DNA of 64,000 bases from Granulicatella adiacens (GCA_018364485.1 JAGZLX010000001.1:435-64434); one strand, 5' to 3'; positions 1-64,000 are shown, counted from the stretch's first letter. The notes: generated by a model not told the origin, from the sequence alone. Numbers and translations are program-made.

Positions 1-42
1 GGATGGAAAATGATGCAGCCGGGAGGACGTTAAGGGTGAAAA

Positions 43-378
43 ATGATGGATAAAATTCAAAGAGTTAAAACGATTGTTAGAGAATGGCTACTTGAAAATA
101 GCGATGTTCTAAATACGCATGGCGTTCAGACGGAAATGGTTGCGGATAACGAAGACTATTTAAGGATCATATTGGAAACAGAGGATAGAATGGGAGAAAT
201 CGTCGTGGAGGATGCAGGTTTTGCTCCGTATAATTTCTTTAAAATCGAAGTTGCTCAAATCATTGATGATCGGGCTGAAATCGTAATGGCGTGGTATGAC
301 AAGGATACTACAGGCGATGATGCGTATCGGGAGGCCTTGAAAAACGGCGTAGATGCATTGATACATATAGGAGAATAG
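43..378 (+). CDS. hypothetical small acidic protein (111 aa)
   Basis: Clean ORF with ATG start preceded by a purine-rich stretch (AAGGGTG). No recognisable motif. First member of a co-directional block of small unknown genes at the window edge. Confidence 0.4.
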   Translation: MMDKIQRVKTIVREWLLENSDVLNTHGVQTEMVADNEDYLRIILETEDRMGEIVVEDAGFAPYNFFKIEVAQIIDDRAEIVMAWYDKDTTGDDAYREALKNGVDALIHIGE

Positions 379-389
379 AGGGAAAAAGG

Positions 390-803
390 ATGAAGAAGAA
401 ACTAGCAATCATAGGGACAGTAGCGTTGTTAGGTGTAGGAGCCGTTGCGCTGAGTAATCAAGAGTGGCGTGCGAACACAATCTTTGCGACCGCAAGAGAT
501 AAGCAATTGGCGTGGTTGAAAGAGCATGAGGAAGAGATTGTAGCATGGGTGCATTCAGAGTATCCGAAAATCGAAACAGTCCAGTTTGATTGGAATACAC
601 TAGAAGTAGTCCCTGTAAGCAATGGAGTGTCAATATCCTACTATAATTTGTCTATAAGAGGAAAGTTTAATAATATTCCTGAAACAAGAATAACGGTTGA
701 TTTTCGCTTAAAGGAAGGAAATGATATACCAGATATGAAACATATATTGACCAACAACAAGCCAGGGATTCTTAAAAACGGGACGTTATATAACTACGAG
801 TGA
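390..803 (+). CDS. putative membrane-anchored or secreted protein (137 aa; N-terminal signal/TM MKKKLAIIGTVALLGVGAVALS)
   Basis: Hydrophobic N-terminal segment after a Lys-rich start, and an RBS (GGGAAAAAGGATG). Architecture resembles the small membrane-anchored DUF-type proteins seen in Firmicutes accessory loci; the family is not certain. Confidence 0.4.
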   Translation: MKKKLAIIGTVALLGVGAVALSNQEWRANTIFATARDKQLAWLKEHEEEIVAWVHSEYPKIETVQFDWNTLEVVPVSNGVSISYYNLSIRGKFNNIPETRITVDFRLKEGNDIPDMKHILTNNKPGILKNGTLYNYE

Positions 804-840
804 GTATACGATTCTCGAATTTCAAAAGAGGAGATTATGT

Positions 841-1284
841 ATGGGACGTACGACATTAAAATGGGAAGATGTAATCCAGTTTGAGGAAGTAAAAGGCTAT
901 GGCCAGCAAATTTGGAGAGATGGCGATAAACTTTATTACGTTACTGAAGAAGGAGGAATAGCTCCTCAGCGGGTGGTTTATGAATTACCGAATGAGTTAT
1001 TTGCCTTATTAGAGGATGGGGAGAGAACGTTACACGAAATATCTTTTAAGATAAAAAATGATTGTTGGCCACCGACGGAAGAAGAAAAATTGATTAGCCA
1101 AAGAAATTTTATACGAAAGTATCCTACCTCTTTGATTGATTTCCCAGAGAATAGAGAACTGTTTTCTCAAGAAGAACTTGAAGAATTGATTCCGATTGCG
1201 GAGAAGATTCGGATTGAATCGAAAGGGAAATTGCCGTGGAATTATGTATCTCCACTAGAAAAGGAGAATAATTCAAGAAAATGA
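841..1284 (+). CDS. hypothetical protein (147 aa)
   Basis: ORF with a good SD (AAAGAGGAG, 8 nt before ATG); no known motif recognised. Confidence 0.4.
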   Translation: MGRTTLKWEDVIQFEEVKGYGQQIWRDGDKLYYVTEEGGIAPQRVVYELPNELFALLEDGERTLHEISFKIKNDCWPPTEEEKLISQRNFIRKYPTSLIDFPENRELFSQEELEELIPIAEKIRIESKGKLPWNYVSPLEKENNSRK

Positions 1285-1377
1285 GAAGAGTGTATATTTT
1301 TAAATAAGAAGTATAGGGGAGCGTCAACTTATTTTTTAGATCAATGTTGTTAATTCCTAATTGAATGGAGGAGTACA

Positions 1378-1722
1378 ATGATTAATAATAGTGATTTTGG
1401 TGGTTTTATTGTTTCGAACAATATTCTTGAAGGTAAGCCAATTCGATATACTTTTCGTGAACAATCTTCCATCCCTCCATTGAACGGATGGAATCTATTA
1501 TCCATTGAAGATGATGAAGAGTATCTTTCAGATGCAGCCAATTTCAAAATTCTAGGAGCTGATTCGATTTATGAGATTGCTCCAGTAATGCTTGAGATTT
1601 TCGAAGCACCGTATGGGACAGATTTATGTTGGCTATATGAAGAAGGTGTTCATGTTGGCTTTTACGATTTAGTCGAAGAGAGAGAAACTACGATAGAAGA
1701 AATTTTATCTTCAGCAAAATAA
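1378..1722 (+). CDS. hypothetical protein (114 aa)
   Basis: ORF with SD GGAGGAG 6 nt upstream of ATG; acidic small protein, no known motif. Confidence 0.4.
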   Translation: MINNSDFGGFIVSNNILEGKPIRYTFREQSSIPPLNGWNLLSIEDDEEYLSDAANFKILGADSIYEIAPVMLEIFEAPYGTDLCWLYEEGVHVGFYDLVEERETTIEEILSSAK

Positions 1723-1750
1723 AAAATTTTTATGTTGGAGGGAATTAGAT

Positions 1751-2620
1751 TTGTTTACAGGAGTAACGATTTATTTTAATAAAGATCTAGGGTATATTTT
1801 TGGGGCCCATTCAAAACAAGAGGGGACGAATGCACCAGTTATTGTGCCACCAGTTTTACGTGTTGAAAAAGGCTGTACGGATCAAAGAATCATTGAAAGC
1901 ATTACTGCAGCACTGGAGATTTCTAAGAAAACACCTCTTTACACAGGCGATTTATATGAATTTTGGACAGAATTGGGATGCAAGACTTTTAAAGCTTTTA
2001 GCAAAAAGTTCACTTCTGTCAAAATCTTTTTACGTGGTGATGTATGTAGAGTGCAAGGGTTGAAGTTGGCGACCAAAACAGGTGGGTATGTAGCAGATAA
2101 AGAGGCTGTATTCGAATGCCCTGTGACAGAACTTCATGCACATCTTTCTGAAATTAAGAGACTGTTATCTGTTGAAGAAGTACTGCCGAGTGCGGCACAG
2201 TTCTTGACACTTTCTGGAGCAAAGGTGACTTATACGCCACTGTCTGATGAATATAACGATTTAGGAGATGGCCATACGGATGCGTATCAAATCTTTGCAG
2301 ATACTCATAATAAAAATAACGTTTTATCATTCATGATTGATAGTGGGTATGCAAGTTTTAGTAAAGCAGATATCAAGTCGGCGTTTACGAAATATTATGG
2401 CGAACTGTTGGAGTTTCGTTTTGAAGAGTTTACAGATCGCATTTACCTCTATAAAATTTCAGCAAAGACGAGTAATCGGATGATTGTTTCTTATCTTTTT
2501 GAAGAGCAAGATGCGTTATTAGAAGTGTTATATCAAATAGAGTTGAACGTATCTCATGAAGAATTCAGTAGAGTCCAACGAGATTTTGAGCAATTAGTGA
2601 GCTCTATCAGAATTAATTAA
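1751..2620 (+). CDS. hypothetical protein (289 aa), probable TTG start
   Basis: Long ORF starting at TTG with SD TTGGAGGG 7 nt upstream. No recognisable catalytic motif. Followed by a rho-independent terminator. Confidence 0.4.
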   Translation: MFTGVTIYFNKDLGYIFGAHSKQEGTNAPVIVPPVLRVEKGCTDQRIIESITAALEISKKTPLYTGDLYEFWTELGCKTFKAFSKKFTSVKIFLRGDVCRVQGLKLATKTGGYVADKEAVFECPVTELHAHLSEIKRLLSVEEVLPSAAQFLTLSGAKVTYTPLSDEYNDLGDGHTDAYQIFADTHNKNNVLSFMIDSGYASFSKADIKSAFTKYYGELLEFRFEEFTDRIYLYKISAKTSNRMIVSYLFEEQDALLEVLYQIELNVSHEEFSRVQRDFEQLVSSIRIN

Positions 2621-2633
2621 ATAGATTACGCCC

Positions 2634-2676
2634 AAACTCAAGCTGGCAGAATCGCTGTTGGCTTGAGTTTTTTATT
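2634..2676 (+). terminator. rho-independent terminator after the 289-aa ORF
   Basis: Stem aaactcaagc / gcttgagttt followed by a T-run. Confidence 0.6.
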
Positions 2677-2701
2677 CAAAAAAATTTTTTAAGCTTTCCT
2701 G

Positions 2702-2752
2702 TTGACATTTGTAGATTACTGGTGTAAACTAACAATGTAAATTACAAATGTA
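2702..2752 (+). promoter_or_regulatory. copA promoter (TTGACA-N17-TAAACT) with cop box TACAAATGTA (CopY/CopR-type operator)
   Basis: -35 TTGACA at 2702-2707, -10 TAAACT at 2725-2730. A perfect TACAnnTGTA cop box at 2743-2752 lies immediately upstream of copA. Confidence 0.6.
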
Positions 2753-2762
2753 AACGAAAGCG

Positions 2763-5015
2763 GTGAAAGTGATGAGCAAACAAAAAGAGTACATTATTGA
2801 AGGAATGAGTTGTGCTTCATGTGCCATGACGATCGAGAATGCCGTCAGCAAAATTCCTGGCGTTGATAAAGCCAGCGTTAACTTGGCAACCGAGATCATG
2901 ACTGTTGAAGCAAACGATAGCGTAACCCCTGAAGAAATCGCCAAAGTGGTCGATGGTGTGGGATACAGCGCTCGTCCTCGTGGCAAATCAGTGGAAGAAG
3001 AACTCGAAGAAAAGAACGAAAAGAAAGAAGCGCACTTAAGAGAAATGAAGCGGAACCTAACCATTTCAGCGATTTTCACCGTGCCACTTCTCTTTATCGC
3101 AATGGCGGATATGGTTGGAATTCCAATGCCAGCCTTTCTAAGCCCAATGCAAAGTCCAGTTAGCTACGCGTTGATTCAATTGGCGCTTGTTCTCCCAATT
3201 GTCTGGATTGGACGTCGTTTCTTCGTGGATGGATTTAAGGCCTTGTCAAAAGGACATCCGAACATGGACAGCTTAGTCGCACTTGGCACAAGCGCTGCGT
3301 TCCTTTATAGCCTTTACGGAACGTACCACGTATTAGAAGGTCACGCGCATTTTGCGATGAACCTTTACTACGAATCAGCCGGCGTTATTTTAACCTTAAT
3401 CACACTTGGAAAATACTTCGAAGACGTGTCAAAAGGGAAAACATCCATGGCGATTCAAACGCTCGTAGGACTTGCTCCTAAAATGGCGACTGTTTTACGA
3501 GACGGACAAGAAGTAGAAGTTCCTGTAGAAGAAGTGCAAGTGGGCGACCTCATTCGTGTCAAACCGGGTGAAAAAGTTCCAGTCGATGGCATTGTGACAG
3601 AAGGAAACTCAACTGTTGACGAATCGATGTTAACAGGGGAAAGTATTCCAGTATCGAAAGCAGTTGGCGATGAAGTGATTGGGGCAAGTTTAAACAAGAC
3701 AGGTTCTTTCATTCTAAAAGCAACAAAAATCGGGAAAGACACAGCCCTTTCTCAAATCATTCAGTTAGTCGAACAAGCACAAGGATCCAAAGCACCGATT
3801 GCCAAACTGGCCGACAAGGTTTCTGGAGTATTCGTTCCAATCGTAATCGTCTTGGCTCTTGTTTCTGGACTTGCTTGGTATTTCCTTGGACAAGAATCAT
3901 GGGTATTTGCCCTTACGATTACCATCTCAGTGCTCGTTATCGCCTGCCCATGTGCGTTAGGGCTTGCGACACCAACTGCTATCATGGTTGGGACTGGTAA
4001 AGGGGCCGAAAACGGAATCCTTCTTAAGAGTGGGGAAGCGTTGGAAGAAGCCAACCACGTGAATATGGTTGTTTTCGACAAAACAGGAACTATTACAAAC
4101 GGAACTCCTGTGGTCACAGATGTGGTCACTGCCGATTCTACCGATGCAGATGCCCTCATTCGCCTAGCTGCCAGCCTTGAAGTAGCGTCCGAACACCCTC
4201 TTGGCGAAGCGATTGTTGCCAAAGCCAAAGAACAAGGGGCTGCATTTGATGAAGTGACGAACTTCGAAGCCATTCCTGGTTTCGGGATTAAAGGTCACGT
4301 GGGTGAAACGCTCGTCTTCCTTGGTAATGAAAAATGGATGCGTGAAAATGGTCTTGCCAATGTTGAGATGAACGACAAAGCCAATCATTTTGCCGAACAA
4401 GGAAAAACACCGCTCTATATTGGCTATAACGATGCCGTACAAGGGCTGATTGTTGTAGCGGATACTGTTAAAGAAAGCAGCGCGCGTGCCATCCAAACCC
4501 TACATGAAATGGGCATTCAAGTCGCTATGATGACAGGGGACCACGAACGAACTGCACAAGCGATTGCTGCTGAAGTGGGGATTGACCGCGTATTTAGTGA
4601 AGTTTTACCGCAAGATAAGGCGAATTATGTCTCAAAATTACAAGAAGAAGGCTATATTGTGGCGATGGTGGGAGATGGTATCAATGATGCCCCAGCGCTT
4701 GCACAAGCACAAGTCGGTATCGCAATCGGTACCGGAACAGACGTAGCCATCGAATCTGCAGACGCCGTCTTAATGAAGAGCGACTTGATGGATGTACCAG
4801 CGATGTTAAAACTTAGCCGTGCAACCATCCGTAATATTAAAGAAAATCTATTTTGGGCATTTGCCTACAACGTTATCGGAATTCCATTTGCGATGGGAGT
4901 TCTTCACCTATTTGGCGGACCACTCCTCAACCCAATGATTGCCGGAGCCGCAATGAGCTTCAGTTCCGTATCCGTTGTCCTCAACGCCCTTAGATTAAAA
5001 CGCTGGAAAGCATAA
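2763..5015 (+). CDS. copA: copper-translocating P1B-type ATPase CopA
   Basis: N-terminal HMA domain ([12 protein letters not shown]), CPC transmembrane motif ([11 protein letters not shown]), DKTGTIT phosphorylation motif, GDGINDAP hinge. 750 aa. The first ATG at 2772 is an alternative start. Confidence 0.95.
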
Positions 5016-5032
5016 CTATAAAGGAGAGATTT

Positions 5033-5233
5033 ATGATGAAAAAAGAATACAATTTAGAAGGAATCACATGCGCAGGATGTGCCAACACAGTGAAAGAACG
5101 TTTCTCAAGCGTACCAGGCGTAACAAACGTTGAAGTCAGCTTAGAAAACAAAGTAGCTACAGTCGAAGGAGACGCAAGCGTCGACGCATTACAAGCATCT
5201 CTTGAAGGCACAAAATACAGCATCAAAAAATAA
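5033..5233 (+). CDS. copZ: copper chaperone CopZ (HMA domain, 66 aa)
   Basis: MxCxxC motif (GITCAGCANTV) and ferredoxin-like HMA length; sits directly downstream of copA. Confidence 0.85.
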   Translation: MMKKEYNLEGITCAGCANTVKERFSSVPGVTNVEVSLENKVATVEGDASVDALQASLEGTKYSIKK

Positions 5234-5243
5234 TCAACCCCAA

Positions 5244-5276
5244 AAAGGCCGAGCGATTTCGCCCGGCCTTTTTTCT
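5244..5276 (+). terminator. rho-independent terminator of copA-copZ
   Basis: GGCCGAGCgatttcGCCCGGCC hairpin followed by TTTTTT. Confidence 0.7.
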
Positions 5277-5289
5277 ATCTTTCATCCTT

Positions 5290-5446
5290 CCTCTACAATC
5301 CATGGTTAGTAGAAGTAAATAAAGTAGAGCGTTGCGAAAAAACACCTAGGATTTTTTTAGCATTTTCCACTTTGTCCTCTCTTTTTCCTGCCTTTCATGG
5401 TTAGAAGAAGTAAAAAAAGTAGAGCGTTGCGAACAACACCAATTGT
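5290..5446. repeat. tandem direct repeat: two copies of a ~47-nt unit, period ~95 nt
   Basis: Unit catggttag(t/a)agaagtaaa(t/a)aaagtagagcgttgcgaa(a/c)aacacc occurs at 5301-5346 and 5396-5440. Each copy is preceded by a ctttc-containing pyrimidine stretch. Confidence 0.6.
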
Positions 5447-5630
5447 GGTTTCAAAGAATCTTGCGGATTCTATAGTAATAGTGATGGGAGTTTGCATTAA
5501 AATGAATTAGGGGACGTAGGAATAAAATTCCGTACGTCCCCTTTGAGGCTTTAAAGGCGAGAGACCTTAGACTCGAGCCGGTGCCTCATCACTATTACTA
5601 TGAAGATATCCGCAAGGATTTGAAGAAACC
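5447..5630. repeat. palindromic MITE-like intergenic repeat, copy 1
   Basis: Terminal inverted repeats ggtttcaaagaatcttgcggattctatagtaatagtgatgg / ccatcactattactatgaagatatccgcaaggatttgaagaaacc. Internal hairpin modules (aggggacgta...tacgtcccct; cgagagacc...ggctcg...ccggtgc) are shared with the other copies. Confidence 0.8.
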
Positions 5631-5683
5631 ACAGCGGTTATCAGGTGTTTCAAGAGCAACGCTCTTTAACTTATTTATTTAAT

Positions 5684-6517
5684 TTATTTTACTTCAACAC
5701 GATCTAACCATGGAGTTGCAGTTTCATCTAAAACAACATTAAGGTCCTCGATGTTCTTACGTCCTTGGTTTGCCAACCACGCACGACCAGCTTCTTCCCC
5801 TTCAGTCGCAAACACCGCTACAGAATCTTTCCATGTTGCACGACCACATAACACACCATTGAAAGTAGAACCAGCTTCTTTCGCAAAGCGTAGTGTTTCT
5901 TGGAATAATTCAGCAGAAACACCAGCACTTAAGAAGATGAATGGTAGGTCAGTAATTTCAGATTGTTCTTTGAATAAACGTAATGCTTCTTCGCGAGTAT
6001 ACACAGGTTCAACGCCTTCTTTAGTGAAGCCTTCTACGAAGTTCATGTTTACTGGAACTTCTACTTTTAATACATCAACATTGTAACGTGGGTCAGAGAA
6101 GACTTTCATTGCGTCGTTTACTTTATGAGGTTTTACTTTTGCGTATGCCGCTGATTTCACATCGTCGTCACTTGCTTCGTAAGAAACGATTTCTAAGAAG
6201 AATGGAATATCTTCTGCCACACATTCGCTACCAACACGTTCTACCCATGCATGTTTGATGTCGTTGATTGCTGGATCTTCGTCAATATCATAGTATAAAA
6301 GAACTTTAACAGCGTCAGCGCCTAATTCTTTAATACGTTTTGCAGACCAGATTGGAAGTAAGTCTGGTAAGCGGCCGATTTCTGTTGCGTCGTAACCAGT
6401 TTTTTCGTAAGAGATTAAAAGTCCGCAGTCTTCGTGGCGTAATTTTGCAGCTGGAAGACCGTATTCAGGGTCTAAAAGAATTGAAGAAGAGAATTTTGTT
6501 AATACTAATTTTGACAT
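5684..6517 (-). CDS. lacD: tagatose-1,6-bisphosphate aldolase, LacD (class I) family, short form (277 aa)
   Basis: Strong similarity to LacD over the whole ORF ([37 protein letters not shown] with the Schiff-base Lys, [11 protein letters not shown]). It lacks about 50 N-terminal residues relative to the canonical 326-aa LacD, but has a good SD (AAAGGAG) and an in-frame stop four codons upstream. Confidence 0.75.
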
Positions 6518-6547
6518 AATAACACTCCTTTAGTTGTTTTTATTTTA

Positions 6548-7720
6548 TTAAGCTTCGAAATAAGGCTTACCGTCTAAGTAAGTCGCTTTGAGTTGTAAAT
6601 CATCGTCTAATACGATGAAGTCCGCTGCGTACCCTGGGTCGATGCGTCCGCAAACGTCGTCGATACCGACTGATTTTGCAGGAACAAGGCTAGCCATTGT
6701 AAGAGCTTCGTGTGGAGTCGCAATGCCCCATTTCACAACATTTTGAACCCCTTGGATGAGTTCTAGGATACTTCCAGCAAGGCTACCGCCGTCCTTCAAG
6801 CGAGCCGTACCGTCTTTTACGATAACAGGGAATTCTCCAAGCATCGATTCGCATTCGCCCATACCGCCCGCACGCATGCAGTCTGTAATAAGGGCTACAT
6901 GGTCGTGACCGCAACATTTCATGACGATACTTGCGCTCACTGGGTGGACGTGGTGACCGTCACAGATGAGTTCGTCGAATACGTTTGGCAATGTGAGTGC
7001 CGCGCCGACAACACCTGGTTCGCGGTGATGTAAGCCACGCATTCCGTTGTAAGTGTGAACGAAGATATTCGCACCGGCTTCAACGGCGTTTTTGCAATCT
7101 TCGTAAGTGGCATCTGTATGTGCAAGAGCGACATAGATGTCTTTTGTTTTCGCGTGTTTGATGAAATCAACAGCACCTTCACGTTCAGGCGCAATCGCGA
7201 TTTTCTTCACCCAACCGCCAGCGCGTTCTTGCCATTCATCCAAGATTTCAGATTTAGGGTCGCCCATGTATTTAGGGTTTTGCGCGCCTTTGTATTTTTC
7301 ACTAAAGAATGGACCTTCTAGGAAAATCCCTCTGATTTTAGCGCCGCCAAGTGTTGTGGCGTTATCGCCGACTGTTTGGCAGACATCCGCTAATAATTCG
7401 CGAGATGCGGTTAAAGTTGTTGGTAAGTAAGAAGTAACCCCGCATGAAGGAAGTCCTTCTGAAATGGTACGAAGTGCTTCTACGTCGTTATCCATAACGT
7501 CAGCGCCTTTGAATCCGTGAATATGGGTATCCACAAGACCTGGGGCAATTTGATAGTTGCCGTAGTCGATGACGCTAGCGCCGCTTTCTGGTTTTTCAGT
7601 TTGGAAGGCTCCGAAAGTTCCATTATCTAAAATCGGTAAGTACCCTGGACCTTTCACTTCGTCTTCAAAATAAAATGCTTTGGCATAAATATAAGTTGTC
7701 ATAGGATCATCTCTTTTCAA
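6548..7720 (-). CDS. agaA: N-acetylgalactosamine/N-acetylglucosamine-6-phosphate deacetylase (NagA/AgaA family)
   Basis: Amidohydrolase motifs (GLVDTHIHG, HTDATYED, DGHHVHP); 390 aa; located between agaS and the aldolase. Confidence 0.85.
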   Translation of the reverse strand: MKRDDPMTTYIYAKAFYFEDEVKGPGYLPILDNGTFGAFQTEKPESGASVIDYGNYQIAPGLVDTHIHGFKGADVMDNDVEALRTISEGLPSCGVTSYLPTTLTASRELLADVCQTVGDNATTLGGAKIRGIFLEGPFFSEKYKGAQNPKYMGDPKSEILDEWQERAGGWVKKIAIAPEREGAVDFIKHAKTKDIYVALAHTDATYEDCKNAVEAGANIFVHTYNGMRGLHHREPGVVGAALTLPNVFDELICDGHHVHPVSASIVMKCCGHDHVALITDCMRAGGMGECESMLGEFPVIVKDGTARLKDGGSLAGSILELIQGVQNVVKWGIATPHEALTMASLVPAKSVGIDDVCGRIDPGYAADFIVLDDDLQLKATYLDGKPYFEA

Positions 7721-7729
7721 TTAAGTTAT

Positions 7730-8908
7730 TTATGCTTCTAATGGGTGAATCGTTACTCCTTTAACGACACGGTTTACAGTGCCTGTTGGTGAAGGAGTGT
7801 CTGGTTTGTTTCCAACTTTGATAGAAGAAAGTAGAGAAACAGTTTGTCCAAATACTGCATATGGAAGTGCAAGGTAAGCATCTGGAACGAAACGATATTC
7901 TTTATCGAAGTTGAATGATAGACCTTCAAAGTCACTTTCTGCGTCCACTCCAACCGCAAGAACAAGGCGTGCGATTTGGTCGCCATGTAATTCGTTTAAG
8001 ATATCGATGTCGTATTGACGAGTATAGTCGTCGTTCGATACGAATACGAAGGCTAGAGAAGAGCCGTTTACAAATGATTTAGGACCGTGACGGAATCCCA
8101 TTGAAGAATCGAAGGCTGTTGCGATTTGACCAGCTGTCAATTCAAGAATTTTCAATTGAACTTCGCGAGCAAGGCCGCTGAGAGAACCAGAACCTAAGTA
8201 AATCACGCGGTTGTAGTCTAAGTTCACGTAATGTTGAATCACGTCTTCACGTTCTAGAACGCTTGTACCCATTTGACGGATGGCTTTCACGAAGCCTTCT
8301 TTTTCTTCAAGTGAGTGAGCTTTGTCGAATACAAGAAGCGCTGTAAGAGTCATACATGTGAAGCTTCCTGTCATCGCAAAACCAGCGTCGTTAGAGCGGT
8401 CTGGCATCATTAAGAGTAAGTTGTTTGTGTCGTCTTTAGCAGCAATGGCTAATTTTCCTTCTGGCGCACAAGTAATCGTGATTTGATAGAAGTCGCGCAC
8501 GATTTGTTGGCCAAGTTGCACGCTGGCAAGACTTTCTGGTGAGTTACCGCTACGTGCAAATGAAACAAGCACTGTAGGAATTTCTGCTTTGAAGTAGTCA
8601 TGTGGATTACTTACAAGGTTTGTTGTTCCGACTGATTGGAAATCAAAACGATCTTCATTTCCTGTACGTTTTAAGTAAGGAAGAATCGTATCTCCCACAT
8701 ATTGTGATGTACCCGCACCTGCGAAAATCACGCGAAGGCGACCTTCAGGTAAGTTATCTAAGAAAGCAGTAATGCGTTCTAAGTTTGCTTTGTAGTAATC
8801 AAAAGCTTCTTTCCACAATTCTGGTTGTTGGCGAATTTCACGCGTGGTAATCTCTGCAGATAAAGCTTCTAATTGACTTGTTGAAAATTGAAACATAATA
8901 CCCTCCAA
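7730..8908 (-). CDS. agaS: SIS-domain sugar isomerase/deaminase AgaS (galactosamine-6-P to tagatose-6-P)
   Basis: Two SIS domains, about 390 aa, N-terminal motif (TTREIRQQPELW...VIFAGAGTSQYVG) typical of AgaS/GlmS-like isomerases. Confidence 0.85.
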   Translation of the reverse strand: MEGIMFQFSTSQLEALSAEITTREIRQQPELWKEAFDYYKANLERITAFLDNLPEGRLRVIFAGAGTSQYVGDTILPYLKRTGNEDRFDFQSVGTTNLVSNPHDYFKAEIPTVLVSFARSGNSPESLASVQLGQQIVRDFYQITITCAPEGKLAIAAKDDTNNLLLMMPDRSNDAGFAMTGSFTCMTLTALLVFDKAHSLEEKEGFVKAIRQMGTSVLEREDVIQHYVNLDYNRVIYLGSGSLSGLAREVQLKILELTAGQIATAFDSSMGFRHGPKSFVNGSSLAFVFVSNDDYTRQYDIDILNELHGDQIARLVLAVGVDAESDFEGLSFNFDKEYRFVPDAYLALPYAVFGQTVSLLSSIKVGNKPDTPSPTGTVNRVVKGVTIHPLEA

Positions 8909-8916
8909 ATATTTTT

Positions 8917-9645
8917 TTAGTTGTTTGTGCGATAGTGTCTTACTTTGTAGAAGAATTGGTCGCTTCTGGCAACACTGATCGTATATTCGATGATGCGATT
9001 TTCAGGATTTAATGTGGTTCGCATAAACCGTAAACAAGCGCTGTGCGGATCCACATCCAAGACTTCCGCTTCTTCCGGCGTGAGAATGCTCGCTGAGAAT
9101 TCTTCGTCGGCGTAGTGGATTTGCTGATTAAAATCATTCGCAAACACTTCATATAAAGATTGGCCTTCTAACTGGGTCTTCGTTAAGGTTTTGAAGACGT
9201 CGTATGGTAAGAAAGTTGTTTCTTTCATGAGTGGAATGCCATCTGCATACCGAATGCGTTTCAGACGAAAGAGCTTGTCACCAGCTTCGATTCCAACAAG
9301 TGGAGCGATAAATTCATCGGCTTCGTAACAATCCAGCGAAGTAATTTTCGTGGAAGGGACCTTGCCGAGTTCCTTCATCTGTTCCGTGAAACTGTAGCCT
9401 TCCAGCAAGTTTTGGCGTTCTTTCCATTGCGTTGAAATGAACGTGCCTTTTCCATGACGCTTATAAATATATCCAAGCGTCTCCAATTCCTTCAGCGCTG
9501 TTCGAACGGTGGTGCGACTGACATTATAGACTTTTGTAATTTCGCGCTCCGAAAGCATTTTTTCGTGTGCTTTTCCCTTGGTCTTAATGAAGTCGATCAA
9601 CGCTAAACTCAGTGTTGAGTAGAGTGGAGAAGGTTTGGCTACCAT
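8917..9645 (-). CDS. GntR/HutC-family transcriptional regulator (UTRA effector domain)
   Basis: N-terminal wHTH (LSEREITKVYNVSRTTVRTALKELETLGYIY) and a C-terminal UTRA domain. First gene of the aga-like operon. Confidence 0.85.
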   Translation of the reverse strand: MVAKPSPLYSTLSLALIDFIKTKGKAHEKMLSEREITKVYNVSRTTVRTALKELETLGYIYKRHGKGTFISTQWKERQNLLEGYSFTEQMKELGKVPSTKITSLDCYEADEFIAPLVGIEAGDKLFRLKRIRYADGIPLMKETTFLPYDVFKTLTKTQLEGQSLYEVFANDFNQQIHYADEEFSASILTPEEAEVLDVDPHSACLRFMRTTLNPENRIIEYTISVARSDQFFYKVRHYRTNN

Positions 9646-9680
9646 ATCGGTTCCTCCTTTCGTAAAAAACTCTTCTACAA

Positions 9681-9694
9681 CTGGTCACTACCAG
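9681..9694. promoter_or_regulatory. candidate GntR-type operator (CTGGT-cact-ACCAG palindrome) in the aga-operon promoter region
   Basis: Perfect 5-bp inverted repeat with a GT...AC core, about 35 nt upstream of the GntR regulator start. Confidence 0.25.
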
Positions 9695-9790
9695 TTAATA
9701 CCATTGTAAGTTTTTTTAGTGCTTTCGTCAATAGCGTTTGCCGAAAAATAGAGGGATTCTGAGGATTTTCAACTGAATTTCAGGAAATAG

Positions 9791-9834
9791 AATAAAAATA
9801 CCAGGAGAGAACGGTTTTGTGCTTTCTCTCCTGG
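9791..9834 (-). terminator. rho-independent terminator after the PTS IIA gene
   Basis: Stem ccaggagaga / tctctcctgg followed, on the minus strand, by a U-rich tract. Confidence 0.6.
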
Positions 9835-9842
9835 CGAGTGGG

Positions 9843-10298
9843 TTATCCTGCTAAATGACTATTTAATACTTCTTCAAGTTGTTCAGCAGTTGTAGCGCCT
9901 AATAAAGCTTCTTTGACATCAGCTTTCATGAGCAACCGAGCAACCGATGCTAGTAGCTTAAGGTGAGTCGTTCCTGCTTCGCCATCTGGAATTAATAAGC
10001 TGAAGATGAATGAAGTTGGTTTTCCATCCATGCTGTTCCAGTCAATTCCGTCACTAAGACGAACGATGACGATTTTTGGAGTTGTGATGGCACTTGATTT
10101 TGCATGTGGAATCGCAAATCCGTCCATCATTCCTGTTGTTCCTTGTTGTTCACGTTCTACAAGTCCGTTGTACACGGCGTTTTCGTCTGCTGAAACGCCT
10201 AGTGTTACAGCTTTTTGTGAGATGAAACGAAACACTTCTTCTTGAGAAGTAAGGTTTTCATTTAAGAAAATAGATTCTTTACTAATTAACATTTTCAA
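9843..10298 (-). CDS. PTS EIIA component, fructose/mannitol (type-2) family
   Basis: 151 aa with the PTS_EIIA_2 fold and the phosphorylatable His region (GFAIPHAKS). Confidence 0.8.
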   Translation of the reverse strand: MKMLISKESIFLNENLTSQEEVFRFISQKAVTLGVSADENAVYNGLVEREQQGTTGMMDGFAIPHAKSSAITTPKIVIVRLSDGIDWNSMDGKPTSFIFSLLIPDGEAGTTHLKLLASVARLLMKADVKEALLGATTAEQLEEVLNSHLAG

Positions 10299-10324
10299 CC
10301 TCCAAAGTTCTTTCTAAAAGTCGA

Positions 10325-11728
10325 TTATTCAGAAAGTGGTTTACGAGTTGCTCCAAGAACAACACCACCGACAACAGAACCAATCGCAATGGCTAATACC
10401 CATAAGAATGGATGTGTCACAACTGGTAATACTAAGAAACCACCGTGAGGAGCAGGTACTTGTACGCCGAATAAGTAAGTTAAGATTGCAGCGATTGAAG
10501 AACCTAACATCATTGAAGGCATTGCGTGAAGTGGATCTTTGGCAACGAAAGGAATAGCCCCTTCAGTAATGTGAGTTGAACCTAAGATGAAGTTGACTAA
10601 ACCAGCATTACGTTCGTCTGTGTCAAAACGGTTTTTGAATAATAATACGGCAACCGTTGTAATAAGTGGAGGAGCGATACATGCTGCAGAAACACCTGCC
10701 ATGAATGTAGTATTTCCTTCAGCAAGAAGAAGAGTACCTGTAACGTATGCAGCTTTGTTAACTGGACCACCCATATCAAAGGCACACATACATCCGATTA
10801 CAAGACCAAGAAGAATTGGGTTTTGATCTTGGAATCCTTTTAAGAAGTCCATTAATGATTGGTTGATACCAGCCATTGGACTAACAATGACACTCATAAA
10901 TAAACCAGTAATGAATACGCCTAATAAAGGATATAAGAAAATAGCTTTAAGACCATCTAATGTTTTTGGAAGTCCTTTGAATAATTTTTCTAAAAGAACC
11001 ACTAAGTAACCTGCGAAGAAACCACCGACGATACCGCCAAGGAATCCTGCGCCGCCATTACTTGCCATTAAACCTGCAACAAAACCGCTCACTAATGCTG
11101 GACGGTTCCCAATACTTTGTGCAATGTAAGCTGCTAGAACTGGAGTCATTAAGCCCATTGCTAATCCACCAATTTCTTTTAATTGAGCAGAAAAGGCATT
11201 GTAACTTGGATCGTCTGGTTTAAATGAGTAAATTCCGAATACGGCAAATGAAATCGCGATTAGAACCCCACCACCAACAACGAATGGAAGCATGTGAGAT
11301 ACACCGTTCATCAAATGTTTGTAGATTTCACGACCGATAGAGCTCTTACCAACGTTTGAAGATTGTGGAGCTTCTGAAGCTTCAACAGTTGCATCGTCAG
11401 AGTGGTATTTCACGACACCTTCTCCGCGAAGAGCTTGGGCCACTAATTCGTCGGCATTTTTAATTCCTTGTCCAACTGAAACGTCGATAATCTTTTTGTT
11501 TACGAAACGTTGTGGTTGAACGTCCTTGTCAGCAGCGATAATAACTGCTTTTGCGTTTGCGATTTCTTCTGGAGTCAGTTCGTTTTCGACACCGATTTGT
11601 CCGTGTGTTTCGACTTTAATTGTTACTCCTGCTTTTTTAGCGGCTTGCTCGAGCGCTTCTTGTGCCATATAAGTGTGCGCAATTCCTGTCGGACACCCAG
11701 TGGCAGCGATAATATCATATTTTGTCAT
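10325..11728 (-). CDS. PTS EIIBC component, fructose family
   Basis: N-terminal IIB with the catalytic Cys (IIAATGCPTGIAHTYMA), followed by a multi-TM IIC domain typical of FruA-like permeases. Confidence 0.85.
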   Translation of the reverse strand: MTKYDIIAATGCPTGIAHTYMAQEALEQAAKKAGVTIKVETHGQIGVENELTPEEIANAKAVIIAADKDVQPQRFVNKKIIDVSVGQGIKNADELVAQALRGEGVVKYHSDDATVEASEAPQSSNVGKSSIGREIYKHLMNGVSHMLPFVVGGGVLIAISFAVFGIYSFKPDDPSYNAFSAQLKEIGGLAMGLMTPVLAAYIAQSIGNRPALVSGFVAGLMASNGGAGFLGGIVGGFFAGYLVVLLEKLFKGLPKTLDGLKAIFLYPLLGVFITGLFMSVIVSPMAGINQSLMDFLKGFQDQNPILLGLVIGCMCAFDMGGPVNKAAYVTGTLLLAEGNTTFMAGVSAACIAPPLITTVAVLLFKNRFDTDERNAGLVNFILGSTHITEGAIPFVAKDPLHAMPSMMLGSSIAAILTYLFGVQVPAPHGGFLVLPVVTHPFLWVLAIAIGSVVGGVVLGATRKPLSE

Positions 11729-11754
11729 TATTTTTCCTCCTTTATTTTCCCGAG

Positions 11755-12675
11755 TTAGGATACTCGTTTGATTTGTTGCATTAATGTAGGAACATCTTTG
11801 AAGTCTGTCAAACCAGGCCTAAATGCGGTTGAGCTTCCCGCTGCGACGGCTTTGATCAGTGCTTCTTCATCGGATAAACCTTGTAACTGGCTTCCTACGA
11901 AGGTTGCAAGAAGTGTATCTCCTGCACAGGCAGTATTGACAACTTCGCCGTTTGGTGCTGTAACATGAATCGTTTCGTCTGGTGTAAAGAGAATGGCTCC
12001 CTTGTCTCCTAAAGAAACGATGACGTTTTGAGCACCTTGTTCGAGGAGTTTACGACCGCAGTCCTTAATTTCCTCAAGGCTAATGTCCTTCAATCCAAAC
12101 CATTCGGCTAATTCTTCGTCGTTTGGTTTGATGAGATATGGTTTGTAACCCAATAGTTCCGGTACAAAATGAGCGGAAGTGTCGAGAATAAACTTAAAGC
12201 CACGTTCTTCGGACGCTTTTGCGATTTTCTCGTAAGTGGCACGCGTGATGCCTTCAGGATGACTTCCAGAAACAAACAAAATATCGTCGGCGTTCATGTT
12301 TTCCACGATGGCTAGAAGGGAAGCTTCTTGCTCGGGTGTAACACTTGGGCCTTGGTTAACGAGTTTGAATTCTTCGTTTGTGGCCACAACTTGCGTGAAC
12401 ACATTGATACGAGTAATTCCGTCTACCGTAACGAATTGTGTTTGGATGCCTGCCTTTTGCAGTTCTTCCTCGATAAATTGGCCAGTAAAACCTGCTTTAA
12501 AACCAGTGGCGGTGCTATCAATTCCGAGTTCTTTTAAGATGAAGCTGACGTTCACGCCTTTTCCATTTGGCATGTAAACAGCCTCGTCGGTTCGGTTCAC
12601 TTCAGACGGTAGCATCTGCGCGGTTTTAATGAACAAATCGATGGCTAAATTCATCGTACACGTATAAATCATCAT
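11755..12675 (-). CDS. PfkB-family sugar-phosphate kinase (1-phosphofructokinase / tagatose-6-phosphate kinase, FruK/LacC-like)
   Basis: Ribokinase/PfkB fold (MIYTCTMNLAIDL N-terminus, C-terminal GAGDT-type motif ACAGDTLLA). First gene of an operon with the fructose-type PTS. Confidence 0.8.
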   Translation of the reverse strand: MMIYTCTMNLAIDLFIKTAQMLPSEVNRTDEAVYMPNGKGVNVSFILKELGIDSTATGFKAGFTGQFIEEELQKAGIQTQFVTVDGITRINVFTQVVATNEEFKLVNQGPSVTPEQEASLLAIVENMNADDILFVSGSHPEGITRATYEKIAKASEERGFKFILDTSAHFVPELLGYKPYLIKPNDEELAEWFGLKDISLEEIKDCGRKLLEQGAQNVIVSLGDKGAILFTPDETIHVTAPNGEVVNTACAGDTLLATFVGSQLQGLSDEEALIKAVAAGSSTAFRPGLTDFKDVPTLMQQIKRVS

Positions 12676-12783
12676 TTCACCTCCAAGCTTTTTTTGCTAT
12701 ACTTATTATTACATATGACACACTGTAAATGTTTCCCAAAATGAGGTTAACATTTGTAAATCTTTACAGAATGGAGAGTTCGC

Positions 12784-13554
12784 ATGTTCAATACACAAGG
12801 TCTAACAAATACGGAGAAATATCTGCTTGCTTATATCGAACAACATCTGGATGAAATCCCGTCCATCTCGATTGTGAAGTTGAGTGAAGATGCGAATGTA
12901 TCCACTGCATCGATTGTGCGTACGATGAAGAAATTAGGCTATGACGGCTTTACTAGCTTTAAACATGATTTGAAGAAACAATATCGTTTTACAAACGAAG
13001 AGTTATCAACCTTCAAGAGTTTGGAGGCTGTCGACCAAAAGATTCAAGCCGTTGTTGTGAAAAACGAGCAGGAAGTGCGTCGGACGATTGAACAGCTGGA
13101 CAGTAAAACGATTGAGGATGCCGTTCAAGCGATTTTTGGGGCCCAACGAGTGTATTTATTTTCGCGTGGCCTCAGTGAAATGATTGCAACCGAGATGGAA
13201 ATCAAACTCCACCTATTGGAGCGTACCTGCGAACAGTATGTGGATCCAAATATTATCCGCACCATCAGTCACCGTTTAAATGCCCAAGATGTGGCGATTA
13301 TTATTTCATTAAATGGGCATACCGAAGAATTGGTGGAGGCAGCGCGTGTTTGTCAACAAAATGAAGTGCCGGTTATTTTATTGACCGCAAATGGAGCGAG
13401 TCCTCTAGCAAAACTCAGTGATATCACGTTTGTTGGGTATAAATCAGAGAGTTCGTATTTCCCAGATTATGAAGTACGTTCGCGATTACCACTACAAGTC
13501 ATCAGCCGAATCTTACTCGATGCATACGCAATACGGGTTGCCGGCCAAAAATAA
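12784..13554 (+). CDS. RpiR/MurR-family transcriptional regulator (HTH_6 + SIS)
   Basis: N-terminal HTH (VSTASIVRTMKKLGYDGF) and a C-terminal SIS domain; divergent from the kinase/PTS operon. Confidence 0.85.
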   Translation: MFNTQGLTNTEKYLLAYIEQHLDEIPSISIVKLSEDANVSTASIVRTMKKLGYDGFTSFKHDLKKQYRFTNEELSTFKSLEAVDQKIQAVVVKNEQEVRRTIEQLDSKTIEDAVQAIFGAQRVYLFSRGLSEMIATEMEIKLHLLERTCEQYVDPNIIRTISHRLNAQDVAIIISLNGHTEELVEAARVCQQNEVPVILLTANGASPLAKLSDITFVGYKSESSYFPDYEVRSRLPLQVISRILLDAYAIRVAGQK

Positions 13555-13609
13555 TTTACATTAAAGGCGTATACTGATACGATAGTAAAGCAAAGAAAGG
13601 AGTGCCGAC

Positions 13610-14287
13610 ATGGAAGGAAATAAAGTACAAAATTATAAGAGTTGTTTTGATATTATTGGTCCGATTATGGTAGGTCCTTCTTCTTCACATACTGCTGGAG
13701 CGATTGCGATTGGTGCTCTTGCGAGACAGTTGTTCGGTGGAACGCCAAAAAGCGTGCGATGCGACTATTATGAGTCATTTGCCGAAACGCATAAAGGACA
13801 CGGAACGGATTTCGCGATAATTAGTGGAATCTTAGGCTTTGCGACAGATGATGAGCGCGTGCCACGTGCCGTTGAGATTGCCAAGTCCGAAGGAATGCAT
13901 ATTGAATTTGTCGAACGAAAAGAACCAAGCCCTGTGAATCACGCCAATACCGCGGATTTAATCTTGAGCGATGAGAAGCGTACGATTCGCCTTATCGGGA
14001 CCTCAGTTGGTGGCGGAGCGGTGGAAGTGAAGGTCATCGAAGTCGATGGCTTTAAGATGGAGCTTTCAGGCCCTCTTCCGGTCTTGCTCGAAGTGGTTCC
14101 TCTTGGAAAAATGCCAGTTTTATACAGCTTGCTGCAAGAACATGGCGTGACCATTTCAAAACAGCGAGTGGAAATGACAGAAGATAGCCAAATGATGGGA
14201 TATGAGCTTGTTGATTTATTATCCCCAGAATTAAAAGAAGAAATACAAACATTAAGAAAAACGCATGACATCTATATGTTTGCGTGA
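13610..14287 (+). CDS. sdaAB: L-serine dehydratase, Fe-S type, beta subunit
   Basis: N-terminal motif (FDIIGPIMVGPSSSHTAGA) with an ACT-like C-terminus; 225 aa. Confidence 0.9.
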   Translation: MEGNKVQNYKSCFDIIGPIMVGPSSSHTAGAIAIGALARQLFGGTPKSVRCDYYESFAETHKGHGTDFAIISGILGFATDDERVPRAVEIAKSEGMHIEFVERKEPSPVNHANTADLILSDEKRTIRLIGTSVGGGAVEVKVIEVDGFKMELSGPLPVLLEVVPLGKMPVLYSLLQEHGVTISKQRVEMTEDSQMMGYELVDLLSPELKEEIQTLRKTHDIYMFA

Positions 14288-14308
14288 TGATGAGGAAGGA
14301 AGTTTGCA

Positions 14309-15211
14309 ATGTTTTCGACCATTAAAGAATTGGTAGCATTAGCAACAGAACAAAAGAAGCCCATTTCGGAAATCATGATTGAACAGGAAATGGAAATGAC
14401 CCAGCAAAGTCGTGAGTACATCTGGGAGAAAATGGAAAAAAACTTACAAACGATGAAGAACGCCGTTGAACGAAGTGTGGAAGGAGAGGGCGTATTCTCT
14501 CCAACAGGCTTAACGGGTGGCGACGCGTTGAAGATGAAGAAATATCGTGAACGTGGGAAAACATTGTCGGGCGATAGTGTTCTAGCGGGGGTACAATACG
14601 CGCTTGGAACAAACGAAGTGAATGCTGCGATGGGGCTTGTGTGTGCAACGCCGACAGCAGGAGCGAGTGGAACCTTACCGGGCGTTGTGTTCTCGATTGC
14701 CGATACGATGAATTTGAACCATGAACAACAAGTGCGTTTCCTCTTTACTTCGGCAGCCTTCGGGATGGTCGTAGCCAATAACGCGATGATTGCCGGAGCG
14801 ACAGGTGGATGCCAAGCCGAAGTCGGAAGTGCCAGTGCGATGGCTGCAGCCGCAGCCGTTGAAGCGGCCGGTGGAACGCCGCAAGAGAGTTCAGAAGCCT
14901 TTGCGACAGCGCTTGGAAACTTATTAGGACTCGTTTGTGACCCTGTAGCCGGTCTTGTAGAAGTGCCGTGCGTGAAGCGAAATGCGATTGGTGCAGGGAA
15001 TGCCTTGATTGCCGCAGATATGGCACTTGCGGGAATTACAAACGTGATTCCAGCCGATGAAACCATTGAAGCGATGCGCAGTATCGGGGTGAGAATGCCA
15101 CGAGAACTCCGTGAAACAGGACTCGGTGGAACGGCAGGCACAAGAACGGGAATTGCGATTAAGATGCGCATTTTCGGGGAAGATGTTTCCTTGAACCCGG
15201 AACAAGAGTAG
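14309..15211 (+). CDS. sdaAA: L-serine dehydratase, Fe-S type, alpha subunit
   Basis: 300 aa, Gly/Ala-rich catalytic domain, located directly after sdaAB. Confidence 0.9.
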
Positions 15212-15222
15212 GAGGAATACAC

Positions 15223-15744
15223 ATGGCAAAAGAAATTGCTACATTTGCAGGAGGCTGTTTCTGGTGCATGGTGAAACCATTTGATAGCCAACCAGGAATC
15301 GAGTCTGTGATCTCAGGATACACAGGCGGCCATAAAGAAAACCCGACATACAAGGAAGTGTGTAGCGGAACAACAGGACATACAGAGGCCGTGCAAATCA
15401 CGTTCGACCCAGAAGTATTCCCTTATGAAAAACTCGTAGAAGTCTACTGGCAACAAACGGACCCAACGGATGCAATGGGACAATTCGTGGACCGTGGAGA
15501 TTCATACCGACCAGTGATTTTCTATCATTCAGAGGAACAAAGAAAGATTGCGGAAGCTTCAAAAGCAGCCTTGCAAGCCAGCGGACGATTCAAAAAAGAT
15601 ATCGTGACAAAAATCGAGCCTGCAAGCACGTTCTATCCTGCTGAAGAATATCACCAAGATTTCTACAAGAAGGATCCAGAACACTACAAACGTTACCGCG
15701 GACTTTCAGGTCGCGACACTTTTATCGACAGTATTTGGAAATAA
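15223..15744 (+). CDS. msrA: peptide-methionine (S)-S-oxide reductase MsrA
   Basis: Catalytic motif GGCFWC; 173 aa. Confidence 0.9.
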
Positions 15745-15745
15745 G

Positions 15746-15790
15746 GAAAAGAGCTAAAATTATCATATATGATAATTTTAGCTCTTTTAT
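15746..15790 (+). terminator. terminator after msrA
   Basis: Long AT-rich palindrome (aaaagagctaaaattatcatatatgataattttagctctttt). Confidence 0.6.
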
Positions 15791-15977
15791 GTTTTATTCA
15801 ACTTCAGTATAATCACCGTAAATACTGTTTTTTATCAATCGGCCTACCCTGTTACAATATAAAATTTGAAAAAAGTTTCAGAATGAAAACGAACATGAAA
15901 TTACCAAATATGGTAATTACATGTTCCGCCTCTACATTTTTTTAATAAAAACAATATAGTATATAAACTATAAAGCA

Positions 15978-16003
15978 AAAAAGACCATATATGGTCTTTT
16001 TCG
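15978..16003 (-). terminator. terminator downstream of the aminotransferase gene (minus strand)
   Basis: aaaaagaccatatatggtcttttt. Confidence 0.6.
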
Positions 16004-16015
16004 CCTCTCAATTTT

Positions 16016-17182
16016 TTAGATATTTGCTAAGTAAGTTGTTAAACGAGCGACAACTTCTTTTAAGTTTTCCATTGAAGCTGCGTAACTGAAACGAACATAA
16101 CTTTCGCCACCAGGGCCGAAAGATACCCCTGGAATGAGCGCTACTTTTGCTTTTGGAGCAAGGTCACGAACGAATGCCCATGAGTCAGTGCCGCATTTTG
16201 CAGGAATTTTAGCGAATAAGTAGAATGCTCCGTCAGGACTTGCTACTTCGAAGCCAAGTTTCTTCAACTCAGCCGCAAGATAGTCACGACGTTCGCTATA
16301 TTCCACCATCATTTTCGCGCAGTCATCTTGGCCGTGTAACATCGCCGCAAGCGCTCCGTATTGCGCAAAGCTTGTTGGAGCTGTCACCATGTATTGGTGA
16401 GTTTTTACGACTTCGTTCATGAAGTGTGTTGGCCCTAAGATGAATCCGATACGCCATCCTGTCATTGCGTGTGATTTTGATAAACCAGTGATGACAATCG
16501 TTTGGTCCGGTAAAATGTTCGCAAGAGAGTAGTGAGTCTTGTCGTATGTTAATTCTGCGTATACTTCATCGCAAAGCGCCCATAGTTGGTGCTCTTTAAT
16601 GACTTCGGCTAAGTCTTCTAATTGTTCTTTAGAGTAAGTTACGCCTGTTGGGTTACTTGGGTATACAAGAACCACCGCTTTGAAGTTTTTATCTGGGTTT
16701 GCTTCGATGGTTTCGCGTAATTTATCCGCTGTTAAAACAAAGCCGTCGTTACTTGTGTCCACCGTAATGAAGTTCCCTTGGTTCACCAATGTGATTGGCA
16801 AGTAGAGTGGGAAGACTGGTGTTGGCACGATGACTGTGTCGCCAGGGTTTAAGATGGCTTGTAAGCTTGCCGCAATCCCTTCTGTCGCCCCGATTGTTGT
16901 GATGACTTGGTCTGCTGTGTAATTGAAATTAAATTTCTTGTTGTAATACTCAGCCGCAGCTTGTCTCAGTTCAGGAATCCCTGAGTTTGGTGTGTAGTGT
17001 GAATGGTTGTCTTTAATCGCTTGGATAGCCGCCTCTTTAATATGTTCAGGCGTGTCAAAGTTTGGTTCTCCAAGAGTTAATTTGATAATGCCAGGAATTG
17101 TAGAAACTTCTGCGTCGAATTGACGAATATCAGAAACTGCAATACCTTCTACGATTTTGTTAAATGGATGTTCTACTGTCAT
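16016..17182 (-). CDS. pyridoxal-phosphate-dependent aminotransferase, class I (aspartate/aromatic aminotransferase-like)
   Basis: 388 aa with the AAT_I fold (LTLGEPNFDTP, SKSHAMTGWRIG carrying the PLP-binding Lys). Confidence 0.85.
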   Translation of the reverse strand: MTVEHPFNKIVEGIAVSDIRQFDAEVSTIPGIIKLTLGEPNFDTPEHIKEAAIQAIKDNHSHYTPNSGIPELRQAAAEYYNKKFNFNYTADQVITTIGATEGIAASLQAILNPGDTVIVPTPVFPLYLPITLVNQGNFITVDTSNDGFVLTADKLRETIEANPDKNFKAVVLVYPSNPTGVTYSKEQLEDLAEVIKEHQLWALCDEVYAELTYDKTHYSLANILPDQTIVITGLSKSHAMTGWRIGFILGPTHFMNEVVKTHQYMVTAPTSFAQYGALAAMLHGQDDCAKMMVEYSERRDYLAAELKKLGFEVASPDGAFYLFAKIPAKCGTDSWAFVRDLAPKAKVALIPGVSFGPGGESYVRFSYAASMENLKEVVARLTTYLANI

Positions 17183-17439
17183 AGGAATCCTCCTTTATAT
17201 TCATAGGGAAATTGTATCTTGTTTTGAGAAAGAGTGCAATGAGAAGTATAGAATTTTAAAAAGAAAATAAAAAACGCTGGGAATTTATCCAATCTGCCTT
17301 TCTGCCTATGAATTCTAAGAAAAATAGTGTATAATCTCTTTGAGAATATCGGTTAGCAGTCAAAGTGCGAGCCACCCTAGAAGAGGAAGGGGTGGAGTGT
17401 GCACTTTTTTTGTGCAATGAAACGGAAGTGAGGGATAGT

Positions 17440-18828
17440 ATGCAGACAGAATTTGATACAATTGCGGCGATTTCAACGGCGCCTGGCGAAGGGGCTATCG
17501 GGATTGTTCGTATTAGTGGGGATGATGCGATTCGCATTGCCGACGAAGTGTATCGATTGAAAGACAAACGATTAAACGAACAGCCGAGTCATACGATTCA
17601 CTATGGACATATCGTGGATCCAAAGAACGATGAAGTCATTGATGAAGTGATGGTGACGGTGCTTCGCGCGCCAAAGACTTTTACGCGTGAGGATGTTGTG
17701 GAAATCAACTGTCACGGTGGGATTGTAGCGATTAACCGCATCTTACAACTCGTTCTTCGCATGGGAGCACGTCTGGCCGAGCCTGGTGAATTTACAAAAC
17801 GCGCCTTCTTGAATGGACGTATCGACTTATCTCAAGCGGAAGCCGTGATGGATTTGATTCGTGCCAAAACGGATAAATCAATGCAAATGGCGATGCGCCA
17901 ACTCGACGGAGAACTCTCGAAGTTGATTCAGAATTTACGACAAGAAATCTTAAACACATTAGCGCAAGTGGAAGTGAATATCGACTATCCGGAATACGAC
18001 GACGTAGAAGAAATGACCTTGCAACTGTTGCGCGAGAAGACGCAGCAAGTCTCACAAGGCATTCGCGCATTGCTAAACACGGCGAGCCAAGGGAAAATCT
18101 TGCGTGACGGATTGAAGACCGCTATCGTTGGACGTCCAAACGTAGGAAAATCTAGCCTATTGAACGTGTTATTACGCGAGGAAAAGGCCATCGTAACGGA
18201 TATCGCTGGAACGACTCGTGACACCATCGAAGAGTACGTGAATGTTCGTGGCGTGCCGCTCCAACTGATTGATACGGCCGGAATTCGTGAAACAGATGAC
18301 GTCGTTGAACGTATCGGGGTGGAACGAAGCCGTAAAGCCTTAAATGAAGCGGATTTCGTGCTATTGATTTTAAACCAAAGCGAAGAGTTGATGGACGAAG
18401 ACCTCCGCTTATTAGAACAAACGAAAGACTTTAAACGCATTATTTTATTAAACAAGACAGACCTACCAACGAAAATCGACATGGACAAGGTCAAAGAATT
18501 CGCGACAGACAGCGAGATTGTCACAACGTCAATGCTGAAGAAAGAGGGCATCGACCAATTGGAAGAAAAGATTGCCGATTACTTCTTCCAAGGGCAAATG
18601 AACGAGCGCGACGCAACGTACTTATCGAACACGCGTCATATTGCGCTGCTTGAAAAAGCAGAACAAGCGCTGCAAGAAGTGGCGAACGGGGTCGATATGG
18701 GCATGCCTGTTGATTTAATCCAGATCGATTTTACCCGCGCTTGGGATCTCTTGGGCGAAATCACAGGCGACACGGTTCAAGACGAGCTGTTAACACAATT
18801 GTTCAGCCAGTTCTGTTTAGGGAAATAA
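17440..18828 (+). CDS. mnmE: tRNA uridine-5-carboxymethylaminomethyl modification GTPase MnmE (TrmE)
   Basis: N-terminus [28 protein letters not shown]-domain motifs ([13 protein letters not shown]), C-terminal CxGK. Start chosen at ATG 17440 with SD GGAAGTGAGGG; the track ORF begins upstream at 17365. Confidence 0.95.
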
Positions 18829-18949
18829 GCAAGTCTGCTCAAAAGAAATAGAGAGTTGGCAGTTTGCTGCAAGAAACTGATACAGAATACGGATAATAAG
18901 AGATGAGAGCATGCAGAATTTTAATGGTAGGCTCTCGTGAAAGAGTAAT

Positions 18950-19122
18950 AACGGAAATTCTTACGGTTCTATAGTAGCAGTAATGGGGAATAGCAACCAA
19001 TGTGAATTACTGACTCTAGGGTGTAACCCGTAGAGTCAGTTTGAAGCTTGGTAGGAATTGAGACGTAAGGCTCAATCCGGTGCCCCATTATCGCTACTAT
19101 GAAGATATCCGTAAAGAATTGG
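18950..19122. repeat. palindromic MITE-like intergenic repeat, copy 2
   Basis: Terminal inverted repeats ggaaattcttacggttctatagtagcagtaatgggg / ccccattatcgctactatgaagatatccgtaaagaattgg. Inner modules ccaatgtgaattactgactctagggtgtaacccgtagagtcagtttgaagcttgg and ggtaggaattgagacgtaaggctcaatccggtgc. Nearly identical to copy 7. Confidence 0.85.
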
Positions 19123-19164
19123 AGTTATAACTCTTTCAACGAAAGGCACAAGGAGGAAATGCTG

Positions 19165-19641
19165 ATGACGAAGCTAGCGACCATTTGTTATTTGGACAAT
19201 GGCAAAGAATTTTTACTGTTATTACGCAACAAAAAGCCAAACGATGTCCATGAGGGCAAATACATTGGCGTTGGTGGCAAACTCGAAGCAGCAGAGACTC
19301 CGGAAGAATGTGCCGTGCGTGAGATTTTTGAAGAAACAGGACTACAGGCAACAAAGATGGAGATGAAAGGAATCATCACCTTCCCAGAATTTACCCCTGG
19401 ACACGATTGGTATACGTATGTCTTTCGGGTGACGGAGTTTTCAGGGGAGCTGATTGATTCGCCGGAAGGGACGCTGGAATGGGTTCCTTACGATGAAGTC
19501 CTCCAGAAACCCTCTTGGGAAGGGGACCGCATTTTCCTAGAGTGGATACTAGGGAATGAACCGTTCTTTTCTGCGAAGTTTAATTATGAAGCAGGCGAAT
19601 ATGTTAGTCACAAAGTAGAATTTTATGGAGAAAGAAAGTAA
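19165..19641 (+). CDS. NUDIX hydrolase (MutT/8-oxo-dGTP diphosphatase-like)
   Basis: Nudix box [24 protein letters not shown]. Start chosen at ATG 19165 (AGGAGG, 8 nt spacer); the track ORF from 19099 would run into the repeat element. Confidence 0.75.
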
Positions 19642-19651
19642 AGGAGAGACT

Positions 19652-21550
19652 ATGGTAACAACTTACGAAGCTGGAAATTATGATGTAGTTGTCGTTGGTG
19701 CAGGACATGCCGGCAGTGAAGCGGCGCTAGCAAGTGCACGTATGGGCGCAAAAACATTATTACTGACAATGAACTTAGAAATGGTGGCCTTCATGCCATG
19801 TAACCCATCTGTAGGCGGACCTGCCAAAGGGGTTGTCGTGCGTGAAATCGACGCTCTTGGGGGCGAAATGGGTCGCAACATCGACAAAACGTATATTCAA
19901 ATGCGTATGCTCAACACTGGGAAAGGCCCTGCCGTACGTGCCTTACGTGCGCAAGCGGATAAGCATTTATACGCGCAAGAAATGAAGAAGACAATCGAGA
20001 AGCAAGAAAACTTGGATTTACGCCAAGGGATTGCGGAAGAGTTGATTGTGGAAGACGGCGTATGTAAAGGGGTTATCACGAATACGGGTGCCATCTACCG
20101 TTCAAAAGCGGTGGTCTTAACGGCTGGAACTTCTTCTCGTGGTCAAATTATTATCGGTGAATTGAAATATTCATCCGGTGCGAATAACTCTCAACCATCG
20201 ATTAAATTATCAGAGAACTTACTCGAATTAGGCTTCGAATTGGCGCGTTTCAAAACAGGAACTCCGCCACGTATCAAAGGCTCATCGATTGATTACAGTA
20301 AAACAGAAATTCAACCAGGGGATGATACGCCAAACTTATTTAGTTTCACTTCAAAAGACGAAGACTACCGCTACGACCAAATCCCTTGCTGGTTAACGTA
20401 TACGAACGAACAAACGCATGAAACGATTCGTGAGAACTTACACCGTGCACCGATGTTTACAGGGATTGTCGAAGGGGTCGGCGCGCGTTACTGTCCATCG
20501 ATTGAAGATAAAATCGTTCGTTTCAGCGACAAACCTCGTCACCAAATTTTCCTAGAGCCAGAAGGGGAAAATACGGAAGAAGTATATATTCAAGGGTTGT
20601 CGACTTCGCTTCCAGAAGACGTGCAAATCAAGATGATTCGTAGCGTGGAAGGGTTAGAAAATGCGGAGATGATGCGTACGGGTTACGCCATCGAGTACGA
20701 TGTGGTCGTGCCGCACCAATTGAAAAACACCTTTGAAACAAAACTAGTCCAAAACTTATTCACTGCCGGACAAATGAACGGAACGAGTGGATATGAAGAA
20801 GCAGCAGGGCAAGGGCTCTACGCTGGGATTAATGCCGTGCGTAAAATTCGCGGAGAAGAGCCATTTATTCTTGGCCGAAGCGACGCGTATATCGGCGTAT
20901 TGGTCGACGACTTGGTCACAAAAGGAACGACAGAACCTTACCGTCTATTGACCTCTCGTGCGGAATATCGTCTATTACTTCGTCATGACAATGCCGATTT
21001 ACGTTTAACAGAAAAAGGACGCGAGCTTGGATTGATTGACGACGAACGTTATGCCGCCTTCCAAGCAAAACAAGAAGCGATTGGAGCCGAAATCAAACGG
21101 ATGCAATCGATTCGCTTGAAGCCAACTGCTCAGTTACAGGCATTCTTGGCGGAAAAAGGGTCTGCGGAATTGAAAGACGGCATCCTTTTAAGCGACTTGT
21201 TGAAACGTCCAGAATTATGCTATGACGAATTAGTGGGCTTTGCCGGAGAAACGGTGGAAGTCTCTCGTGAAGTGAAAGAACAAGTAGAAATCTCGATTAA
21301 ATACGAAGGCTATATTGCCAAAGCGATTGAAAAAGTTGAGAAATTAAAACGCATGGAAGCCAAACGAATTCCAGCCAATATCGACTATGATGCGATTAAT
21401 GGGCTTGCGACAGAAGCGCGTCAACGTTTGAAATTGATTCAACCAGAAACGATTGCGCAAGCAAGCCGTATTAGTGGGGTGAACCCAGCTGACGTATCGA
21501 TCTTGATGGTCTATATCGAACAAGGCAAGATTGCTAAAGTACAAGAATAA
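19652..21550 (+). CDS. mnmG: tRNA uridine-5-carboxymethylaminomethyl modification enzyme MnmG (GidA)
   Basis: FAD-binding motif [16 protein letters not shown]; about 630 aa; SD AAGGAG upstream of ATG 19652. Confidence 0.95.
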
Positions 21551-21560
21551 GGAGGCGCGT

Positions 21561-22274
21561 ATGAAACCAGAAGAATTTTATCAAAGACTCCAAGAAGTGC
21601 ATGGGATTACATTATCAGATGTACAAAAGAAGCAGTTCGACCAATATTTCCATCTATTAGTGGAATGGAATGAGAAGATGAACTTGACGGCGATTACGGA
21701 TGAAGAAGGCGTGTATTTGAAGCATTTCTATGATTCATTGGCGCTTGGATTCCACCACGAATTGACGGGCCAAACACTTTGCGATGTGGGTGCGGGTGCA
21801 GGATTTCCAAGTATTCCGTTAAAAATCGTCTTCCCAGACTTGAAGGTGACGATTGTGGATTCGTTGAATAAACGTATTACCTTCTTGAATACATTAGTGG
21901 AGACACTTGGGTTAAAGGATGTGCAGTGTTTCCATGACCGCGCTGAAACCTTTGGGCAAAATAAAGATTTCCGTGCATCGTTTGATGTGGTGACTGCTCG
22001 TGCCGTTGCCAAACTCAGTGTATTGAGCGAATTTTGCATGCCGCTCGTGAAAAAGCAGGGGTATTTCCTTGCGTTAAAAGCCGCGCATACAGAAGTGGAG
22101 TTGGAAGAAGCGAAAAAAGCGATCGCGATTCTTGGTGGGAAAGTAGAAGGGGACGTCTCTTTCGACTTACCATATGAAGGCGGAAACCGTCATGTTGTTA
22201 CGATTTTAAAGATGAAGGAAACGCCGAATAAGTATCCAAGAAAACCAGGTCTTCCATTGAAGAAGCCATTATAA
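21561..22274 (+). CDS. rsmG: 16S rRNA (guanine527-N7)-methyltransferase RsmG (GidB)
   Basis: SAM-binding motif ([15 protein letters not shown]); SD GGAGG upstream of ATG 21561; follows mnmG. Confidence 0.9.
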
Positions 22275-22291
22275 CCAAAGGAGGGAGAACG

Positions 22292-22978
22292 ATGAAAAGA
22301 GCTCACTTAGGAATGATGACGCTACTAGCACTAGTATTAGGTGCTTGTGGAAATGGACAGACGAAAGACGCAGGTGCCGAGACGTCGCAAGTGACGCAAG
22401 CTGCTACGACGGCAGCCCCAACGACTGAGACTACGACAACCGTTGCGCCTAAACCAGATAATAAAGAATTGTACGCGAAAGTCTTCGAAGATATCCGCAC
22501 CGTGAAAGAATTGGGCGCAGATGTGGCAGGAAAACTCAATGTACCGCTTGAATATTGGGCGGCCAACAGCTTGAATAAGCAAAAAGAGTCGCTGCAATAT
22601 TTATTCTATGACATCAACGACGATGGAGTGGATGAATTGTTTATCGGACATACTGCAAACGGCAAACCATTCACGGTCGTGGCGTACTACTTAGATGGCA
22701 AGACTCCAAAAATCTTGCATCAAAGTTACGTTGCCGAAGCGGGTGGAGCTAGAAGTGCCTTTAGTTTCTTCAAAGGCGGATTGCTCTACACAGTTGAATT
22801 CTTGTCTGGAACAGGAAATGGAGATGCTAAAGTGTTCAAACTGGAACCAAAAGGAGCAGGGTTGACGCTAGTAAATGCTTTGAAATTCGAAAAAATGCAA
22901 TTCAAACTAGAAGACCTAGAATTGAAGCAAGAAGATACCATCGATTTAACAAAGATGGATTGGAAAGAGTTTAAATAA
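22292..22978 (+). CDS. hypothetical lipoprotein (228 aa)
   Basis: Signal peptide plus lipobox (LVLGAC) and a Thr/Ala-rich linker; terminator downstream. Confidence 0.6.
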   Translation: MKRAHLGMMTLLALVLGACGNGQTKDAGAETSQVTQAATTAAPTTETTTTVAPKPDNKELYAKVFEDIRTVKELGADVAGKLNVPLEYWAANSLNKQKESLQYLFYDINDDGVDELFIGHTANGKPFTVVAYYLDGKTPKILHQSYVAEAGGARSAFSFFKGGLLYTVEFLSGTGNGDAKVFKLEPKGAGLTLVNALKFEKMQFKLEDLELKQEDTIDLTKMDWKEFK

Positions 22979-22983
22979 TCAAG

Positions 22984-23018
22984 GAACTGCTAACACAGGA
23001 GGTTAGCAGTTTTTTTAT
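22984..23018 (+). terminator. rho-independent terminator
   Basis: aactgctaacacaggaggttagcagttttttt. Confidence 0.7.
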
Positions 23019-23135
23019 TCCATAAAAGTGAAATAACATCTCAGCATCTTGATTTAAAATAAGTTTGTGATAAAATTAACTTGAGGAAATGAAGATAGTT
23101 TTGTGAATGGTGTACTTGATGGGAGATGAAAGAAT

Positions 23136-23393
23136 ATGTTCCTAAAAAAACTATGGCGATATCTCTGGGAGGATTTACCATCTAGAACAGTTTGGCAACC
23201 TTTAATGATACAATTCTGTTTAGAAATGGGACTATTCTTTTCAGGAGTTTTTTCTAAGGATATGCAAGCGCAATATTGGATAGTAACATTTGCTTTAGTT
23301 AAACTTGCTAAATTATATTCGAATAAACCAGTTACTAGAATGTATTTTTATACGGAGTATTTCGGAATTTTTTGGTTTTTAAATAGACAATAA
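23136..23393 (+). CDS. hypothetical small protein (85 aa), doubtful
   Basis: ORF in an AT-rich spacer with a weak SD (GGGAGA); Trp/Phe-rich, no homology recognised. Confidence 0.25.
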   Translation: MFLKKLWRYLWEDLPSRTVWQPLMIQFCLEMGLFFSGVFSKDMQAQYWIVTFALVKLAKLYSNKPVTRMYFYTEYFGIFWFLNRQ

Positions 23394-23399
23394 TGACAA

Positions 23400-23445
23400 A
23401 AAGCTTTCTGCCTCAGATTAGTTGAGGTAGAAAGCTTTTTTATTA
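23400..23445. terminator. bidirectional terminator
   Basis: aaaagctttctgcctcagattagttgaggtagaaagctttttt sits between convergent genes. Confidence 0.6.
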
Positions 23446-23468
23446 GAAATAATAATAGAATGGGCGCA

Positions 23469-24470
23469 CTACGCGTTAAATTTATTTAAGATACTTTCGA
23501 TATTTTTGATGAGTACCGAAACAGAGCCGTCTGGATTGTTGATGAATTCGACCATCTCCTTGTTTTCGTAGATTTCACTTGGAATAGTAATCTCGATTCC
23601 GTTGTCGAGTTTGAATTTTTGCTTGCTATATTTGCGTTCGTATTTTGGCACGTTCGTTACGGCGATTTTTTCTGGAACGCGTTCTTCGGTGATGGCCAAC
23701 TGTGCGGCTTCACGTGCGAGCGGTTTTTCCTCGAACACCTTGTCGAAGATGGCTGCGGCGTCGATTTCGTCCTGTTCTTCAAGTTGGTGGAAGATGGCTT
23801 GTTGCGTCGTTGCCAGCGCTTTGTACGGTTCCTCGTCGTGTTTTTTCGCGATATGAGTGACCGTTTTTTTGATTTCCTTGATTTGTTCTTTCGTTGTGAC
23901 TGGCACCGTGATTTCTAAGAATTTTTCAGAGAAATAGGCCGTCTTTTGCCCTTCGATGACTACTTTTTTCTCGATTAAGTGGTAGTTTCCGTTCGATAAA
24001 TCCACGATGAAAGCTTCCGAAGGTTTTTGCGTCGCGTTTGGCAAGATAGCGTGGTTTTGTAAAATCGTATTGCTAACGGCTTCGCCTTCGTAATCGACAA
24101 AGTGAGTGACTTTTGAACTGTAATCGAGGCGAATCATTCCAAAGAGTGTCCCACCTGTATCGCTTGTTCCTGTAAAGAATAAGTAGTCTGCTGGTCCGAT
24201 TTCTTCTGCTGGAGCAATCAGAGCAAAGAGCTTGTCTGCTAACTGTTGCGTCTTTTCTAAGAAAGAAATGCCTTCGTCTGCCAGATACCCAAGAAGCGGT
24301 TCGTCTGCAGCCAATTGACCGATATGCGGGTCGCCTTTTTTGATTTTATCTACGAGTTTTGTAATGTATTCAATGAGAAATGGGTCGCCCAGTTGCAGTG
24401 GGGCCTGTGATAAGAGTAAGTTCCCTGAATTTTTATCTAAAATATGTAAAACGGCTTCGTTAATGAGCAT
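23469..24470 (-). CDS. nucleoid-associated protein, YejK/NdpA (NA37) family-like
   Basis: 333 aa; N-terminal pattern (AVLHILDK...) resembles NdpA (IALHQLIK...); size and charge distribution fit the family. Assignment is from memory of the family only. Confidence 0.5.
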   Translation of the reverse strand: MLINEAVLHILDKNSGNLLLSQAPLQLGDPFLIEYITKLVDKIKKGDPHIGQLAADEPLLGYLADEGISFLEKTQQLADKLFALIAPAEEIGPADYLFFTGTSDTGGTLFGMIRLDYSSKVTHFVDYEGEAVSNTILQNHAILPNATQKPSEAFIVDLSNGNYHLIEKKVVIEGQKTAYFSEKFLEITVPVTTKEQIKEIKKTVTHIAKKHDEEPYKALATTQQAIFHQLEEQDEIDAAAIFDKVFEEKPLAREAAQLAITEERVPEKIAVTNVPKYERKYSKQKFKLDNGIEITIPSEIYENKEMVEFINNPDGSVSVLIKNIESILNKFNA

Positions 24471-24556
24471 GAATGTGCTCCTTTCCTATTTCATTCGATA
24501 GAAAATATTATATAATAGAAAAATAGATTTGTAATGAAAAACGAGGGGAGTGCGCC

Positions 24557-25096
24557 ATGACGGTTTTAACGAAGATAGAAACACCATTAGGAACCGTAAT
24601 TGCATCCAGTGACGGGCAGTCGTTGACGGGATTATGGTTTGCAGGGCAAAAATACGAATGCGCCTTTGTGGAAAAACCAATATGGGACGATTCGTTGCCG
24701 TTGTGGAAGAATGTGAAACACGCGCTGGAAGACTATTTCCAAGGAGTGGACGACGTAACTTCATCAGTGCCGATTGAATTTGTAGGAGGGACAGCTTTCC
24801 AAAAAGCGGTGTGGGCCGTGTTAACAGAAATTCCCTATCAAACCGTGTGGACGTATAAAGACGTGGCCGAACGTGTCGGCGAAAAGCTAGGACGAAAGAC
24901 TTCCTCGCGTGCGGTGGGGACAGCGATTGGAAGAAATCCAATCAGTCTCTTTGTACCATGTCACCGCGTCGTAGCCACAACAGGAGCATTAACGGGCTAT
25001 GCAGGAGGCGTGGAGCGAAAACGCGCGCTGCTTGCTCTTGAGGGGCATCGCATCACAAAAGACAAAGTGTCGAAAGGAGAAAGGCATGAAGCTTAA
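24557..25096 (+). CDS. ogt: methylated-DNA--protein-cysteine methyltransferase (Ogt)
   Basis: Active-site motif VPCHRVV; 179 aa. Confidence 0.85.
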   Translation: MTVLTKIETPLGTVIASSDGQSLTGLWFAGQKYECAFVEKPIWDDSLPLWKNVKHALEDYFQGVDDVTSSVPIEFVGGTAFQKAVWAVLTEIPYQTVWTYKDVAERVGEKLGRKTSSRAVGTAIGRNPISLFVPCHRVVATTGALTGYAGGVERKRALLALEGHRITKDKVSKGERHEA

Positions 25097-26063
25097 AATT
25101 GCAAAGGTCATTGTATCGGCGTTTGTGGCGCTACTCGTGGCACAGGCACTGAACTTAACGACGCCATCCGCGGCAGCCATTATTGCGATTCTCAGTGTCA
25201 TGGACACGAAGAAAGTTTCGCTTGCGGCAACAGGGCAAAGGCTTGCGGCAGCCGTTTTGGCGCTTGTCATTGGCATGGGGATATTCGCTGTTTTTGGATT
25301 CGACGTAATCAGTTTCGGGCTGTATCTTCTTTGCTACATTCCCTTAGCGTATCTTTTAAAAGTGGATATCGGCGTGGCGCCAAGTACCGTCCTTGTGATT
25401 CATCTTTGGACGCAGCAACAACTCACTTTCACCCTCTTCGTCAATGAACTCTTGCTTGTCACTATTGGCGCAGGCGTGGCGATTTTACTGAACTGGTATA
25501 TGCCGTCGTATCGCCAAGAGATCGAACGTGTTCGAGAGGAAATCGAGGATAAAATGCGTGAGGTTCTCTTGAAGATGTCGGGATTCCTGACGATTGGAAA
25601 TGGGAAAAATGATGGCGAAGTGCTTCAGTTGTTGAAGGAAAAATTGAGCGAGGCACGCGAATATGTCCGGCTCGAAGCAGAGAACCATTTAACCAAAGAA
25701 GTGACTTACGATTATCAATATTTTGAAATGCGCCGTGATCAAAGCAAGCTCTTGGAAATCATGGCCGCGAACTTAAATGAATTCCGCTGGGATGGCGAAG
25801 AGATGGCGATTCTGTCGGAGATGTTTAAACAGACCGCACAGCAGTTGGCGGAACAAAATACGGCGAGTCAATTAATCGATGACATTGAAGACTTGTTGGA
25901 ACATTTTCGCGAACGACCACTGCCACAAACGCGTTGTGAGTTCGAAAAACGTGCGCAGTTATATCAGTTATTACGCGATTTGAAACGATTTGTACAATTG
26001 AAAGTCGATTTCTTCCAAACGTATGGCGTTCATTATTTCAAGAAGGTCGGAGAAAAAGAATAG
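25086..26063 (+). CDS. membrane protein, aromatic acid exporter (ArAE/FUSC, YgaE-like) family
   Basis: N-terminal multi-TM region plus a long charged coiled C-terminus. Start chosen at ATG 25086 with SD GAAAGGAG; overlaps the ogt stop by 11 nt. Confidence 0.6.
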   Translation: MKLKIAKVIVSAFVALLVAQALNLTTPSAAAIIAILSVMDTKKVSLAATGQRLAAAVLALVIGMGIFAVFGFDVISFGLYLLCYIPLAYLLKVDIGVAPSTVLVIHLWTQQQLTFTLFVNELLLVTIGAGVAILLNWYMPSYRQEIERVREEIEDKMREVLLKMSGFLTIGNGKNDGEVLQLLKEKLSEAREYVRLEAENHLTKEVTYDYQYFEMRRDQSKLLEIMAANLNEFRWDGEEMAILSEMFKQTAQQLAEQNTASQLIDDIEDLLEHFRERPLPQTRCEFEKRAQLYQLLRDLKRFVQLKVDFFQTYGVHYFKKVGEKE

Positions 26064-26230
26064 GCCTTATTGCTCTTTGAAGAAAGGACAGGAATTAATC
26101 CGATACTTCCTTTTCAAAACAAACGATTTGAACAATTCATCTTTAACCTTGTTTTTCTATGAGAAAGACAAGGTTTTTTGCGTATTTCTGCGGATATACT
26201 AGAGCTGACACTAAAATAGGAGGATATTTT

Positions 26231-26791
26231 ATGGAAGAAAAAGGGTTAGCGGAGGTTGTCCATTTAGCAAAGGAGGATGAGGAGGAAGCAATCACCGAAT
26301 TATTGCGGCGTTTTGATCCGTTGATTATGAGCATTCATCACCATTATTTTTTTCATGAAATGGATCAGGACGATTTTGCGCAAGAGGCCCGTATTATGAT
26401 GCTTCGGGCGGTGCATAAGTACGATGAGAACCATGCCGTCTCGTTTGCCGGTTATTACCAGCGCTGCTTGAAAAATCTAGCGGTGGAGTGCCTGCGCAGG
26501 GAACACCGGCAGCGGCTCATCCCCCATGAGTTAGTCGTTCGCGGTGAAAAGGCGGAACTCGCCTTGCTCTCGGCATCGGTGGATTCGTGCGAGCGGCAAG
26601 TGCTACTGCATGAAGAGACGGAGGAGTATTTCCACCACCTTTCCCGCTTTGAAAGGGATGTGTTTTTAGGGGTGTTGGATGGTGCGACGTTTGAGGAGAT
26701 GGCGAACCATTTCGATAAATCGGTCACGTCCATCAAGGGAGCTCACAAGCGGTGCAAGAAGAAATTCAAAGACTATATTGGAGAAGGGTGA
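26231..26791 (+). CDS. alternative sigma-70 family sigma factor, ComX/SigH-like
   Basis: Region-2-like segment (DQDDFAQEARIMMLRAVHKYDENHAVSFAGYYQRCLKN) and a region-4 HTH (ATFEEMANHFDKSVTSIKGAHKRCKKKF). SD AGGAGG 7 nt before ATG 26231. Preceded by its own terminator and promoter. Confidence 0.6.
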   Translation: MEEKGLAEVVHLAKEDEEEAITELLRRFDPLIMSIHHHYFFHEMDQDDFAQEARIMMLRAVHKYDENHAVSFAGYYQRCLKNLAVECLRREHRQRLIPHELVVRGEKAELALLSASVDSCERQVLLHEETEEYFHHLSRFERDVFLGVLDGATFEEMANHFDKSVTSIKGAHKRCKKKFKDYIGEG

Positions 26792-26834
26792 CAGCTTTTA
26801 TGGTAAGATAAAGGCGAAAAAGGAGGTTTGAGTA

Positions 26835-26975
26835 ATGGATGATTTAAAAAAGAACGAAATGGATGACTGTAAGGATGTAGAAGTAACCATTCAAGACTTG
26901 TTTGAAGAGTATGAGGGAGAACCTACAGCCGAAAAGGTAACATTATTTGAACCTGTAGGCAGAGAAAAATGGTAA
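26835..26975 (+). CDS. small acidic ORF (46 aa), not in the ORF track
   Basis: Strong SD (AAAAAGGAGG, 8 nt) before ATG 26835. Encodes MDDLKKNEMDDCKDVEVTIQDLFEEYEGEPTAEKVTLFEPVGREKW. Followed by a terminator. Confidence 0.35.
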   Translation: MDDLKKNEMDDCKDVEVTIQDLFEEYEGEPTAEKVTLFEPVGREKW

Positions 26976-26984
26976 GAGAGCATG

Positions 26985-27020
26985 GAGCAACTGGAAAAAC
27001 ATTCAGTTGCTCTATTTTTA
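26985..27020 (+). terminator. rho-independent terminator
   Basis: ggagcaactggaaaaacattcagttgctctatttt. Confidence 0.6.
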
Positions 27021-27082
27021 AGGCTATGACTACCAATCTGAAACGGTTTGTAGTACAATAGCTCGTGGCGATTTTTTTGCCG

Positions 27083-27121
27083 ATGAGGTTCGAAACCATC
27101 CCTCAATAAAAAACTAGGAGG
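27083..27121 (+). promoter_or_regulatory. preQ1-I riboswitch aptamer upstream of queT
   Basis: GAGGUUCGAAACCAUCCCUCAAUAAAAAACUAGGAGG parallels the B. subtilis queC preQ1-I aptamer AGAGGUUCUAGCUACACCCUCUAUAAAAAACUAAGG: a P1 stem GAGG/CCUC and an A-rich tail that runs into the SD. Confidence 0.65.
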
Positions 27122-27128
27122 CAGTAAC

Positions 27129-27638
27129 ATGCAAAATAAAAAAACAAAATTGATTGTGATTAACGCAATCGTCGCAGCGCTATATGTGGTCGTAACATCT
27201 TTAACAGCATTTATGTCATTTGGAAATATTCAATTCCGTATTGCGGAAATGTTGAACCACTTATTCGCTTTTGACAAAAAATACGGAATCGGTGTGGTTG
27301 CCGGTGTATTACTTGTCAACTCAGTATTTATGTCAGCGTCTGGTCTAGGTTGGTATGACTTAGTATTCGGATTAGGACATTCTATTATTTCATTCGCTAT
27401 CAGCGCGCTTATTTTCAAATCAGTGAAAGACGTTAAAACACGTATGTTTGTTTTAGCAGGCGTCTTCAGTGTGATGATTTTCTTAGTAGCGATTGAATTG
27501 AACTTAGCGCTAGAATTACCATTCTGGTTAAGCTATGGCGAAACATTCTTTGGCGAAATCGTCGTATTATTAGCGGGTATTCCGTTGATGACGGCATTAA
27601 ACAAAGCCATCGATTTGAAAAAATTAATCAATGATTAA
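27129..27638 (+). CDS. queT: queuosine precursor transporter QueT (ECF-type S component)
   Basis: 169 aa, 5-6 TM segments, QueT signature (NAIVAALYVVVT...QFRIAEMLNHL); preQ1 riboswitch immediately upstream. Confidence 0.75.
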   Translation: MQNKKTKLIVINAIVAALYVVVTSLTAFMSFGNIQFRIAEMLNHLFAFDKKYGIGVVAGVLLVNSVFMSASGLGWYDLVFGLGHSIISFAISALIFKSVKDVKTRMFVLAGVFSVMIFLVAIELNLALELPFWLSYGETFFGEIVVLLAGIPLMTALNKAIDLKKLIND

Positions 27639-27734
27639 TCAACAGACGTCCGAGCACGATGCTTGGGCGTTTTTTGATTGCAAGAACTCGCTATTTTATG
27701 TAGAGTTAAGAGGAGACCTAAAGGAGGAATACAA

Positions 27735-28373
27735 ATGGAGTTATTAAGCATTCCAGTAGGACGTTTAGAAGAAAATGTCTACTTTTTAATTGATGATAAT
27801 AAAGAAACAGTGATTTTTGACCCAGGTGCACAAGCCGAGGACATCAAAGAACTAATTAAAGAAGAAGGATTGAAGCCTGTAGCGATTGTGTTAACGCATG
27901 CGCACGGAGACCATATCGGAGCCGTTGACGCGCTTCGTGAAGAGTACAGTATTCCAATGTATATGAACGAGTTGGAGAAAGTATTTTTACACGATCCAGA
28001 ATTGAACCGTTCATACTACTCTGGCGAAAATATTACAGCGAAGCCAGCGGACGGTTATTTCCCTAAAGAAATGGGCAAATGGAAAATCGGAAGCTTTGAA
28101 CCAGAATTAGCTCATATTCCAGGACATTCACCTGGTGGAACGATCTTCATTTTCAGAGAAAATGGATTCGTCATCGGTGGAGACGTGATGTTTAAAGGCA
28201 GCGTTGGACGTAGTGATTTCCCATACGGAAGCCATAAAGAGTTAATGGAAGGCATCCACAAATACTTATTGCCATTACCTACTGAAACAGTGATTTTCCC
28301 AGGACACGGGGAACCAACAACGCTAAAAGATGAAATTGCGACAAACCCATTCTTAAATGGCGCAACAAGATAA
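27735..28373 (+). CDS. MBL-fold metallo-hydrolase (glyoxalase II-like)
   Basis: HxHxDH motif (LTHAHGDHIGA); SD AAGGAGG before ATG 27735. Confidence 0.8.
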   Translation: MELLSIPVGRLEENVYFLIDDNKETVIFDPGAQAEDIKELIKEEGLKPVAIVLTHAHGDHIGAVDALREEYSIPMYMNELEKVFLHDPELNRSYYSGENITAKPADGYFPKEMGKWKIGSFEPELAHIPGHSPGGTIFIFRENGFVIGGDVMFKGSVGRSDFPYGSHKELMEGIHKYLLPLPTETVIFPGHGEPTTLKDEIATNPFLNGATR

Positions 28374-28384
28374 GAGGCGAAATT

Positions 28385-29167
28385 ATGATTTTTGATACGC
28401 ATACGCATTTAAATGTATCTGCGTTTGAAGGTGAAGAAAAAGAGGTCATCGCGCGTGCAAAGGAACTAGCAGTGACGCGTTTTGCGGTGGTGGGATTCGA
28501 TACAGACACGATTACGCGAAGTCTGGAGCTGAGCGAAGAGTTCAAAGAAGTGGTTTCGATTATCGGATGGCATCCAACCGAAGCTTACCAGTACAATAAA
28601 GAAATCGAAGAATGGCTACAGGAACGCTTGACGCATCCGCAAGTGGTTGCGATGGGGGAAATGGGACTGGATTATTATTGGAAAGATTCAACGCCCGAGG
28701 AACAAGATAAGGTGTTCCGTCGCCAAATTGCGATTGCTAAAGAAATGAAACTGCCGATTGTGATTCATAACCGCGATGCTACTGAAGATTGCTACAAAAT
28801 TCTAAAAGAAGAAGGTATTCAAGACATCGGGGGCATTATGCATAGTTATAATGGGGACGTAGAATTTATGAAGCGTTTCTTAGACTTAGGCATGCATATT
28901 TCCTTTAGCGGTGTGACGACGTTCAAAAATGCGCCGCAAGTACGCGAATGTGCAAAATTAGTTCCATTCGACCGTATGTTAGTGGAAACCGATGCACCGT
29001 ATTTAGCGCCAGTGCCTTACCGTGGAAAGAGAAACGAACCCGGCTATACGCGCTATGTGGTTGAAACAATTGCCAAAGAACGTGGTCTTTCTTGGGAAGA
29101 AGTGGTAGCTCAAACGACACAAAATGCCATCAAGCTATTCCGCATGGAAGAAAGAGGCTTGTTATGA
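28385..29167 (+). CDS. tatD: TatD-family deoxyribonuclease (YabD)
   Basis: MIFDTHTHLN N-terminus and the TatD metal-binding pattern; 260 aa. Confidence 0.9.
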   Translation: MIFDTHTHLNVSAFEGEEKEVIARAKELAVTRFAVVGFDTDTITRSLELSEEFKEVVSIIGWHPTEAYQYNKEIEEWLQERLTHPQVVAMGEMGLDYYWKDSTPEEQDKVFRRQIAIAKEMKLPIVIHNRDATEDCYKILKEEGIQDIGGIMHSYNGDVEFMKRFLDLGMHISFSGVTTFKNAPQVRECAKLVPFDRMLVETDAPYLAPVPYRGKRNEPGYTRYVVETIAKERGLSWEEVVAQTTQNAIKLFRMEERGLL

Positions 29168-29730
29168 ATCCAGTCATTGTGGTAGAAGGGCGAGATGATA
29201 CAAGACGCTTGAGAGAAATCTATCCGGATATCGAAACGATTGAAACGAACGGGTCGGCGATTGACGAAGAAACGATTGCACTCATTCAAAAGGCGCTGCA
29301 AACGCGTGAAGTGATTGTATTTACGGACCCTGATTATCCTGGAACTCGTATTCGAAACATCATTCAAGAGCGCGTACCTGGCGTGAAACATGCCTTTATC
29401 GAACGCGCAGAAGCCGTCAGAAAAGACAATCATAAGAGTCTCGGGGTGGAACACGCGAGTACCGAAGCCATCCAGCGAGCGCTCGAATCGGTGCATGAGA
29501 TTTCAACAGAACTCGGAGAGCCAGTGATTTCGCAGGCAACACTGATGGCGCTAGGGTTTATCGGACGACCAGATTCAGCAACGAGACGTCAAAAAGTGGC
29601 GGATTTTCTAAAAATTGGCCATACGAATGGAAAACAGTTCGCGAAAAGATTACAATTATTTGGTATTACAGAAGAACAATTAAGGGCGGCACTCGAGGCT
29701 GTCTTAGAAAATGAGGACAAATATGAATGA
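29164..29730 (+). CDS. rnmV: ribonuclease M5 (RnmV), TOPRIM domain
   Basis: [12 protein letters not shown]...[14 protein letters not shown] motifs; ATGA overlap with the tatD stop. The tatD-rnmV-ksgA order is conserved in Firmicutes. Confidence 0.85.
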
Positions 29731-30592
29731 AATAAAGGATATCGCGACGCCGAAAAGAACGCGCGAGATTATGGAACGTCATGGGCTAACGGTAAAAAAG
29801 AGTCTAGGGCAAAACTTCCTGATTGAACCGAATATTTTAACGCGTATGCTAGAGGTGGCAGGAGTCGACAAAACGACAAACGTTATTGAAATCGGACCAG
29901 GGATTGGTGCGTTGACCGAACGTCTAGCAAGAGAAGCTAAACAAGTGTTGGCGTTTGAAATCGATGGCCGTTTATTGCCAGTGCTCGATGAAACATTGGC
30001 CCCATACGATAATGTAACGGTGGTTCATAGCGACATCTTGGACGTCGACTTAGAGCAAGTCATCGGGGAGCATTTCGACATTAACGAGCCGTTATTAGTC
30101 GTGGCCAACTTGCCGTACTATATTACAACGCCAATCATTATGAATTTATTGGAATCGAAATTACCAATCGATGGTTTTGCGATGATGATGCAAAAAGAAG
30201 TGGCGCAACGAATGACGGCTGAGCCAAATTCGAAGGCGTATGGATCACTAACGATTGCGATTCAATATTTCTGCGAAGCAAGCATTGGATTTATCGTGCC
30301 GAAGACGGTCTTCAATCCAGCTCCGAATGTGGATTCTGCGATTTTAGTATTGAAACGTCGCGAAAAACCACTCGTGGAAGTGAAAGACGAAGCGAAATTC
30401 TTCGCACTCGTGAAAAATAGCTTCGTGCAACGTCGTAAAACGCTCTGGAATAATTTAGCCAAAGCTTACGTTGGGAATGGCCATACAAAAGAAAGCTTAG
30501 CCGCTGCGCTAGAAGCTGCAGGCATTGACCCATCTAGACGTGCCGAAACACTGACGATTGAAGAGTTTGCAAAATTAAGTAATATTTTTTAG
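29723..30592 (+). CDS. rsmA: 16S rRNA (adenine1518/1519-N6)-dimethyltransferase RsmA (KsgA)
   Basis: SAM motif ([12 protein letters not shown]) and the LGQNFL N-terminal signature. Confidence 0.9.
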
Positions 30593-30607
30593 TGAATGTA
30601 TACTTAA

Positions 30608-30645
30608 CATAAAACCCTGAAGCATATATTATGCTTCAGGTTTTT
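30608..30645 (+). terminator. rho-independent terminator after rsmA
   Basis: aaaaccctgaagcatatattatgcttcaggttttt. Confidence 0.7.
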
Positions 30646-30689
30646 ACGTTAATTGGAGTTGGATAATAAGGTGTATATATTGCGTTAAG

Positions 30690-31235
30690 TTATTCTAGAT
30701 GTTCAATAGCATATTCTGCTTCCTCGGCAGTAAACTTTTCTCCATGTTCTGAAACGAGTTGATCTCTAATAGCATCAGTAGACATATTCATCATATCTTG
30801 GTATTGTTTTGCTTTTTTTAGTGCATTCTCTTTATAGTTCCATTGAAGATTATCGATAGCGTATTGAGCAGCATCGGCTGAAAACTTTTCTCCGTATTCA
30901 GAAGTTAGTTGATCATAAATTCCTTGTTTTGACATTGACATAAGTTGTGCATATTGTTTAGCCTTTGCTAAAGCGGACTTAAAGTCTTTAGGCACCTTTG
31001 CTTGGGTAGTAGGTTGCTCCGTTGTAGATGCTACAGTGGTTGGTTGCTGCTGAGTTGTAGGTTTCTCCGAAGAGGCTGCAACTTGCTTTTTAGTGTTTGT
31101 TGTAGAGTTAGTGCTAGTTTGTTGTGTGGACTCTACAGTGTTTTGTTTAGTAGCGCTTGGTTTATTAACTTGTCCATAGATTATAAAAAAGAGTACTAAA
31201 CCTATCCAAAAGTATTTATTTTTAAAAATTTTCAT
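30690..31235 (-). CDS. membrane-anchored protein with two Ltp-type repeats (phage 'host cell surface-exposed lipoprotein' domain family)
   Basis: N-terminal TM anchor, a Thr/Gln-rich linker, then two approximately 45-aa repeats (KAKQYAQLMSMSKQGIYDQLTSEYGEKFSADAAQYAIDNL / KAKQYQDMMNMSTDAIRDQLVSEHGEKFTAEEAEYAIEHL) that match the Ltp superinfection-exclusion repeat pattern. Confidence 0.55.
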   Translation of the reverse strand: MKIFKNKYFWIGLVLFFIIYGQVNKPSATKQNTVESTQQTSTNSTTNTKKQVAASSEKPTTQQQPTTVASTTEQPTTQAKVPKDFKSALAKAKQYAQLMSMSKQGIYDQLTSEYGEKFSADAAQYAIDNLQWNYKENALKKAKQYQDMMNMSTDAIRDQLVSEHGEKFTAEEAEYAIEHLE

Positions 31236-31522
31236 TTATATCTCCCCCTTGTTTTTGATTATACGTACTAAACCAAACGATGTAAAGGCTTTCTTAAAGA
31301 AAAATGCTAAAAAGATTCATCTATAAAATATATTATTTTTATTTTTTGAAAAATATATAAAAAAAGTGTTAATTTAGTAAAGGAGCAATCCGTAAGGAAC
31401 CGAAGGTATCATCTTTTACATGCAAAGTTATTAAAAAATATTTTTAAATAACTATTGCTTTTTACGAATCGTGGGAGTATACTCTAATTAAAGATAAATT
31501 TAAATAGAAAGAAGATGAGATC

Positions 31523-31789
31523 ATGGCAGTGAACGAAGTAATGGCCGCTCTTTCTGATGAAACGCGTCGCCAGATTTTGGAAATCCTGCGAAAAGGAAAG
31601 ACCAACACCGGTGACCTTGCCACGATGATTGGGATGACGCCGCAAGCCTTATCCTATCACCTTAGAAAGCTAAAAAACGCTGATTTAATCTACGAAACAC
31701 GCTATAAAAACTTTATTTATTATGAATTGAATTTGACCGTACTGGACGAAGCCATTGTATGGATCAATCAAATTATTGGAGGAAAATAA
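31523..31789 (+). CDS. ArsR/SmtB-family transcriptional regulator (SdpR-like)
   Basis: wHTH motif (RRQILEILRKGKTNTGDLATMIGMTPQALSYHLRKL); 88 aa. Confidence 0.8.
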   Translation: MAVNEVMAALSDETRRQILEILRKGKTNTGDLATMIGMTPQALSYHLRKLKNADLIYETRYKNFIYYELNLTVLDEAIVWINQIIGGK

Positions 31790-31790
31790 C

Positions 31791-32444
31791 ATGGAACAAG
31801 TAAAACAATTTAAAAAATATGCCTATCTCGCATTGATGTTCGCACCACTCGTTGTATCACTCTTTGTGGTATGGTTCTTACCTGAAACGATTGTATCGCG
31901 TATGGACTTGGCGGGAAATGTGACGGCAACGGCAAGTAGATTCTCAATCTTCCTCTTCCCAATTCTTGTAGCGATTCTTGGGTTTGGGATTCGTGTTGCA
32001 AGCTCATCTCCAAAACTAACGGGGGGCAATGTAAGAACGGCTCGCTCAATTAGCTGGATTCTCTTATTGTTATTGAACGTCATTGCTTACTTCCAATTCT
32101 GGTTATACCTAGGTGGAATGACAGCAGGTGCGCAAATGAGCCGCTTCATCACGTTTATTCTAGGGGTATTCTTTATCCTTATCGGAAATCTAGCGCCAAA
32201 AATTAAAGAGAATTCAAAACACTTTGGATTCCGTGCTTCATGGCTTAAAAACAATGACGCAGCCTTCCGTAAAACACAACGATTCTTCGGAATTGCCTCT
32301 GTAGTGGCAGGTGTCCTCATGATGCTTACAGGAATCTTCATGGGAAATAATGTTGCAATTCTTGTCGCAACGATGATTATGATTATTTTAATCGCAGTGA
32401 CGGGTGGTTATTCTTACTACATTGCAAATATTGAAGCAGCATAA
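31791..32444 (+). CDS. SdpI/YhfL-family membrane protein (DUF1648 + SdpI domains)
   Basis: 217 aa, about 6 TM segments, gene pair with the ArsR/SdpR-like regulator. Start chosen at ATG 31791, just after the regulator stop. Confidence 0.6.
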   Translation: MEQVKQFKKYAYLALMFAPLVVSLFVVWFLPETIVSRMDLAGNVTATASRFSIFLFPILVAILGFGIRVASSSPKLTGGNVRTARSISWILLLLLNVIAYFQFWLYLGGMTAGAQMSRFITFILGVFFILIGNLAPKIKENSKHFGFRASWLKNNDAAFRKTQRFFGIASVVAGVLMMLTGIFMGNNVAILVATMIMIILIAVTGGYSYYIANIEAA

Positions 32445-32449
32445 AAGAA

Positions 32450-32490
32450 AATAAGCTTTCATCTAAAAAAGATGAAAGCTTATTTATTTT
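32450..32490. terminator. bidirectional terminator
   Basis: aaagaaaataagctttcatctaaaaaagatgaaagcttattt. Confidence 0.6.
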
Positions 32491-32722
32491 AGTCTAGTCC
32501 TTCTGGCAGTACGACTGTAATGTCTTTTTCATGCATTTCAAAGTCGATAGCCCATCGACAGTTAAATTTTATAGTATCAGTTTGCTCGTTATAAGTGAGC
32601 AATCCAATCGTATTTAACGCACTCTTATGACAAAGCAATAATTTTTTATTACTTATATCCATTACTGTATCGATGTTAGGTGAGATATGAATAGAATAAG
32701 TTCCTAATTTTATTGTCTCCAT
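32489..32722 (-). CDS. small hypothetical protein A (77 aa), paralog of the two upstream genes
   Basis: Third gene of a translationally coupled triplet; N-terminal motif KLGTYSIHIS. Confidence 0.45.
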   Translation of the reverse strand: METIKLGTYSIHISPNIDTVMDISNKKLLLCHKSALNTIGLLTYNEQTDTIKFNCRWAIDFEMHEKDITVVLPEGLD

Positions 32723-32724
32723 TT

Positions 32725-33009
32725 TTACTCCTCCATTAAATCAATAGCATCACGATTCAGATTCAGAAAAGAATACTCTTCTTTTTTTAACGGAATTATT
32801 TGAATGTTTTCTTCCGCAATTCTTACTTTCATCAACCCGAGATTCGTGAAGTGTAATTGTTTAGTTTCTGGGCAGATATATATATGTGCAGTGCTGTGAT
32901 AAGTAGGTGGAGTTAATACTATTAGCTCTTCGTTTTCTTGATGAATCACTTCAAAAGAAAGCGGAATTTGAACTGTATAATCTCCAATGAAAAAATTTTG
33001 GAATGTCAT
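32725..33009 (-). CDS. small hypothetical protein B (94 aa), paralog
   Basis: N-terminal motif FIGDYTVQIP; 2-nt gap to gene A; start overlaps the gene C stop (ATGA). Confidence 0.45.
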   Translation of the reverse strand: MTFQNFFIGDYTVQIPLSFEVIHQENEELIVLTPPTYHSTAHIYICPETKQLHFTNLGLMKVRIAEENIQIIPLKKEEYSFLNLNRDAIDLMEE

Positions 33010-33293
33010 TCTATCCCCCCTAAATGATGACTGTGTCTTTCAAAATCAGGGGGAAGAATGTATTGAAATTCATCAGGAAACGCTATTTCAACGAAAATTT
33101 GATGGTGTTGAATAATGTAAGATGCGTTGCCACCATTGATAATCTCACAGCTGTCTGTGTCAGAGTTGTATAGGATAAATAAGTAAGTTTGAAGGGTGCG
33201 AGAAGATAAAATCTTTAACCCTTCAGGTAACTGAAACCCAAGTAAATCTGTGCCTAGATGCACTGTATAATTTCCTAGAGTAAAAACTGACAT
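33006..33293 (-). CDS. small hypothetical protein C (95 aa), paralog
   Basis: N-terminal motif TLGNYTVHLG; SD GGGAGG before the ATG; central motif YNSDTDS resembles YNEQTDT in gene A. Confidence 0.45.
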   Translation of the reverse strand: MSVFTLGNYTVHLGTDLLGFQLPEGLKILSSRTLQTYLFILYNSDTDSCEIINGGNASYIIQHHQIFVEIAFPDEFQYILPPDFERHSHHLGGIE

Positions 33294-33411
33294 AGATGAC
33301 CTCCCGTTACGGCCTTAGGTAATTTCCATACATATCATAGGTACCAATGCGAGTTCCATTTCGATTAAAAAGTTTCTAGAACCTCCCGCTTGTCGTAAAT
33401 ATCTAAAATTA

Positions 33412-33507
33412 TTAATGAGTTAATAAATAGTAAATGGTGCTTCCTACAAAATAAGTGAGAAAACCTAAAACTCCAGCAATAATATATCCCTTACGATCGT
33501 CTTTCAT
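33412..33507 (-). CDS. unannotated 31-aa hydrophobic peptide (MKDDRKGYIIAGVLGFLTYFVGSTIYYLLTH)
   Basis: Strong SD (AAAAGGAGGAAC, 6 nt) before the ATG on the minus strand. One predicted TM helix. Sits upstream of, and co-directional with, the paralog triplet. Below the ORF-track size cutoff. Confidence 0.35.
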   Translation of the reverse strand: MKDDRKGYIIAGVLGFLTYFVGSTIYYLLTH

Positions 33508-33732
33508 GATAGTTCCTCCTTTTGAATGGATGTTATTTTGTAGTGGTATTTCAAGCTCAGGTTAACATATGTAAGCGTTTTTGTAAATGATTATTTTCCG
33601 AATTCTGTAAGAACATTTGCGTTTTAACTCACTTGATTTTTATTGTTATATTAATAATCGTGCACTTTTTAGTTTAGGGGCTATCTGTGCTATAATAGAA
33701 AGGTACATATTGGTGGAAGAGAGGTTAACTTT

Positions 33733-34578
33733 ATGCAAATAAATTGGGACAGTTTATTTTCATGGGGGAGTTTTCGCAATCTGATTGATATTCTGATTGT
33801 GTGGTATATACTCTATAATATTTTAGTCATTATTAAAGGAACTCGTGCGATTAACCTAATGAAGGGAATTGCGGTAATCGCAGCAATTAAGTTCCTCAGT
33901 TTCTTCCTTGGGTTGAACACCTTGGACTGGATTATGAACTTCGTGATTCAATGGGGAGTTGTGGCAGCTCTGATTGTTTTCCAACCAGAAATTCGTCGTG
34001 GGTTAGAGCACATCGGTCGTTCGAACTTCTTCTCTCGTAAATACGAAAGTGCGAACGAAGCAGAAGTCATGATTTCCGAATTGAATACAGCGATTCAATA
34101 TATGGCGAAACGTCGTATCGGAGCGTTGATTTCGATTGAACAAGGAAACTCATTGGAAGAGTTTATCAATACAGGGATTCCGATTCATTCAGATATCTCG
34201 AATCAGTTGATCACGAATATTTTCATTCCAAACACACCGCTTCACGATGGGGCAGTAATTATTCGTGACTACAAGATTGCCGCAGCAGCGTGCTACTTGC
34301 CACTTTCTGAGAATAAGATGATTCCGAAAGAATTAGGAACGCGTCACCGTGCCGCTATCGGACTAAGTGAAGTGAGCGATGCGATTACGATTATTATTTC
34401 TGAAGAAACAGGGAAAGTCAGCGTTGCGATTCGCGAAAAATTACACCGTGAGTTAAGTTCAAGCGAATTAGTAGCCGTTCTATCTGAACAGCTAGTGGTT
34501 GAAGACCAAGGAGATGCAGAGCCAACGATTGTTCGTTGGGTACGTGACTTCTTTAAAGGAGGTCGTTCAAATGGCTGA
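33733..34578 (+). CDS. cdaA: diadenylate cyclase CdaA (DacA)
   Basis: Three N-terminal TM helices plus a DisA_N (DAC) domain (DGAVIIRD, RHRAAIG); 281 aa. Confidence 0.9.
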   Translation: MQINWDSLFSWGSFRNLIDILIVWYILYNILVIIKGTRAINLMKGIAVIAAIKFLSFFLGLNTLDWIMNFVIQWGVVAALIVFQPEIRRGLEHIGRSNFFSRKYESANEAEVMISELNTAIQYMAKRRIGALISIEQGNSLEEFINTGIPIHSDISNQLITNIFIPNTPLHDGAVIIRDYKIAAAACYLPLSENKMIPKELGTRHRAAIGLSEVSDAITIIISEETGKVSVAIREKLHRELSSSELVAVLSEQLVVEDQGDAEPTIVRWVRDFFKGGRSNG

Positions 34579-35605
34579 ATGGATGAATCGTAAATCATTC
34601 TTACTAGTGATGTCGTTTATTTTAACCATATTCCTATTCGCGTTAGCAACCGATGCAAATGGAGGCTTGCGTTCATCATCATTAAATCCACAATCAAGTT
34701 CAAATACGATTACGAATGTACCCATCTATGTGGATATCAATAGTGATGAATATGCCGTAACAGGATTACCTGATTCTGTTGTGCTACGTCTGGAAGGCCC
34801 AAATAGCTTAATTTTAAGCACAACAGGAAATGGAACTTATCGAGTGAAAACTCCTAATTTAACAGAATTAGGCGAAGGAAAACACACCATCACACTTGAG
34901 GTGACAGGATTACCGACAGGAGTTCATGGAATCGTGTCTCCAGAAACAGTAGAAATTAACATCGAAAAGATTACGACGAAGGAAGTTCCAGTTGTCGTGA
35001 AGGCCGATGCTTCAAGTATTGGAAATGGTTATCAAGTCGGCGAAGGAGTCGCTTCACCAGCAACTGTAACGGTGAAAGCAGCAACATCTATCGTGAACCA
35101 AGTCGATAAAGTAGTCGCAAATGTTGCGATTCCTGAAGGAACAAAAACAGACTATACGACTACGGCTCAATTACAAGCATTAGATGCAACAGGAAAACCG
35201 GTAGCCGTGAAAATTGATCCAGAACGCGTACAAGTTCGCGTACCAATTTCATCGAGTCAAAAGACTGTTCCATTAGTCTTAACGACAACAGGGGCTTCAC
35301 CTGGTTATTCATATTTATTGAATTCTACTACTAAGCAAGTTACAATTTTAGGAGCTCAGTCGAGCCTAGACCAAATCAAGGCAATACCTGTATTGGTGGA
35401 CGTGAGCAATATTACGCAGTCGACAACGAAAACAATTACGTTGGCGCTGCCTTCAGGGGTGCATAGCATTTCACCTGAAACCATCGAGGTTACAATTACG
35501 GTGACAAGGAACAGTTTAACGGCGACAGAAGCGTCGACTACACAAGCTGTTACAACAGAAGAACCGGCAGAAACTACAAAAGAACAAACAACACAAGCCC
35601 AATAA
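34571..35605 (+). CDS. cdaR: CdaA regulatory protein CdaR (YbbR-like domains)
   Basis: N-terminal TM anchor plus repeated YbbR-like beta domains; ATG 34571 overlaps the cdaA end and has SD AAAGGAGG. Confidence 0.85.
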   Translation: MAEWMNRKSFLLVMSFILTIFLFALATDANGGLRSSSLNPQSSSNTITNVPIYVDINSDEYAVTGLPDSVVLRLEGPNSLILSTTGNGTYRVKTPNLTELGEGKHTITLEVTGLPTGVHGIVSPETVEINIEKITTKEVPVVVKADASSIGNGYQVGEGVASPATVTVKAATSIVNQVDKVVANVAIPEGTKTDYTTTAQLQALDATGKPVAVKIDPERVQVRVPISSSQKTVPLVLTTTGASPGYSYLLNSTTKQVTILGAQSSLDQIKAIPVLVDVSNITQSTTKTITLALPSGVHSISPETIEVTITVTRNSLTATEASTTQAVTTEEPAETTKEQTTQAQ

Positions 35606-35626
35606 CGGGTGAAGGAGAACAACACA

Positions 35627-36979
35627 ATGGGGAAATATTTTGGAACAGATGGCGTTCGCGGAGTAGCGAATGCGGAATTAACACCTGAATTAGCATTTAA
35701 ACTAGGTCGCTACGGCGGGTACGTTTTATTGCAACAAGCGGAAGGAAACGCACATCCACGCGTATTAGTGGGTCGTGACACTCGTATTTCAGGTCAATTG
35801 TTAGAGCATGCTTTAATCGCAGGATTACTTTCTGTGGGGATTGAAGTCATGCAACTTGGAGTCATTCCAACTCCAGGTGTTGCGTACTTAACACGTATGC
35901 AAGGGGCTGTAGCTGGGGTTATGATTTCAGCGTCACACAACCCAGCACAAGATAACGGAATTAAATTCTTTGGTGCAGACGGTTTCAAATTAACTGACGA
36001 AACTGAAGCACAAATCGAAGCGTTATTAGATGCTGAGGAAGACACATTACCACGTCCTTCTACAGATGCATTAGGAACAGTGGATGAGTATTTAGAAGGA
36101 AGATTGAAATACAGCCAATTCTTACAAAATACAGTGGATTCATTATCAGGCATGAAAGTCGCTTTAGACGGCGCAAACGGAGCAACAGCTTCGATGTTAA
36201 CGCGTCTATTCGCTGACTTAGACACAGACTTCCACACAATGGGTGACAAACCAAACGGCGTGAACATTAACGATGGCGTTGGATCAACACATCCAGAAGC
36301 GTTAGTGGCGTTCGTGAAAGAAACAGGCGCAGACCTTGGATTAAGCTTCGATGGAGACGGCGACCGCTGTATCGCTGTGGATGAAAATGGCGAAATCGTT
36401 GATGGCGATAAAATCATGTTCATCCTTGGTAAACACTTCAAGAACCAAGGAACGCTAAGCAAAGATACAATCGTATCAACTGTTATGAGTAACTTAGGAT
36501 TCCATAAAGCGGTAGAAGCGGAAGGTATGGTTGCTCTTCAAACAGCTGTAGGTGACCGTTACGTTGTTGAAGAAATGCGTAAAAACAACTACAACTTCGG
36601 TGGAGAACAATCAGGACATATTGTTATCCTAGATTTAAACACAACAGGGGACGGCTTACTTTCAGGAATTCAATTAATGAACGTAATGAAACAAACTGGT
36701 AAGAAATTAAGCGAATTAGCAAGTGAAGTACCAACATACCCACAAGAATTAGTGAACATCCGTGTGAGCGATAAAAATGGCGTTATGGAAGTTCCAGCGA
36801 TTAAAGAAGTCATCGATGCTGTTGAAGCAGAAATGGCAGGAAACGGACGCGTTCTTGTACGTCCGAGTGGTACAGAACCGCTTGTTCGTGTCATGGTGGA
36901 AGCTCCAACAGATGAACTTGTTCACGACTACGTAACACGTATCGCTGACGTTGTTCGCAAAGAAGTTGGAATCGACTAA
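35627..36979 (+). CDS. glmM: phosphoglucosamine mutase GlmM
   Basis: [13 protein letters not shown]-terminus and the active-site Ser motif ([13 protein letters not shown]); the cdaA-cdaR-glmM operon is conserved. Confidence 0.95.
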
Positions 36980-36994
36980 TTATAGAATAAACGA

Positions 36995-37030
36995 TAAGGG
37001 AAGAGAGCTTTGAAAAAGGCTCTCTTTTTT
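36995..37030 (+). terminator. rho-independent terminator after glmM
   Basis: agagagctttgaaaaaggctctcttttttt. Confidence 0.7.
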
Positions 37031-37063
37031 TGTTAGGGTAAACCACTTGATTTTAAAAAGAAC

Positions 37064-37098
37064 AATTGATACAATGTAAAACGTAATTATTTCGATTT
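37064..37098 (+). promoter_or_regulatory. promoter with candidate Zur box (AAACGTAATTATTTCGATTT) upstream of rpsN
   Basis: -35-like TTGATA, then a 20-nt element matching the Firmicutes Zur consensus AAATCGTAATNATTACGATTT at most positions, about 20 nt upstream of the rpsN start. Confidence 0.45.
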
Positions 37099-37115
37099 AG
37101 AAAGAAGAGAAGAAA

Positions 37116-37385
37116 ATGGCAAAGAAATCTAAAATTGCAAAATATCAAAAACAGCAAGCGCTCATCGAACATTACGCTGAAAAACGCTATGCATTAAAGC
37201 AAGCTGGAGACGTTGAGGGATTAAGAAAACTCCCTAAAGATTCCAACCCGAACCGCCTCAACCGTCGCGATGAAATCGATGGTCGTCCAAGAGGAGTGAT
37301 GCGTAAATTTGGAATGTCTCGTATTAAGTTTAGAGAATTAGCGCATCAAGGATTGATTCCAGGTGTTCAAAAAGCAAGCTGGTAA
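37116..37385 (+). CDS. rpsN: 30S ribosomal protein S14, long zinc-independent (C-) form
   Basis: 89 aa ([24 protein letters not shown]...), no CxxC zinc ribbon; stand-alone outside the S10/spc cluster. Confidence 0.9.
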
Positions 37386-37402
37386 AAGAGGAGGTAAGGT
37401 AA

Positions 37403-37513
37403 ATGAAACAAGATTTAGCAACGGCGTATCGTCAAATGAAGAGCCCAAACATCAAAACAAGAAAGAGAGCGTTGAAACTGATCCACGAGGCTAAACGCTC
37501 AAAGAAAAAATAA
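37403..37513 (+). CDS. small basic ORF (36 aa; MKQDLATAYRQMKSPNIKTRKRALKLIHEAKRSKKK), not in the ORF track
   Basis: Very strong SD (AAAAGAGGAGG, 8 nt) 17 nt after the rpsN stop. Lys/Arg-rich. Could be co-transcribed with rpsN. Confidence 0.3.
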   Translation: MKQDLATAYRQMKSPNIKTRKRALKLIHEAKRSKKK

Positions 37514-37566
37514 CGTATGTGGATATTGCTTTTAGTGGGGAAGAGAGAAGAACACTTATAATATGA

Positions 37567-37744
37567 TTTCGGAGAATCCTCGGATTTTATAATAGCAGTA
37601 ACGTGAATATGCATCAAAACAAATAAGAGGGCGTTGGAATTTATTCCATACGCCCTCTTTGAGGCTTTGAAGGTGAGAGACGTACGGCTCTCACCGGTGC
37701 AACGTTACAGCTATTATAATTAAATCCGAAGGATTCTCCAAAAC
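37567..37744. repeat. palindromic MITE-like intergenic repeat, copy 3
   Basis: Terminal inverted repeats tttcggagaatcctcggattttataatagcagtaacgtg / caacgttacagctattataattaaatccgaaggattctccaaaac. Internal agagggcgt...acgccctct hairpin plus a gtgagaga...ctctcaccggtgc module, shared with copies 1 and 4. Confidence 0.8.
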
Positions 37745-37819
37745 ACAATTTGAGTGTCTTTGAACGCATTTTGGTTTCATGTTAGAATAGAACAGTAAAC
37801 TACCCAAGGAGCTAATCAA

Positions 37820-38353
37820 ATGAGTACAAAAACATGTAGCCAAACACGTGCAATTCAAGCACGTAGAATTTTCCCGTTCGATGTGAATATGCATAACACA
37901 CTTTTCGGAGGAAATTTAACACGAATTATTGATGATTGTGCGTCGATTACGGTATCTCGTCATTGCCGTCGTCTTGCGGTAACGGCATCGGTGGACGCGA
38001 TGAACTATTTAAAACCACTTCCATTGGGTCATTCTGTCTGCGTAGAGACGTATATCTCAGGGACAGGGAAGAAGAGTATGGAAGTTTTCTGTAAAGTGGT
38101 CGGAGAAGATGTATTGAACGGCGAGCGCTATTTAGCAGCGACAAGCTTTTGGACATTCGTGGCACTTCCTCGTGACGGTGAAGGTGATTTTACAGTGGAT
38201 GCCATCGTTCCTGAAACCGATGAAGAAAAATTCATCTGTAGCGGATACGAAGAACGTCGTAAGGCCCGCTTGGAGCAACTTGGACGACAAGAAGCATTGA
38301 TGGAACATATCACGGTTGTGAAGCCTTGGAATTTGGAAGAGAGTGAATCTTAA
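37820..38353 (+). CDS. acyl-CoA thioesterase (hotdog fold, YkhA/4HBT-like)
   Basis: 177 aa with the conserved N-terminal segment (RRIFPFDVNMHNTLFGGNLTRIIDDCASI). Confidence 0.75.
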   Translation: MSTKTCSQTRAIQARRIFPFDVNMHNTLFGGNLTRIIDDCASITVSRHCRRLAVTASVDAMNYLKPLPLGHSVCVETYISGTGKKSMEVFCKVVGEDVLNGERYLAATSFWTFVALPRDGEGDFTVDAIVPETDEEKFICSGYEERRKARLEQLGRQEALMEHITVVKPWNLEESES

Positions 38354-38401
38354 ACAAAATCTAAGAAAGTTGCTAAAGAACTTTTAGCAATCTCTGTTAT
38401 A

Positions 38402-39040
38402 ATGCATGTAACAACAAAAAAGGAGTACATCGTGGACACTCAAAAAGCAATAGAACTCAATCGTAAAATCATTCGTATCGTAACGATTATCGGGATTATT
38501 TTAACGATTATTTTAGGATGGCTCGTGGCCAAGAATGATTATTTCGCGCTAGACGGACCGTTCCGTGAAAGCATTGCCCATTCAGGTTGGGTAGGGATTT
38601 TGATTTTTATCCTGATTCAAATTACCCAAGTGGTTTACCCGATTATTCCGGGAGGCTTAACTTGTGTCATCGGGCATATCGTATTCGGGCCTCTTTACGG
38701 CTGGATTTATAATTTTGTGGGAATCATGATTGGTTCTTGTATCAACTTCTGGTTAGCTCGTCGCTACGGTGAGACGTTGGCGAAGGCGTTCGTAGATGAT
38801 GATACGTACAATAAATACATCGGATATTTGGACAAAGGAAAACACTTCGAGCGCTTCTTCTTTTGGGCGCTGGTTCTTCCTGGGTTCCCAGATGACTTCC
38901 TATGTATGGTGGCAGGACTCAGTCATATGACCTTCAAGAAATTCGTCGCGATTTGTTTAGTCGCTAAACCAGTCACGCTATACGTTTATACACTGATTGC
39001 AGCAGAAGGTGTAGAAGCCTTCTTCAGACTATTTAATTAA
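38402..39040 (+). CDS. TVP38/TMEM64 (DedA-like, SNARE-associated) family membrane protein
   Basis: Multi-TM protein with the conserved glycine-rich re-entrant region (PIIPGGLTCVIGHIVFG). Confidence 0.7.
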   Translation: MHVTTKKEYIVDTQKAIELNRKIIRIVTIIGIILTIILGWLVAKNDYFALDGPFRESIAHSGWVGILIFILIQITQVVYPIIPGGLTCVIGHIVFGPLYGWIYNFVGIMIGSCINFWLARRYGETLAKAFVDDDTYNKYIGYLDKGKHFERFFFWALVLPGFPDDFLCMVAGLSHMTFKKFVAICLVAKPVTLYVYTLIAAEGVEAFFRLFN

Positions 39041-39055
39041 GAAAGCAGTATAGAG

Positions 39056-39340
39056 ATGAAAAAAATCATGATTGCACTCGTGCGTGGATATCAAAAGTGG
39101 ATTTCTCCCTTATTCCCACCTTCATGTATTTACAGACCCACCTGCTCGAGCTATATGATTCAGGCAGTTGAAAAACATGGCGCGCTAAAAGGCGTGTTGA
39201 TGGGGTGCGGACGCATTTGCAGATGCCATCCATTTATTCGCGGTGGCCAAGATCCGGTTCCAGACTATTTCACGCTTAGACGGAACAAGGATTACCGTAA
39301 GAAAATTATTGATGCCAGTAAACAGGACACAGCTGACTAG
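39056..39340 (+). CDS. yidD: membrane protein insertion efficiency factor YidD
   Basis: Conserved Cys pattern ([36 protein letters not shown]). Confidence 0.85.
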
Positions 39341-39432
39341 AAATAGTCGGCTGTTTTTGTTTCTAAGGATAAAAAGAAAAAGGAACAAGAGAATTTCTCT
39401 TGTACCTTGTCTGTTTTTATACAGATATCATT

Positions 39433-40161
39433 TTAGATAAAGTAACCTAAGTAGTAACGAACGAAGAATGCAGCACATACAGCACCAACGAATGGAGCAG
39501 TACCAGGTACTAATAATCCATATTGCCAGTCGTTATTTACTTTGTCTTTGATTGGTAATAATTGGTAAGCAAGACGAGGTCCTAAGTCACGAGCTTGGTT
39601 CATCGCGAATCCAGTTGTACCTCCAAGACCCATACCGACAGCCCATACGATTAAACCAACCACGATTGGTAATAATTGTTTGTTTACATTTTCAGTTGCT
39701 AAGATAGCTGATAAGAAAATGAAAGTTGCAAATGCTTCGACGAAGTAGTTACGTGGTAAGTTACGTAAGTTAGGGTTTGTTGAGAAGATGTTACGGATTG
39801 CGATTCCGTCTACTTGACCTTCAGAAGCTGTGAAGTGGTCTGCGTACATGAACCATACGATCACCGCACCAGCGAATGCGCCTAAGAATTCAGCGATAGC
39901 AACAGGGATGAATTGTTCTGCAGGAAGTACTCCTAAAACCACTTTAGCAAGCGCCATAGCAGGGTTGATACTTACACCACCAAAGATGAATAAAGTAACA
40001 GTGATACCGAATGCCCATGTTGTGATGGCGAATAAGTGACCTGTTCCAGCGTATTTTGTTTTCTTCAAGACGTCATCACAGTGTACGCCGACCCCGAAGA
40101 TAATCATGAGGGCTGTTCCCATAAATTCTGATAATAATAAATGCATAAATGTTTGATCCAT
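39433..40161 (-). CDS. larD: aquaglyceroporin (MIP family), LarD-like lactate channel by context
   Basis: MIP fold with an NPA motif (SINPAMALA); last gene of the larA-B-C operon, as in Lactobacillus plantarum larD. Confidence 0.75.
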   Translation of the reverse strand: MDQTFMHLLLSEFMGTALMIIFGVGVHCDDVLKKTKYAGTGHLFAITTWAFGITVTLFIFGGVSINPAMALAKVVLGVLPAEQFIPVAIAEFLGAFAGAVIVWFMYADHFTASEGQVDGIAIRNIFSTNPNLRNLPRNYFVEAFATFIFLSAILATENVNKQLLPIVVGLIVWAVGMGLGGTTGFAMNQARDLGPRLAYQLLPIKDKVNNDWQYGLLVPGTAPFVGAVCAAFFVRYYLGYFI

Positions 40162-40174
40162 TGGTTGATTCTCC

Positions 40175-41605
40175 TTAATGTAATTCTTTTGTTAATTGTT
40201 GATAGACGGCTTGAATCGATAATCCAGTTTCGTGGGCGATTCTAGCACAGTCTTCATATTCTAATGTTGATTTTGTAAAGGTACCGTATTGGTTTTTCTT
40301 TACTTTCACTTCTCCGAGGCTCGTTTGTTGAGTCTCGAAAGTGCGAGTCATGACTTTACGTTGAACGTTTTGATAACGAAAGCCAATCGTTGAAGTTTGT
40401 TCGAATAAAATGGCTGTAAACCGTTCGAGGTCTCCTTCTTGAATGAGAAGTGTGAGATGTGTTGCCGGACGGTTTTTCTTTGTGTAAACGGGAGTGTAGT
40501 GCACATCAAGCGCGCCTTCTTCTAATAAAAGGCTCATGATGTAACCAAGCTCTTCACCGCTTTGGTCATCGATGGTTGTATCGATTTGAATGATTTCATC
40601 GTTATTGGAAGTCACGACTTGATGAGAAAGTGAACTTTTCTCTAAGAGTGTTCCGCGTAACGCGTTGAATTTACCCGTGTCACGTTTTCCAAAACCGTAA
40701 CCGACTTTTGTAGCGGTTAGGTTTGAAGGTTGTGCAAATACTGGGCGAATGGCCTTAAAGAGAGCAAGGCCGGTTGGTGTCACAAGCTCTGTATGAATGT
40801 CAAAGTCTTGTGAGAATGGAATGGCAGTTCCGAGTCTTAATTGCATCACGGCAGGAACCGGTACAGGCATCACTCCATGTGCAACAGTAATTGTTCCGCT
40901 ACCTTCTGTGACAGCAGTGCTATAAACCGCATCAATGTCGAGTGTTTCCCATAAAATGAAGAAACTCATGATGTCGATGATAGAGTCTGTTGCGCCAACC
41001 TCGTGGAAGTGAATTTCCTCCACAGGCATTTGGTGTACGTTTGCTTCCGCTTGTGCGATGTCACGGAATACTTCCAAACTTTTTTCTTTTACAAAGTCAC
41101 TGACACCACTTGAAAGAATGATCGTTTCGATTTCTTTCAACCCACGAACTTCTCCGTGATGGTGATGATGACTATGTGTATGTTCATGAGAATGACCGTC
41201 ATGAGTATGTTCATGCTCATGATGATGATCGTGGTCATGTTCGTGTGAATGTTCATGCGTATGCTCATGAGAGTGAGTGTGTGCATGTGTGTGTTCTTCT
41301 TGCGTATGTGAATGAGCATGTGTATGTTCGTGCTCATGGTGATGTTCATGGCCGTGGTCGTGATGGTGATGATCAAAGTCGCCAGCGATTCCATGGTCTT
41401 TTTCACCGTGTTCCATATGCACATCGAAGTCTGTTCCCCAAATACTACTTTTCGCGATGCGGTCTACATGAAGATGATAACCGTCGAGCGAAATCGTCTT
41501 AAGGGCTTCTTCAAGATGCTTGCGGTCGGCTCCTAAATCGAGTAGAAGAGCATTTAGCATATCACCGCTCAGCCCAGAAAATGGTTCTAAATATAATGTG
41601 CTCAT
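40175..41605 (-). CDS. larC: pyridinium-3,5-bisthiocarboxylic acid mononucleotide nickel insertion protein LarC (DUF111), single fused ORF with an extended His-rich insert
   Basis: N-terminal LarC motifs ([22 protein letters not shown]) and a C-terminal domain. An approximately 80-aa His/Glu/Thr/Asp tract ([22 protein letters not shown]...HSHHHHHGE). Start overlaps the larB stop. Confidence 0.85.
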
Positions 41606-42378
41606 GCGAGTCCTCCTCGAATGTTGTTAATCATGCTTGCTGAATAGGCTGCGCCAAAACCGTTGTCGATGTTCACGACAGTAACGCCGCTTGCGCAAGA
41701 AGTCAGCATGCTGAGTAAAGTCGTCACGCCTTGAAGATTCGTTCCGTATCCGATGCTGGTTGGAACGGCAATCACAGGAACGTCTACTAAACCGCCAACG
41801 ACACTGACAAGAGCACCTTCCATACCGGCGATGACAATCACGACGCTAGCGCCTTGGATGTCTTCGAGACGATTGAAGAGGCGGTGAATCCCTGCCACTC
41901 CGACGTCGTAAATACGTTTGACGTGATTTCCGAATGTCTCAGCAGTGACAGCCGCTTCTTCGGCAACAGGAATGTCGCTTGTGCCCGCTGTTACGACTGC
42001 GATGTAGTGTTCATGTTTTGGTGCGATTGGGTTAAGGACGAAGGTACGTCCGAGTGGTTCATAGACGCCTTCAGGAAAAGCTTGTTTAAGAGCTTCCCCT
42101 TTTTCAGCGTTCACGCGTGTCGCAAGAATGGCTGTTTTATGCTCATTCATTGCACTGATGATGCCAATTAATTGTTCAATGTTTTTTCCTTCACCATAGA
42201 TGATTTCTGGAAATCCATTGCGCTTTTGGCGAGAAAGATCAATGGCCGCGTAACCAATGTCTTCAATCCCTTTCAAAAGGGTGGACGCTTCTTCAATCGA
42301 GAGGCGTCCATCTTTCACTTGTTGTAGAATTTCTTCTTGCTTCATATTATTTATCTTCAACGATAACAGATAATCCAT
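41602..42378 (-). CDS. larB: nicotinic acid adenine dinucleotide carboxylase/hydrolase LarB (PurE-like)
   Basis: PurE-like C-terminal domain ([19 protein letters not shown]...[11 protein letters not shown]) plus an N-terminal LarB extension. An alternative start at internal Met-12 (about 42345) would abut the larA stop. Confidence 0.85.
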
Positions 42379-43627
42379 CGCGGATAACTGTTACTTTTGC
42401 GTCTGCTCCTTGAAGTTCGAAGGCACGTGCAAGAGCTTCGTCAAATGTTTTCGCTAATTCCATATGCATATTTGTGATAAGACTTGGTTCAACTAAGTCA
42501 GATACAAAGATTACATGGTGGTGCACTAGGATGCGCGCTAAGATTTGAGAAGTCCATTGGTCTGGAACTGTTTCAAGTCTTGGAGTGTTAATCGCTTGGT
42601 CTAAGAAGTCTTTAGGGTCTTTAACGTCTGCTAAGTTACGGTAGAAACCTTCACCACCGTGACCATCTTGACATCCAGCAACCATGATGATTACGCCGCC
42701 TTCTTTATTTGTTGCTTCAGCAGCAGTCATACCTTTAACAGCTTGGTAGATGTTTTGGTCTAATGGGAAACCACCATTTGTTGAAACGGCGATGTCGCAA
42801 GGGATTTTAGTTACATGAGCTAATTCACGAACGAATTCGCAACCTACTTTATGTGCTTCAACCATGTCTCCGGCAAATGAACCGATGATATGTTTTTCAC
42901 CATCTAATACAACGTTTACGATGAAGGCTAAGTTTGCAGTACGTGCTGCATATAACATATCTTCGTGGATTGGGTTGTGGTCTAAGTTACCAGTACGTGA
43001 TTTGTCTGAGTCGATAAAGTCACCACTGTGGTTTGCCATGATTGTTTTATATGAAGCAACCCCAGGAAGAACTGATTTACGTCCGCCAGAGAATCCAGCG
43101 AAGAAGTGGCTTTCGATAAATCCTTCAGCGATTAGTAAGTCTGCTTCAGCAGCGATACGGTTGATGATGCAGTCACCACCTGAAGGTAATTGACCGATTT
43201 TAACCATGTCTTCGTCGTTTGTTGAAATGTGCATTACGATTTCTTCGTTGTCCACGATTTCTTGACCGTATTTGTTAATTAACTCTTCACGAGTTGAAGG
43301 ACGGTGGAAACCAGTCGCAACTAAAATACGGATACGAGCGTCTGGGTTTACGCTACGGATACGACGTAAAATGATTGGTGTAATGATATGTGAAGGAACT
43401 GGACGTGTATGGTCAGAACTGATTAACACGATATCTTTTTTACCTTTTGCTAATTCTTCTAATGTTTGGCTACCAATTGGGTTATCCATTGATTTTTCCA
43501 CTGTTTCTTGTTCAGAAAGTGGGTTGTGATAGTTTTCAGCTTTTGATTCAAGTAATCCAGCAAAGTTTTTGTCAGGAATTACAGCAGTAATAGATTTTTT
43601 GTCATAAGGTAGTTTGATTTCAACCAT
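42347..43627 (-). CDS. larA: nickel-dependent lactate racemase LarA (DUF2088)
   Basis: 426 aa; LarA motifs ([30 protein letters not shown], and the Ni-pincer-tethering Lys region). Confidence 0.9.
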
Positions 43628-43734
43628 GATAACATCTCCTTAAAATTTTAATACGATTATAAGTATACATAAAAAAGTGCACTCGGAAGTCTCAAACGTT
43701 AGTAACATTTGTTAACGTCATTTTCTGTGATAAG

Positions 43735-44448
43735 ATGATAATAGTGTGTATAGGAATTTACGTTAGAGGAGTGTTCAATTTGAACAGCGAAGAATATTTA
43801 ATTCAATTTTTAGAAAAAGAAAATACCCCTATTATAAAGAAGAAAAAACATATGTACCTTGCTTATCGTGGGTTAGAACAAGCATATACGTATGTGTTAA
43901 TCGATGGGTTTGTAAAGACAAGTATCATTATGAAGGATGGTCGCGAGTTTAATTTAGAGTATGTGACACCGGTCGATATCGTTTCATTAGTGCGTGACGA
44001 AGTATCTAATTATACCTCAGCGCCGTTTAATGTCCGTATCGAAAGCGAGGAAGCAACGTTCTACCGTATTCCACGTATTAAGTTTTGGGAATACGTGAAA
44101 AACGACCAACAGTTGCAAGATTACGTGCGTGAATATTACCGTAATAAATTATCGGAAACCATCGAGTCGTTGCAATATATGACGATGAATGGGAAAAAAG
44201 GAGCAGTGTGTTCCTTCCTATATAAATTGATGAATCAATTTGGGGTAGACGCTGAAGGTGGAATTCTCATTGATTTCAACGTTACGAATGAGGACATCGC
44301 AGGATTTTGCGGAATCTCTACTCGTAATAGTGTAAACCGTATTATTCATGACCTTAAAGAAGAAGGCGTGGTTAAAATCCACAATCAAAAATTAGTGGTA
44401 TTAGATAAAGCTTATTTAGAAGAATTTACAGGACGCGAAAGCTTTTAA
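43735..44448 (+). CDS. larR: Crp/Fnr-family transcriptional regulator (LarR-like), divergent from larA
   Basis: cNMP-binding-like beta-roll and a C-terminal HTH (DIAGFCGISTRNSVNRIIHDLKEEG). A TTG at about 43780 with SD GAGGAG may be the real start. Confidence 0.7.
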   Translation: MIIVCIGIYVRGVFNLNSEEYLIQFLEKENTPIIKKKKHMYLAYRGLEQAYTYVLIDGFVKTSIIMKDGREFNLEYVTPVDIVSLVRDEVSNYTSAPFNVRIESEEATFYRIPRIKFWEYVKNDQQLQDYVREYYRNKLSETIESLQYMTMNGKKGAVCSFLYKLMNQFGVDAEGGILIDFNVTNEDIAGFCGISTRNSVNRIIHDLKEEGVVKIHNQKLVVLDKAYLEEFTGRESF

Positions 44449-44469
44449 TAAAGAAAGAAGGAACCGAGA

Positions 44470-45294
44470 ATGGATGAAAAAGAAGCACGATTACGCGAAT
44501 TGCTGAAGGAAGTTGGGAAAATCGTTGTCCCATATTCAGGCGGGATTGATAGTAGTTACCTATTAAAAATCGCCGTGGATACACTTGGACGTGACAATGT
44601 CATCGCAGCAGTAGTGAACTCTGAGTTATTCTCAGACCGTGAATTTAGTGAAGCAATTGACCTTGGAACGGAAATGGGCGCGCGTGTGCTAGGGCTTGAA
44701 ATGGAAGAACTATCCGATCCACATATCGCCTCAAATACACCAAACAGCTGGTATTATAGTAAGAAAATGCTCTATCAAACGATTAAAAAGAATGTAGAGA
44801 GCGAAGGGTTTACCGTGCTTTCAGATGGGTTAATTATGGATGACATCAATGATTATCGCCCAGGTGTGAAGGCGCGTAATGAAGAAGGCGTACGTAGTCT
44901 CTTGCAAGAAGCTGGATTATATAAATCAGAAATTCGTGAGTTAGCCAAACGTGCAGGTGTTACCAACTGGAACAAAACTCCTTCATGCAGTTTAGCGTCT
45001 CGTTTCCCATACGGAACACGCATCACTCCTGAAAAAGTAGAAGCAGTCTTCAAAGCGGAAGAATACTTCACGAAGCGTGGATTTGAACCAGTACGTGTTC
45101 GCGTACATCAAGACTTAGCGCGTATCGAAGTCGGCGCAGACCAAATCGAAAAACTCGTGAAGAATCATGAAGAAATTAACGCGATGATGCAAGACTTAGG
45201 GTTCTTATTTGTAACAGTCGACCTTCAAGGGTATAAATACGGCCGTATGAACGACCAACTCGACGAAAAGACAAAGAAAGCAGCGGTAGAATAA
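44470..45294 (+). CDS. larE: ATP-dependent sacrificial sulfur transferase LarE (PP-loop ATP pyrophosphatase)
   Basis: PP-loop SGGxDS (VVPYSGGIDSSYLL) and a conserved Cys region; 274 aa. Confidence 0.85.
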   Translation: MDEKEARLRELLKEVGKIVVPYSGGIDSSYLLKIAVDTLGRDNVIAAVVNSELFSDREFSEAIDLGTEMGARVLGLEMEELSDPHIASNTPNSWYYSKKMLYQTIKKNVESEGFTVLSDGLIMDDINDYRPGVKARNEEGVRSLLQEAGLYKSEIRELAKRAGVTNWNKTPSCSLASRFPYGTRITPEKVEAVFKAEEYFTKRGFEPVRVRVHQDLARIEVGADQIEKLVKNHEEINAMMQDLGFLFVTVDLQGYKYGRMNDQLDEKTKKAAVE

Positions 45295-45830
45295 TGATAG
45301 TAACTCCTCAAGAGGTTCTAGATTTCTGGTTTGTGGAATGTGAGCCTGCCGATTGGTTTAAGAAATCAGAGGAATTCGATCATGAAATTCGCACGCGTTT
45401 TCTAGAAACTTACGAAGCGATTGTTGCAGGGGAAACTACCGAATGGCGTCGTAGTGCAAAAGGACGCCTGGCAGAAATTATCGTGCTAGATCAATTTTCT
45501 AGAAATATGTTTAGGGATGATGCTAAGGCGTTTGCTTCAGATGCATTAGCAGTGGTTCTTGCCAAAGAGGCAATGTCTCTTTGGGATGAGTTTTCAATTC
45601 AAGAACGTAGCTTTGTCGTGATGCCGTTCATGCATTCAGAAGCATTAGCCGTGCATGATTGGGCGGCAAAATGGTTTGACGAACCAGGGCTTGAGCGTCG
45701 TAAGAAATATGAACTCATGCACCGTGAAATCATTGAACGATTCGGACGCTATCCGCACAGGAATCGAGTACTTGGAAGAACTTCCACTCATGAAGAAGAA
45801 GCATTCCTACAAGAACATCCAGGGTTTTAA
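45294..45830 (+). CDS. DUF924-family protein
   Basis: Signature FWF...WF...FD..IR.RF...LDQFSRN.FR...AF..D..A...MHSE....H......RFGRYPHRN..LGR.ST.EE..FL; ATGA overlap with the larE stop. Confidence 0.7.
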   Translation: MIVTPQEVLDFWFVECEPADWFKKSEEFDHEIRTRFLETYEAIVAGETTEWRRSAKGRLAEIIVLDQFSRNMFRDDAKAFASDALAVVLAKEAMSLWDEFSIQERSFVVMPFMHSEALAVHDWAAKWFDEPGLERRKKYELMHREIIERFGRYPHRNRVLGRTSTHEEEAFLQEHPGF

Positions 45831-45831
45831 C

Positions 45832-45860
45832 AAAAAGAGTCCAAGCGACTCTTTTTTTAT
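45832..45860 (+). terminator. rho-independent terminator
   Basis: aaaaagagtccaagcgactcttttttt. Confidence 0.7.
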
Positions 45861-45894
45861 TGCACGAATCAAAAAAGAAGAGTAGCCGGCATAT

Positions 45895-46153
45895 ATGATT
45901 TCTACGAATCCTCACGGATTTCTTCATAGTAGCTGTAACGTTGTACCGGTTCGAGCCAAAGTCTCTCACCTTTAAAGCCTCAAAGAGGGCGTACGGATTA
46001 TAAATCCTACGCCCTCTTAGCACAGTGGTTGAATGGAATGAGTTTCGCTGTAAACAGCTATCTCATTCCATTCAACTTTCTGTCTTTCTCCCTCGTTTTA
46101 ATACGTATTCACGTTACTGCTACTATAGAATTCCGTGAATTCTCCAAAATCAT
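45895..46153. repeat. palindromic MITE-like intergenic repeat, copy 4 (long, inverted orientation)
   Basis: Terminal inverted repeats atgatttctacgaatcctcacggatttcttcatagtagctgtaacgttg / cacgttactgctactatagaattccgtgaattctccaaaatcat. Contains the reverse complement of the copy-3 inner modules plus an extra hairpin module (ggttgaatggaatgag...ctcattccattcaac). Confidence 0.8.
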
Positions 46154-46175
46154 TTAAACTGAGTCTACTCTCTTT

Positions 46176-47441
46176 TTAGAATCCGATTAAGTAAAGGATC
46201 GTTGCGACGATTGTGCTTGATAAACCAACGATGGCTTCATAAGGGATTAATTTCATACGATCTTCAATCGCCATGAAGACAGAACCGCCTGTTGCATGGA
46301 AGAATGAACCGTGTGGAAGTGAGTCGAGCACCGTTGCCCCTGCGTGAATCATCGCTGCTGCAGACACGGCTGGAACGCCTGCTGCTGTCAATGGGCCAGA
46401 GAAGGTTTGAGACGCGATGGTTGAACCAGCAGTTGTTGAAGCTGTCGCAGCCCCCATTAAAATACCAGAAAGTGGAGCTAAGACGAAGGCTGGCATGTTC
46501 ATTGCTTCAAGAAGAGCAATCATATCGACTTGCAATGCAGAAGCCTTGATAATTCCAGCGATGGTACCCGTACCGATTAATAGAATCGATACACCGATCA
46601 CTTTGCTAAGACCGAATTCAGTGAATTCAACCGTGTTTTTCGCATGACCAGTTACAACAATCGTCACTAAACCACCAAGAGGAAGTGCGATTAATGGGTC
46701 CACGCTAATTCCAGCAATTGAGCGAAGTGCAAGAAGGGCGATTACAACGATTGGTCCAAGCATGGCTTTGAAGAAAGAGAGAGACACGCCGCTTGTTCCA
46801 GATTCGTCAATACCGTCAAATTCATGTGCGCCGCCTTTTTTAGCAAGGAGTCCAGCAAGAATAATCGCTACGAATAATGCGACAAAGGCAGGAATTAAGT
46901 TTTTCACCATCAACGCTGTAAGGTCGATTCCGAACGCTTCGGATGCGGCAATCGTATTCGGGTTTGGTGAAATGATGTTACCCGCTTTACCGCCACCGAT
47001 CATCGCTAATAAAATCCCTGCTTTAGAAAGATTTGCTTTTTTCGCGATGGCGATGGCAATTGGAGCTACTGTGATAACGGCGATATCGATGAAGACTCCA
47101 ACGGCACAAATAATCATTGTGGCAATCGCAATCGCGGCAATCGCACGTTTTTGGCCGAGTTTCTTCACAATAGTATCGGCAATCGTTTCAGCCGAGCCTG
47201 TCTTAATTAACGCGCCGGCTAAAATCCCACTTGTCATGATACGAAGAACAGGAGACATCATGCTTTGTGCGCCAGTAACCATGGCTTTTACAGTATCCGC
47301 AAGTCCGCCACCACCAATTAATCCGCCGATAAGAGCGCCGAAGATTAAACTGTAGGCCGGATGAACTTTCTTAACAATCAAAATAATGGCAAGTACGAGC
47401 CCGATTAAGGCCCCTAATGTTGAAAAGGTTGGTGCTGTCAT
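46176..47441 (-). CDS. GntP-family permease (gluconate/glycerate:H+ symporter)
   Basis: 421 aa, about 12 TM segments, GntP N-terminal signature; downstream of the glycerate kinase. Confidence 0.85.
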   Translation of the reverse strand: MTAPTFSTLGALIGLVLAIILIVKKVHPAYSLIFGALIGGLIGGGGLADTVKAMVTGAQSMMSPVLRIMTSGILAGALIKTGSAETIADTIVKKLGQKRAIAAIAIATMIICAVGVFIDIAVITVAPIAIAIAKKANLSKAGILLAMIGGGKAGNIISPNPNTIAASEAFGIDLTALMVKNLIPAFVALFVAIILAGLLAKKGGAHEFDGIDESGTSGVSLSFFKAMLGPIVVIALLALRSIAGISVDPLIALPLGGLVTIVVTGHAKNTVEFTEFGLSKVIGVSILLIGTGTIAGIIKASALQVDMIALLEAMNMPAFVLAPLSGILMGAATASTTAGSTIASQTFSGPLTAAGVPAVSAAAMIHAGATVLDSLPHGSFFHATGGSVFMAIEDRMKLIPYEAIVGLSSTIVATILYLIGF

Positions 47442-47453
47442 TTTAGTTTCCTC

Positions 47454-48611
47454 CTATTGAATTGATTGAATTAAACGAAATACTTGTTCCACGCTGCGAA
47501 TCATATTTTCGCGCGCAGTTTCTTTTTCCATTGCTTCTTGAACGGTAATGACTCTTCGCAAAATTGGGAAGAAAGCATCAATTCCGTTCTCGTTACATAC
47601 CCCTGCGTCTGGTGTGAGGCATCCTGCAAAGGCGAGTACTTTCTTGTCGTGTTTTTTCGCAAGATGAGCCACGCCGATTGGAGCTTTACCAAGAGCTGTT
47701 TGACTATCTAAGCGTCCTTCACCGGTGATAACAAAGTCGGCATCCTTCATTTCTTCTTCGAGTCCTGTTTCCTCGAGGACAATCTTAATGCCGCTCTCAA
47801 GAACCGCATTTGTATAAGTGAGAAACGCAAATCCCATTCCTCCGGCTGCACCCGTACCTGGGTAGAGGCGGTCGGCATGGTCAAAGGTTTCTTTCGATAA
47901 TTCGGCGTAGTGGAGAAGCGCCTCGTCGAGTTCCTTCACCATTTCTGGAGTTGCTCCTTTTTGTGGACCGTAAATGGCACTCGAGCCCATCGGACCACAG
48001 AGCGGATTCGTTACGTCACATGCCACGCGGAAAGTACAGTCTTTTAATTCTGGCAAGACATTTTCAGCCTGGATACGAGCAATCGATTGAAGACCCGCGC
48101 CTCCGTATGCAACAGGAGCGCCGTCCTTATCTAGGAAATCATATCCGAGCGCTTGCAGCATCCCGATACCACCATCGTTTGTGGCACTTCCTCCGATTCC
48201 CACGATAAAATGACGACAACCATTATCGATGGCATCTTTAATTAATTCGCCGACACCGAATGTTGTAGTATGCATTGGATTGCGTTTTTCATCTGGAACT
48301 AGCGTAATCCCTGCGGCTGCAGACATTTCGATGATCGCTGTTTTTGGACGCGTCCCGTCCGCTTTTAAGATTCCGTATTCGGCAGTTACCGGTTGTCCTA
48401 ATGGGCCAGTGACGCTCACATGAACGAGTTCACCTCCCATCCCGATGGCTAATGCTTCGACCGTTCCTTCACCACCATCCGCGAGTGGGCGAACAACCAC
48501 ATCGGCTTCAGGATAGACGACCTGAACCCCTTCTTTGATGGCCTGACCCGCTTCCAGTGAAGACAAGCTCCCTTTTAGTGAATCGATCGCAACGACTACT
48601 TTCATTTTCAT
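47454..48611 (-). CDS. glxK: glycerate kinase (GlxK/GarK family)
   Basis: MKMKVVVAIDSLKGSLSSLEAG N-terminus and the C-terminal GGSATNDGGIGMLQALG motif. Confidence 0.9.
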   Translation of the reverse strand: MKMKVVVAIDSLKGSLSSLEAGQAIKEGVQVVYPEADVVVRPLADGGEGTVEALAIGMGGELVHVSVTGPLGQPVTAEYGILKADGTRPKTAIIEMSAAAGITLVPDEKRNPMHTTTFGVGELIKDAIDNGCRHFIVGIGGSATNDGGIGMLQALGYDFLDKDGAPVAYGGAGLQSIARIQAENVLPELKDCTFRVACDVTNPLCGPMGSSAIYGPQKGATPEMVKELDEALLHYAELSKETFDHADRLYPGTGAAGGMGFAFLTYTNAVLESGIKIVLEETGLEEEMKDADFVITGEGRLDSQTALGKAPIGVAHLAKKHDKKVLAFAGCLTPDAGVCNENGIDAFFPILRRVITVQEAMEKETARENMIRSVEQVFRLIQSIQ

Positions 48612-48949
48612 CCCTCCTTATTGTTGTAAAATCATTATATCAAGCGCTTACAATCAAAATTGTTGCGAAAAATAGGAAAAAATATGAATTTGAAAAAGAT
48701 AAAAACGAAGGGGATTGGTTTCATTCTGTCAGGGTGATTTTTTCGAATATTACAACGCTGTAATACACAAAAAAATGACGAATCGCATAGGGGTGGGAAT
48801 GTGCAAAAATGCTCGAACAAAAACCGAATATGAGATTAAAAAATCCTTCCTATTTTGTAATAAAAGATTAATCAGTTTACCATTGTTTTTCGACTTATTT
48901 TTCGGTAACATTAATAAGCAGATTTGAGAGAAATTAGGAGATATACATA

Positions 48950-50347
48950 ATGAAAAGTCCTCGTACATGGGTGAAGAAAATCGTCTGTGCACTCAGCATT
49001 TTCGCTGTAGGAGCAACGACGGTGACACCAGTAATTTATGCGCAAGATGACGCAAAAGCAAAAGAGGAAGCAGCTGCGATTCAAGATGTACAAAGCTACA
49101 TCGCAATCGAGCAAACGAGCGGAAAAATTTTGATGCAAAACAATCAAGATGAAGTTCGCGGGATTGCTTCCATGAGTAAAATGATTTCACAATATTTAAT
49201 TTTAGAAGCGATTAAAAATGGAGAGGTAACTTGGGAAACACAAATCCCAGTAAGCGACCGCGTTCACCAATTGAGTGCGAACTATAGCTTATCCAACGTA
49301 CCGCTTTTACCAAGTGAAAAATACACGATTAAAGAATTATTCGATGCGATTTCCATCTATTCAGCCAACGCCGCAACATTAGCGGTGGCCGAATATATCG
49401 GAGGTTCTGAAGCCAACTGGATTGAACGAATGAAAGCCAAACTCGATGAGTGGGGCATTAAAGACGCAACGATTATTAACGTAACGGGCCTACCGAATAA
49501 ATACGGCGGCGCTGATAAAAATCCGTCGTATGGTGATGAAGATGAAAACAGCATGTCAGCTCGTTCGGTAGCGATTATCGCGAAGAACTTGGTGAATGAT
49601 TTCCCTGAGATTTTAAATGTATCATCGATTTCCACAAAGACATTCCGTCCAAATAGTTCAGGAACAACGAAGATGGATAACTTTAACTATCTTCTTCCAG
49701 GGCTACTCTTCGAATACGAAGGGGTCACAGGGTTGAAGACAGGAACGAGTGATGCCAGCGGAGCGTCGATTACAACGACTGCCACACGCAACGGCTTCTC
49801 GGTGATTGTCGTATCGATGGGGTCTAAAGAGCCGCTTAATCGTTTCAAAGTAACAAGACATCTATTAGATGAAGTGTTCAAGAAATATGAAGGCCTTCTT
49901 GTCGGCGCACCAGGAAAATCCGTTCAAAACTTGGCGCCTATCCAATTAGAAGGTGGAACGGAAGAGACGCTTGGCGTGGATTACGGGAAAACTTTTATTG
50001 CGGCCGTACCAAAAGGAACAGCACTGAGCCAGATCAAGATTTCATTTACACCTTCTGATGACGTAAAGACAGAAGATGGCAAAGTGAAAGCTCCTGTGAC
50101 GGCAGGGCAAACGGTTGGGACATTGAATTTTGAGATGCCAGGAGAAAACCTTGGCTATGTCGATGGAAAAGACCACGGAACGGTGGAAGCTTTGGCCGCA
50201 TTCGATGTAGAAAATTCTAATGTCGTGACAGAAGGTGTGCGTGGAGCGAAAGGATTTATCGACCAAATGGTTCAAAAAGTTCAAGACTTCTTTGGGGGCA
50301 TTTGGAGCAAAATCCAAAGTGTCTTCTCACCAGAAAGTTCGAACTAG
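48950..50347 (+). CDS. dacA: D-alanyl-D-alanine carboxypeptidase (low-molecular-weight PBP, S11 family)
   Basis: Signal peptide, SxxK (ASMSKM), SxN and KTG motifs, and a C-terminal PBP5_C domain. Confidence 0.85.
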   Translation: MKSPRTWVKKIVCALSIFAVGATTVTPVIYAQDDAKAKEEAAAIQDVQSYIAIEQTSGKILMQNNQDEVRGIASMSKMISQYLILEAIKNGEVTWETQIPVSDRVHQLSANYSLSNVPLLPSEKYTIKELFDAISIYSANAATLAVAEYIGGSEANWIERMKAKLDEWGIKDATIINVTGLPNKYGGADKNPSYGDEDENSMSARSVAIIAKNLVNDFPEILNVSSISTKTFRPNSSGTTKMDNFNYLLPGLLFEYEGVTGLKTGTSDASGASITTTATRNGFSVIVVSMGSKEPLNRFKVTRHLLDEVFKKYEGLLVGAPGKSVQNLAPIQLEGGTEETLGVDYGKTFIAAVPKGTALSQIKISFTPSDDVKTEDGKVKAPVTAGQTVGTLNFEMPGENLGYVDGKDHGTVEALAAFDVENSNVVTEGVRGAKGFIDQMVQKVQDFFGGIWSKIQSVFSPESSN

Positions 50348-50365
50348 GAATTTTTGCTAAAAGGC

Positions 50366-51950
<1,585 letters not shown>

Positions 51951-52028
51951 TAGGAACCCAAGGGATACTCAAAGTAGTAGCTCACAATAAATCATTAACA
52001 GTTAAAAAGCCTCTATATTGAAGAGCAG

Positions 52029-52219
52029 TTCCACAACATTCGAATCCTTTCGGATGTTTGTATAGTGGTAATTGTAAGGATACCGTCAGGAGCCAAATGT
52101 CTCCTGACTACCAAGCTTCAAACTGACTCTACGGGTTACACCCTAGAGTCAGTAATTCACATTGGTTATGATTCCCTTACGATTACCACTATACATCCGA
52201 AGGATTCCTTGTTGTGGAA
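52029..52219. repeat. palindromic MITE-like intergenic repeat, copy 5
   Basis: Terminal inverted repeats ttccacaacattcgaatcctttcggatgtttgtatagtgg / ccactatacatccgaaggattccttgttgtggaa. Contains the reverse complement of the copy-2 module (ccaagcttcaaactgactctacgggttacaccctagagtcagtaattcacattgg). Appears inserted into the serS terminator hairpin (aaaagcctctat...atagaggcttttttt). Confidence 0.85.
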
Positions 52220-52374
52220 AGTCTTTTCGCATAGAGGCTTTTTTTGTTATGTTTCATTCATTGTACATAGCAGTATCCCTTGGCTTTCTATCATATTAGC
52301 CATCCAGTATGGGTAAGCACTTCAAAGTTTGTCCGTTGGGAAAGGGAGACGAGGTAGTATGTGCAGTGTCCTAG

Positions 52375-52470
52375 ACATCTTCATAGTAAAGGCTATAAGG
52401 GCACCGGGTTGAGCCAAGGTCTCAACTCCTGCCGAACTTCAAATCCTTATAGCTTTTACTATAGAGTCTG
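52375..52470. repeat. short palindromic repeat, copy 5b (truncated family member)
   Basis: Inverted repeats catagtaaaggctataagg / ccttatagcttttactatag flank a gcaccgggttgagccaaggtctcaactcctgcc module related to the ggtaggaattgagacg...ctcaatccggtgc module. Confidence 0.6.
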
Positions 52471-52748
52471 GAAAGTCCACAGCTTATTTTATTCTACTCG
52501 TGCTCATCTTTTTATTGGAACAAAGCCTTTTTTATAACCCCCCTATATTGGACAACTGCTTCAAAGTTTGTCCTCCAGGAGAGGCTAGAACGGAGAAGAA
52601 AGTGCCCGGCACTCTCTGCCTCTTTTCCCTTTCCCCGTCCTCCAGAAATACGCTTCACACAGACCAAGTCACACTGACAAACTATTTAAAACTTCACCCA
52701 ACAATATTTCATGCACAGGTTCTACGCAGTCTGAATGTGCTCTAATAA

Positions 52749-52934
52749 AAACACGAAAGCTCCTCGGAGACTATAGTAGTGAGAATAGCGAGTGCAACCG
52801 AAGAGAATTACGGACTCTGGAAATTCATTTTCTAGAGTCCGTTTGAAATTCGGTAGGAATTGAGACTTCGGCTCAATCCGGTGCAGCTGTTCTCACTACT
52901 ATGTAGGCCTCCGAAGGAGCTAGTAGTGTTTTTA
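52749..52934. repeat. palindromic MITE-like intergenic repeat, copy 6
   Basis: Terminal inverted repeats aaaaacacgaaagctcctcggagactatagtagtgagaatagc / gctgttctcactactatgtaggcctccgaaggagctagtagtgttttta. Inner ggtaggaattgagacttcggctcaatccggtgc module. Abuts the stop of the GDPD gene. Confidence 0.85.
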
Positions 52935-52936
52935 TT

Positions 52937-54721
52937 TTATTTAGCAATTGTAACATTCAACGTGCGTAAGAAGCGGTCCATTAAACTGTTTTTGGTTTTG
53001 TGCTCCTCTTGAATGGCTTTGGCGAGCGCGACTTTGTCTGTGATGATCCCGTTTACCGGGCTGTCTACGTATTTCTGGAGGGCCTCATCCGTATTAATGG
53101 TCCAGACAAACACCTCATGTCCTGTCTCCTGCGCATGCAGTACCGCCAGTTCCTGGTAAGAAAAATCTTCTACCACATAGAAATCCACCTTCGCGTTTCC
53201 GAATCCGCCAAATTGGATGGGAATGACGAACCCAGTCGTGATTTCCGGTGCTTTTGCCTCGAGTTCTTCCATGACTTTCAAATCAAGGGACATGACCTTG
53301 TTTGAGTTGTCGATGGCGAGCTCTTTGTATTTTGCGATGAAAAGATCCACGTAGTTGGCAGGTTCACCGCCATGTGGCTTGAGCTCGATGACAAGCGGCA
53401 TACCGATTTCTTTGGCCGCTTTGAAAAACTCCTCAAAAGTAGGAATGTGGCTCTTGAAGTCGTCTTGTTCGATTGGGAGACCGCGAACCTCGTCTAGGGT
53501 CATGTCTTGCACGCGTTTATTCAGGCCAGCTAAGCGCTTCAAGTTATAGTCGTGCATGACGACGAATTGATTGTCTTTTGTCAGAAGAATATCCATCTCT
53601 ACCATATTGGCGCCAGCTTCTTTGGCTGCTTTGATGCCTTCAATCGAATTCTCAACGGCTTCATCGACATAGCCACGGTGACCGATGATGATAGGGTCAT
53701 TGGCCGACTCAGTTCTGTAAGTGGTGAGCGTTGTGAGAACCCCGCTTCCTATTACAAAGATGAGGGCGGCGGTTGTGACGATGGTACGCTTATGCTTAAT
53801 TTCTTCGTGGTGATGATACACCTCAAGGGACGCCAACTTATTATCGTGAATGATTTTCGTCATGAAAATAAAAGTGGCAATCTTCGTATAGAGAATAATA
53901 AATCCTTGAAGCAGTTTTGCGATGGCGAGGACACTACTTAACAGAAGCGTATTTGTGCCATTTGGGTCTAGGAATTCAACGAGGGCGACACTACCAAGCG
54001 AGATGAAAATAACAAGAATGGCTAGCACCCCTTCGACGACTGCCGAAATCAGGAGCAGGCGCGCAACGTTCTTCTTCGTTAGCTTCCAACTCGTGATGAT
54101 ATTTGTGGTAAATGGCTGGTCGGTAAGAATTTGAAGCGGAATCGCAAGAGCGCTTCGTGCGTGAAAGTAGAGCAGCACAACGACCAGACCTAAGTAGAAG
54201 AGAGTACCGGCACTCGTCTTAGTGATTTCACCCGTAATAAATTCTGGAATGGTAATGTTTTTAGAAATAAACGTCAGCTCACCGATATTGACGATGGGCA
54301 GGAGCGTTAAAAAGTACAGCCAGAACGTAATAAAATGGCCGTTTAGTAATTGCTTGAGTTCACTAAATGCATTTTGAATACTACTACGCCATGAAAAATG
54401 AATGCCGCGAATCGTTCCGTAAATCATGAAGATGAGAATCGAGAACTCCATGAAGATAAGAAACGCGAATGCCAATAAATAGAGAATCAGTAGCGGGATG
54501 GATCCCGGACTCAGCAGGACTGTTTTAAAATTGGTGAAGTTTAAATTGGACTGTCCTGTGATAAGGAGCATGCCTCTAAAAATCAGCGTGAGCAGACCGA
54601 ATCCAAACACGGATATAAAAAATTGTAAGAAAATGGAATTTCGTAAATACATCCAGCTATTTTGCATTAAATTGCCTAATGTAAAGCGGATGGTTTTCCA
54701 TACGGGGATTTTTTGATTCAT
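52937..54721 (-). CDS. membrane-anchored glycerophosphodiester phosphodiesterase (multi-TM N-domain + GDPD domain)
   Basis: About 8 N-terminal TM helices, then a GDPD catalytic domain (IIGHRGY...ENSIEG...MVEMDILLTKDNQFVVMHD). Confidence 0.8.
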   Translation of the reverse strand: MNQKIPVWKTIRFTLGNLMQNSWMYLRNSIFLQFFISVFGFGLLTLIFRGMLLITGQSNLNFTNFKTVLLSPGSIPLLILYLLAFAFLIFMEFSILIFMIYGTIRGIHFSWRSSIQNAFSELKQLLNGHFITFWLYFLTLLPIVNIGELTFISKNITIPEFITGEITKTSAGTLFYLGLVVVLLYFHARSALAIPLQILTDQPFTTNIITSWKLTKKNVARLLLISAVVEGVLAILVIFISLGSVALVEFLDPNGTNTLLLSSVLAIAKLLQGFIILYTKIATFIFMTKIIHDNKLASLEVYHHHEEIKHKRTIVTTAALIFVIGSGVLTTLTTYRTESANDPIIIGHRGYVDEAVENSIEGIKAAKEAGANMVEMDILLTKDNQFVVMHDYNLKRLAGLNKRVQDMTLDEVRGLPIEQDDFKSHIPTFEEFFKAAKEIGMPLVIELKPHGGEPANYVDLFIAKYKELAIDNSNKVMSLDLKVMEELEAKAPEITTGFVIPIQFGGFGNAKVDFYVVEDFSYQELAVLHAQETGHEVFVWTINTDEALQKYVDSPVNGIITDKVALAKAIQEEHKTKNSLMDRFLRTLNVTIAK

Positions 54722-54875
54722 AAAGCCTCCGATGTGTAAAAAAGTTCGTTAGATTCACCTTAGCACGAACGAAAAAGAAGCGCAAGCCGATACAAAATGG
54801 TATTGAAAAATCGTGTAATAGAATTTATAATGGAAAAAGTAATCAAAAAATAGAAAAGCTTTTCAGGAGGAAATC

Positions 54876-55883
54876 ATGAAAAAAAGACTGTTAACATTAT
54901 TCTGTTTAGTAGCGACTGTGTTACTTGCTGCTTGTGGCGTAAAAAAAGTAGACGCTGGTGAATCTATCAAAACGACTTTTACTGGGTTAGATACAAAAGG
55001 TGAACTTGTATATCAAGTAGATACTCAAGAGTTAGTAAAAGAGTTCTTAGTAGCAAACCCTAAAGCAGATGCGAAAACAGAAGCAGAAGTTCGTGTGGCT
55101 GCAACAAAAGTGAAAGTAACTCCAAGTAAGACAGATGGATTATCAAACGACGAAGAAATCACATTCACTTTCGCTTCAGATAAAGATGCTGAAAAATACT
55201 TTAACCTTCCAAAAGAAACAAAAGTTAAAGTTAGCGGCTTAAAAGAAGCGAAGAAATTAAATACTGAAGAATTAGCAAAAATTACTTCATTAGAAGTTGA
55301 GGGCTATAACAAAGTTGGTCATGCAGAAGTTCGTGTAACAGATTCTAAATTGTCATTCTTACGTTTCAAAGTTGAAAACGACGGCGAATTAGAAAACGGA
55401 AAAGACGCTAAAATCGTTTTAGACGGTGACTTCAGTAGCACATTAGAAAACCGCGGTTATGTATTAGAAGGTGACGGTAGCTTCACTCTTCCTGTTAAAG
55501 GATTGAAGACAGTTGCTGACAAATTTGATGACGTTAAGAACAAAGATGAAGTGTTAGCGAAAGTAAAAGAAGAAATCAACAAACGCTACTCTGATGCAAC
55601 AGTAACATTCGACAAAACTTACTACCGTGGCGTTTCTAAAAACGTTACTACAAGCGCATTATCAGACAAATTCGTTACTGGTAACGGAAACTTAGTAATG
55701 GTTGTTCAAGTAGAATACAAATACGCTGGTAAACAAGTTTACGCAATCGGATTAACAGATTTAATCACAGATAGCGAAGGCAAAATTGTTCTAAAAGACG
55801 CTAAAATCGTGAACAAATCATTCGATGACTTCTCAACAGCAGCTCAAAAATTAGAATCAATCGGTTATACAGAAGTTAAATAA
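54876..55883 (+). CDS. hypothetical lipoprotein (335 aa, two internal repeats)
   Basis: Signal peptide and lipobox (LLAAC); Lys/Glu/Val-rich beta-repeat composition. Confidence 0.6.
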   Translation: MKKRLLTLFCLVATVLLAACGVKKVDAGESIKTTFTGLDTKGELVYQVDTQELVKEFLVANPKADAKTEAEVRVAATKVKVTPSKTDGLSNDEEITFTFASDKDAEKYFNLPKETKVKVSGLKEAKKLNTEELAKITSLEVEGYNKVGHAEVRVTDSKLSFLRFKVENDGELENGKDAKIVLDGDFSSTLENRGYVLEGDGSFTLPVKGLKTVADKFDDVKNKDEVLAKVKEEINKRYSDATVTFDKTYYRGVSKNVTTSALSDKFVTGNGNLVMVVQVEYKYAGKQVYAIGLTDLITDSEGKIVLKDAKIVNKSFDDFSTAAQKLESIGYTEVK

Positions 55884-56072
55884 TGTAAATAAAAATGGCT
55901 TGGACTACACGCTCCAAGCCATTTTTTGAAGTGCATCCCAAAAGTTAGACAGAAAATCTAACTTTTGGGGTGTTTTTCAATAGAATTATATTTTTATGAG
56001 GATTAAAAATATATCTAGAATCTAATTGTGGTATAATATTGAATTATAATTTGAATGAAAGAGGTATAGGAC

Positions 56073-56846
56073 ATGATCTTAGAAGAATTTGACCCCAACC
56101 GACAGGCTATTATTAATCCACAAGACTTACACCAACCAATTGAAGGATTTCCCAAAGTAGTCATCTCTTGCTTTTCAAGAGTAACTTTTGCTCGCCTCCT
56201 TGAGAATTACGATCATGAGGTCATTGCAAGAACCTCCATGGCTAATTTTGAAGTCTGTGTCTATGGTATCACGATAGGAGACCAACAGATTGCTGCCTTT
56301 AATGCACCAGTTGGGGCTGCTTCCTGTGTGGGAATTTTAGAGGATTTGATTCAGTTTGGGATGGAAAAACTTGTGCTCTTTGGGACTTGTGGGGTTTTAG
56401 ATCGAGATATCGAAGCGACCTCCATCATCATTCCAACAGCTGCCCTTCGAGACGAGGGGACCAGTTACCACTATCTTCCGGCTAGCGACGAAGTGGAAGT
56501 AAACAAGAAATCCCTTTCTCTCTTCCAAGCCTTTCTGGACAGTCACAAGGTTTCCTATCAGTCAGGAAAAGTGTGGACGACAGATGCACCGTACCGAGAA
56601 ACCATCGACAAGATGAAGCGACCAAAGGAAGCAGGGGCCATCTGTGTGGATATGGAATGTTCGGCAGTGGCAGCCTTAGCAGCTTTTAGGGACTTGGAGC
56701 TCTGCCATTTCTTCTACGCAGCAGACCACCTCTCGGAAGAGCAATGGGATATCCGAACCTTATCTAATCATGAGGATTTAGATAGCAAGGATCGAATCGC
56801 GGAGTTAGCCATCCAATTTGCGCTCTTTTGGGAAAAGGCTGACTAA
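56073..56846 (+). CDS. udp: nucleoside phosphorylase, PNP/UDP family 1 (uridine phosphorylase-like)
   Basis: 257 aa; phosphate/ribose-binding motifs (FGTCGVLD, CVDMECSAVAALA). Codon usage visibly different from its neighbours. Confidence 0.75.
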   Translation: MILEEFDPNRQAIINPQDLHQPIEGFPKVVISCFSRVTFARLLENYDHEVIARTSMANFEVCVYGITIGDQQIAAFNAPVGAASCVGILEDLIQFGMEKLVLFGTCGVLDRDIEATSIIIPTAALRDEGTSYHYLPASDEVEVNKKSLSLFQAFLDSHKVSYQSGKVWTTDAPYRETIDKMKRPKEAGAICVDMECSAVAALAAFRDLELCHFFYAADHLSEEQWDIRTLSNHEDLDSKDRIAELAIQFALFWEKAD

Positions 56847-56877
56847 ATAAACCAAACTTTAATATATTGAAACCAGT

Positions 56878-56914
56878 TGCCCAAAATTCACTTATAAGTG
56901 AATTTTGGGCAAGT
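56878..56914 (+). terminator. rho-independent terminator after the udp-like gene
   Basis: ttgcccaaaattcacttataagtgaattttgggcaa. Confidence 0.6.
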
Positions 56915-57074
56915 TACGTGAAGGACTCTTGCCTCTTCAAAAAGACCGTACCTATCACGTTTTCCAGCCACAACGACTCATCCCCAGCACCAACCCAATT
57001 TCTCCGTTTTTCACCAAAACCTCATTACAGCGCGCTTTCTAGCACTTCACTTTTTTGCAAAAAAATCTCATTTT

Positions 57075-57268
57075 CTTACAAGCCTGAAGAACGTTGCGGT
57101 TCTATAGCAACAGTAATGGGGGATAGCAACCAATGTGAATTACTGACTCTAGGGTGAAACCCGTAGAGTCAGTTTGAAGCTTGGTAGGAATTGAGACGTT
57201 AGGCTCAATCCGGTGCCCCATTACCGTAGCTATGAAGCTAACCGCAACCGTTCAAAAAGGCTTGTAAG
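57075..57268. repeat. palindromic MITE-like intergenic repeat, copy 7
   Basis: cttacaagcctgaagaacgttgcggttctatagcaacagtaatggggg ... ccccattaccgtagctatgaagctaaccgcaaccgttcaaaaaggcttgtaag. The inner 110 nt are nearly identical to copy 2. Confidence 0.85.
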
Positions 57269-57310
57269 AAAAACGTAAGTTTTACAAAAAAAGATTAGTA
57301 TGCAACAGAA

Positions 57311-57339
57311 AGATGCCCCTGCATTGCAGGGGCATCTTT
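57311..57339 (-). terminator. terminator downstream of the Mga-like regulator gene
   Basis: gatgcccctgcattgcaggggcatc hairpin with flanking T/A runs. Confidence 0.6.
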
Positions 57340-58848
57340 CTATTGTTTATTCAACTCGTTTACGAGGTCAATCATACTCAAATCATGCGAGCAGATCACC
57401 GTTTTCCCTTTAATTTCAGGAAGAGCAAAGTTGCTCAAAATAATCTTGTAATCTGATTTCTCTAGAATATCTAACGAAATTTCAAGCTGGTCATACGTAT
57501 GATACTCGAAGCGGTTTGCCGCGTTGTGTTCTAAATACGATGCCAAGAATTTTGGATAGTATTCGTCGAAATCGTTTAAGATCAACACCTTGATTTTCTC
57601 TTGTTTGGCTTGCAACTGAGCAACAAGACCTTCCCAGTGCGTGTAGAACGTGTAAATCAAGTGTGAGATGTTTCGTTGACGTTTTACGTTTTTAATCTCG
57701 TGCTGGTATTGCTCAAGGAGTGCTGCAACATCATTGTAGAACTCAGGTGAAAGCGACTTGAAGAAGTTCATCAATGGTTTCTTCTTATCGAATAAGATAA
57801 AGTCTGAGTGCACTTCGATACGTTCTAATTGAGACGTGTTATGTAAGTGCCACAATAGTAAATCATAGTTTTCACACTTCAAGCCGTAACGTTTTTCAAG
57901 ACTTTGGATGTTCGTCACTAATGTATCGAAGGATAGGCGGTCACGGACGTTTTCTTGACGTGCCGCTGAGAACTCTTCGACGTTTAAGAAGAAGTGCGGT
58001 TGTAAGAAAATAGAGAAGGATTGTTCCAGAATTTCTGGAGTCACGTTGATTCCTGTTTCTTTTACAAATTGCGCAACGATTTCGTCTAGGCCTTCTAATT
58101 GATTGTAGTAATCATAGAATTTGTCTTTTGCTTCGATGTTTTGTACGAAATGTCCTTGATAAGCACGGAAGAAGTTCACCGTGAAGATCATCTTGAAGAC
58201 ACGGAACCCTTCAAAGCTTTGTGGGAAGTTTGAAGACTTGAAGAGGTCAGCTAAAATCTTTTCAAGTGAAGCTTCGTCTACAAAGTCGAATGGCCATTCG
58301 AAGAAAGGTGTCTTTTCAGCAAAATATTGAATGAAGAAGAAACGAATGTCTTGTTCATTTCCAATAAATTGTAAGTTTTTCTTCGAGATTTGGAAATCGA
58401 ATTTTTTCTTTAAGCTATTGTTGATTTTTTGAATGTAACGATTCAATGTTGAAGTCGTAATAAATAGTTTTTGTGTCATTTCTGAGACAGTGGTTTCTTC
58501 GTGTAAGAATAATTGTTCCAGAATTTCGTAGCAAATAGAATGTGAATAATAATAAGGATAAACCACTTCCGTACTTAAGTTTTGTGGTAATTCAATACGT
58601 ACCCCGTTCGTCGAGAAGAGGATATCTAATCCTTCAATCTTATCGCGTAAAAAAGCGAGGTCGATTTTAATGGCGCGGGTAGAAACTTTAAACGCTTTTG
58701 CAAGCTCGTCGATATGAACCCAGCCGTTTGCTTGGACTAAATAGTCTACAATATCAATTTGTCGGTTTTGATTTTTTGAAAGTAATGCTCTCATTTCTTT
58801 CTCCCTTTTCTTGTTAGTTGTGTCACACACTAAATTGCTAAAATACAA
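57340..58848 (-). CDS. Mga/RofA-like stand-alone transcriptional regulator (HTH + PRD-like domains)
   Basis: About 500 aa; N-terminal HTH region (IDIVDYLVQANGWVHIDELAKAFKVSTRAIKIDLAFL); size and Phe/Tyr-rich helical architecture match Mga/AtxA/RofA-type regulators. An internal Met (MRALLSKNQ) may be the true start. Confidence 0.45.
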   Translation of the reverse strand: MYFSNLVCDTTNKKREKEMRALLSKNQNRQIDIVDYLVQANGWVHIDELAKAFKVSTRAIKIDLAFLRDKIEGLDILFSTNGVRIELPQNLSTEVVYPYYYSHSICYEILEQLFLHEETTVSEMTQKLFITTSTLNRYIQKINNSLKKKFDFQISKKNLQFIGNEQDIRFFFIQYFAEKTPFFEWPFDFVDEASLEKILADLFKSSNFPQSFEGFRVFKMIFTVNFFRAYQGHFVQNIEAKDKFYDYYNQLEGLDEIVAQFVKETGINVTPEILEQSFSIFLQPHFFLNVEEFSAARQENVRDRLSFDTLVTNIQSLEKRYGLKCENYDLLLWHLHNTSQLERIEVHSDFILFDKKKPLMNFFKSLSPEFYNDVAALLEQYQHEIKNVKRQRNISHLIYTFYTHWEGLVAQLQAKQEKIKVLILNDFDEYYPKFLASYLEHNAANRFEYHTYDQLEISLDILEKSDYKIILSNFALPEIKGKTVICSHDLSMIDLVNELNKQ

Positions 58849-58985
58849 TATATCACACTTTAGGTGTAAATAATACCTATTTATAACTTGAAAAGAATGA
58901 AAATAATTATAAGAAAAATGAAAATGAAAACGATAAAAATGTAAACAAAATATTTTTTCAAAAAATACGAGTTATCTATTGCATG

Positions 58986-59000
58986 AATTGTCAGAATATT
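58986..59000. promoter_or_regulatory. candidate CodY box (AATTGTCAGAATATT) upstream of livJ
   Basis: 13 of 15 positions match the CodY consensus AATTTTCWGAAAATT; about 50 nt upstream of the livJ start in an AT-rich promoter region. Confidence 0.3.
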
Positions 59001-59048
59001 ATATACTACTCTCAAGTTGAAAAATTCATCCATGAAAAGAGGGATCTT

Positions 59049-60206
59049 ATGAAATTAAAGAAATTCACATTAGGCGCTGTGGTTGCAGCAATTTTAGCAG
59101 GTTGTGGAAACGCAGCAGATAGTAATACAGTCAAAATCGGAGGGAACTTCGAGTTAACAGGGAACGTAGCGACTTACGGTACTTCTATGAACAACGGTGC
59201 TCAATTAGCCGTAGAACAAAAAGGGAAGTTATTAGATAAGGAATTAAAATACGTTTCATACGATAACAAATCAGACAAAACAGAAGTTGCTTCTGTAGCG
59301 AAGAAATTAGCTTCTGAGAAAGTGGTTGGCGTTGTCGGGCCAGCAACAACAGGGGATGCTTCAGTATCAATCCCAGTTAACGAACAAGCAAAAATCCCAA
59401 CAGTCTTCCCAGCAACAACAGGGGACGGCGTAACATTGAAAAACGCAGAAGATGCATCTTCAGTATATGAATACATCTACCGTGTATGTTTCTCTGACAG
59501 CTACCAAGGGGTTGTAGGAGCAAACTTCGTACACAAGAAATTCGGAAATGCTAAAGTAGCCATCTTACAAGATACAGGTAATGACTACTCTAAAGGGTTA
59601 GCAGATGCCTTTGAAAAAACTTACACTGACAGCAAAATCGGTGGAACAGTTGTAACTCGTGAATACTACCAATCAAAAGACACAGACTTCCAAGCAGTAT
59701 TAACAACATTGAAATCTAAAGACTTCGATGTATTATATGTTCCTGGTTACTACGAAGAAGTTGGTCTAATCATCAAACAAGCACGTGAAATGGGTATCAC
59801 TCAACCAATCGTTGGTGGGGACGGACTTTCAAGTGACAAGTTAGCAGCATTAGCAGGTAACAGCTCAAACCTTTCTAACGTTTACTACACTTCACACTTC
59901 TCAACATTAAGTGATGATGCAGACGTTCAAGCGTTCGTTAAAGCGTACAAAGAAAAATATGGTGCAAACCCAGATACTTTCGCCGCTTTAAGTTATGATG
60001 CCACTCAATTGTTAATGAAAGCTATCGAAAAAGCAGGCTCAACTGATCCTCAAGCAATCACAAAAGCTTTAGCAGAAACAAAAGACTTCGATGGTGTCAC
60101 AGGTACATTCTCAATGGGTGCAGACCACACACCAGTGAAATCAGCAGTTGTCATCGAGTTCCAAAACGGACAAGAAGTAAGTGCTCAAGAGTACTCAGCT
60201 GACTAA
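59049..60206 (+). CDS. livJ: branched-chain amino acid ABC transporter substrate-binding lipoprotein (LivJ/LivK family)
   Basis: Lipobox (ILAGCGN) and a Peripla_BP_6 fold; start chosen at ATG 59049 with SD AAGAGGGA. Confidence 0.85.
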   Translation: MKLKKFTLGAVVAAILAGCGNAADSNTVKIGGNFELTGNVATYGTSMNNGAQLAVEQKGKLLDKELKYVSYDNKSDKTEVASVAKKLASEKVVGVVGPATTGDASVSIPVNEQAKIPTVFPATTGDGVTLKNAEDASSVYEYIYRVCFSDSYQGVVGANFVHKKFGNAKVAILQDTGNDYSKGLADAFEKTYTDSKIGGTVVTREYYQSKDTDFQAVLTTLKSKDFDVLYVPGYYEEVGLIIKQAREMGITQPIVGGDGLSSDKLAALAGNSSNLSNVYYTSHFSTLSDDADVQAFVKAYKEKYGANPDTFAALSYDATQLLMKAIEKAGSTDPQAITKALAETKDFDGVTGTFSMGADHTPVKSAVVIEFQNGQEVSAQEYSAD

Positions 60207-60300
60207 TTAAGTTTTAACAGTATTTTTTAAGAGAGGCACGAAGGGGACTTCCGCCTCTCTTTTCCACTAGATAAAGGATAGATTTGAAAGGAGAAAATAT

Positions 60301-61182
60301 ATGGAGTTGTTAGTTCAACAATTGGTAAACGGGCTAGCAGTCGGAAGTATTTACGCGTTGATTGCACTTGGATATACCATGGTTTATGGAACAATTAAGC
60401 TCATTAACTTCGCACACGGGGATGTGTACATGATGGGGGCGTTCATTGGATATTTTGCCGTAATGGTCTTGAAGATGAATGTATTCGTAGCGCTCTTGGT
60501 AGCGATGGTTGCTTGTGCGGTCTTAGGGGTTGTGATTGAACGTGTGGCCTACAAGCCGCTTCGTAAATCCACTCGTGTAGCCGCGTTGATTACGGCGATC
60601 GGGGTGTCATACCTATTAGAAAATGCAATGAGTTATTTCTTTGGAGCGGAATCTCGTCCGTTTCCTTCAGACTTCGGAACTGAAACGATCACATTATTCG
60701 GAGACGTTTCAGTCAATGGAAAACAAATTTTGATTTTCGGAGTTACCGTAGTCTTAATGGCGTTATTACAATTTATCGTTCGTTATACAAAAATGGGGAA
60801 AGCCATGCGTGCGGTTGCCGTGGATGAGCAAGCAGCTCAACTGATGGGGATTGACGTAGACGGAGTGATTTCCTTTACATTCGCACTCGGTTCAGCGCTT
60901 GCCGGGATTGCCGGAGTCCTTGTTGGAGTGTACTACAATACGATTTCAACAACAATGGGGATTACAGTCGGACTAAAAGCCTTTGTTGCGGCCGTACTTG
61001 GTGGTATCGGTAGTATTCCTGGGGCCATGGTCGGTGGGTACCTCATCGGTTTATTAGAAACAATGGTAAGCTTCTTCGGTTACTCACCATACCGTGACGG
61101 AGTCGTTTACTTCCTATTATTCATTATTTTAATCGTGTTACCAGCTGGATTGTTTGGTAAAAATGTCAGAGAGAAAGTGTAG
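60301..61182 (+). CDS. livH: branched-chain amino acid ABC transporter permease LivH
   Basis: 293 aa BPD_transp_2 permease with typical LivH N-terminus (LVNGLAVGSIYALIALGYTMVYG). Confidence 0.9.
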   Translation: MELLVQQLVNGLAVGSIYALIALGYTMVYGTIKLINFAHGDVYMMGAFIGYFAVMVLKMNVFVALLVAMVACAVLGVVIERVAYKPLRKSTRVAALITAIGVSYLLENAMSYFFGAESRPFPSDFGTETITLFGDVSVNGKQILIFGVTVVLMALLQFIVRYTKMGKAMRAVAVDEQAAQLMGIDVDGVISFTFALGSALAGIAGVLVGVYYNTISTTMGITVGLKAFVAAVLGGIGSIPGAMVGGYLIGLLETMVSFFGYSPYRDGVVYFLLFIILIVLPAGLFGKNVREKV

Positions 61183-62154
61183 GTGAAGAAGATGCAAAGA
61201 TTTCATAAAAAGAATATTCGTTGGACGCTGTTCGCATTAGGAATGTACGCTCTTCTTTTCGTACTTGTACAAACAGGAGTGATTAACTTCTACTACGAAA
61301 GTACCTTCATTAATATCATGATCAATATCATCTACGCCGTTGGATTGAACCTTATTCTTGGGGTTGCCGGACAGTTCTCACTTGGGCATGCCGGATTTAT
61401 CGCGATTGGTTCTTATAGCGGTGCGATTCTTGGAAAAATGATGAACGGTCTTCCTGGATTATTTGCTGGGATGGCAGTCGGAGTAGTCATCTCTGTTATC
61501 GTCGCGTTCCTTGTTGGATTACCAACGCTTCGTTTAAAAGGGGACTACCTAGCGATTGCGACTCTTGGGGTTGCGGAAATCATCCGTGTTGCCGTGACAA
61601 ATATGAAAATCACAAACGGTGCTGCTGGTATCAGTGGGGTGCCTTTAACAAACACATGGACGATTACGTATATCGCCTTAGTATTAACAACCATCTTAAT
61701 CTTGAACTACACCTTCAGTAGTGCAGGTCGTGCCACTTATGCGGTCTTACAAGACGAAATTGCTGCGGAATCGATGGGGGTTCAAGTGACGAAATATAAA
61801 ATCTTGGCCTTCGTATTAGGAGCAGCCACTGCAAGTATCGGTGGAACGCTTTCTGCCACAACGCTTGGAGCGGTAACGCCAAGTGACTTCACGTTCATGA
61901 AATCAATCGAAGTGTTAATCATCGTGGTATTCGGTGGTATCGGAAGTTTCACAGGTTCATTCGTGGCGGCCGTATTACTTGGAATCATCAACCTTGTCCT
62001 ACAACCATTTGGACAATTACGTATGATCATCTATGCGGTAGCGTTAATCTTAATTATGATTTTCCGTCCAGGTGGATTGCTTGGTACTTGGGAATTCAAA
62101 CTAGGAGACTTCAAGTTTTCTAAGAAGAAAGAAACAAAGGAGAGTGGGAAGTAA
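61183..62154 (+). CDS. livM: branched-chain amino acid ABC transporter permease LivM
   Basis: 323 aa permease paired with LivH. Confidence 0.9.
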   Translation: MKKMQRFHKKNIRWTLFALGMYALLFVLVQTGVINFYYESTFINIMINIIYAVGLNLILGVAGQFSLGHAGFIAIGSYSGAILGKMMNGLPGLFAGMAVGVVISVIVAFLVGLPTLRLKGDYLAIATLGVAEIIRVAVTNMKITNGAAGISGVPLTNTWTITYIALVLTTILILNYTFSSAGRATYAVLQDEIAAESMGVQVTKYKILAFVLGAATASIGGTLSATTLGAVTPSDFTFMKSIEVLIIVVFGGIGSFTGSFVAAVLLGIINLVLQPFGQLRMIIYAVALILIMIFRPGGLLGTWEFKLGDFKFSKKKETKESGK

Positions 62155-62924
62155 TGTTATTAGAAGTTAATGGACTAACAAAAAACTTTGGCGGACTTTC
62201 TGCGGTCTCTAACGTTTCGATGAAAGTAAACAAGGGCGAGTTAATCGGACTCATCGGGCCGAACGGGGCTGGGAAAACGACTTTCTTCAACTTGTTAACA
62301 GGGGTTTATGAGCCAACAGAAGGAACGGTTAGCTTAGAAGTAGACGGACAGTTGAAAAACTTAAACGGACTTCCGCCCTACAAGCGTACAAGCCTAGGGA
62401 TGGCGCGTACCTTCCAAAATATTCGCTTGTTTAAAGATTTAACGGTACTCGAAAATGTAATGATTGCCATGCACGCACACTCGAGCGATTCATTGTTCTC
62501 AACATTATTCCGTACGAAGAAATACTATGATACAGAAGCGAAAATGCGCGAAGAAGCGGTTGAATTGCTAAAGATTTTCGAGTTAGATACACTCAAAGAT
62601 GAAAAGGCAAAAAACTTAGCTTATGGGCAACAACGTGAATTGGAAATCGTTCGTGCCTTAGCGACAAAACCAAAAGTCTTATTTTTAGATGAACCTGCAG
62701 CGGGGATGAACCCTCAAGAAACGGCTCAATTAACCGAATTGATTGCCAAAATTCAAAGAGAATTTGATTTAACCGTTGTGTTAATCGAACACGATATGTC
62801 GCTTGTCATGAAAATCTGCCAACGCATTTACGTGTTGGAATATGGAAGACTGCTTGCAGAAGGAACTCCAGAAGAAATCAAACAAAATCCTGCAGTTATT
62901 AAAGCGTACTTAGGAGGTGAGTAG
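62154..62924 (+). CDS. livG: branched-chain amino acid ABC transporter ATP-binding protein LivG
   Basis: Walker A (GPNGAGKTT), ABC signature (LAYGQQRELEI) and Walker B (LFLDEPAAGM). Confidence 0.9.
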   Translation: MLLEVNGLTKNFGGLSAVSNVSMKVNKGELIGLIGPNGAGKTTFFNLLTGVYEPTEGTVSLEVDGQLKNLNGLPPYKRTSLGMARTFQNIRLFKDLTVLENVMIAMHAHSSDSLFSTLFRTKKYYDTEAKMREEAVELLKIFELDTLKDEKAKNLAYGQQRELEIVRALATKPKVLFLDEPAAGMNPQETAQLTELIAKIQREFDLTVVLIEHDMSLVMKICQRIYVLEYGRLLAEGTPEEIKQNPAVIKAYLGGE

Positions 62925-63629
62925 ATGTTAGAAGTTAAAAATTTATCAGTTCATTACGGAATGATTCAAGCCGTACGTAATGTGGATTTTACAGTCAATG
63001 AAGGGGAAATCGTGTCTTTAATCGGGGCAAACGGTGCCGGAAAGTCAACCATCTTGAAGACTTTATCAGGACTCATCCATCCTTCAGAAGGCGAAATCGT
63101 CTACTTAGGTGAGAACATCGCTTCGACATCTGCGAAGAAAATCGTTGAGAAAGGGCTCGTGCAAGTGCCGGAAGGTCGTCACGTATTCCCAGGATTAACG
63201 GTAAAAGAAAACCTTGAACTAGGGGCTTTTCTACGTAAGGATAAAGAAGAAATTCAAAAAGATATGGAAGCCGTCTTCGAACGTTTCCCAATCTTGAAAG
63301 AACGTAAAGACCAAGATGCACAAACGCTCTCAGGTGGGGAACAACAAATGTTAGCGATGGGCCGTGCATTAATGAGCCGTCCAAAACTATTATTGTTGGA
63401 TGAACCTTCAATGGGGTTAGCGCCAATCTTCATCCGCGAGATTTTCAAAATCATTCAAGAAATCCAAAAGACAGGGACAACAGTTTTATTAATCGAGCAA
63501 AATGCGAAAATGGCATTGTCGATTTCAAATCGTGCGTATGTACTAGAAACTGGATCAGTGGTTCTTAGCGGTACAGGACAAGAGTTGTTAGAAAGTGATG
63601 AAATTCAGAAAGCATATCTAGGAGGGTAA
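62925..63629 (+). CDS. livF: branched-chain amino acid ABC transporter ATP-binding protein LivF
   Basis: Walker A (GANGAGKST), signature (LSGGEQQMLAM) and Walker B (LLLDEPSMG). Confidence 0.9.
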   Translation: MLEVKNLSVHYGMIQAVRNVDFTVNEGEIVSLIGANGAGKSTILKTLSGLIHPSEGEIVYLGENIASTSAKKIVEKGLVQVPEGRHVFPGLTVKENLELGAFLRKDKEEIQKDMEAVFERFPILKERKDQDAQTLSGGEQQMLAMGRALMSRPKLLLLDEPSMGLAPIFIREIFKIIQEIQKTGTTVLLIEQNAKMALSISNRAYVLETGSVVLSGTGQELLESDEIQKAYLGG

Positions 63630-63631
63630 TC

Positions 63632-64000
63632 ATGGAAGTTAAAGATTATATGTCAACCAACGTTATTACAGTAACGCCTGAAACAACGGTTATGAAAGCT
63701 CTAGACTTAATGAAGGAGCACGACATTCACCGCTTGCCAGTTGTGGAAGATGGGAAATTAGTCGGACTGTTAACAGAAGAACTTGTTGCAGGGCATTCAC
63801 CTTCAATGGCGACAAGCCTATCGATGCATGAGTTGAACTACTTATTAAACAAGACGGCTGCAAGCGAAATTATGCAAAAGCAAGTTTTAACAGTGAAGGC
63901 TCATACATTATTAGAAGAAGCGGCGTCTCTGATGCGTCAACAAAAAGTCGGCGTCCTGCCAGTCGTAGATGCGCGTGGACACGTGGAAGGGATTATTACC
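63632..64000 (+). CDS. CBS-domain protein (partial; runs off the window end)
   Basis: ATG 63632 with SD GGAGGG; two CBS-like repeats (VITVTPETTVMKALDLMKEHDIHRLPVV; VLTVKAHTLLEEAASLMRQQKVGVLPVV). Absent from the ORF track because there is no stop within the window. Confidence 0.6.
   Translation, partial: MEVKDYMSTNVITVTPETTVMKALDLMKEHDIHRLPVVEDGKLVGLLTEELVAGHSPSMATSLSMHELNYLLNKTAASEIMQKQVLTVKAHTLLEEAASLMRQQKVGVLPVVDARGHVEGIIT

Follow-up and report, generated by a model that had tools for sequence, protein, structure and literature searches.

Imperfect palindromes of 125-160 nt are known from transcribed intergenic regions of several genera or species, as ERIC/IRU in enterobacteria and as bcr1 in the Bacillus cereus group, and the compensatory changes they carry are read as evidence of conserved RNA structure. 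ERIC is an unbranched hairpin and bcr1 has a TTTAT target duplication; we know of no report of either at the apex of a terminator hairpin with locus-specific palindromic arms. Their likeness to the repeats described below is judged from descriptions. EFAR repeats were reportedly described in Enterococcus faecalis by Venditti et al. in 2007, and we take the published Efa-1 set to be EFAR. 3' ends, terminators and mRNA stability are all shaped by small interspersed repeats, of which very few families have been described in Gram-positive cocci beyond the pneumococcus and E. faecalis.

The BOX, RUP and SPRITE repeats of Streptococcus pneumoniae are enriched at convergent gene ends and turn over slowly (Croucher et al. 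2011, PMC3049150), and they occur in S. pneumoniae and S. mitis only (PMC3049150). SPRITE consists of an 18-bp duplex with a long U-rich tract, AAAA/TTTT ends and about 28% GC (PMC3049150). Published Efa-1 sequences were taken for comparison from Cozzuto et al. 2008 (PMC2267715). REPs measure 20-40 nt and share a conserved tag, GTAG or CGTC; REPINs are simple doublets (PMC3733652, PMC2817692).

The window, a 64-kb stretch of Granulicatella adiacens DNA analyzed at its full length, contains eight related repeat copies, all of them real and lying where a preliminary description had placed them. The core pattern TTTGARNYTNNNNAGN{3,6}GAGACN{3,6}GRCTCNNNNCGGT matches the window at exactly these eight sites (0 of 100 shuffles; 0 expected), and the covariance model R1, run on the window with filters off, returns eight matches at E<=1.4e-11 and none other below E=0.05; both bear out the claim of eight related elements. 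The repeat unit is about 180-215 nt long, non-coding and 39-45% GC. Six copies are complete, the exceptions being copy 6, with an internal deletion, and copy 4, with an extra insert of about 80 nt. The copies are as follows, with gene families from Pfam on the neighbours of copies 1, 4 and 8:

5447-5630, plus strand: copy 1, complete; core pattern, R1 match 5468-5608 (119.4 bits); between convergent copZ-like (+) and DeoC-family aldolase (-) genes
18938-19138, plus strand: copy 2, complete, including the outer stem; R1 match 18967-19107 (138.5 bits); between mnmE and a NUDIX gene, codirectional with both
37567-37744, plus strand: copy 3, complete; R1 match 37585-37724 (117.5 bits); between rpsN plus a 36-codon ORF and a thioesterase gene, codirectional with both
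45895-46153, minus strand: copy 4, with extra insert; core pattern, R1 match 45919-46055 (52.8 bits), alignment; immediately past the stop codon of a GntP-family permease gene (-)
46028-46076, minus strand: extra hairpin within copy 4, GTTGAATGGAATGAG / CTCATTCCATTCAAC, with perfect 15-nt inverted arms
52029-52219, minus strand: copy 5, complete, antisense to serS; R1 match 52055-52196 (120.4 bits)
52375-52470, minus strand: copy 6, deletion derivative; R1 match 52376-52466 (65.6 bits)
52744-52936, plus strand: copy 7, complete; R1 match 52769-52909 (114.5 bits); antisense to a glycerophosphodiester phosphodiesterase gene (-), directly past its stop
57050-57293, core 57075-57268, plus strand: copy 8, complete; R1 match 57100-57240 (133.1 bits); between a convergent PNP/UDP phosphorylase-family gene (+) and a Mga-like regulator (-)
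57050-57085 / 57258-57293, plus strand: copy 8 outer arms, 36 nt, inverted

The internal organization of these copies is more uniform than had been proposed. The terminal repeat CTATAGTAGCAGTAA quoted for the family is exact in only two copies and present with two mismatches in two more, the rest differing in sequence yet still pairing. What had been described as different combinations of modules is, in the aligned sequences, mostly a single scaffold in which base changes compensate each other: in the 'ccaatgtg...gactctag...' and 'agagggcgt...' modules one and the same arm takes two forms, related by compensatory changes, and only the ggttgaatggaatgag hairpin, the sole true optional extra among the quoted modules, stands as proposed. 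The mosaic character of the family holds insofar as P2 and P3 variants (arms of the fold given below) occur in differing combinations, inserts are optional and one site has an allele pair (that of copy 3); modules are not, however, combined at will.

The family is dispersed well beyond this region. The core-pattern scan places it at more than 116 loci among the matches listed, most of them in Granulicatella; Aerococcus, Jeotgalibaca, Atopobacter and Enterococcus lemanii contribute divergent members. The covariance model gives 141 matches in 707 kb of loci, every one of which had been pre-selected by pattern match. Since the copies occupy more than 116 loci among the matches listed, in several genera, a local duplication is ruled out. 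Because copies are genome-wide, span several genera and fold strongly, neither a purely local occurrence nor a lack of folding, which the preliminary description had named as evidence against a repeat family, was found; its picture of dispersed, non-coding, hairpin-forming repeats at gene 3' ends stands.

The repeat family has no match in the databases and literature searched. Rfam 15, run on the window, matched no copy, either at gathering score or at E<=10, and gave nothing meaningful when copy 2 alone was searched with lax filters. EFAR was compared by way of Efa-1: the family HMM found no match at E<=10 among eight Efa-1 sequences (nhmmer), and in reverse the Efa-1 HMM gave only noise (E>=2) on the window plus 120 loci, none of it on copies. 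The family HMM likewise found no match among BOX fragments, and the BOX HMM gave three matches on the window at E>=1.1, none at copies; this test covered the boxB-C fragments given in PMC2267715. The best match of the RUP HMM on the window (E=0.19) lies away from the copies, and the family HMM found none in RUP. SPRITE is set apart by its description, being a simple duplex plus U-tract, whereas the copies form a branched scaffold of higher GC, and only between about a third and a half of them have A/T-run brackets.

That the copies belong to one of these described Lactobacillales families (EFAR, BOX, RUP, SPRITE), or arose by local duplication alone, is accordingly very improbable; the profile tests rule out EFAR (by way of Efa-1), BOX and RUP. 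General likenesses do exist. BOX, RUP and SPRITE are of similar size, non-coding, dispersed in many copies, predicted to form extensive hairpins upon transcription and in excess between convergent genes (PMC3049150); SPRITE is moreover terminator-like and AAAA/TTTT-bracketed, and many copies of the Granulicatella family are bracketed by A- or T-runs. The only sequence shared with RUP is the 8-mer TATAGTAG, with which P1 begins in some copies and the complement of which occurs at RUP ends. BOX, in contrast, is a variable string of boxA/B/C modules, where the present family has one fixed branched scaffold with conserved loops, and unlike the pneumococcal repeats this family spans several genera and families, with no IS with matching ends found near its loci. 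Efa-1 resembles the copies in its length of about 165-170 nt, its palindromic nature, its many intergenic copies in a Lactobacillales member and its branched or L-shaped predicted fold, but consists of a long hairpin and a separate, independent second hairpin, without the TTTGARG / AGAC..GGCT / CGGT core. The family itself is new; the kind of element, a small interspersed bacterial repeat, is familiar and not a new kind of system. We consider it slightly more probable than not (roughly 0.55) that the copies belong to an old family of palindromic, non-coding repeats interspersed in the genomes of the Granulicatella lineage and of some Lactobacillales related to it.

Analysis of the aligned copies shows that each unit, when single-stranded, folds into a closed rod that contains a three-way junction and is closed by P1 together with an outer stem. 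The scaffold runs from the long closing stem P1 through arm P1b-P2, an invariant AG, arm P3 and CGGU back to P1; arm P1b-P2 carries a conserved purine-rich internal loop (UGYGAAUUA / UUUGARGCU), and arm P3 has the form ..AGAC-loop-GGCU.. with a conserved tip. In copy 2 (plus strand throughout) the parts are:

18938-18962 / 19114-19138: outer stem, inverted arms
18970-18988, partner 19083-19101: closing stem P1, 5' strand first; helix 1 covariation (alignment A5), with which the minimum-energy fold agrees
18996-19052: arm P1b-P2; covariation of helices 2 and 3
18996-19003 / 19046-19052: P1b
19004-19008 (GAAUU) opposite 19041-19045 (UUGAA): conserved internal loop
19009-19040: P2 hairpin
19053-19081: invariant AG, arm P3 (GGAAUUGAGAC-GUAA-GGCUCAAUCC) and the conserved CGGU returning into P1; alignment structure counts

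As had been claimed for the family, copy 2 folds stably on both strands (-88.3 kcal/mol, z -9.9, on the plus strand; -81.8, z -12.4, on the minus strand) and as DNA (-47.2). In the 71 copies aligned, pairing holds in 87.7% of pair cells, versus 34-41% with the partners slid; 36 of 45 pairs covary, and double-change cells number 696 versus 231 in shuffles. By helix, 15 of 17 pairs covary in helix 1 (P1) and 18 of 20 in helices 2 and 3 (alignment A5).

Such covariation, RNA-like in every helix, is what would be expected of a functional structured RNA, in which the three-way junction, with its GA-rich loops, would be a conserved protein or ligand site in 3' UTRs (a post-transcriptional regulon) or the copies would be small RNA genes, kept by selection. 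Several further observations point the same way. Column 52 (Y) and column 100 (R) are T-A or C-G in 67 of 71 copies, and this near-perfectly covarying pair adjoins tandem G.A / A.G positions. Copies found by the covariance model without the pattern change GAG/CUC to AAG/CUU or UAG/CUA and keep the conserved unpaired nucleotides as well as AGAC...GGCU, and the core is kept across genera that have unrelated P1 sequence. On the modelled strand, with three badly aligned pairs dropped, about 160 G-U pairs stand against 57 A-C mismatches; this excess hints at strand-specific folding, beyond what toleration within terminators needs. Orthologous copies have a mean conservation of 0.919, versus 0.854 and 0.910 in the adjacent 100 nt, and the element is better conserved than both flanks in 22 of 34 orthologous pairs, not the behaviour expected of junk. 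This and the G-U excess also count against the interspersed-repeat reading. A functional RNA is nevertheless an unlikely account of the family. Among copies in codirectional surroundings 28 are sense and 43 antisense, equally well preserved (p=0.76); no conserved promoter-like sequence lies upstream (alignment A2); deletions, truncations or interruptions mark many copies; the housekeeping genes next to them are a mix without functional relation; and no Rfam family matches.

Copies collect at sites that tolerate insertions, namely gene 3' ends and above all the apices of intrinsic-terminator hairpins, and do so in either orientation. They lie between convergent genes in 36% of cases versus a 12% background, and between divergent genes in 5% versus 12%. 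About half sit at the apex of terminator-type palindromes. Of 113 copies, 36 have a T-run at the 3' edge of the palindrome as a whole (8 have an A-run there), and in 37 an A-run precedes the palindrome (the wrong base in 9); simple terminator scans cannot detect stems with loops this large. Within the window, copies 1, 4, 5 and 7 were judged by eye to lie inside terminator-type palindromes, that of copy 1 extending to about 5415-5670, whereas the unit itself has no terminal T-run in copies 1-3. Arms were recorded for copy 7, flanked by AATAAAAACAC / GTGTTTTTATT (inverted arms with A/T runs), and for copy 5:

52004-52016 / 52231-52243: terminator-type inverted repeats around copy 5, followed by a T-run
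51951-52290, no strand assigned: nested palindrome of 340 nt centred on copy 5, made of four concentric inverted repeats

The position of copy 5 within a terminator-type stem after serS is thus as first described (AAAAAGCCTCTAT / ATAGAGGCTTTTT, then the T-run), and the run counts in the 113 copies make the link to terminator-type stems real and general. The whole palindrome around copy 5 folds at -156 kcal/mol (z -15). About one third of copies have locus-specific palindromic arms that exceed ordinary terminator stems in length, and these, like the palindrome around copy 5, count against the interspersed-repeat reading.

Under that preferred reading, termination should survive insertion because the self-closing unit would bring the two terminator arms together, and pairing would therefore be kept by compensatory changes on both strands. 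A transcribed copy would form a long structured 3' end and could serve as part of a terminator and as an RNase barrier or processing site. Swapped variants may arise by recombination or gene conversion between copies, and the sequence-conserved unpaired core would most likely be recognised by a putative trans-acting spreading or recombination system, rather than serving each host gene.

Among the loci compared no clean empty site, target-site duplication or IS-like terminal repeat was found, and about 0.9-1 Mb of neighbouring DNA contains no recurring transposase cluster, coding partner or RAYT- or TnpA-like gene; mobility is for this reason inferred from distribution and polymorphism. The label MITE-like, applied in the preliminary description, suits the copies in that they are short, non-coding and dispersed in large number. 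Classical MITE hallmarks were not found: the ends pair without sequence conservation, no conserved terminal inverted repeats matching an IS were seen near the loci, no transposase recurs nearby, and immediately beyond the conserved part the bases on its two sides are inverted complements, not direct repeats.

Alternatively, the element could act at the DNA level, its core being a site, on double- or single-stranded DNA, used for example by a nucleoid protein, by a recombinase or by an HUH enzyme specific to hairpins, with cruciform or hairpin extrusion as proposed for REP/BIME and REPIN-RAYT. This seems quite improbable. It would suit the independence of orientation from transcription, the very stable DNA fold, the palindromes inside palindromes, and a second, hairpin-rich repeat that is nested in P2 of six copies at one fixed spot adjoining TTAC/GTAC. 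Fixed-spot insertion beside TTAC/GTAC recalls the single-strand, hairpin-guided targeting of IS200/IS605. Single-strand transposition usually leaves a GC-skew bias, however, and orientation of the copies relative to GC skew is unbiased (48 against 58). REP/REPIN-RAYT resembles the present family in its nested palindromes, high copy number, location at gene ends and the proposal of a single domesticated enzyme moving folded DNA (PMC3733652, PMC2817692), but the present unit is about 200 nt long and branched, the REP-typical GTAG/CTAC tags are not conserved across its subfamilies, and the neighbouring sequence has no RAYT-like gene.

Beyond the interspersed-repeat reading itself, we suggest only tentatively that the three-way-junction core and its GA-rich loops might be a working single-stranded module: either the recognition structure of a putative hairpin-specific spreading system that also makes the locus-specific arms (e.g. 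by fold-back copying of one flank), or a protein-binding 3'-end RNA element that many unrelated genes have in common, in some enterococci as well as in Carnobacteriaceae and Aerococcaceae. As the family is old, covaries like functional RNA and keeps unpaired nucleotides across genera, it is a reasonable place to search for new enzymes that recognise hairpins or new proteins that bind RNA. It also lends itself naturally to testing whether termination is kept when a terminator loop takes up a large self-closing insert. For oral and clinical Granulicatella, Aerococcus and their relatives it supplies an annotated class of repeats and a covariance model ready for use, which should lessen intergenic mis-annotation and assembly breaks.

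The sites of copies 2 and 4 are fixed, the mnmE-NUDIX spacer having a similar length in all contigs with both genes, and the site of copy 3 has long and short alleles among contigs encoding an identical thioesterase, one within-species allele pair. The block with copy 5 is whole in the window and L085, is represented by its left part in the truncated L059 contig and is absent from L044, L007 and L078, the difference being part of a complex replacement. Same-site variant replacement affects 5 of 34 orthologous pairs, and the site of copy 7 holds a different variant in L044 and L085. Internal deletions are seen in L079 and in copy 6, which lacks the P1b 5' strand, the 5' loop and P2 and has full-length orthologues in L007, L044 and L085. 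The extra hairpin of copy 4 lies between the P1b 5' strand and P2, and the insert is found at the equal position in L061, L104, L072 and L093.

All eight of the related copies claimed for this region exist. The alignment of the window copies yielded a motif search string, TTTGARNYTNNNNAGN{3,6}GAGACN{3,6}GRCTCNNNNCGGT (the core pattern), which matches exactly eight sites in the window, namely copies 1 to 8 (starting near 5447, 18938, 37567, 45895, 52029, 52375, 52744 and 57050), and matches in 0 of 100 shuffles. A covariance model of the family (R1), run on the window with filters off, recovers the same eight, with scores of 114-139 bits for the six complete copies, 65.6 for copy 6 and 52.8 for copy 4; the next-best match in the window has E=0.05, and on their reverse strands the copies reach 13-17 bits only. 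The terminal sequence quoted in the preliminary description, CTATAGTAGCAGTAA, occurs exactly in two copies and with at most two mismatches in two more; the remaining copies carry another sequence that still pairs.

The different internal modules that had been proposed are, on alignment of the copies, mostly the same positions of one scaffold with compensatory changes. This scaffold is laid out as follows:

Outermost: outer stem and closing stem P1, then an A-rich joining strand, then P1b
Internal loop: 5'-UGYGAAUUA opposite 5'-UUUGARGCU, conserved; then the hypervariable hairpin P2
After P2: an invariant AG, then hairpin P3, with a conserved AGAC-loop-GGCU tip and an A.G mismatch inside
End: CGGU, then the 3' strand of P1

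Alignments A2 and A5 comprise 71 non-redundant copies, of which the window supplied 6 and related loci 65. When pairs of this structure are counted on A5, 87.7% of cells are paired, compared with 34-41% when partners are slid by 1-3 columns; double-change cells number 696 against 231 in shuffles, 36 of 45 pairs covary, and RNAalifold agrees with the counted structure. The Y and R positions of the internal loop are T-A or C-G in 67 of the 71 copies, and this pair adjoins positions able to form tandem G.A / A.G pairs. Because the alignment was gathered with the core pattern, its "invariant" columns are partly forced, and they were checked on 29 full-length covariance-model matches that do not fit the pattern. 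In these matches, P3 GAG/CUC changes in step to AAG/CUU or UAG/CUA; TTTGA, AG and AGAC..GGCU are kept at ≥95%, and CGGT is the most variable motif. G-U pairs outnumber A-C mismatches by roughly 160 to 57 (three badly aligned pairs excluded), which points modestly to the fold of the modelled strand as the relevant one. Copy 2 takes the consensus shape on the + strand at -88.3 kcal/mol (z -9.9), compared with -81.8 kcal/mol (z -12.4) for its complement and -47.2 as DNA.

The family is dispersed, old and multi-genus, with this one branched, covarying scaffold. In a scan of species-representative genomes, the core pattern occurs in at least 116 loci, the majority of them from Granulicatella, and divergent, GC-richer members scoring 78-90 bits in Aerococcus, Jeotgalibaca, Atopobacter and Enterococcus lemanii retain the core with unrelated P1 sequence. 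Across 707 kb of loci, all selected for containing a core-pattern match, the covariance model identifies 141 copies, and 8 kb often contains 2-4 of them. Given this spread over loci and genera, and the strong folding, the repeats are clearly neither confined to one region nor non-folding, and the dispersed folding family of the preliminary description stands. With copy 2 as blastn query, neither PLSDB plasmids nor GenBank phages gave a match, and the core pattern matches just 4 IMG/VR contigs.

Many of the other loci with the pattern are labelled "uncultured Streptococcus" or "Carnobacterium", and those overlapping the window share 93-97% identity with both the window and Granulicatella sp. 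20925_1_28; the window therefore derives from a Granulicatella-like organism, and the names on these records look wrong. Candidates for mislabelling include loci L007, L009, L023, L024, L038, L040, L042, L059, L078, L079 and others. Some of these records, under the names Streptococcus sp. 263_SSPC or uncultured Streptococcus/Carnobacterium MAG, show 93-97% identity over the overlap to both the window and Granulicatella isolates, and others (e.g. Carnobacterium maltaromaticum 757_CMAL) have elements near-identical to those in the records just named.

Efa-1, which we take to be the EFAR family, has a long hairpin and a separate second hairpin without any of the core motifs of the Granulicatella repeat. 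In E. faecalis it is 163 nt long and present in 65 copies (PMC2267715). Profile HMM searches of the repeat family against Efa-1, BOX and RUP, and the reverse, gave no match on any copy. By its published description, on which the comparison here rests, SPRITE is 28% GC, with an 18-bp duplex joined to a U-rich tract and with AAAA/TTTT ends; like BOX and RUP, it is over-represented between convergent genes and turns over slowly (PMC3049150). The present repeat resembles these three in behaviour, namely convergent enrichment and slow turnover, but differs from them in sequence and fold. The proposed MITE-like, EFAR/BOX/RUP/SPRITE-type assignment holds as an analogy of behaviour and not as membership. 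Rfam 15 gave nothing relevant at the gathering score, at E≤10 across the whole window, or when copy 2 and a composite copy were searched with lax filters, and full-text literature searches for the core strings or for repeats described in Granulicatella, Carnobacterium or Aerococcus found nothing. The family appears undescribed and belongs to a well-known kind of element.

Copies lie at gene 3' ends and in terminator-type palindromes, in either orientation. Those in the window are flanked by ordinary housekeeping genes (copA/copZ, deoC-like, mnmE, NUDIX, glmM, rpsN, thioesterase, DUF924, gntP-like, serS, a GDPD gene, phosphorylase and a Mga-like regulator), with no transposase among them. Across loci there is no recurrent neighbour protein, the largest cluster being generic ABC ATPases, and no transposase cluster; an exact-protein look-up of SerS and the DeoC-like protein returned no record. 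The 121 copies with a called gene on each side were classified by gene-pair type, with the gene pairs of these loci as background:

Convergent pairs: 44 copies (36%); background 12%
Divergent pairs: 6 copies (5%); background 12%
Codirectional pairs, copy in sense: 28 copies; background of all codirectional pairs 75%
Codirectional pairs, copy in antisense: 43 copies; background of all codirectional pairs 75%

Sense and antisense copies do not differ in preservation (p=0.76), and orientation relative to GC skew (48 against 58) shows no replication-strand bias.

The palindrome mostly extends past the conserved unit into locus-specific sequence, and the zone -135..-100 / +55..+90 forms a strong duplex in 37% of copies, compared with 3% with mismatched flanks. 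Among 113 copies, the 3' outer edge of the whole palindrome bears a T-run in 36 and an A-run in 8, and the 5' outer edge bears an A-run before the arm in 37 and a T-run in 9, a predicted intrinsic-terminator signature that is equally frequent from either side. Copy 5 does sit inside a terminator-type stem after serS, as had been claimed. The window shows the following:

Copy 5: within AAAAAGCCTCTAT...ATAGAGGCTTTTTTT after serS
51951-52290: nested palindrome of 340 nt centred on copy 5, -156 kcal/mol, z -15
Copy 7: inside AATAAAAACAC...GTGTTTTTATT after the GDPD gene

Judged by eye, copies 1 and 4 have comparable stems with T-runs after the deoC-like and gntP-like genes. Upstream of copy 1, a 41-nt direct repeat (5301-5341 and 5396-5436, 93% identical) matches, by eye, the outer palindromic arm of that copy (inverted partner near 5640-5680), which suggests local duplication of one arm. 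The idea that the outer stem is an independent small palindromic target was dropped because 1 Mb contained no solo ACGAAG...CGGAT...ATCCG...CGTAG hairpins.

We infer that copies persist where a self-closing insert would be harmless, at the apex of a terminator hairpin, and this would explain why pairing is kept on both strands. Once transcribed, a copy would give the transcript a long, structured 3' end; its conserved unpaired core would have a role in spreading or recombining the element itself, via a putative factor. Two other readings, in which the repeat is a functional RNA or a DNA hairpin for an enzyme, stay alive because of four features: conservation exceeding that of the flanks, the excess of G-U pairs over A-C mismatches, loops kept across genera, and long locus-specific palindromic arms, which persistence at terminator apices does not account for. 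On the first of these, mean identity of orthologous copies in related species is 0.919, compared with 0.854 and 0.910 for the adjacent 100 nt, and the element exceeds both flanks in 22 of 34 orthologous pairs, which are not independent.

Individual copies decay and undergo variant replacement. A clearly different variant occupies the same site in 5 of the 34 pairs (0.64-0.83 identity), as for copy 7 and the element in the same place in L044 and L085, and internal deletions are seen in copy 6 and in L079, which has lost 90 nt. The window, L085 and L059 have the copy-5 block, which L044, L007 and L078 lack; the difference belongs to a complex replacement. A direct duplication of ~70 nt (52290-52360 and 52530-52620, containing CTTCAAAGTTTGTCC) brackets copy 6 in the window and L085; the unit is single-copy in L007 and L044 and belongs to the rearrangement accompanying the copy-5 block. 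The copy-2 and copy-4 sites are fixed. At the copy-3 site (window 37514-37744; compared with ~1323-1500 of L129, L137 and L138), contigs with an identical thioesterase carry two alleles. The long allele has a complete element; in the short allele, a terminator-like hairpin of 37 nt stands in place of ~170 nt (a 52-nt flank and the element as far as the P3 5' strand), and the 3' third of the element is kept.

In related genomes, six copies carry a second repeat of ~150 nt inside their P2 3' strand (L024:1727-1875; L012, ~5690-5860; L072; L093; and two copies in L103); this nested repeat is absent from the window. It always lies between host CC(T/G)TAC and TCCCTC, has its own end ...CTTAC (...CATAC in one copy), and contains its own hairpins, one of them terminator-like (A-run-GGACTCAC...GTGAGTCC-T-run). 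Its TAC/TTAC junction recalls IS200/IS605-type targeting. The copy-3 short allele and some "truncated" copies look like deletion products of composites with this nested repeat; a retro-type 5' truncation was ruled out for short copies beside a terminator hairpin, their apparent origin being composite copies followed by deletion. The extra hairpin of copy 4 is at the same position in L061, L104, L072 and L093. The mosaicism of the preliminary description is thereby reduced to alternative versions at fixed positions and optional nested inserts, most "modules" being one scaffold, and would be produced by recombination at conserved junctions.

Two flank-based scans for a clean empty site found none, their yield being tandem-copy differences, internal deletions and complex replacements, and neither direct target duplication nor IS-like ends were found at the copies examined. 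At L013:672-1400 there are three tandem copies, two of them from a 322-nt tandem duplication of copy plus flank; the third, of another subfamily, is enclosed by a terminator-like hairpin, and the corresponding place in the first duplication unit has a small hairpin that lacks the element. These two may be a filled/empty pair, an ambiguous case.

Beside copy 3, a 36-codon ORF after rpsN (37401-37511), for which Pfam PF28144 (RsaX20) is listed, has a 3' end (37450-37482) that is 82% identical to the copy-3 interior (37612-37644) and may contain an old repeat fragment. IS3-family transposase genes (rve, HTH_Tnp_1) adjoin rpsN in two same-species contigs (L130:1-643 and L132:1-657), where the window and other contigs have glmM, and this difference therefore marks an IS insertion polymorphism near copy 3. 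Further features of the window are:

27079-27123: PreQ1 riboswitch aptamer, just ahead of the 27129-27638 ORF (RF00522, 48.3 bits)
50403-50615: T-box leader (Rfam RF00230, 104.7 bits), directly upstream of serS
55927-56858: 931-nt segment with a PNP/UDP phosphorylase-family gene (56073-56846), missing from the otherwise collinear L085
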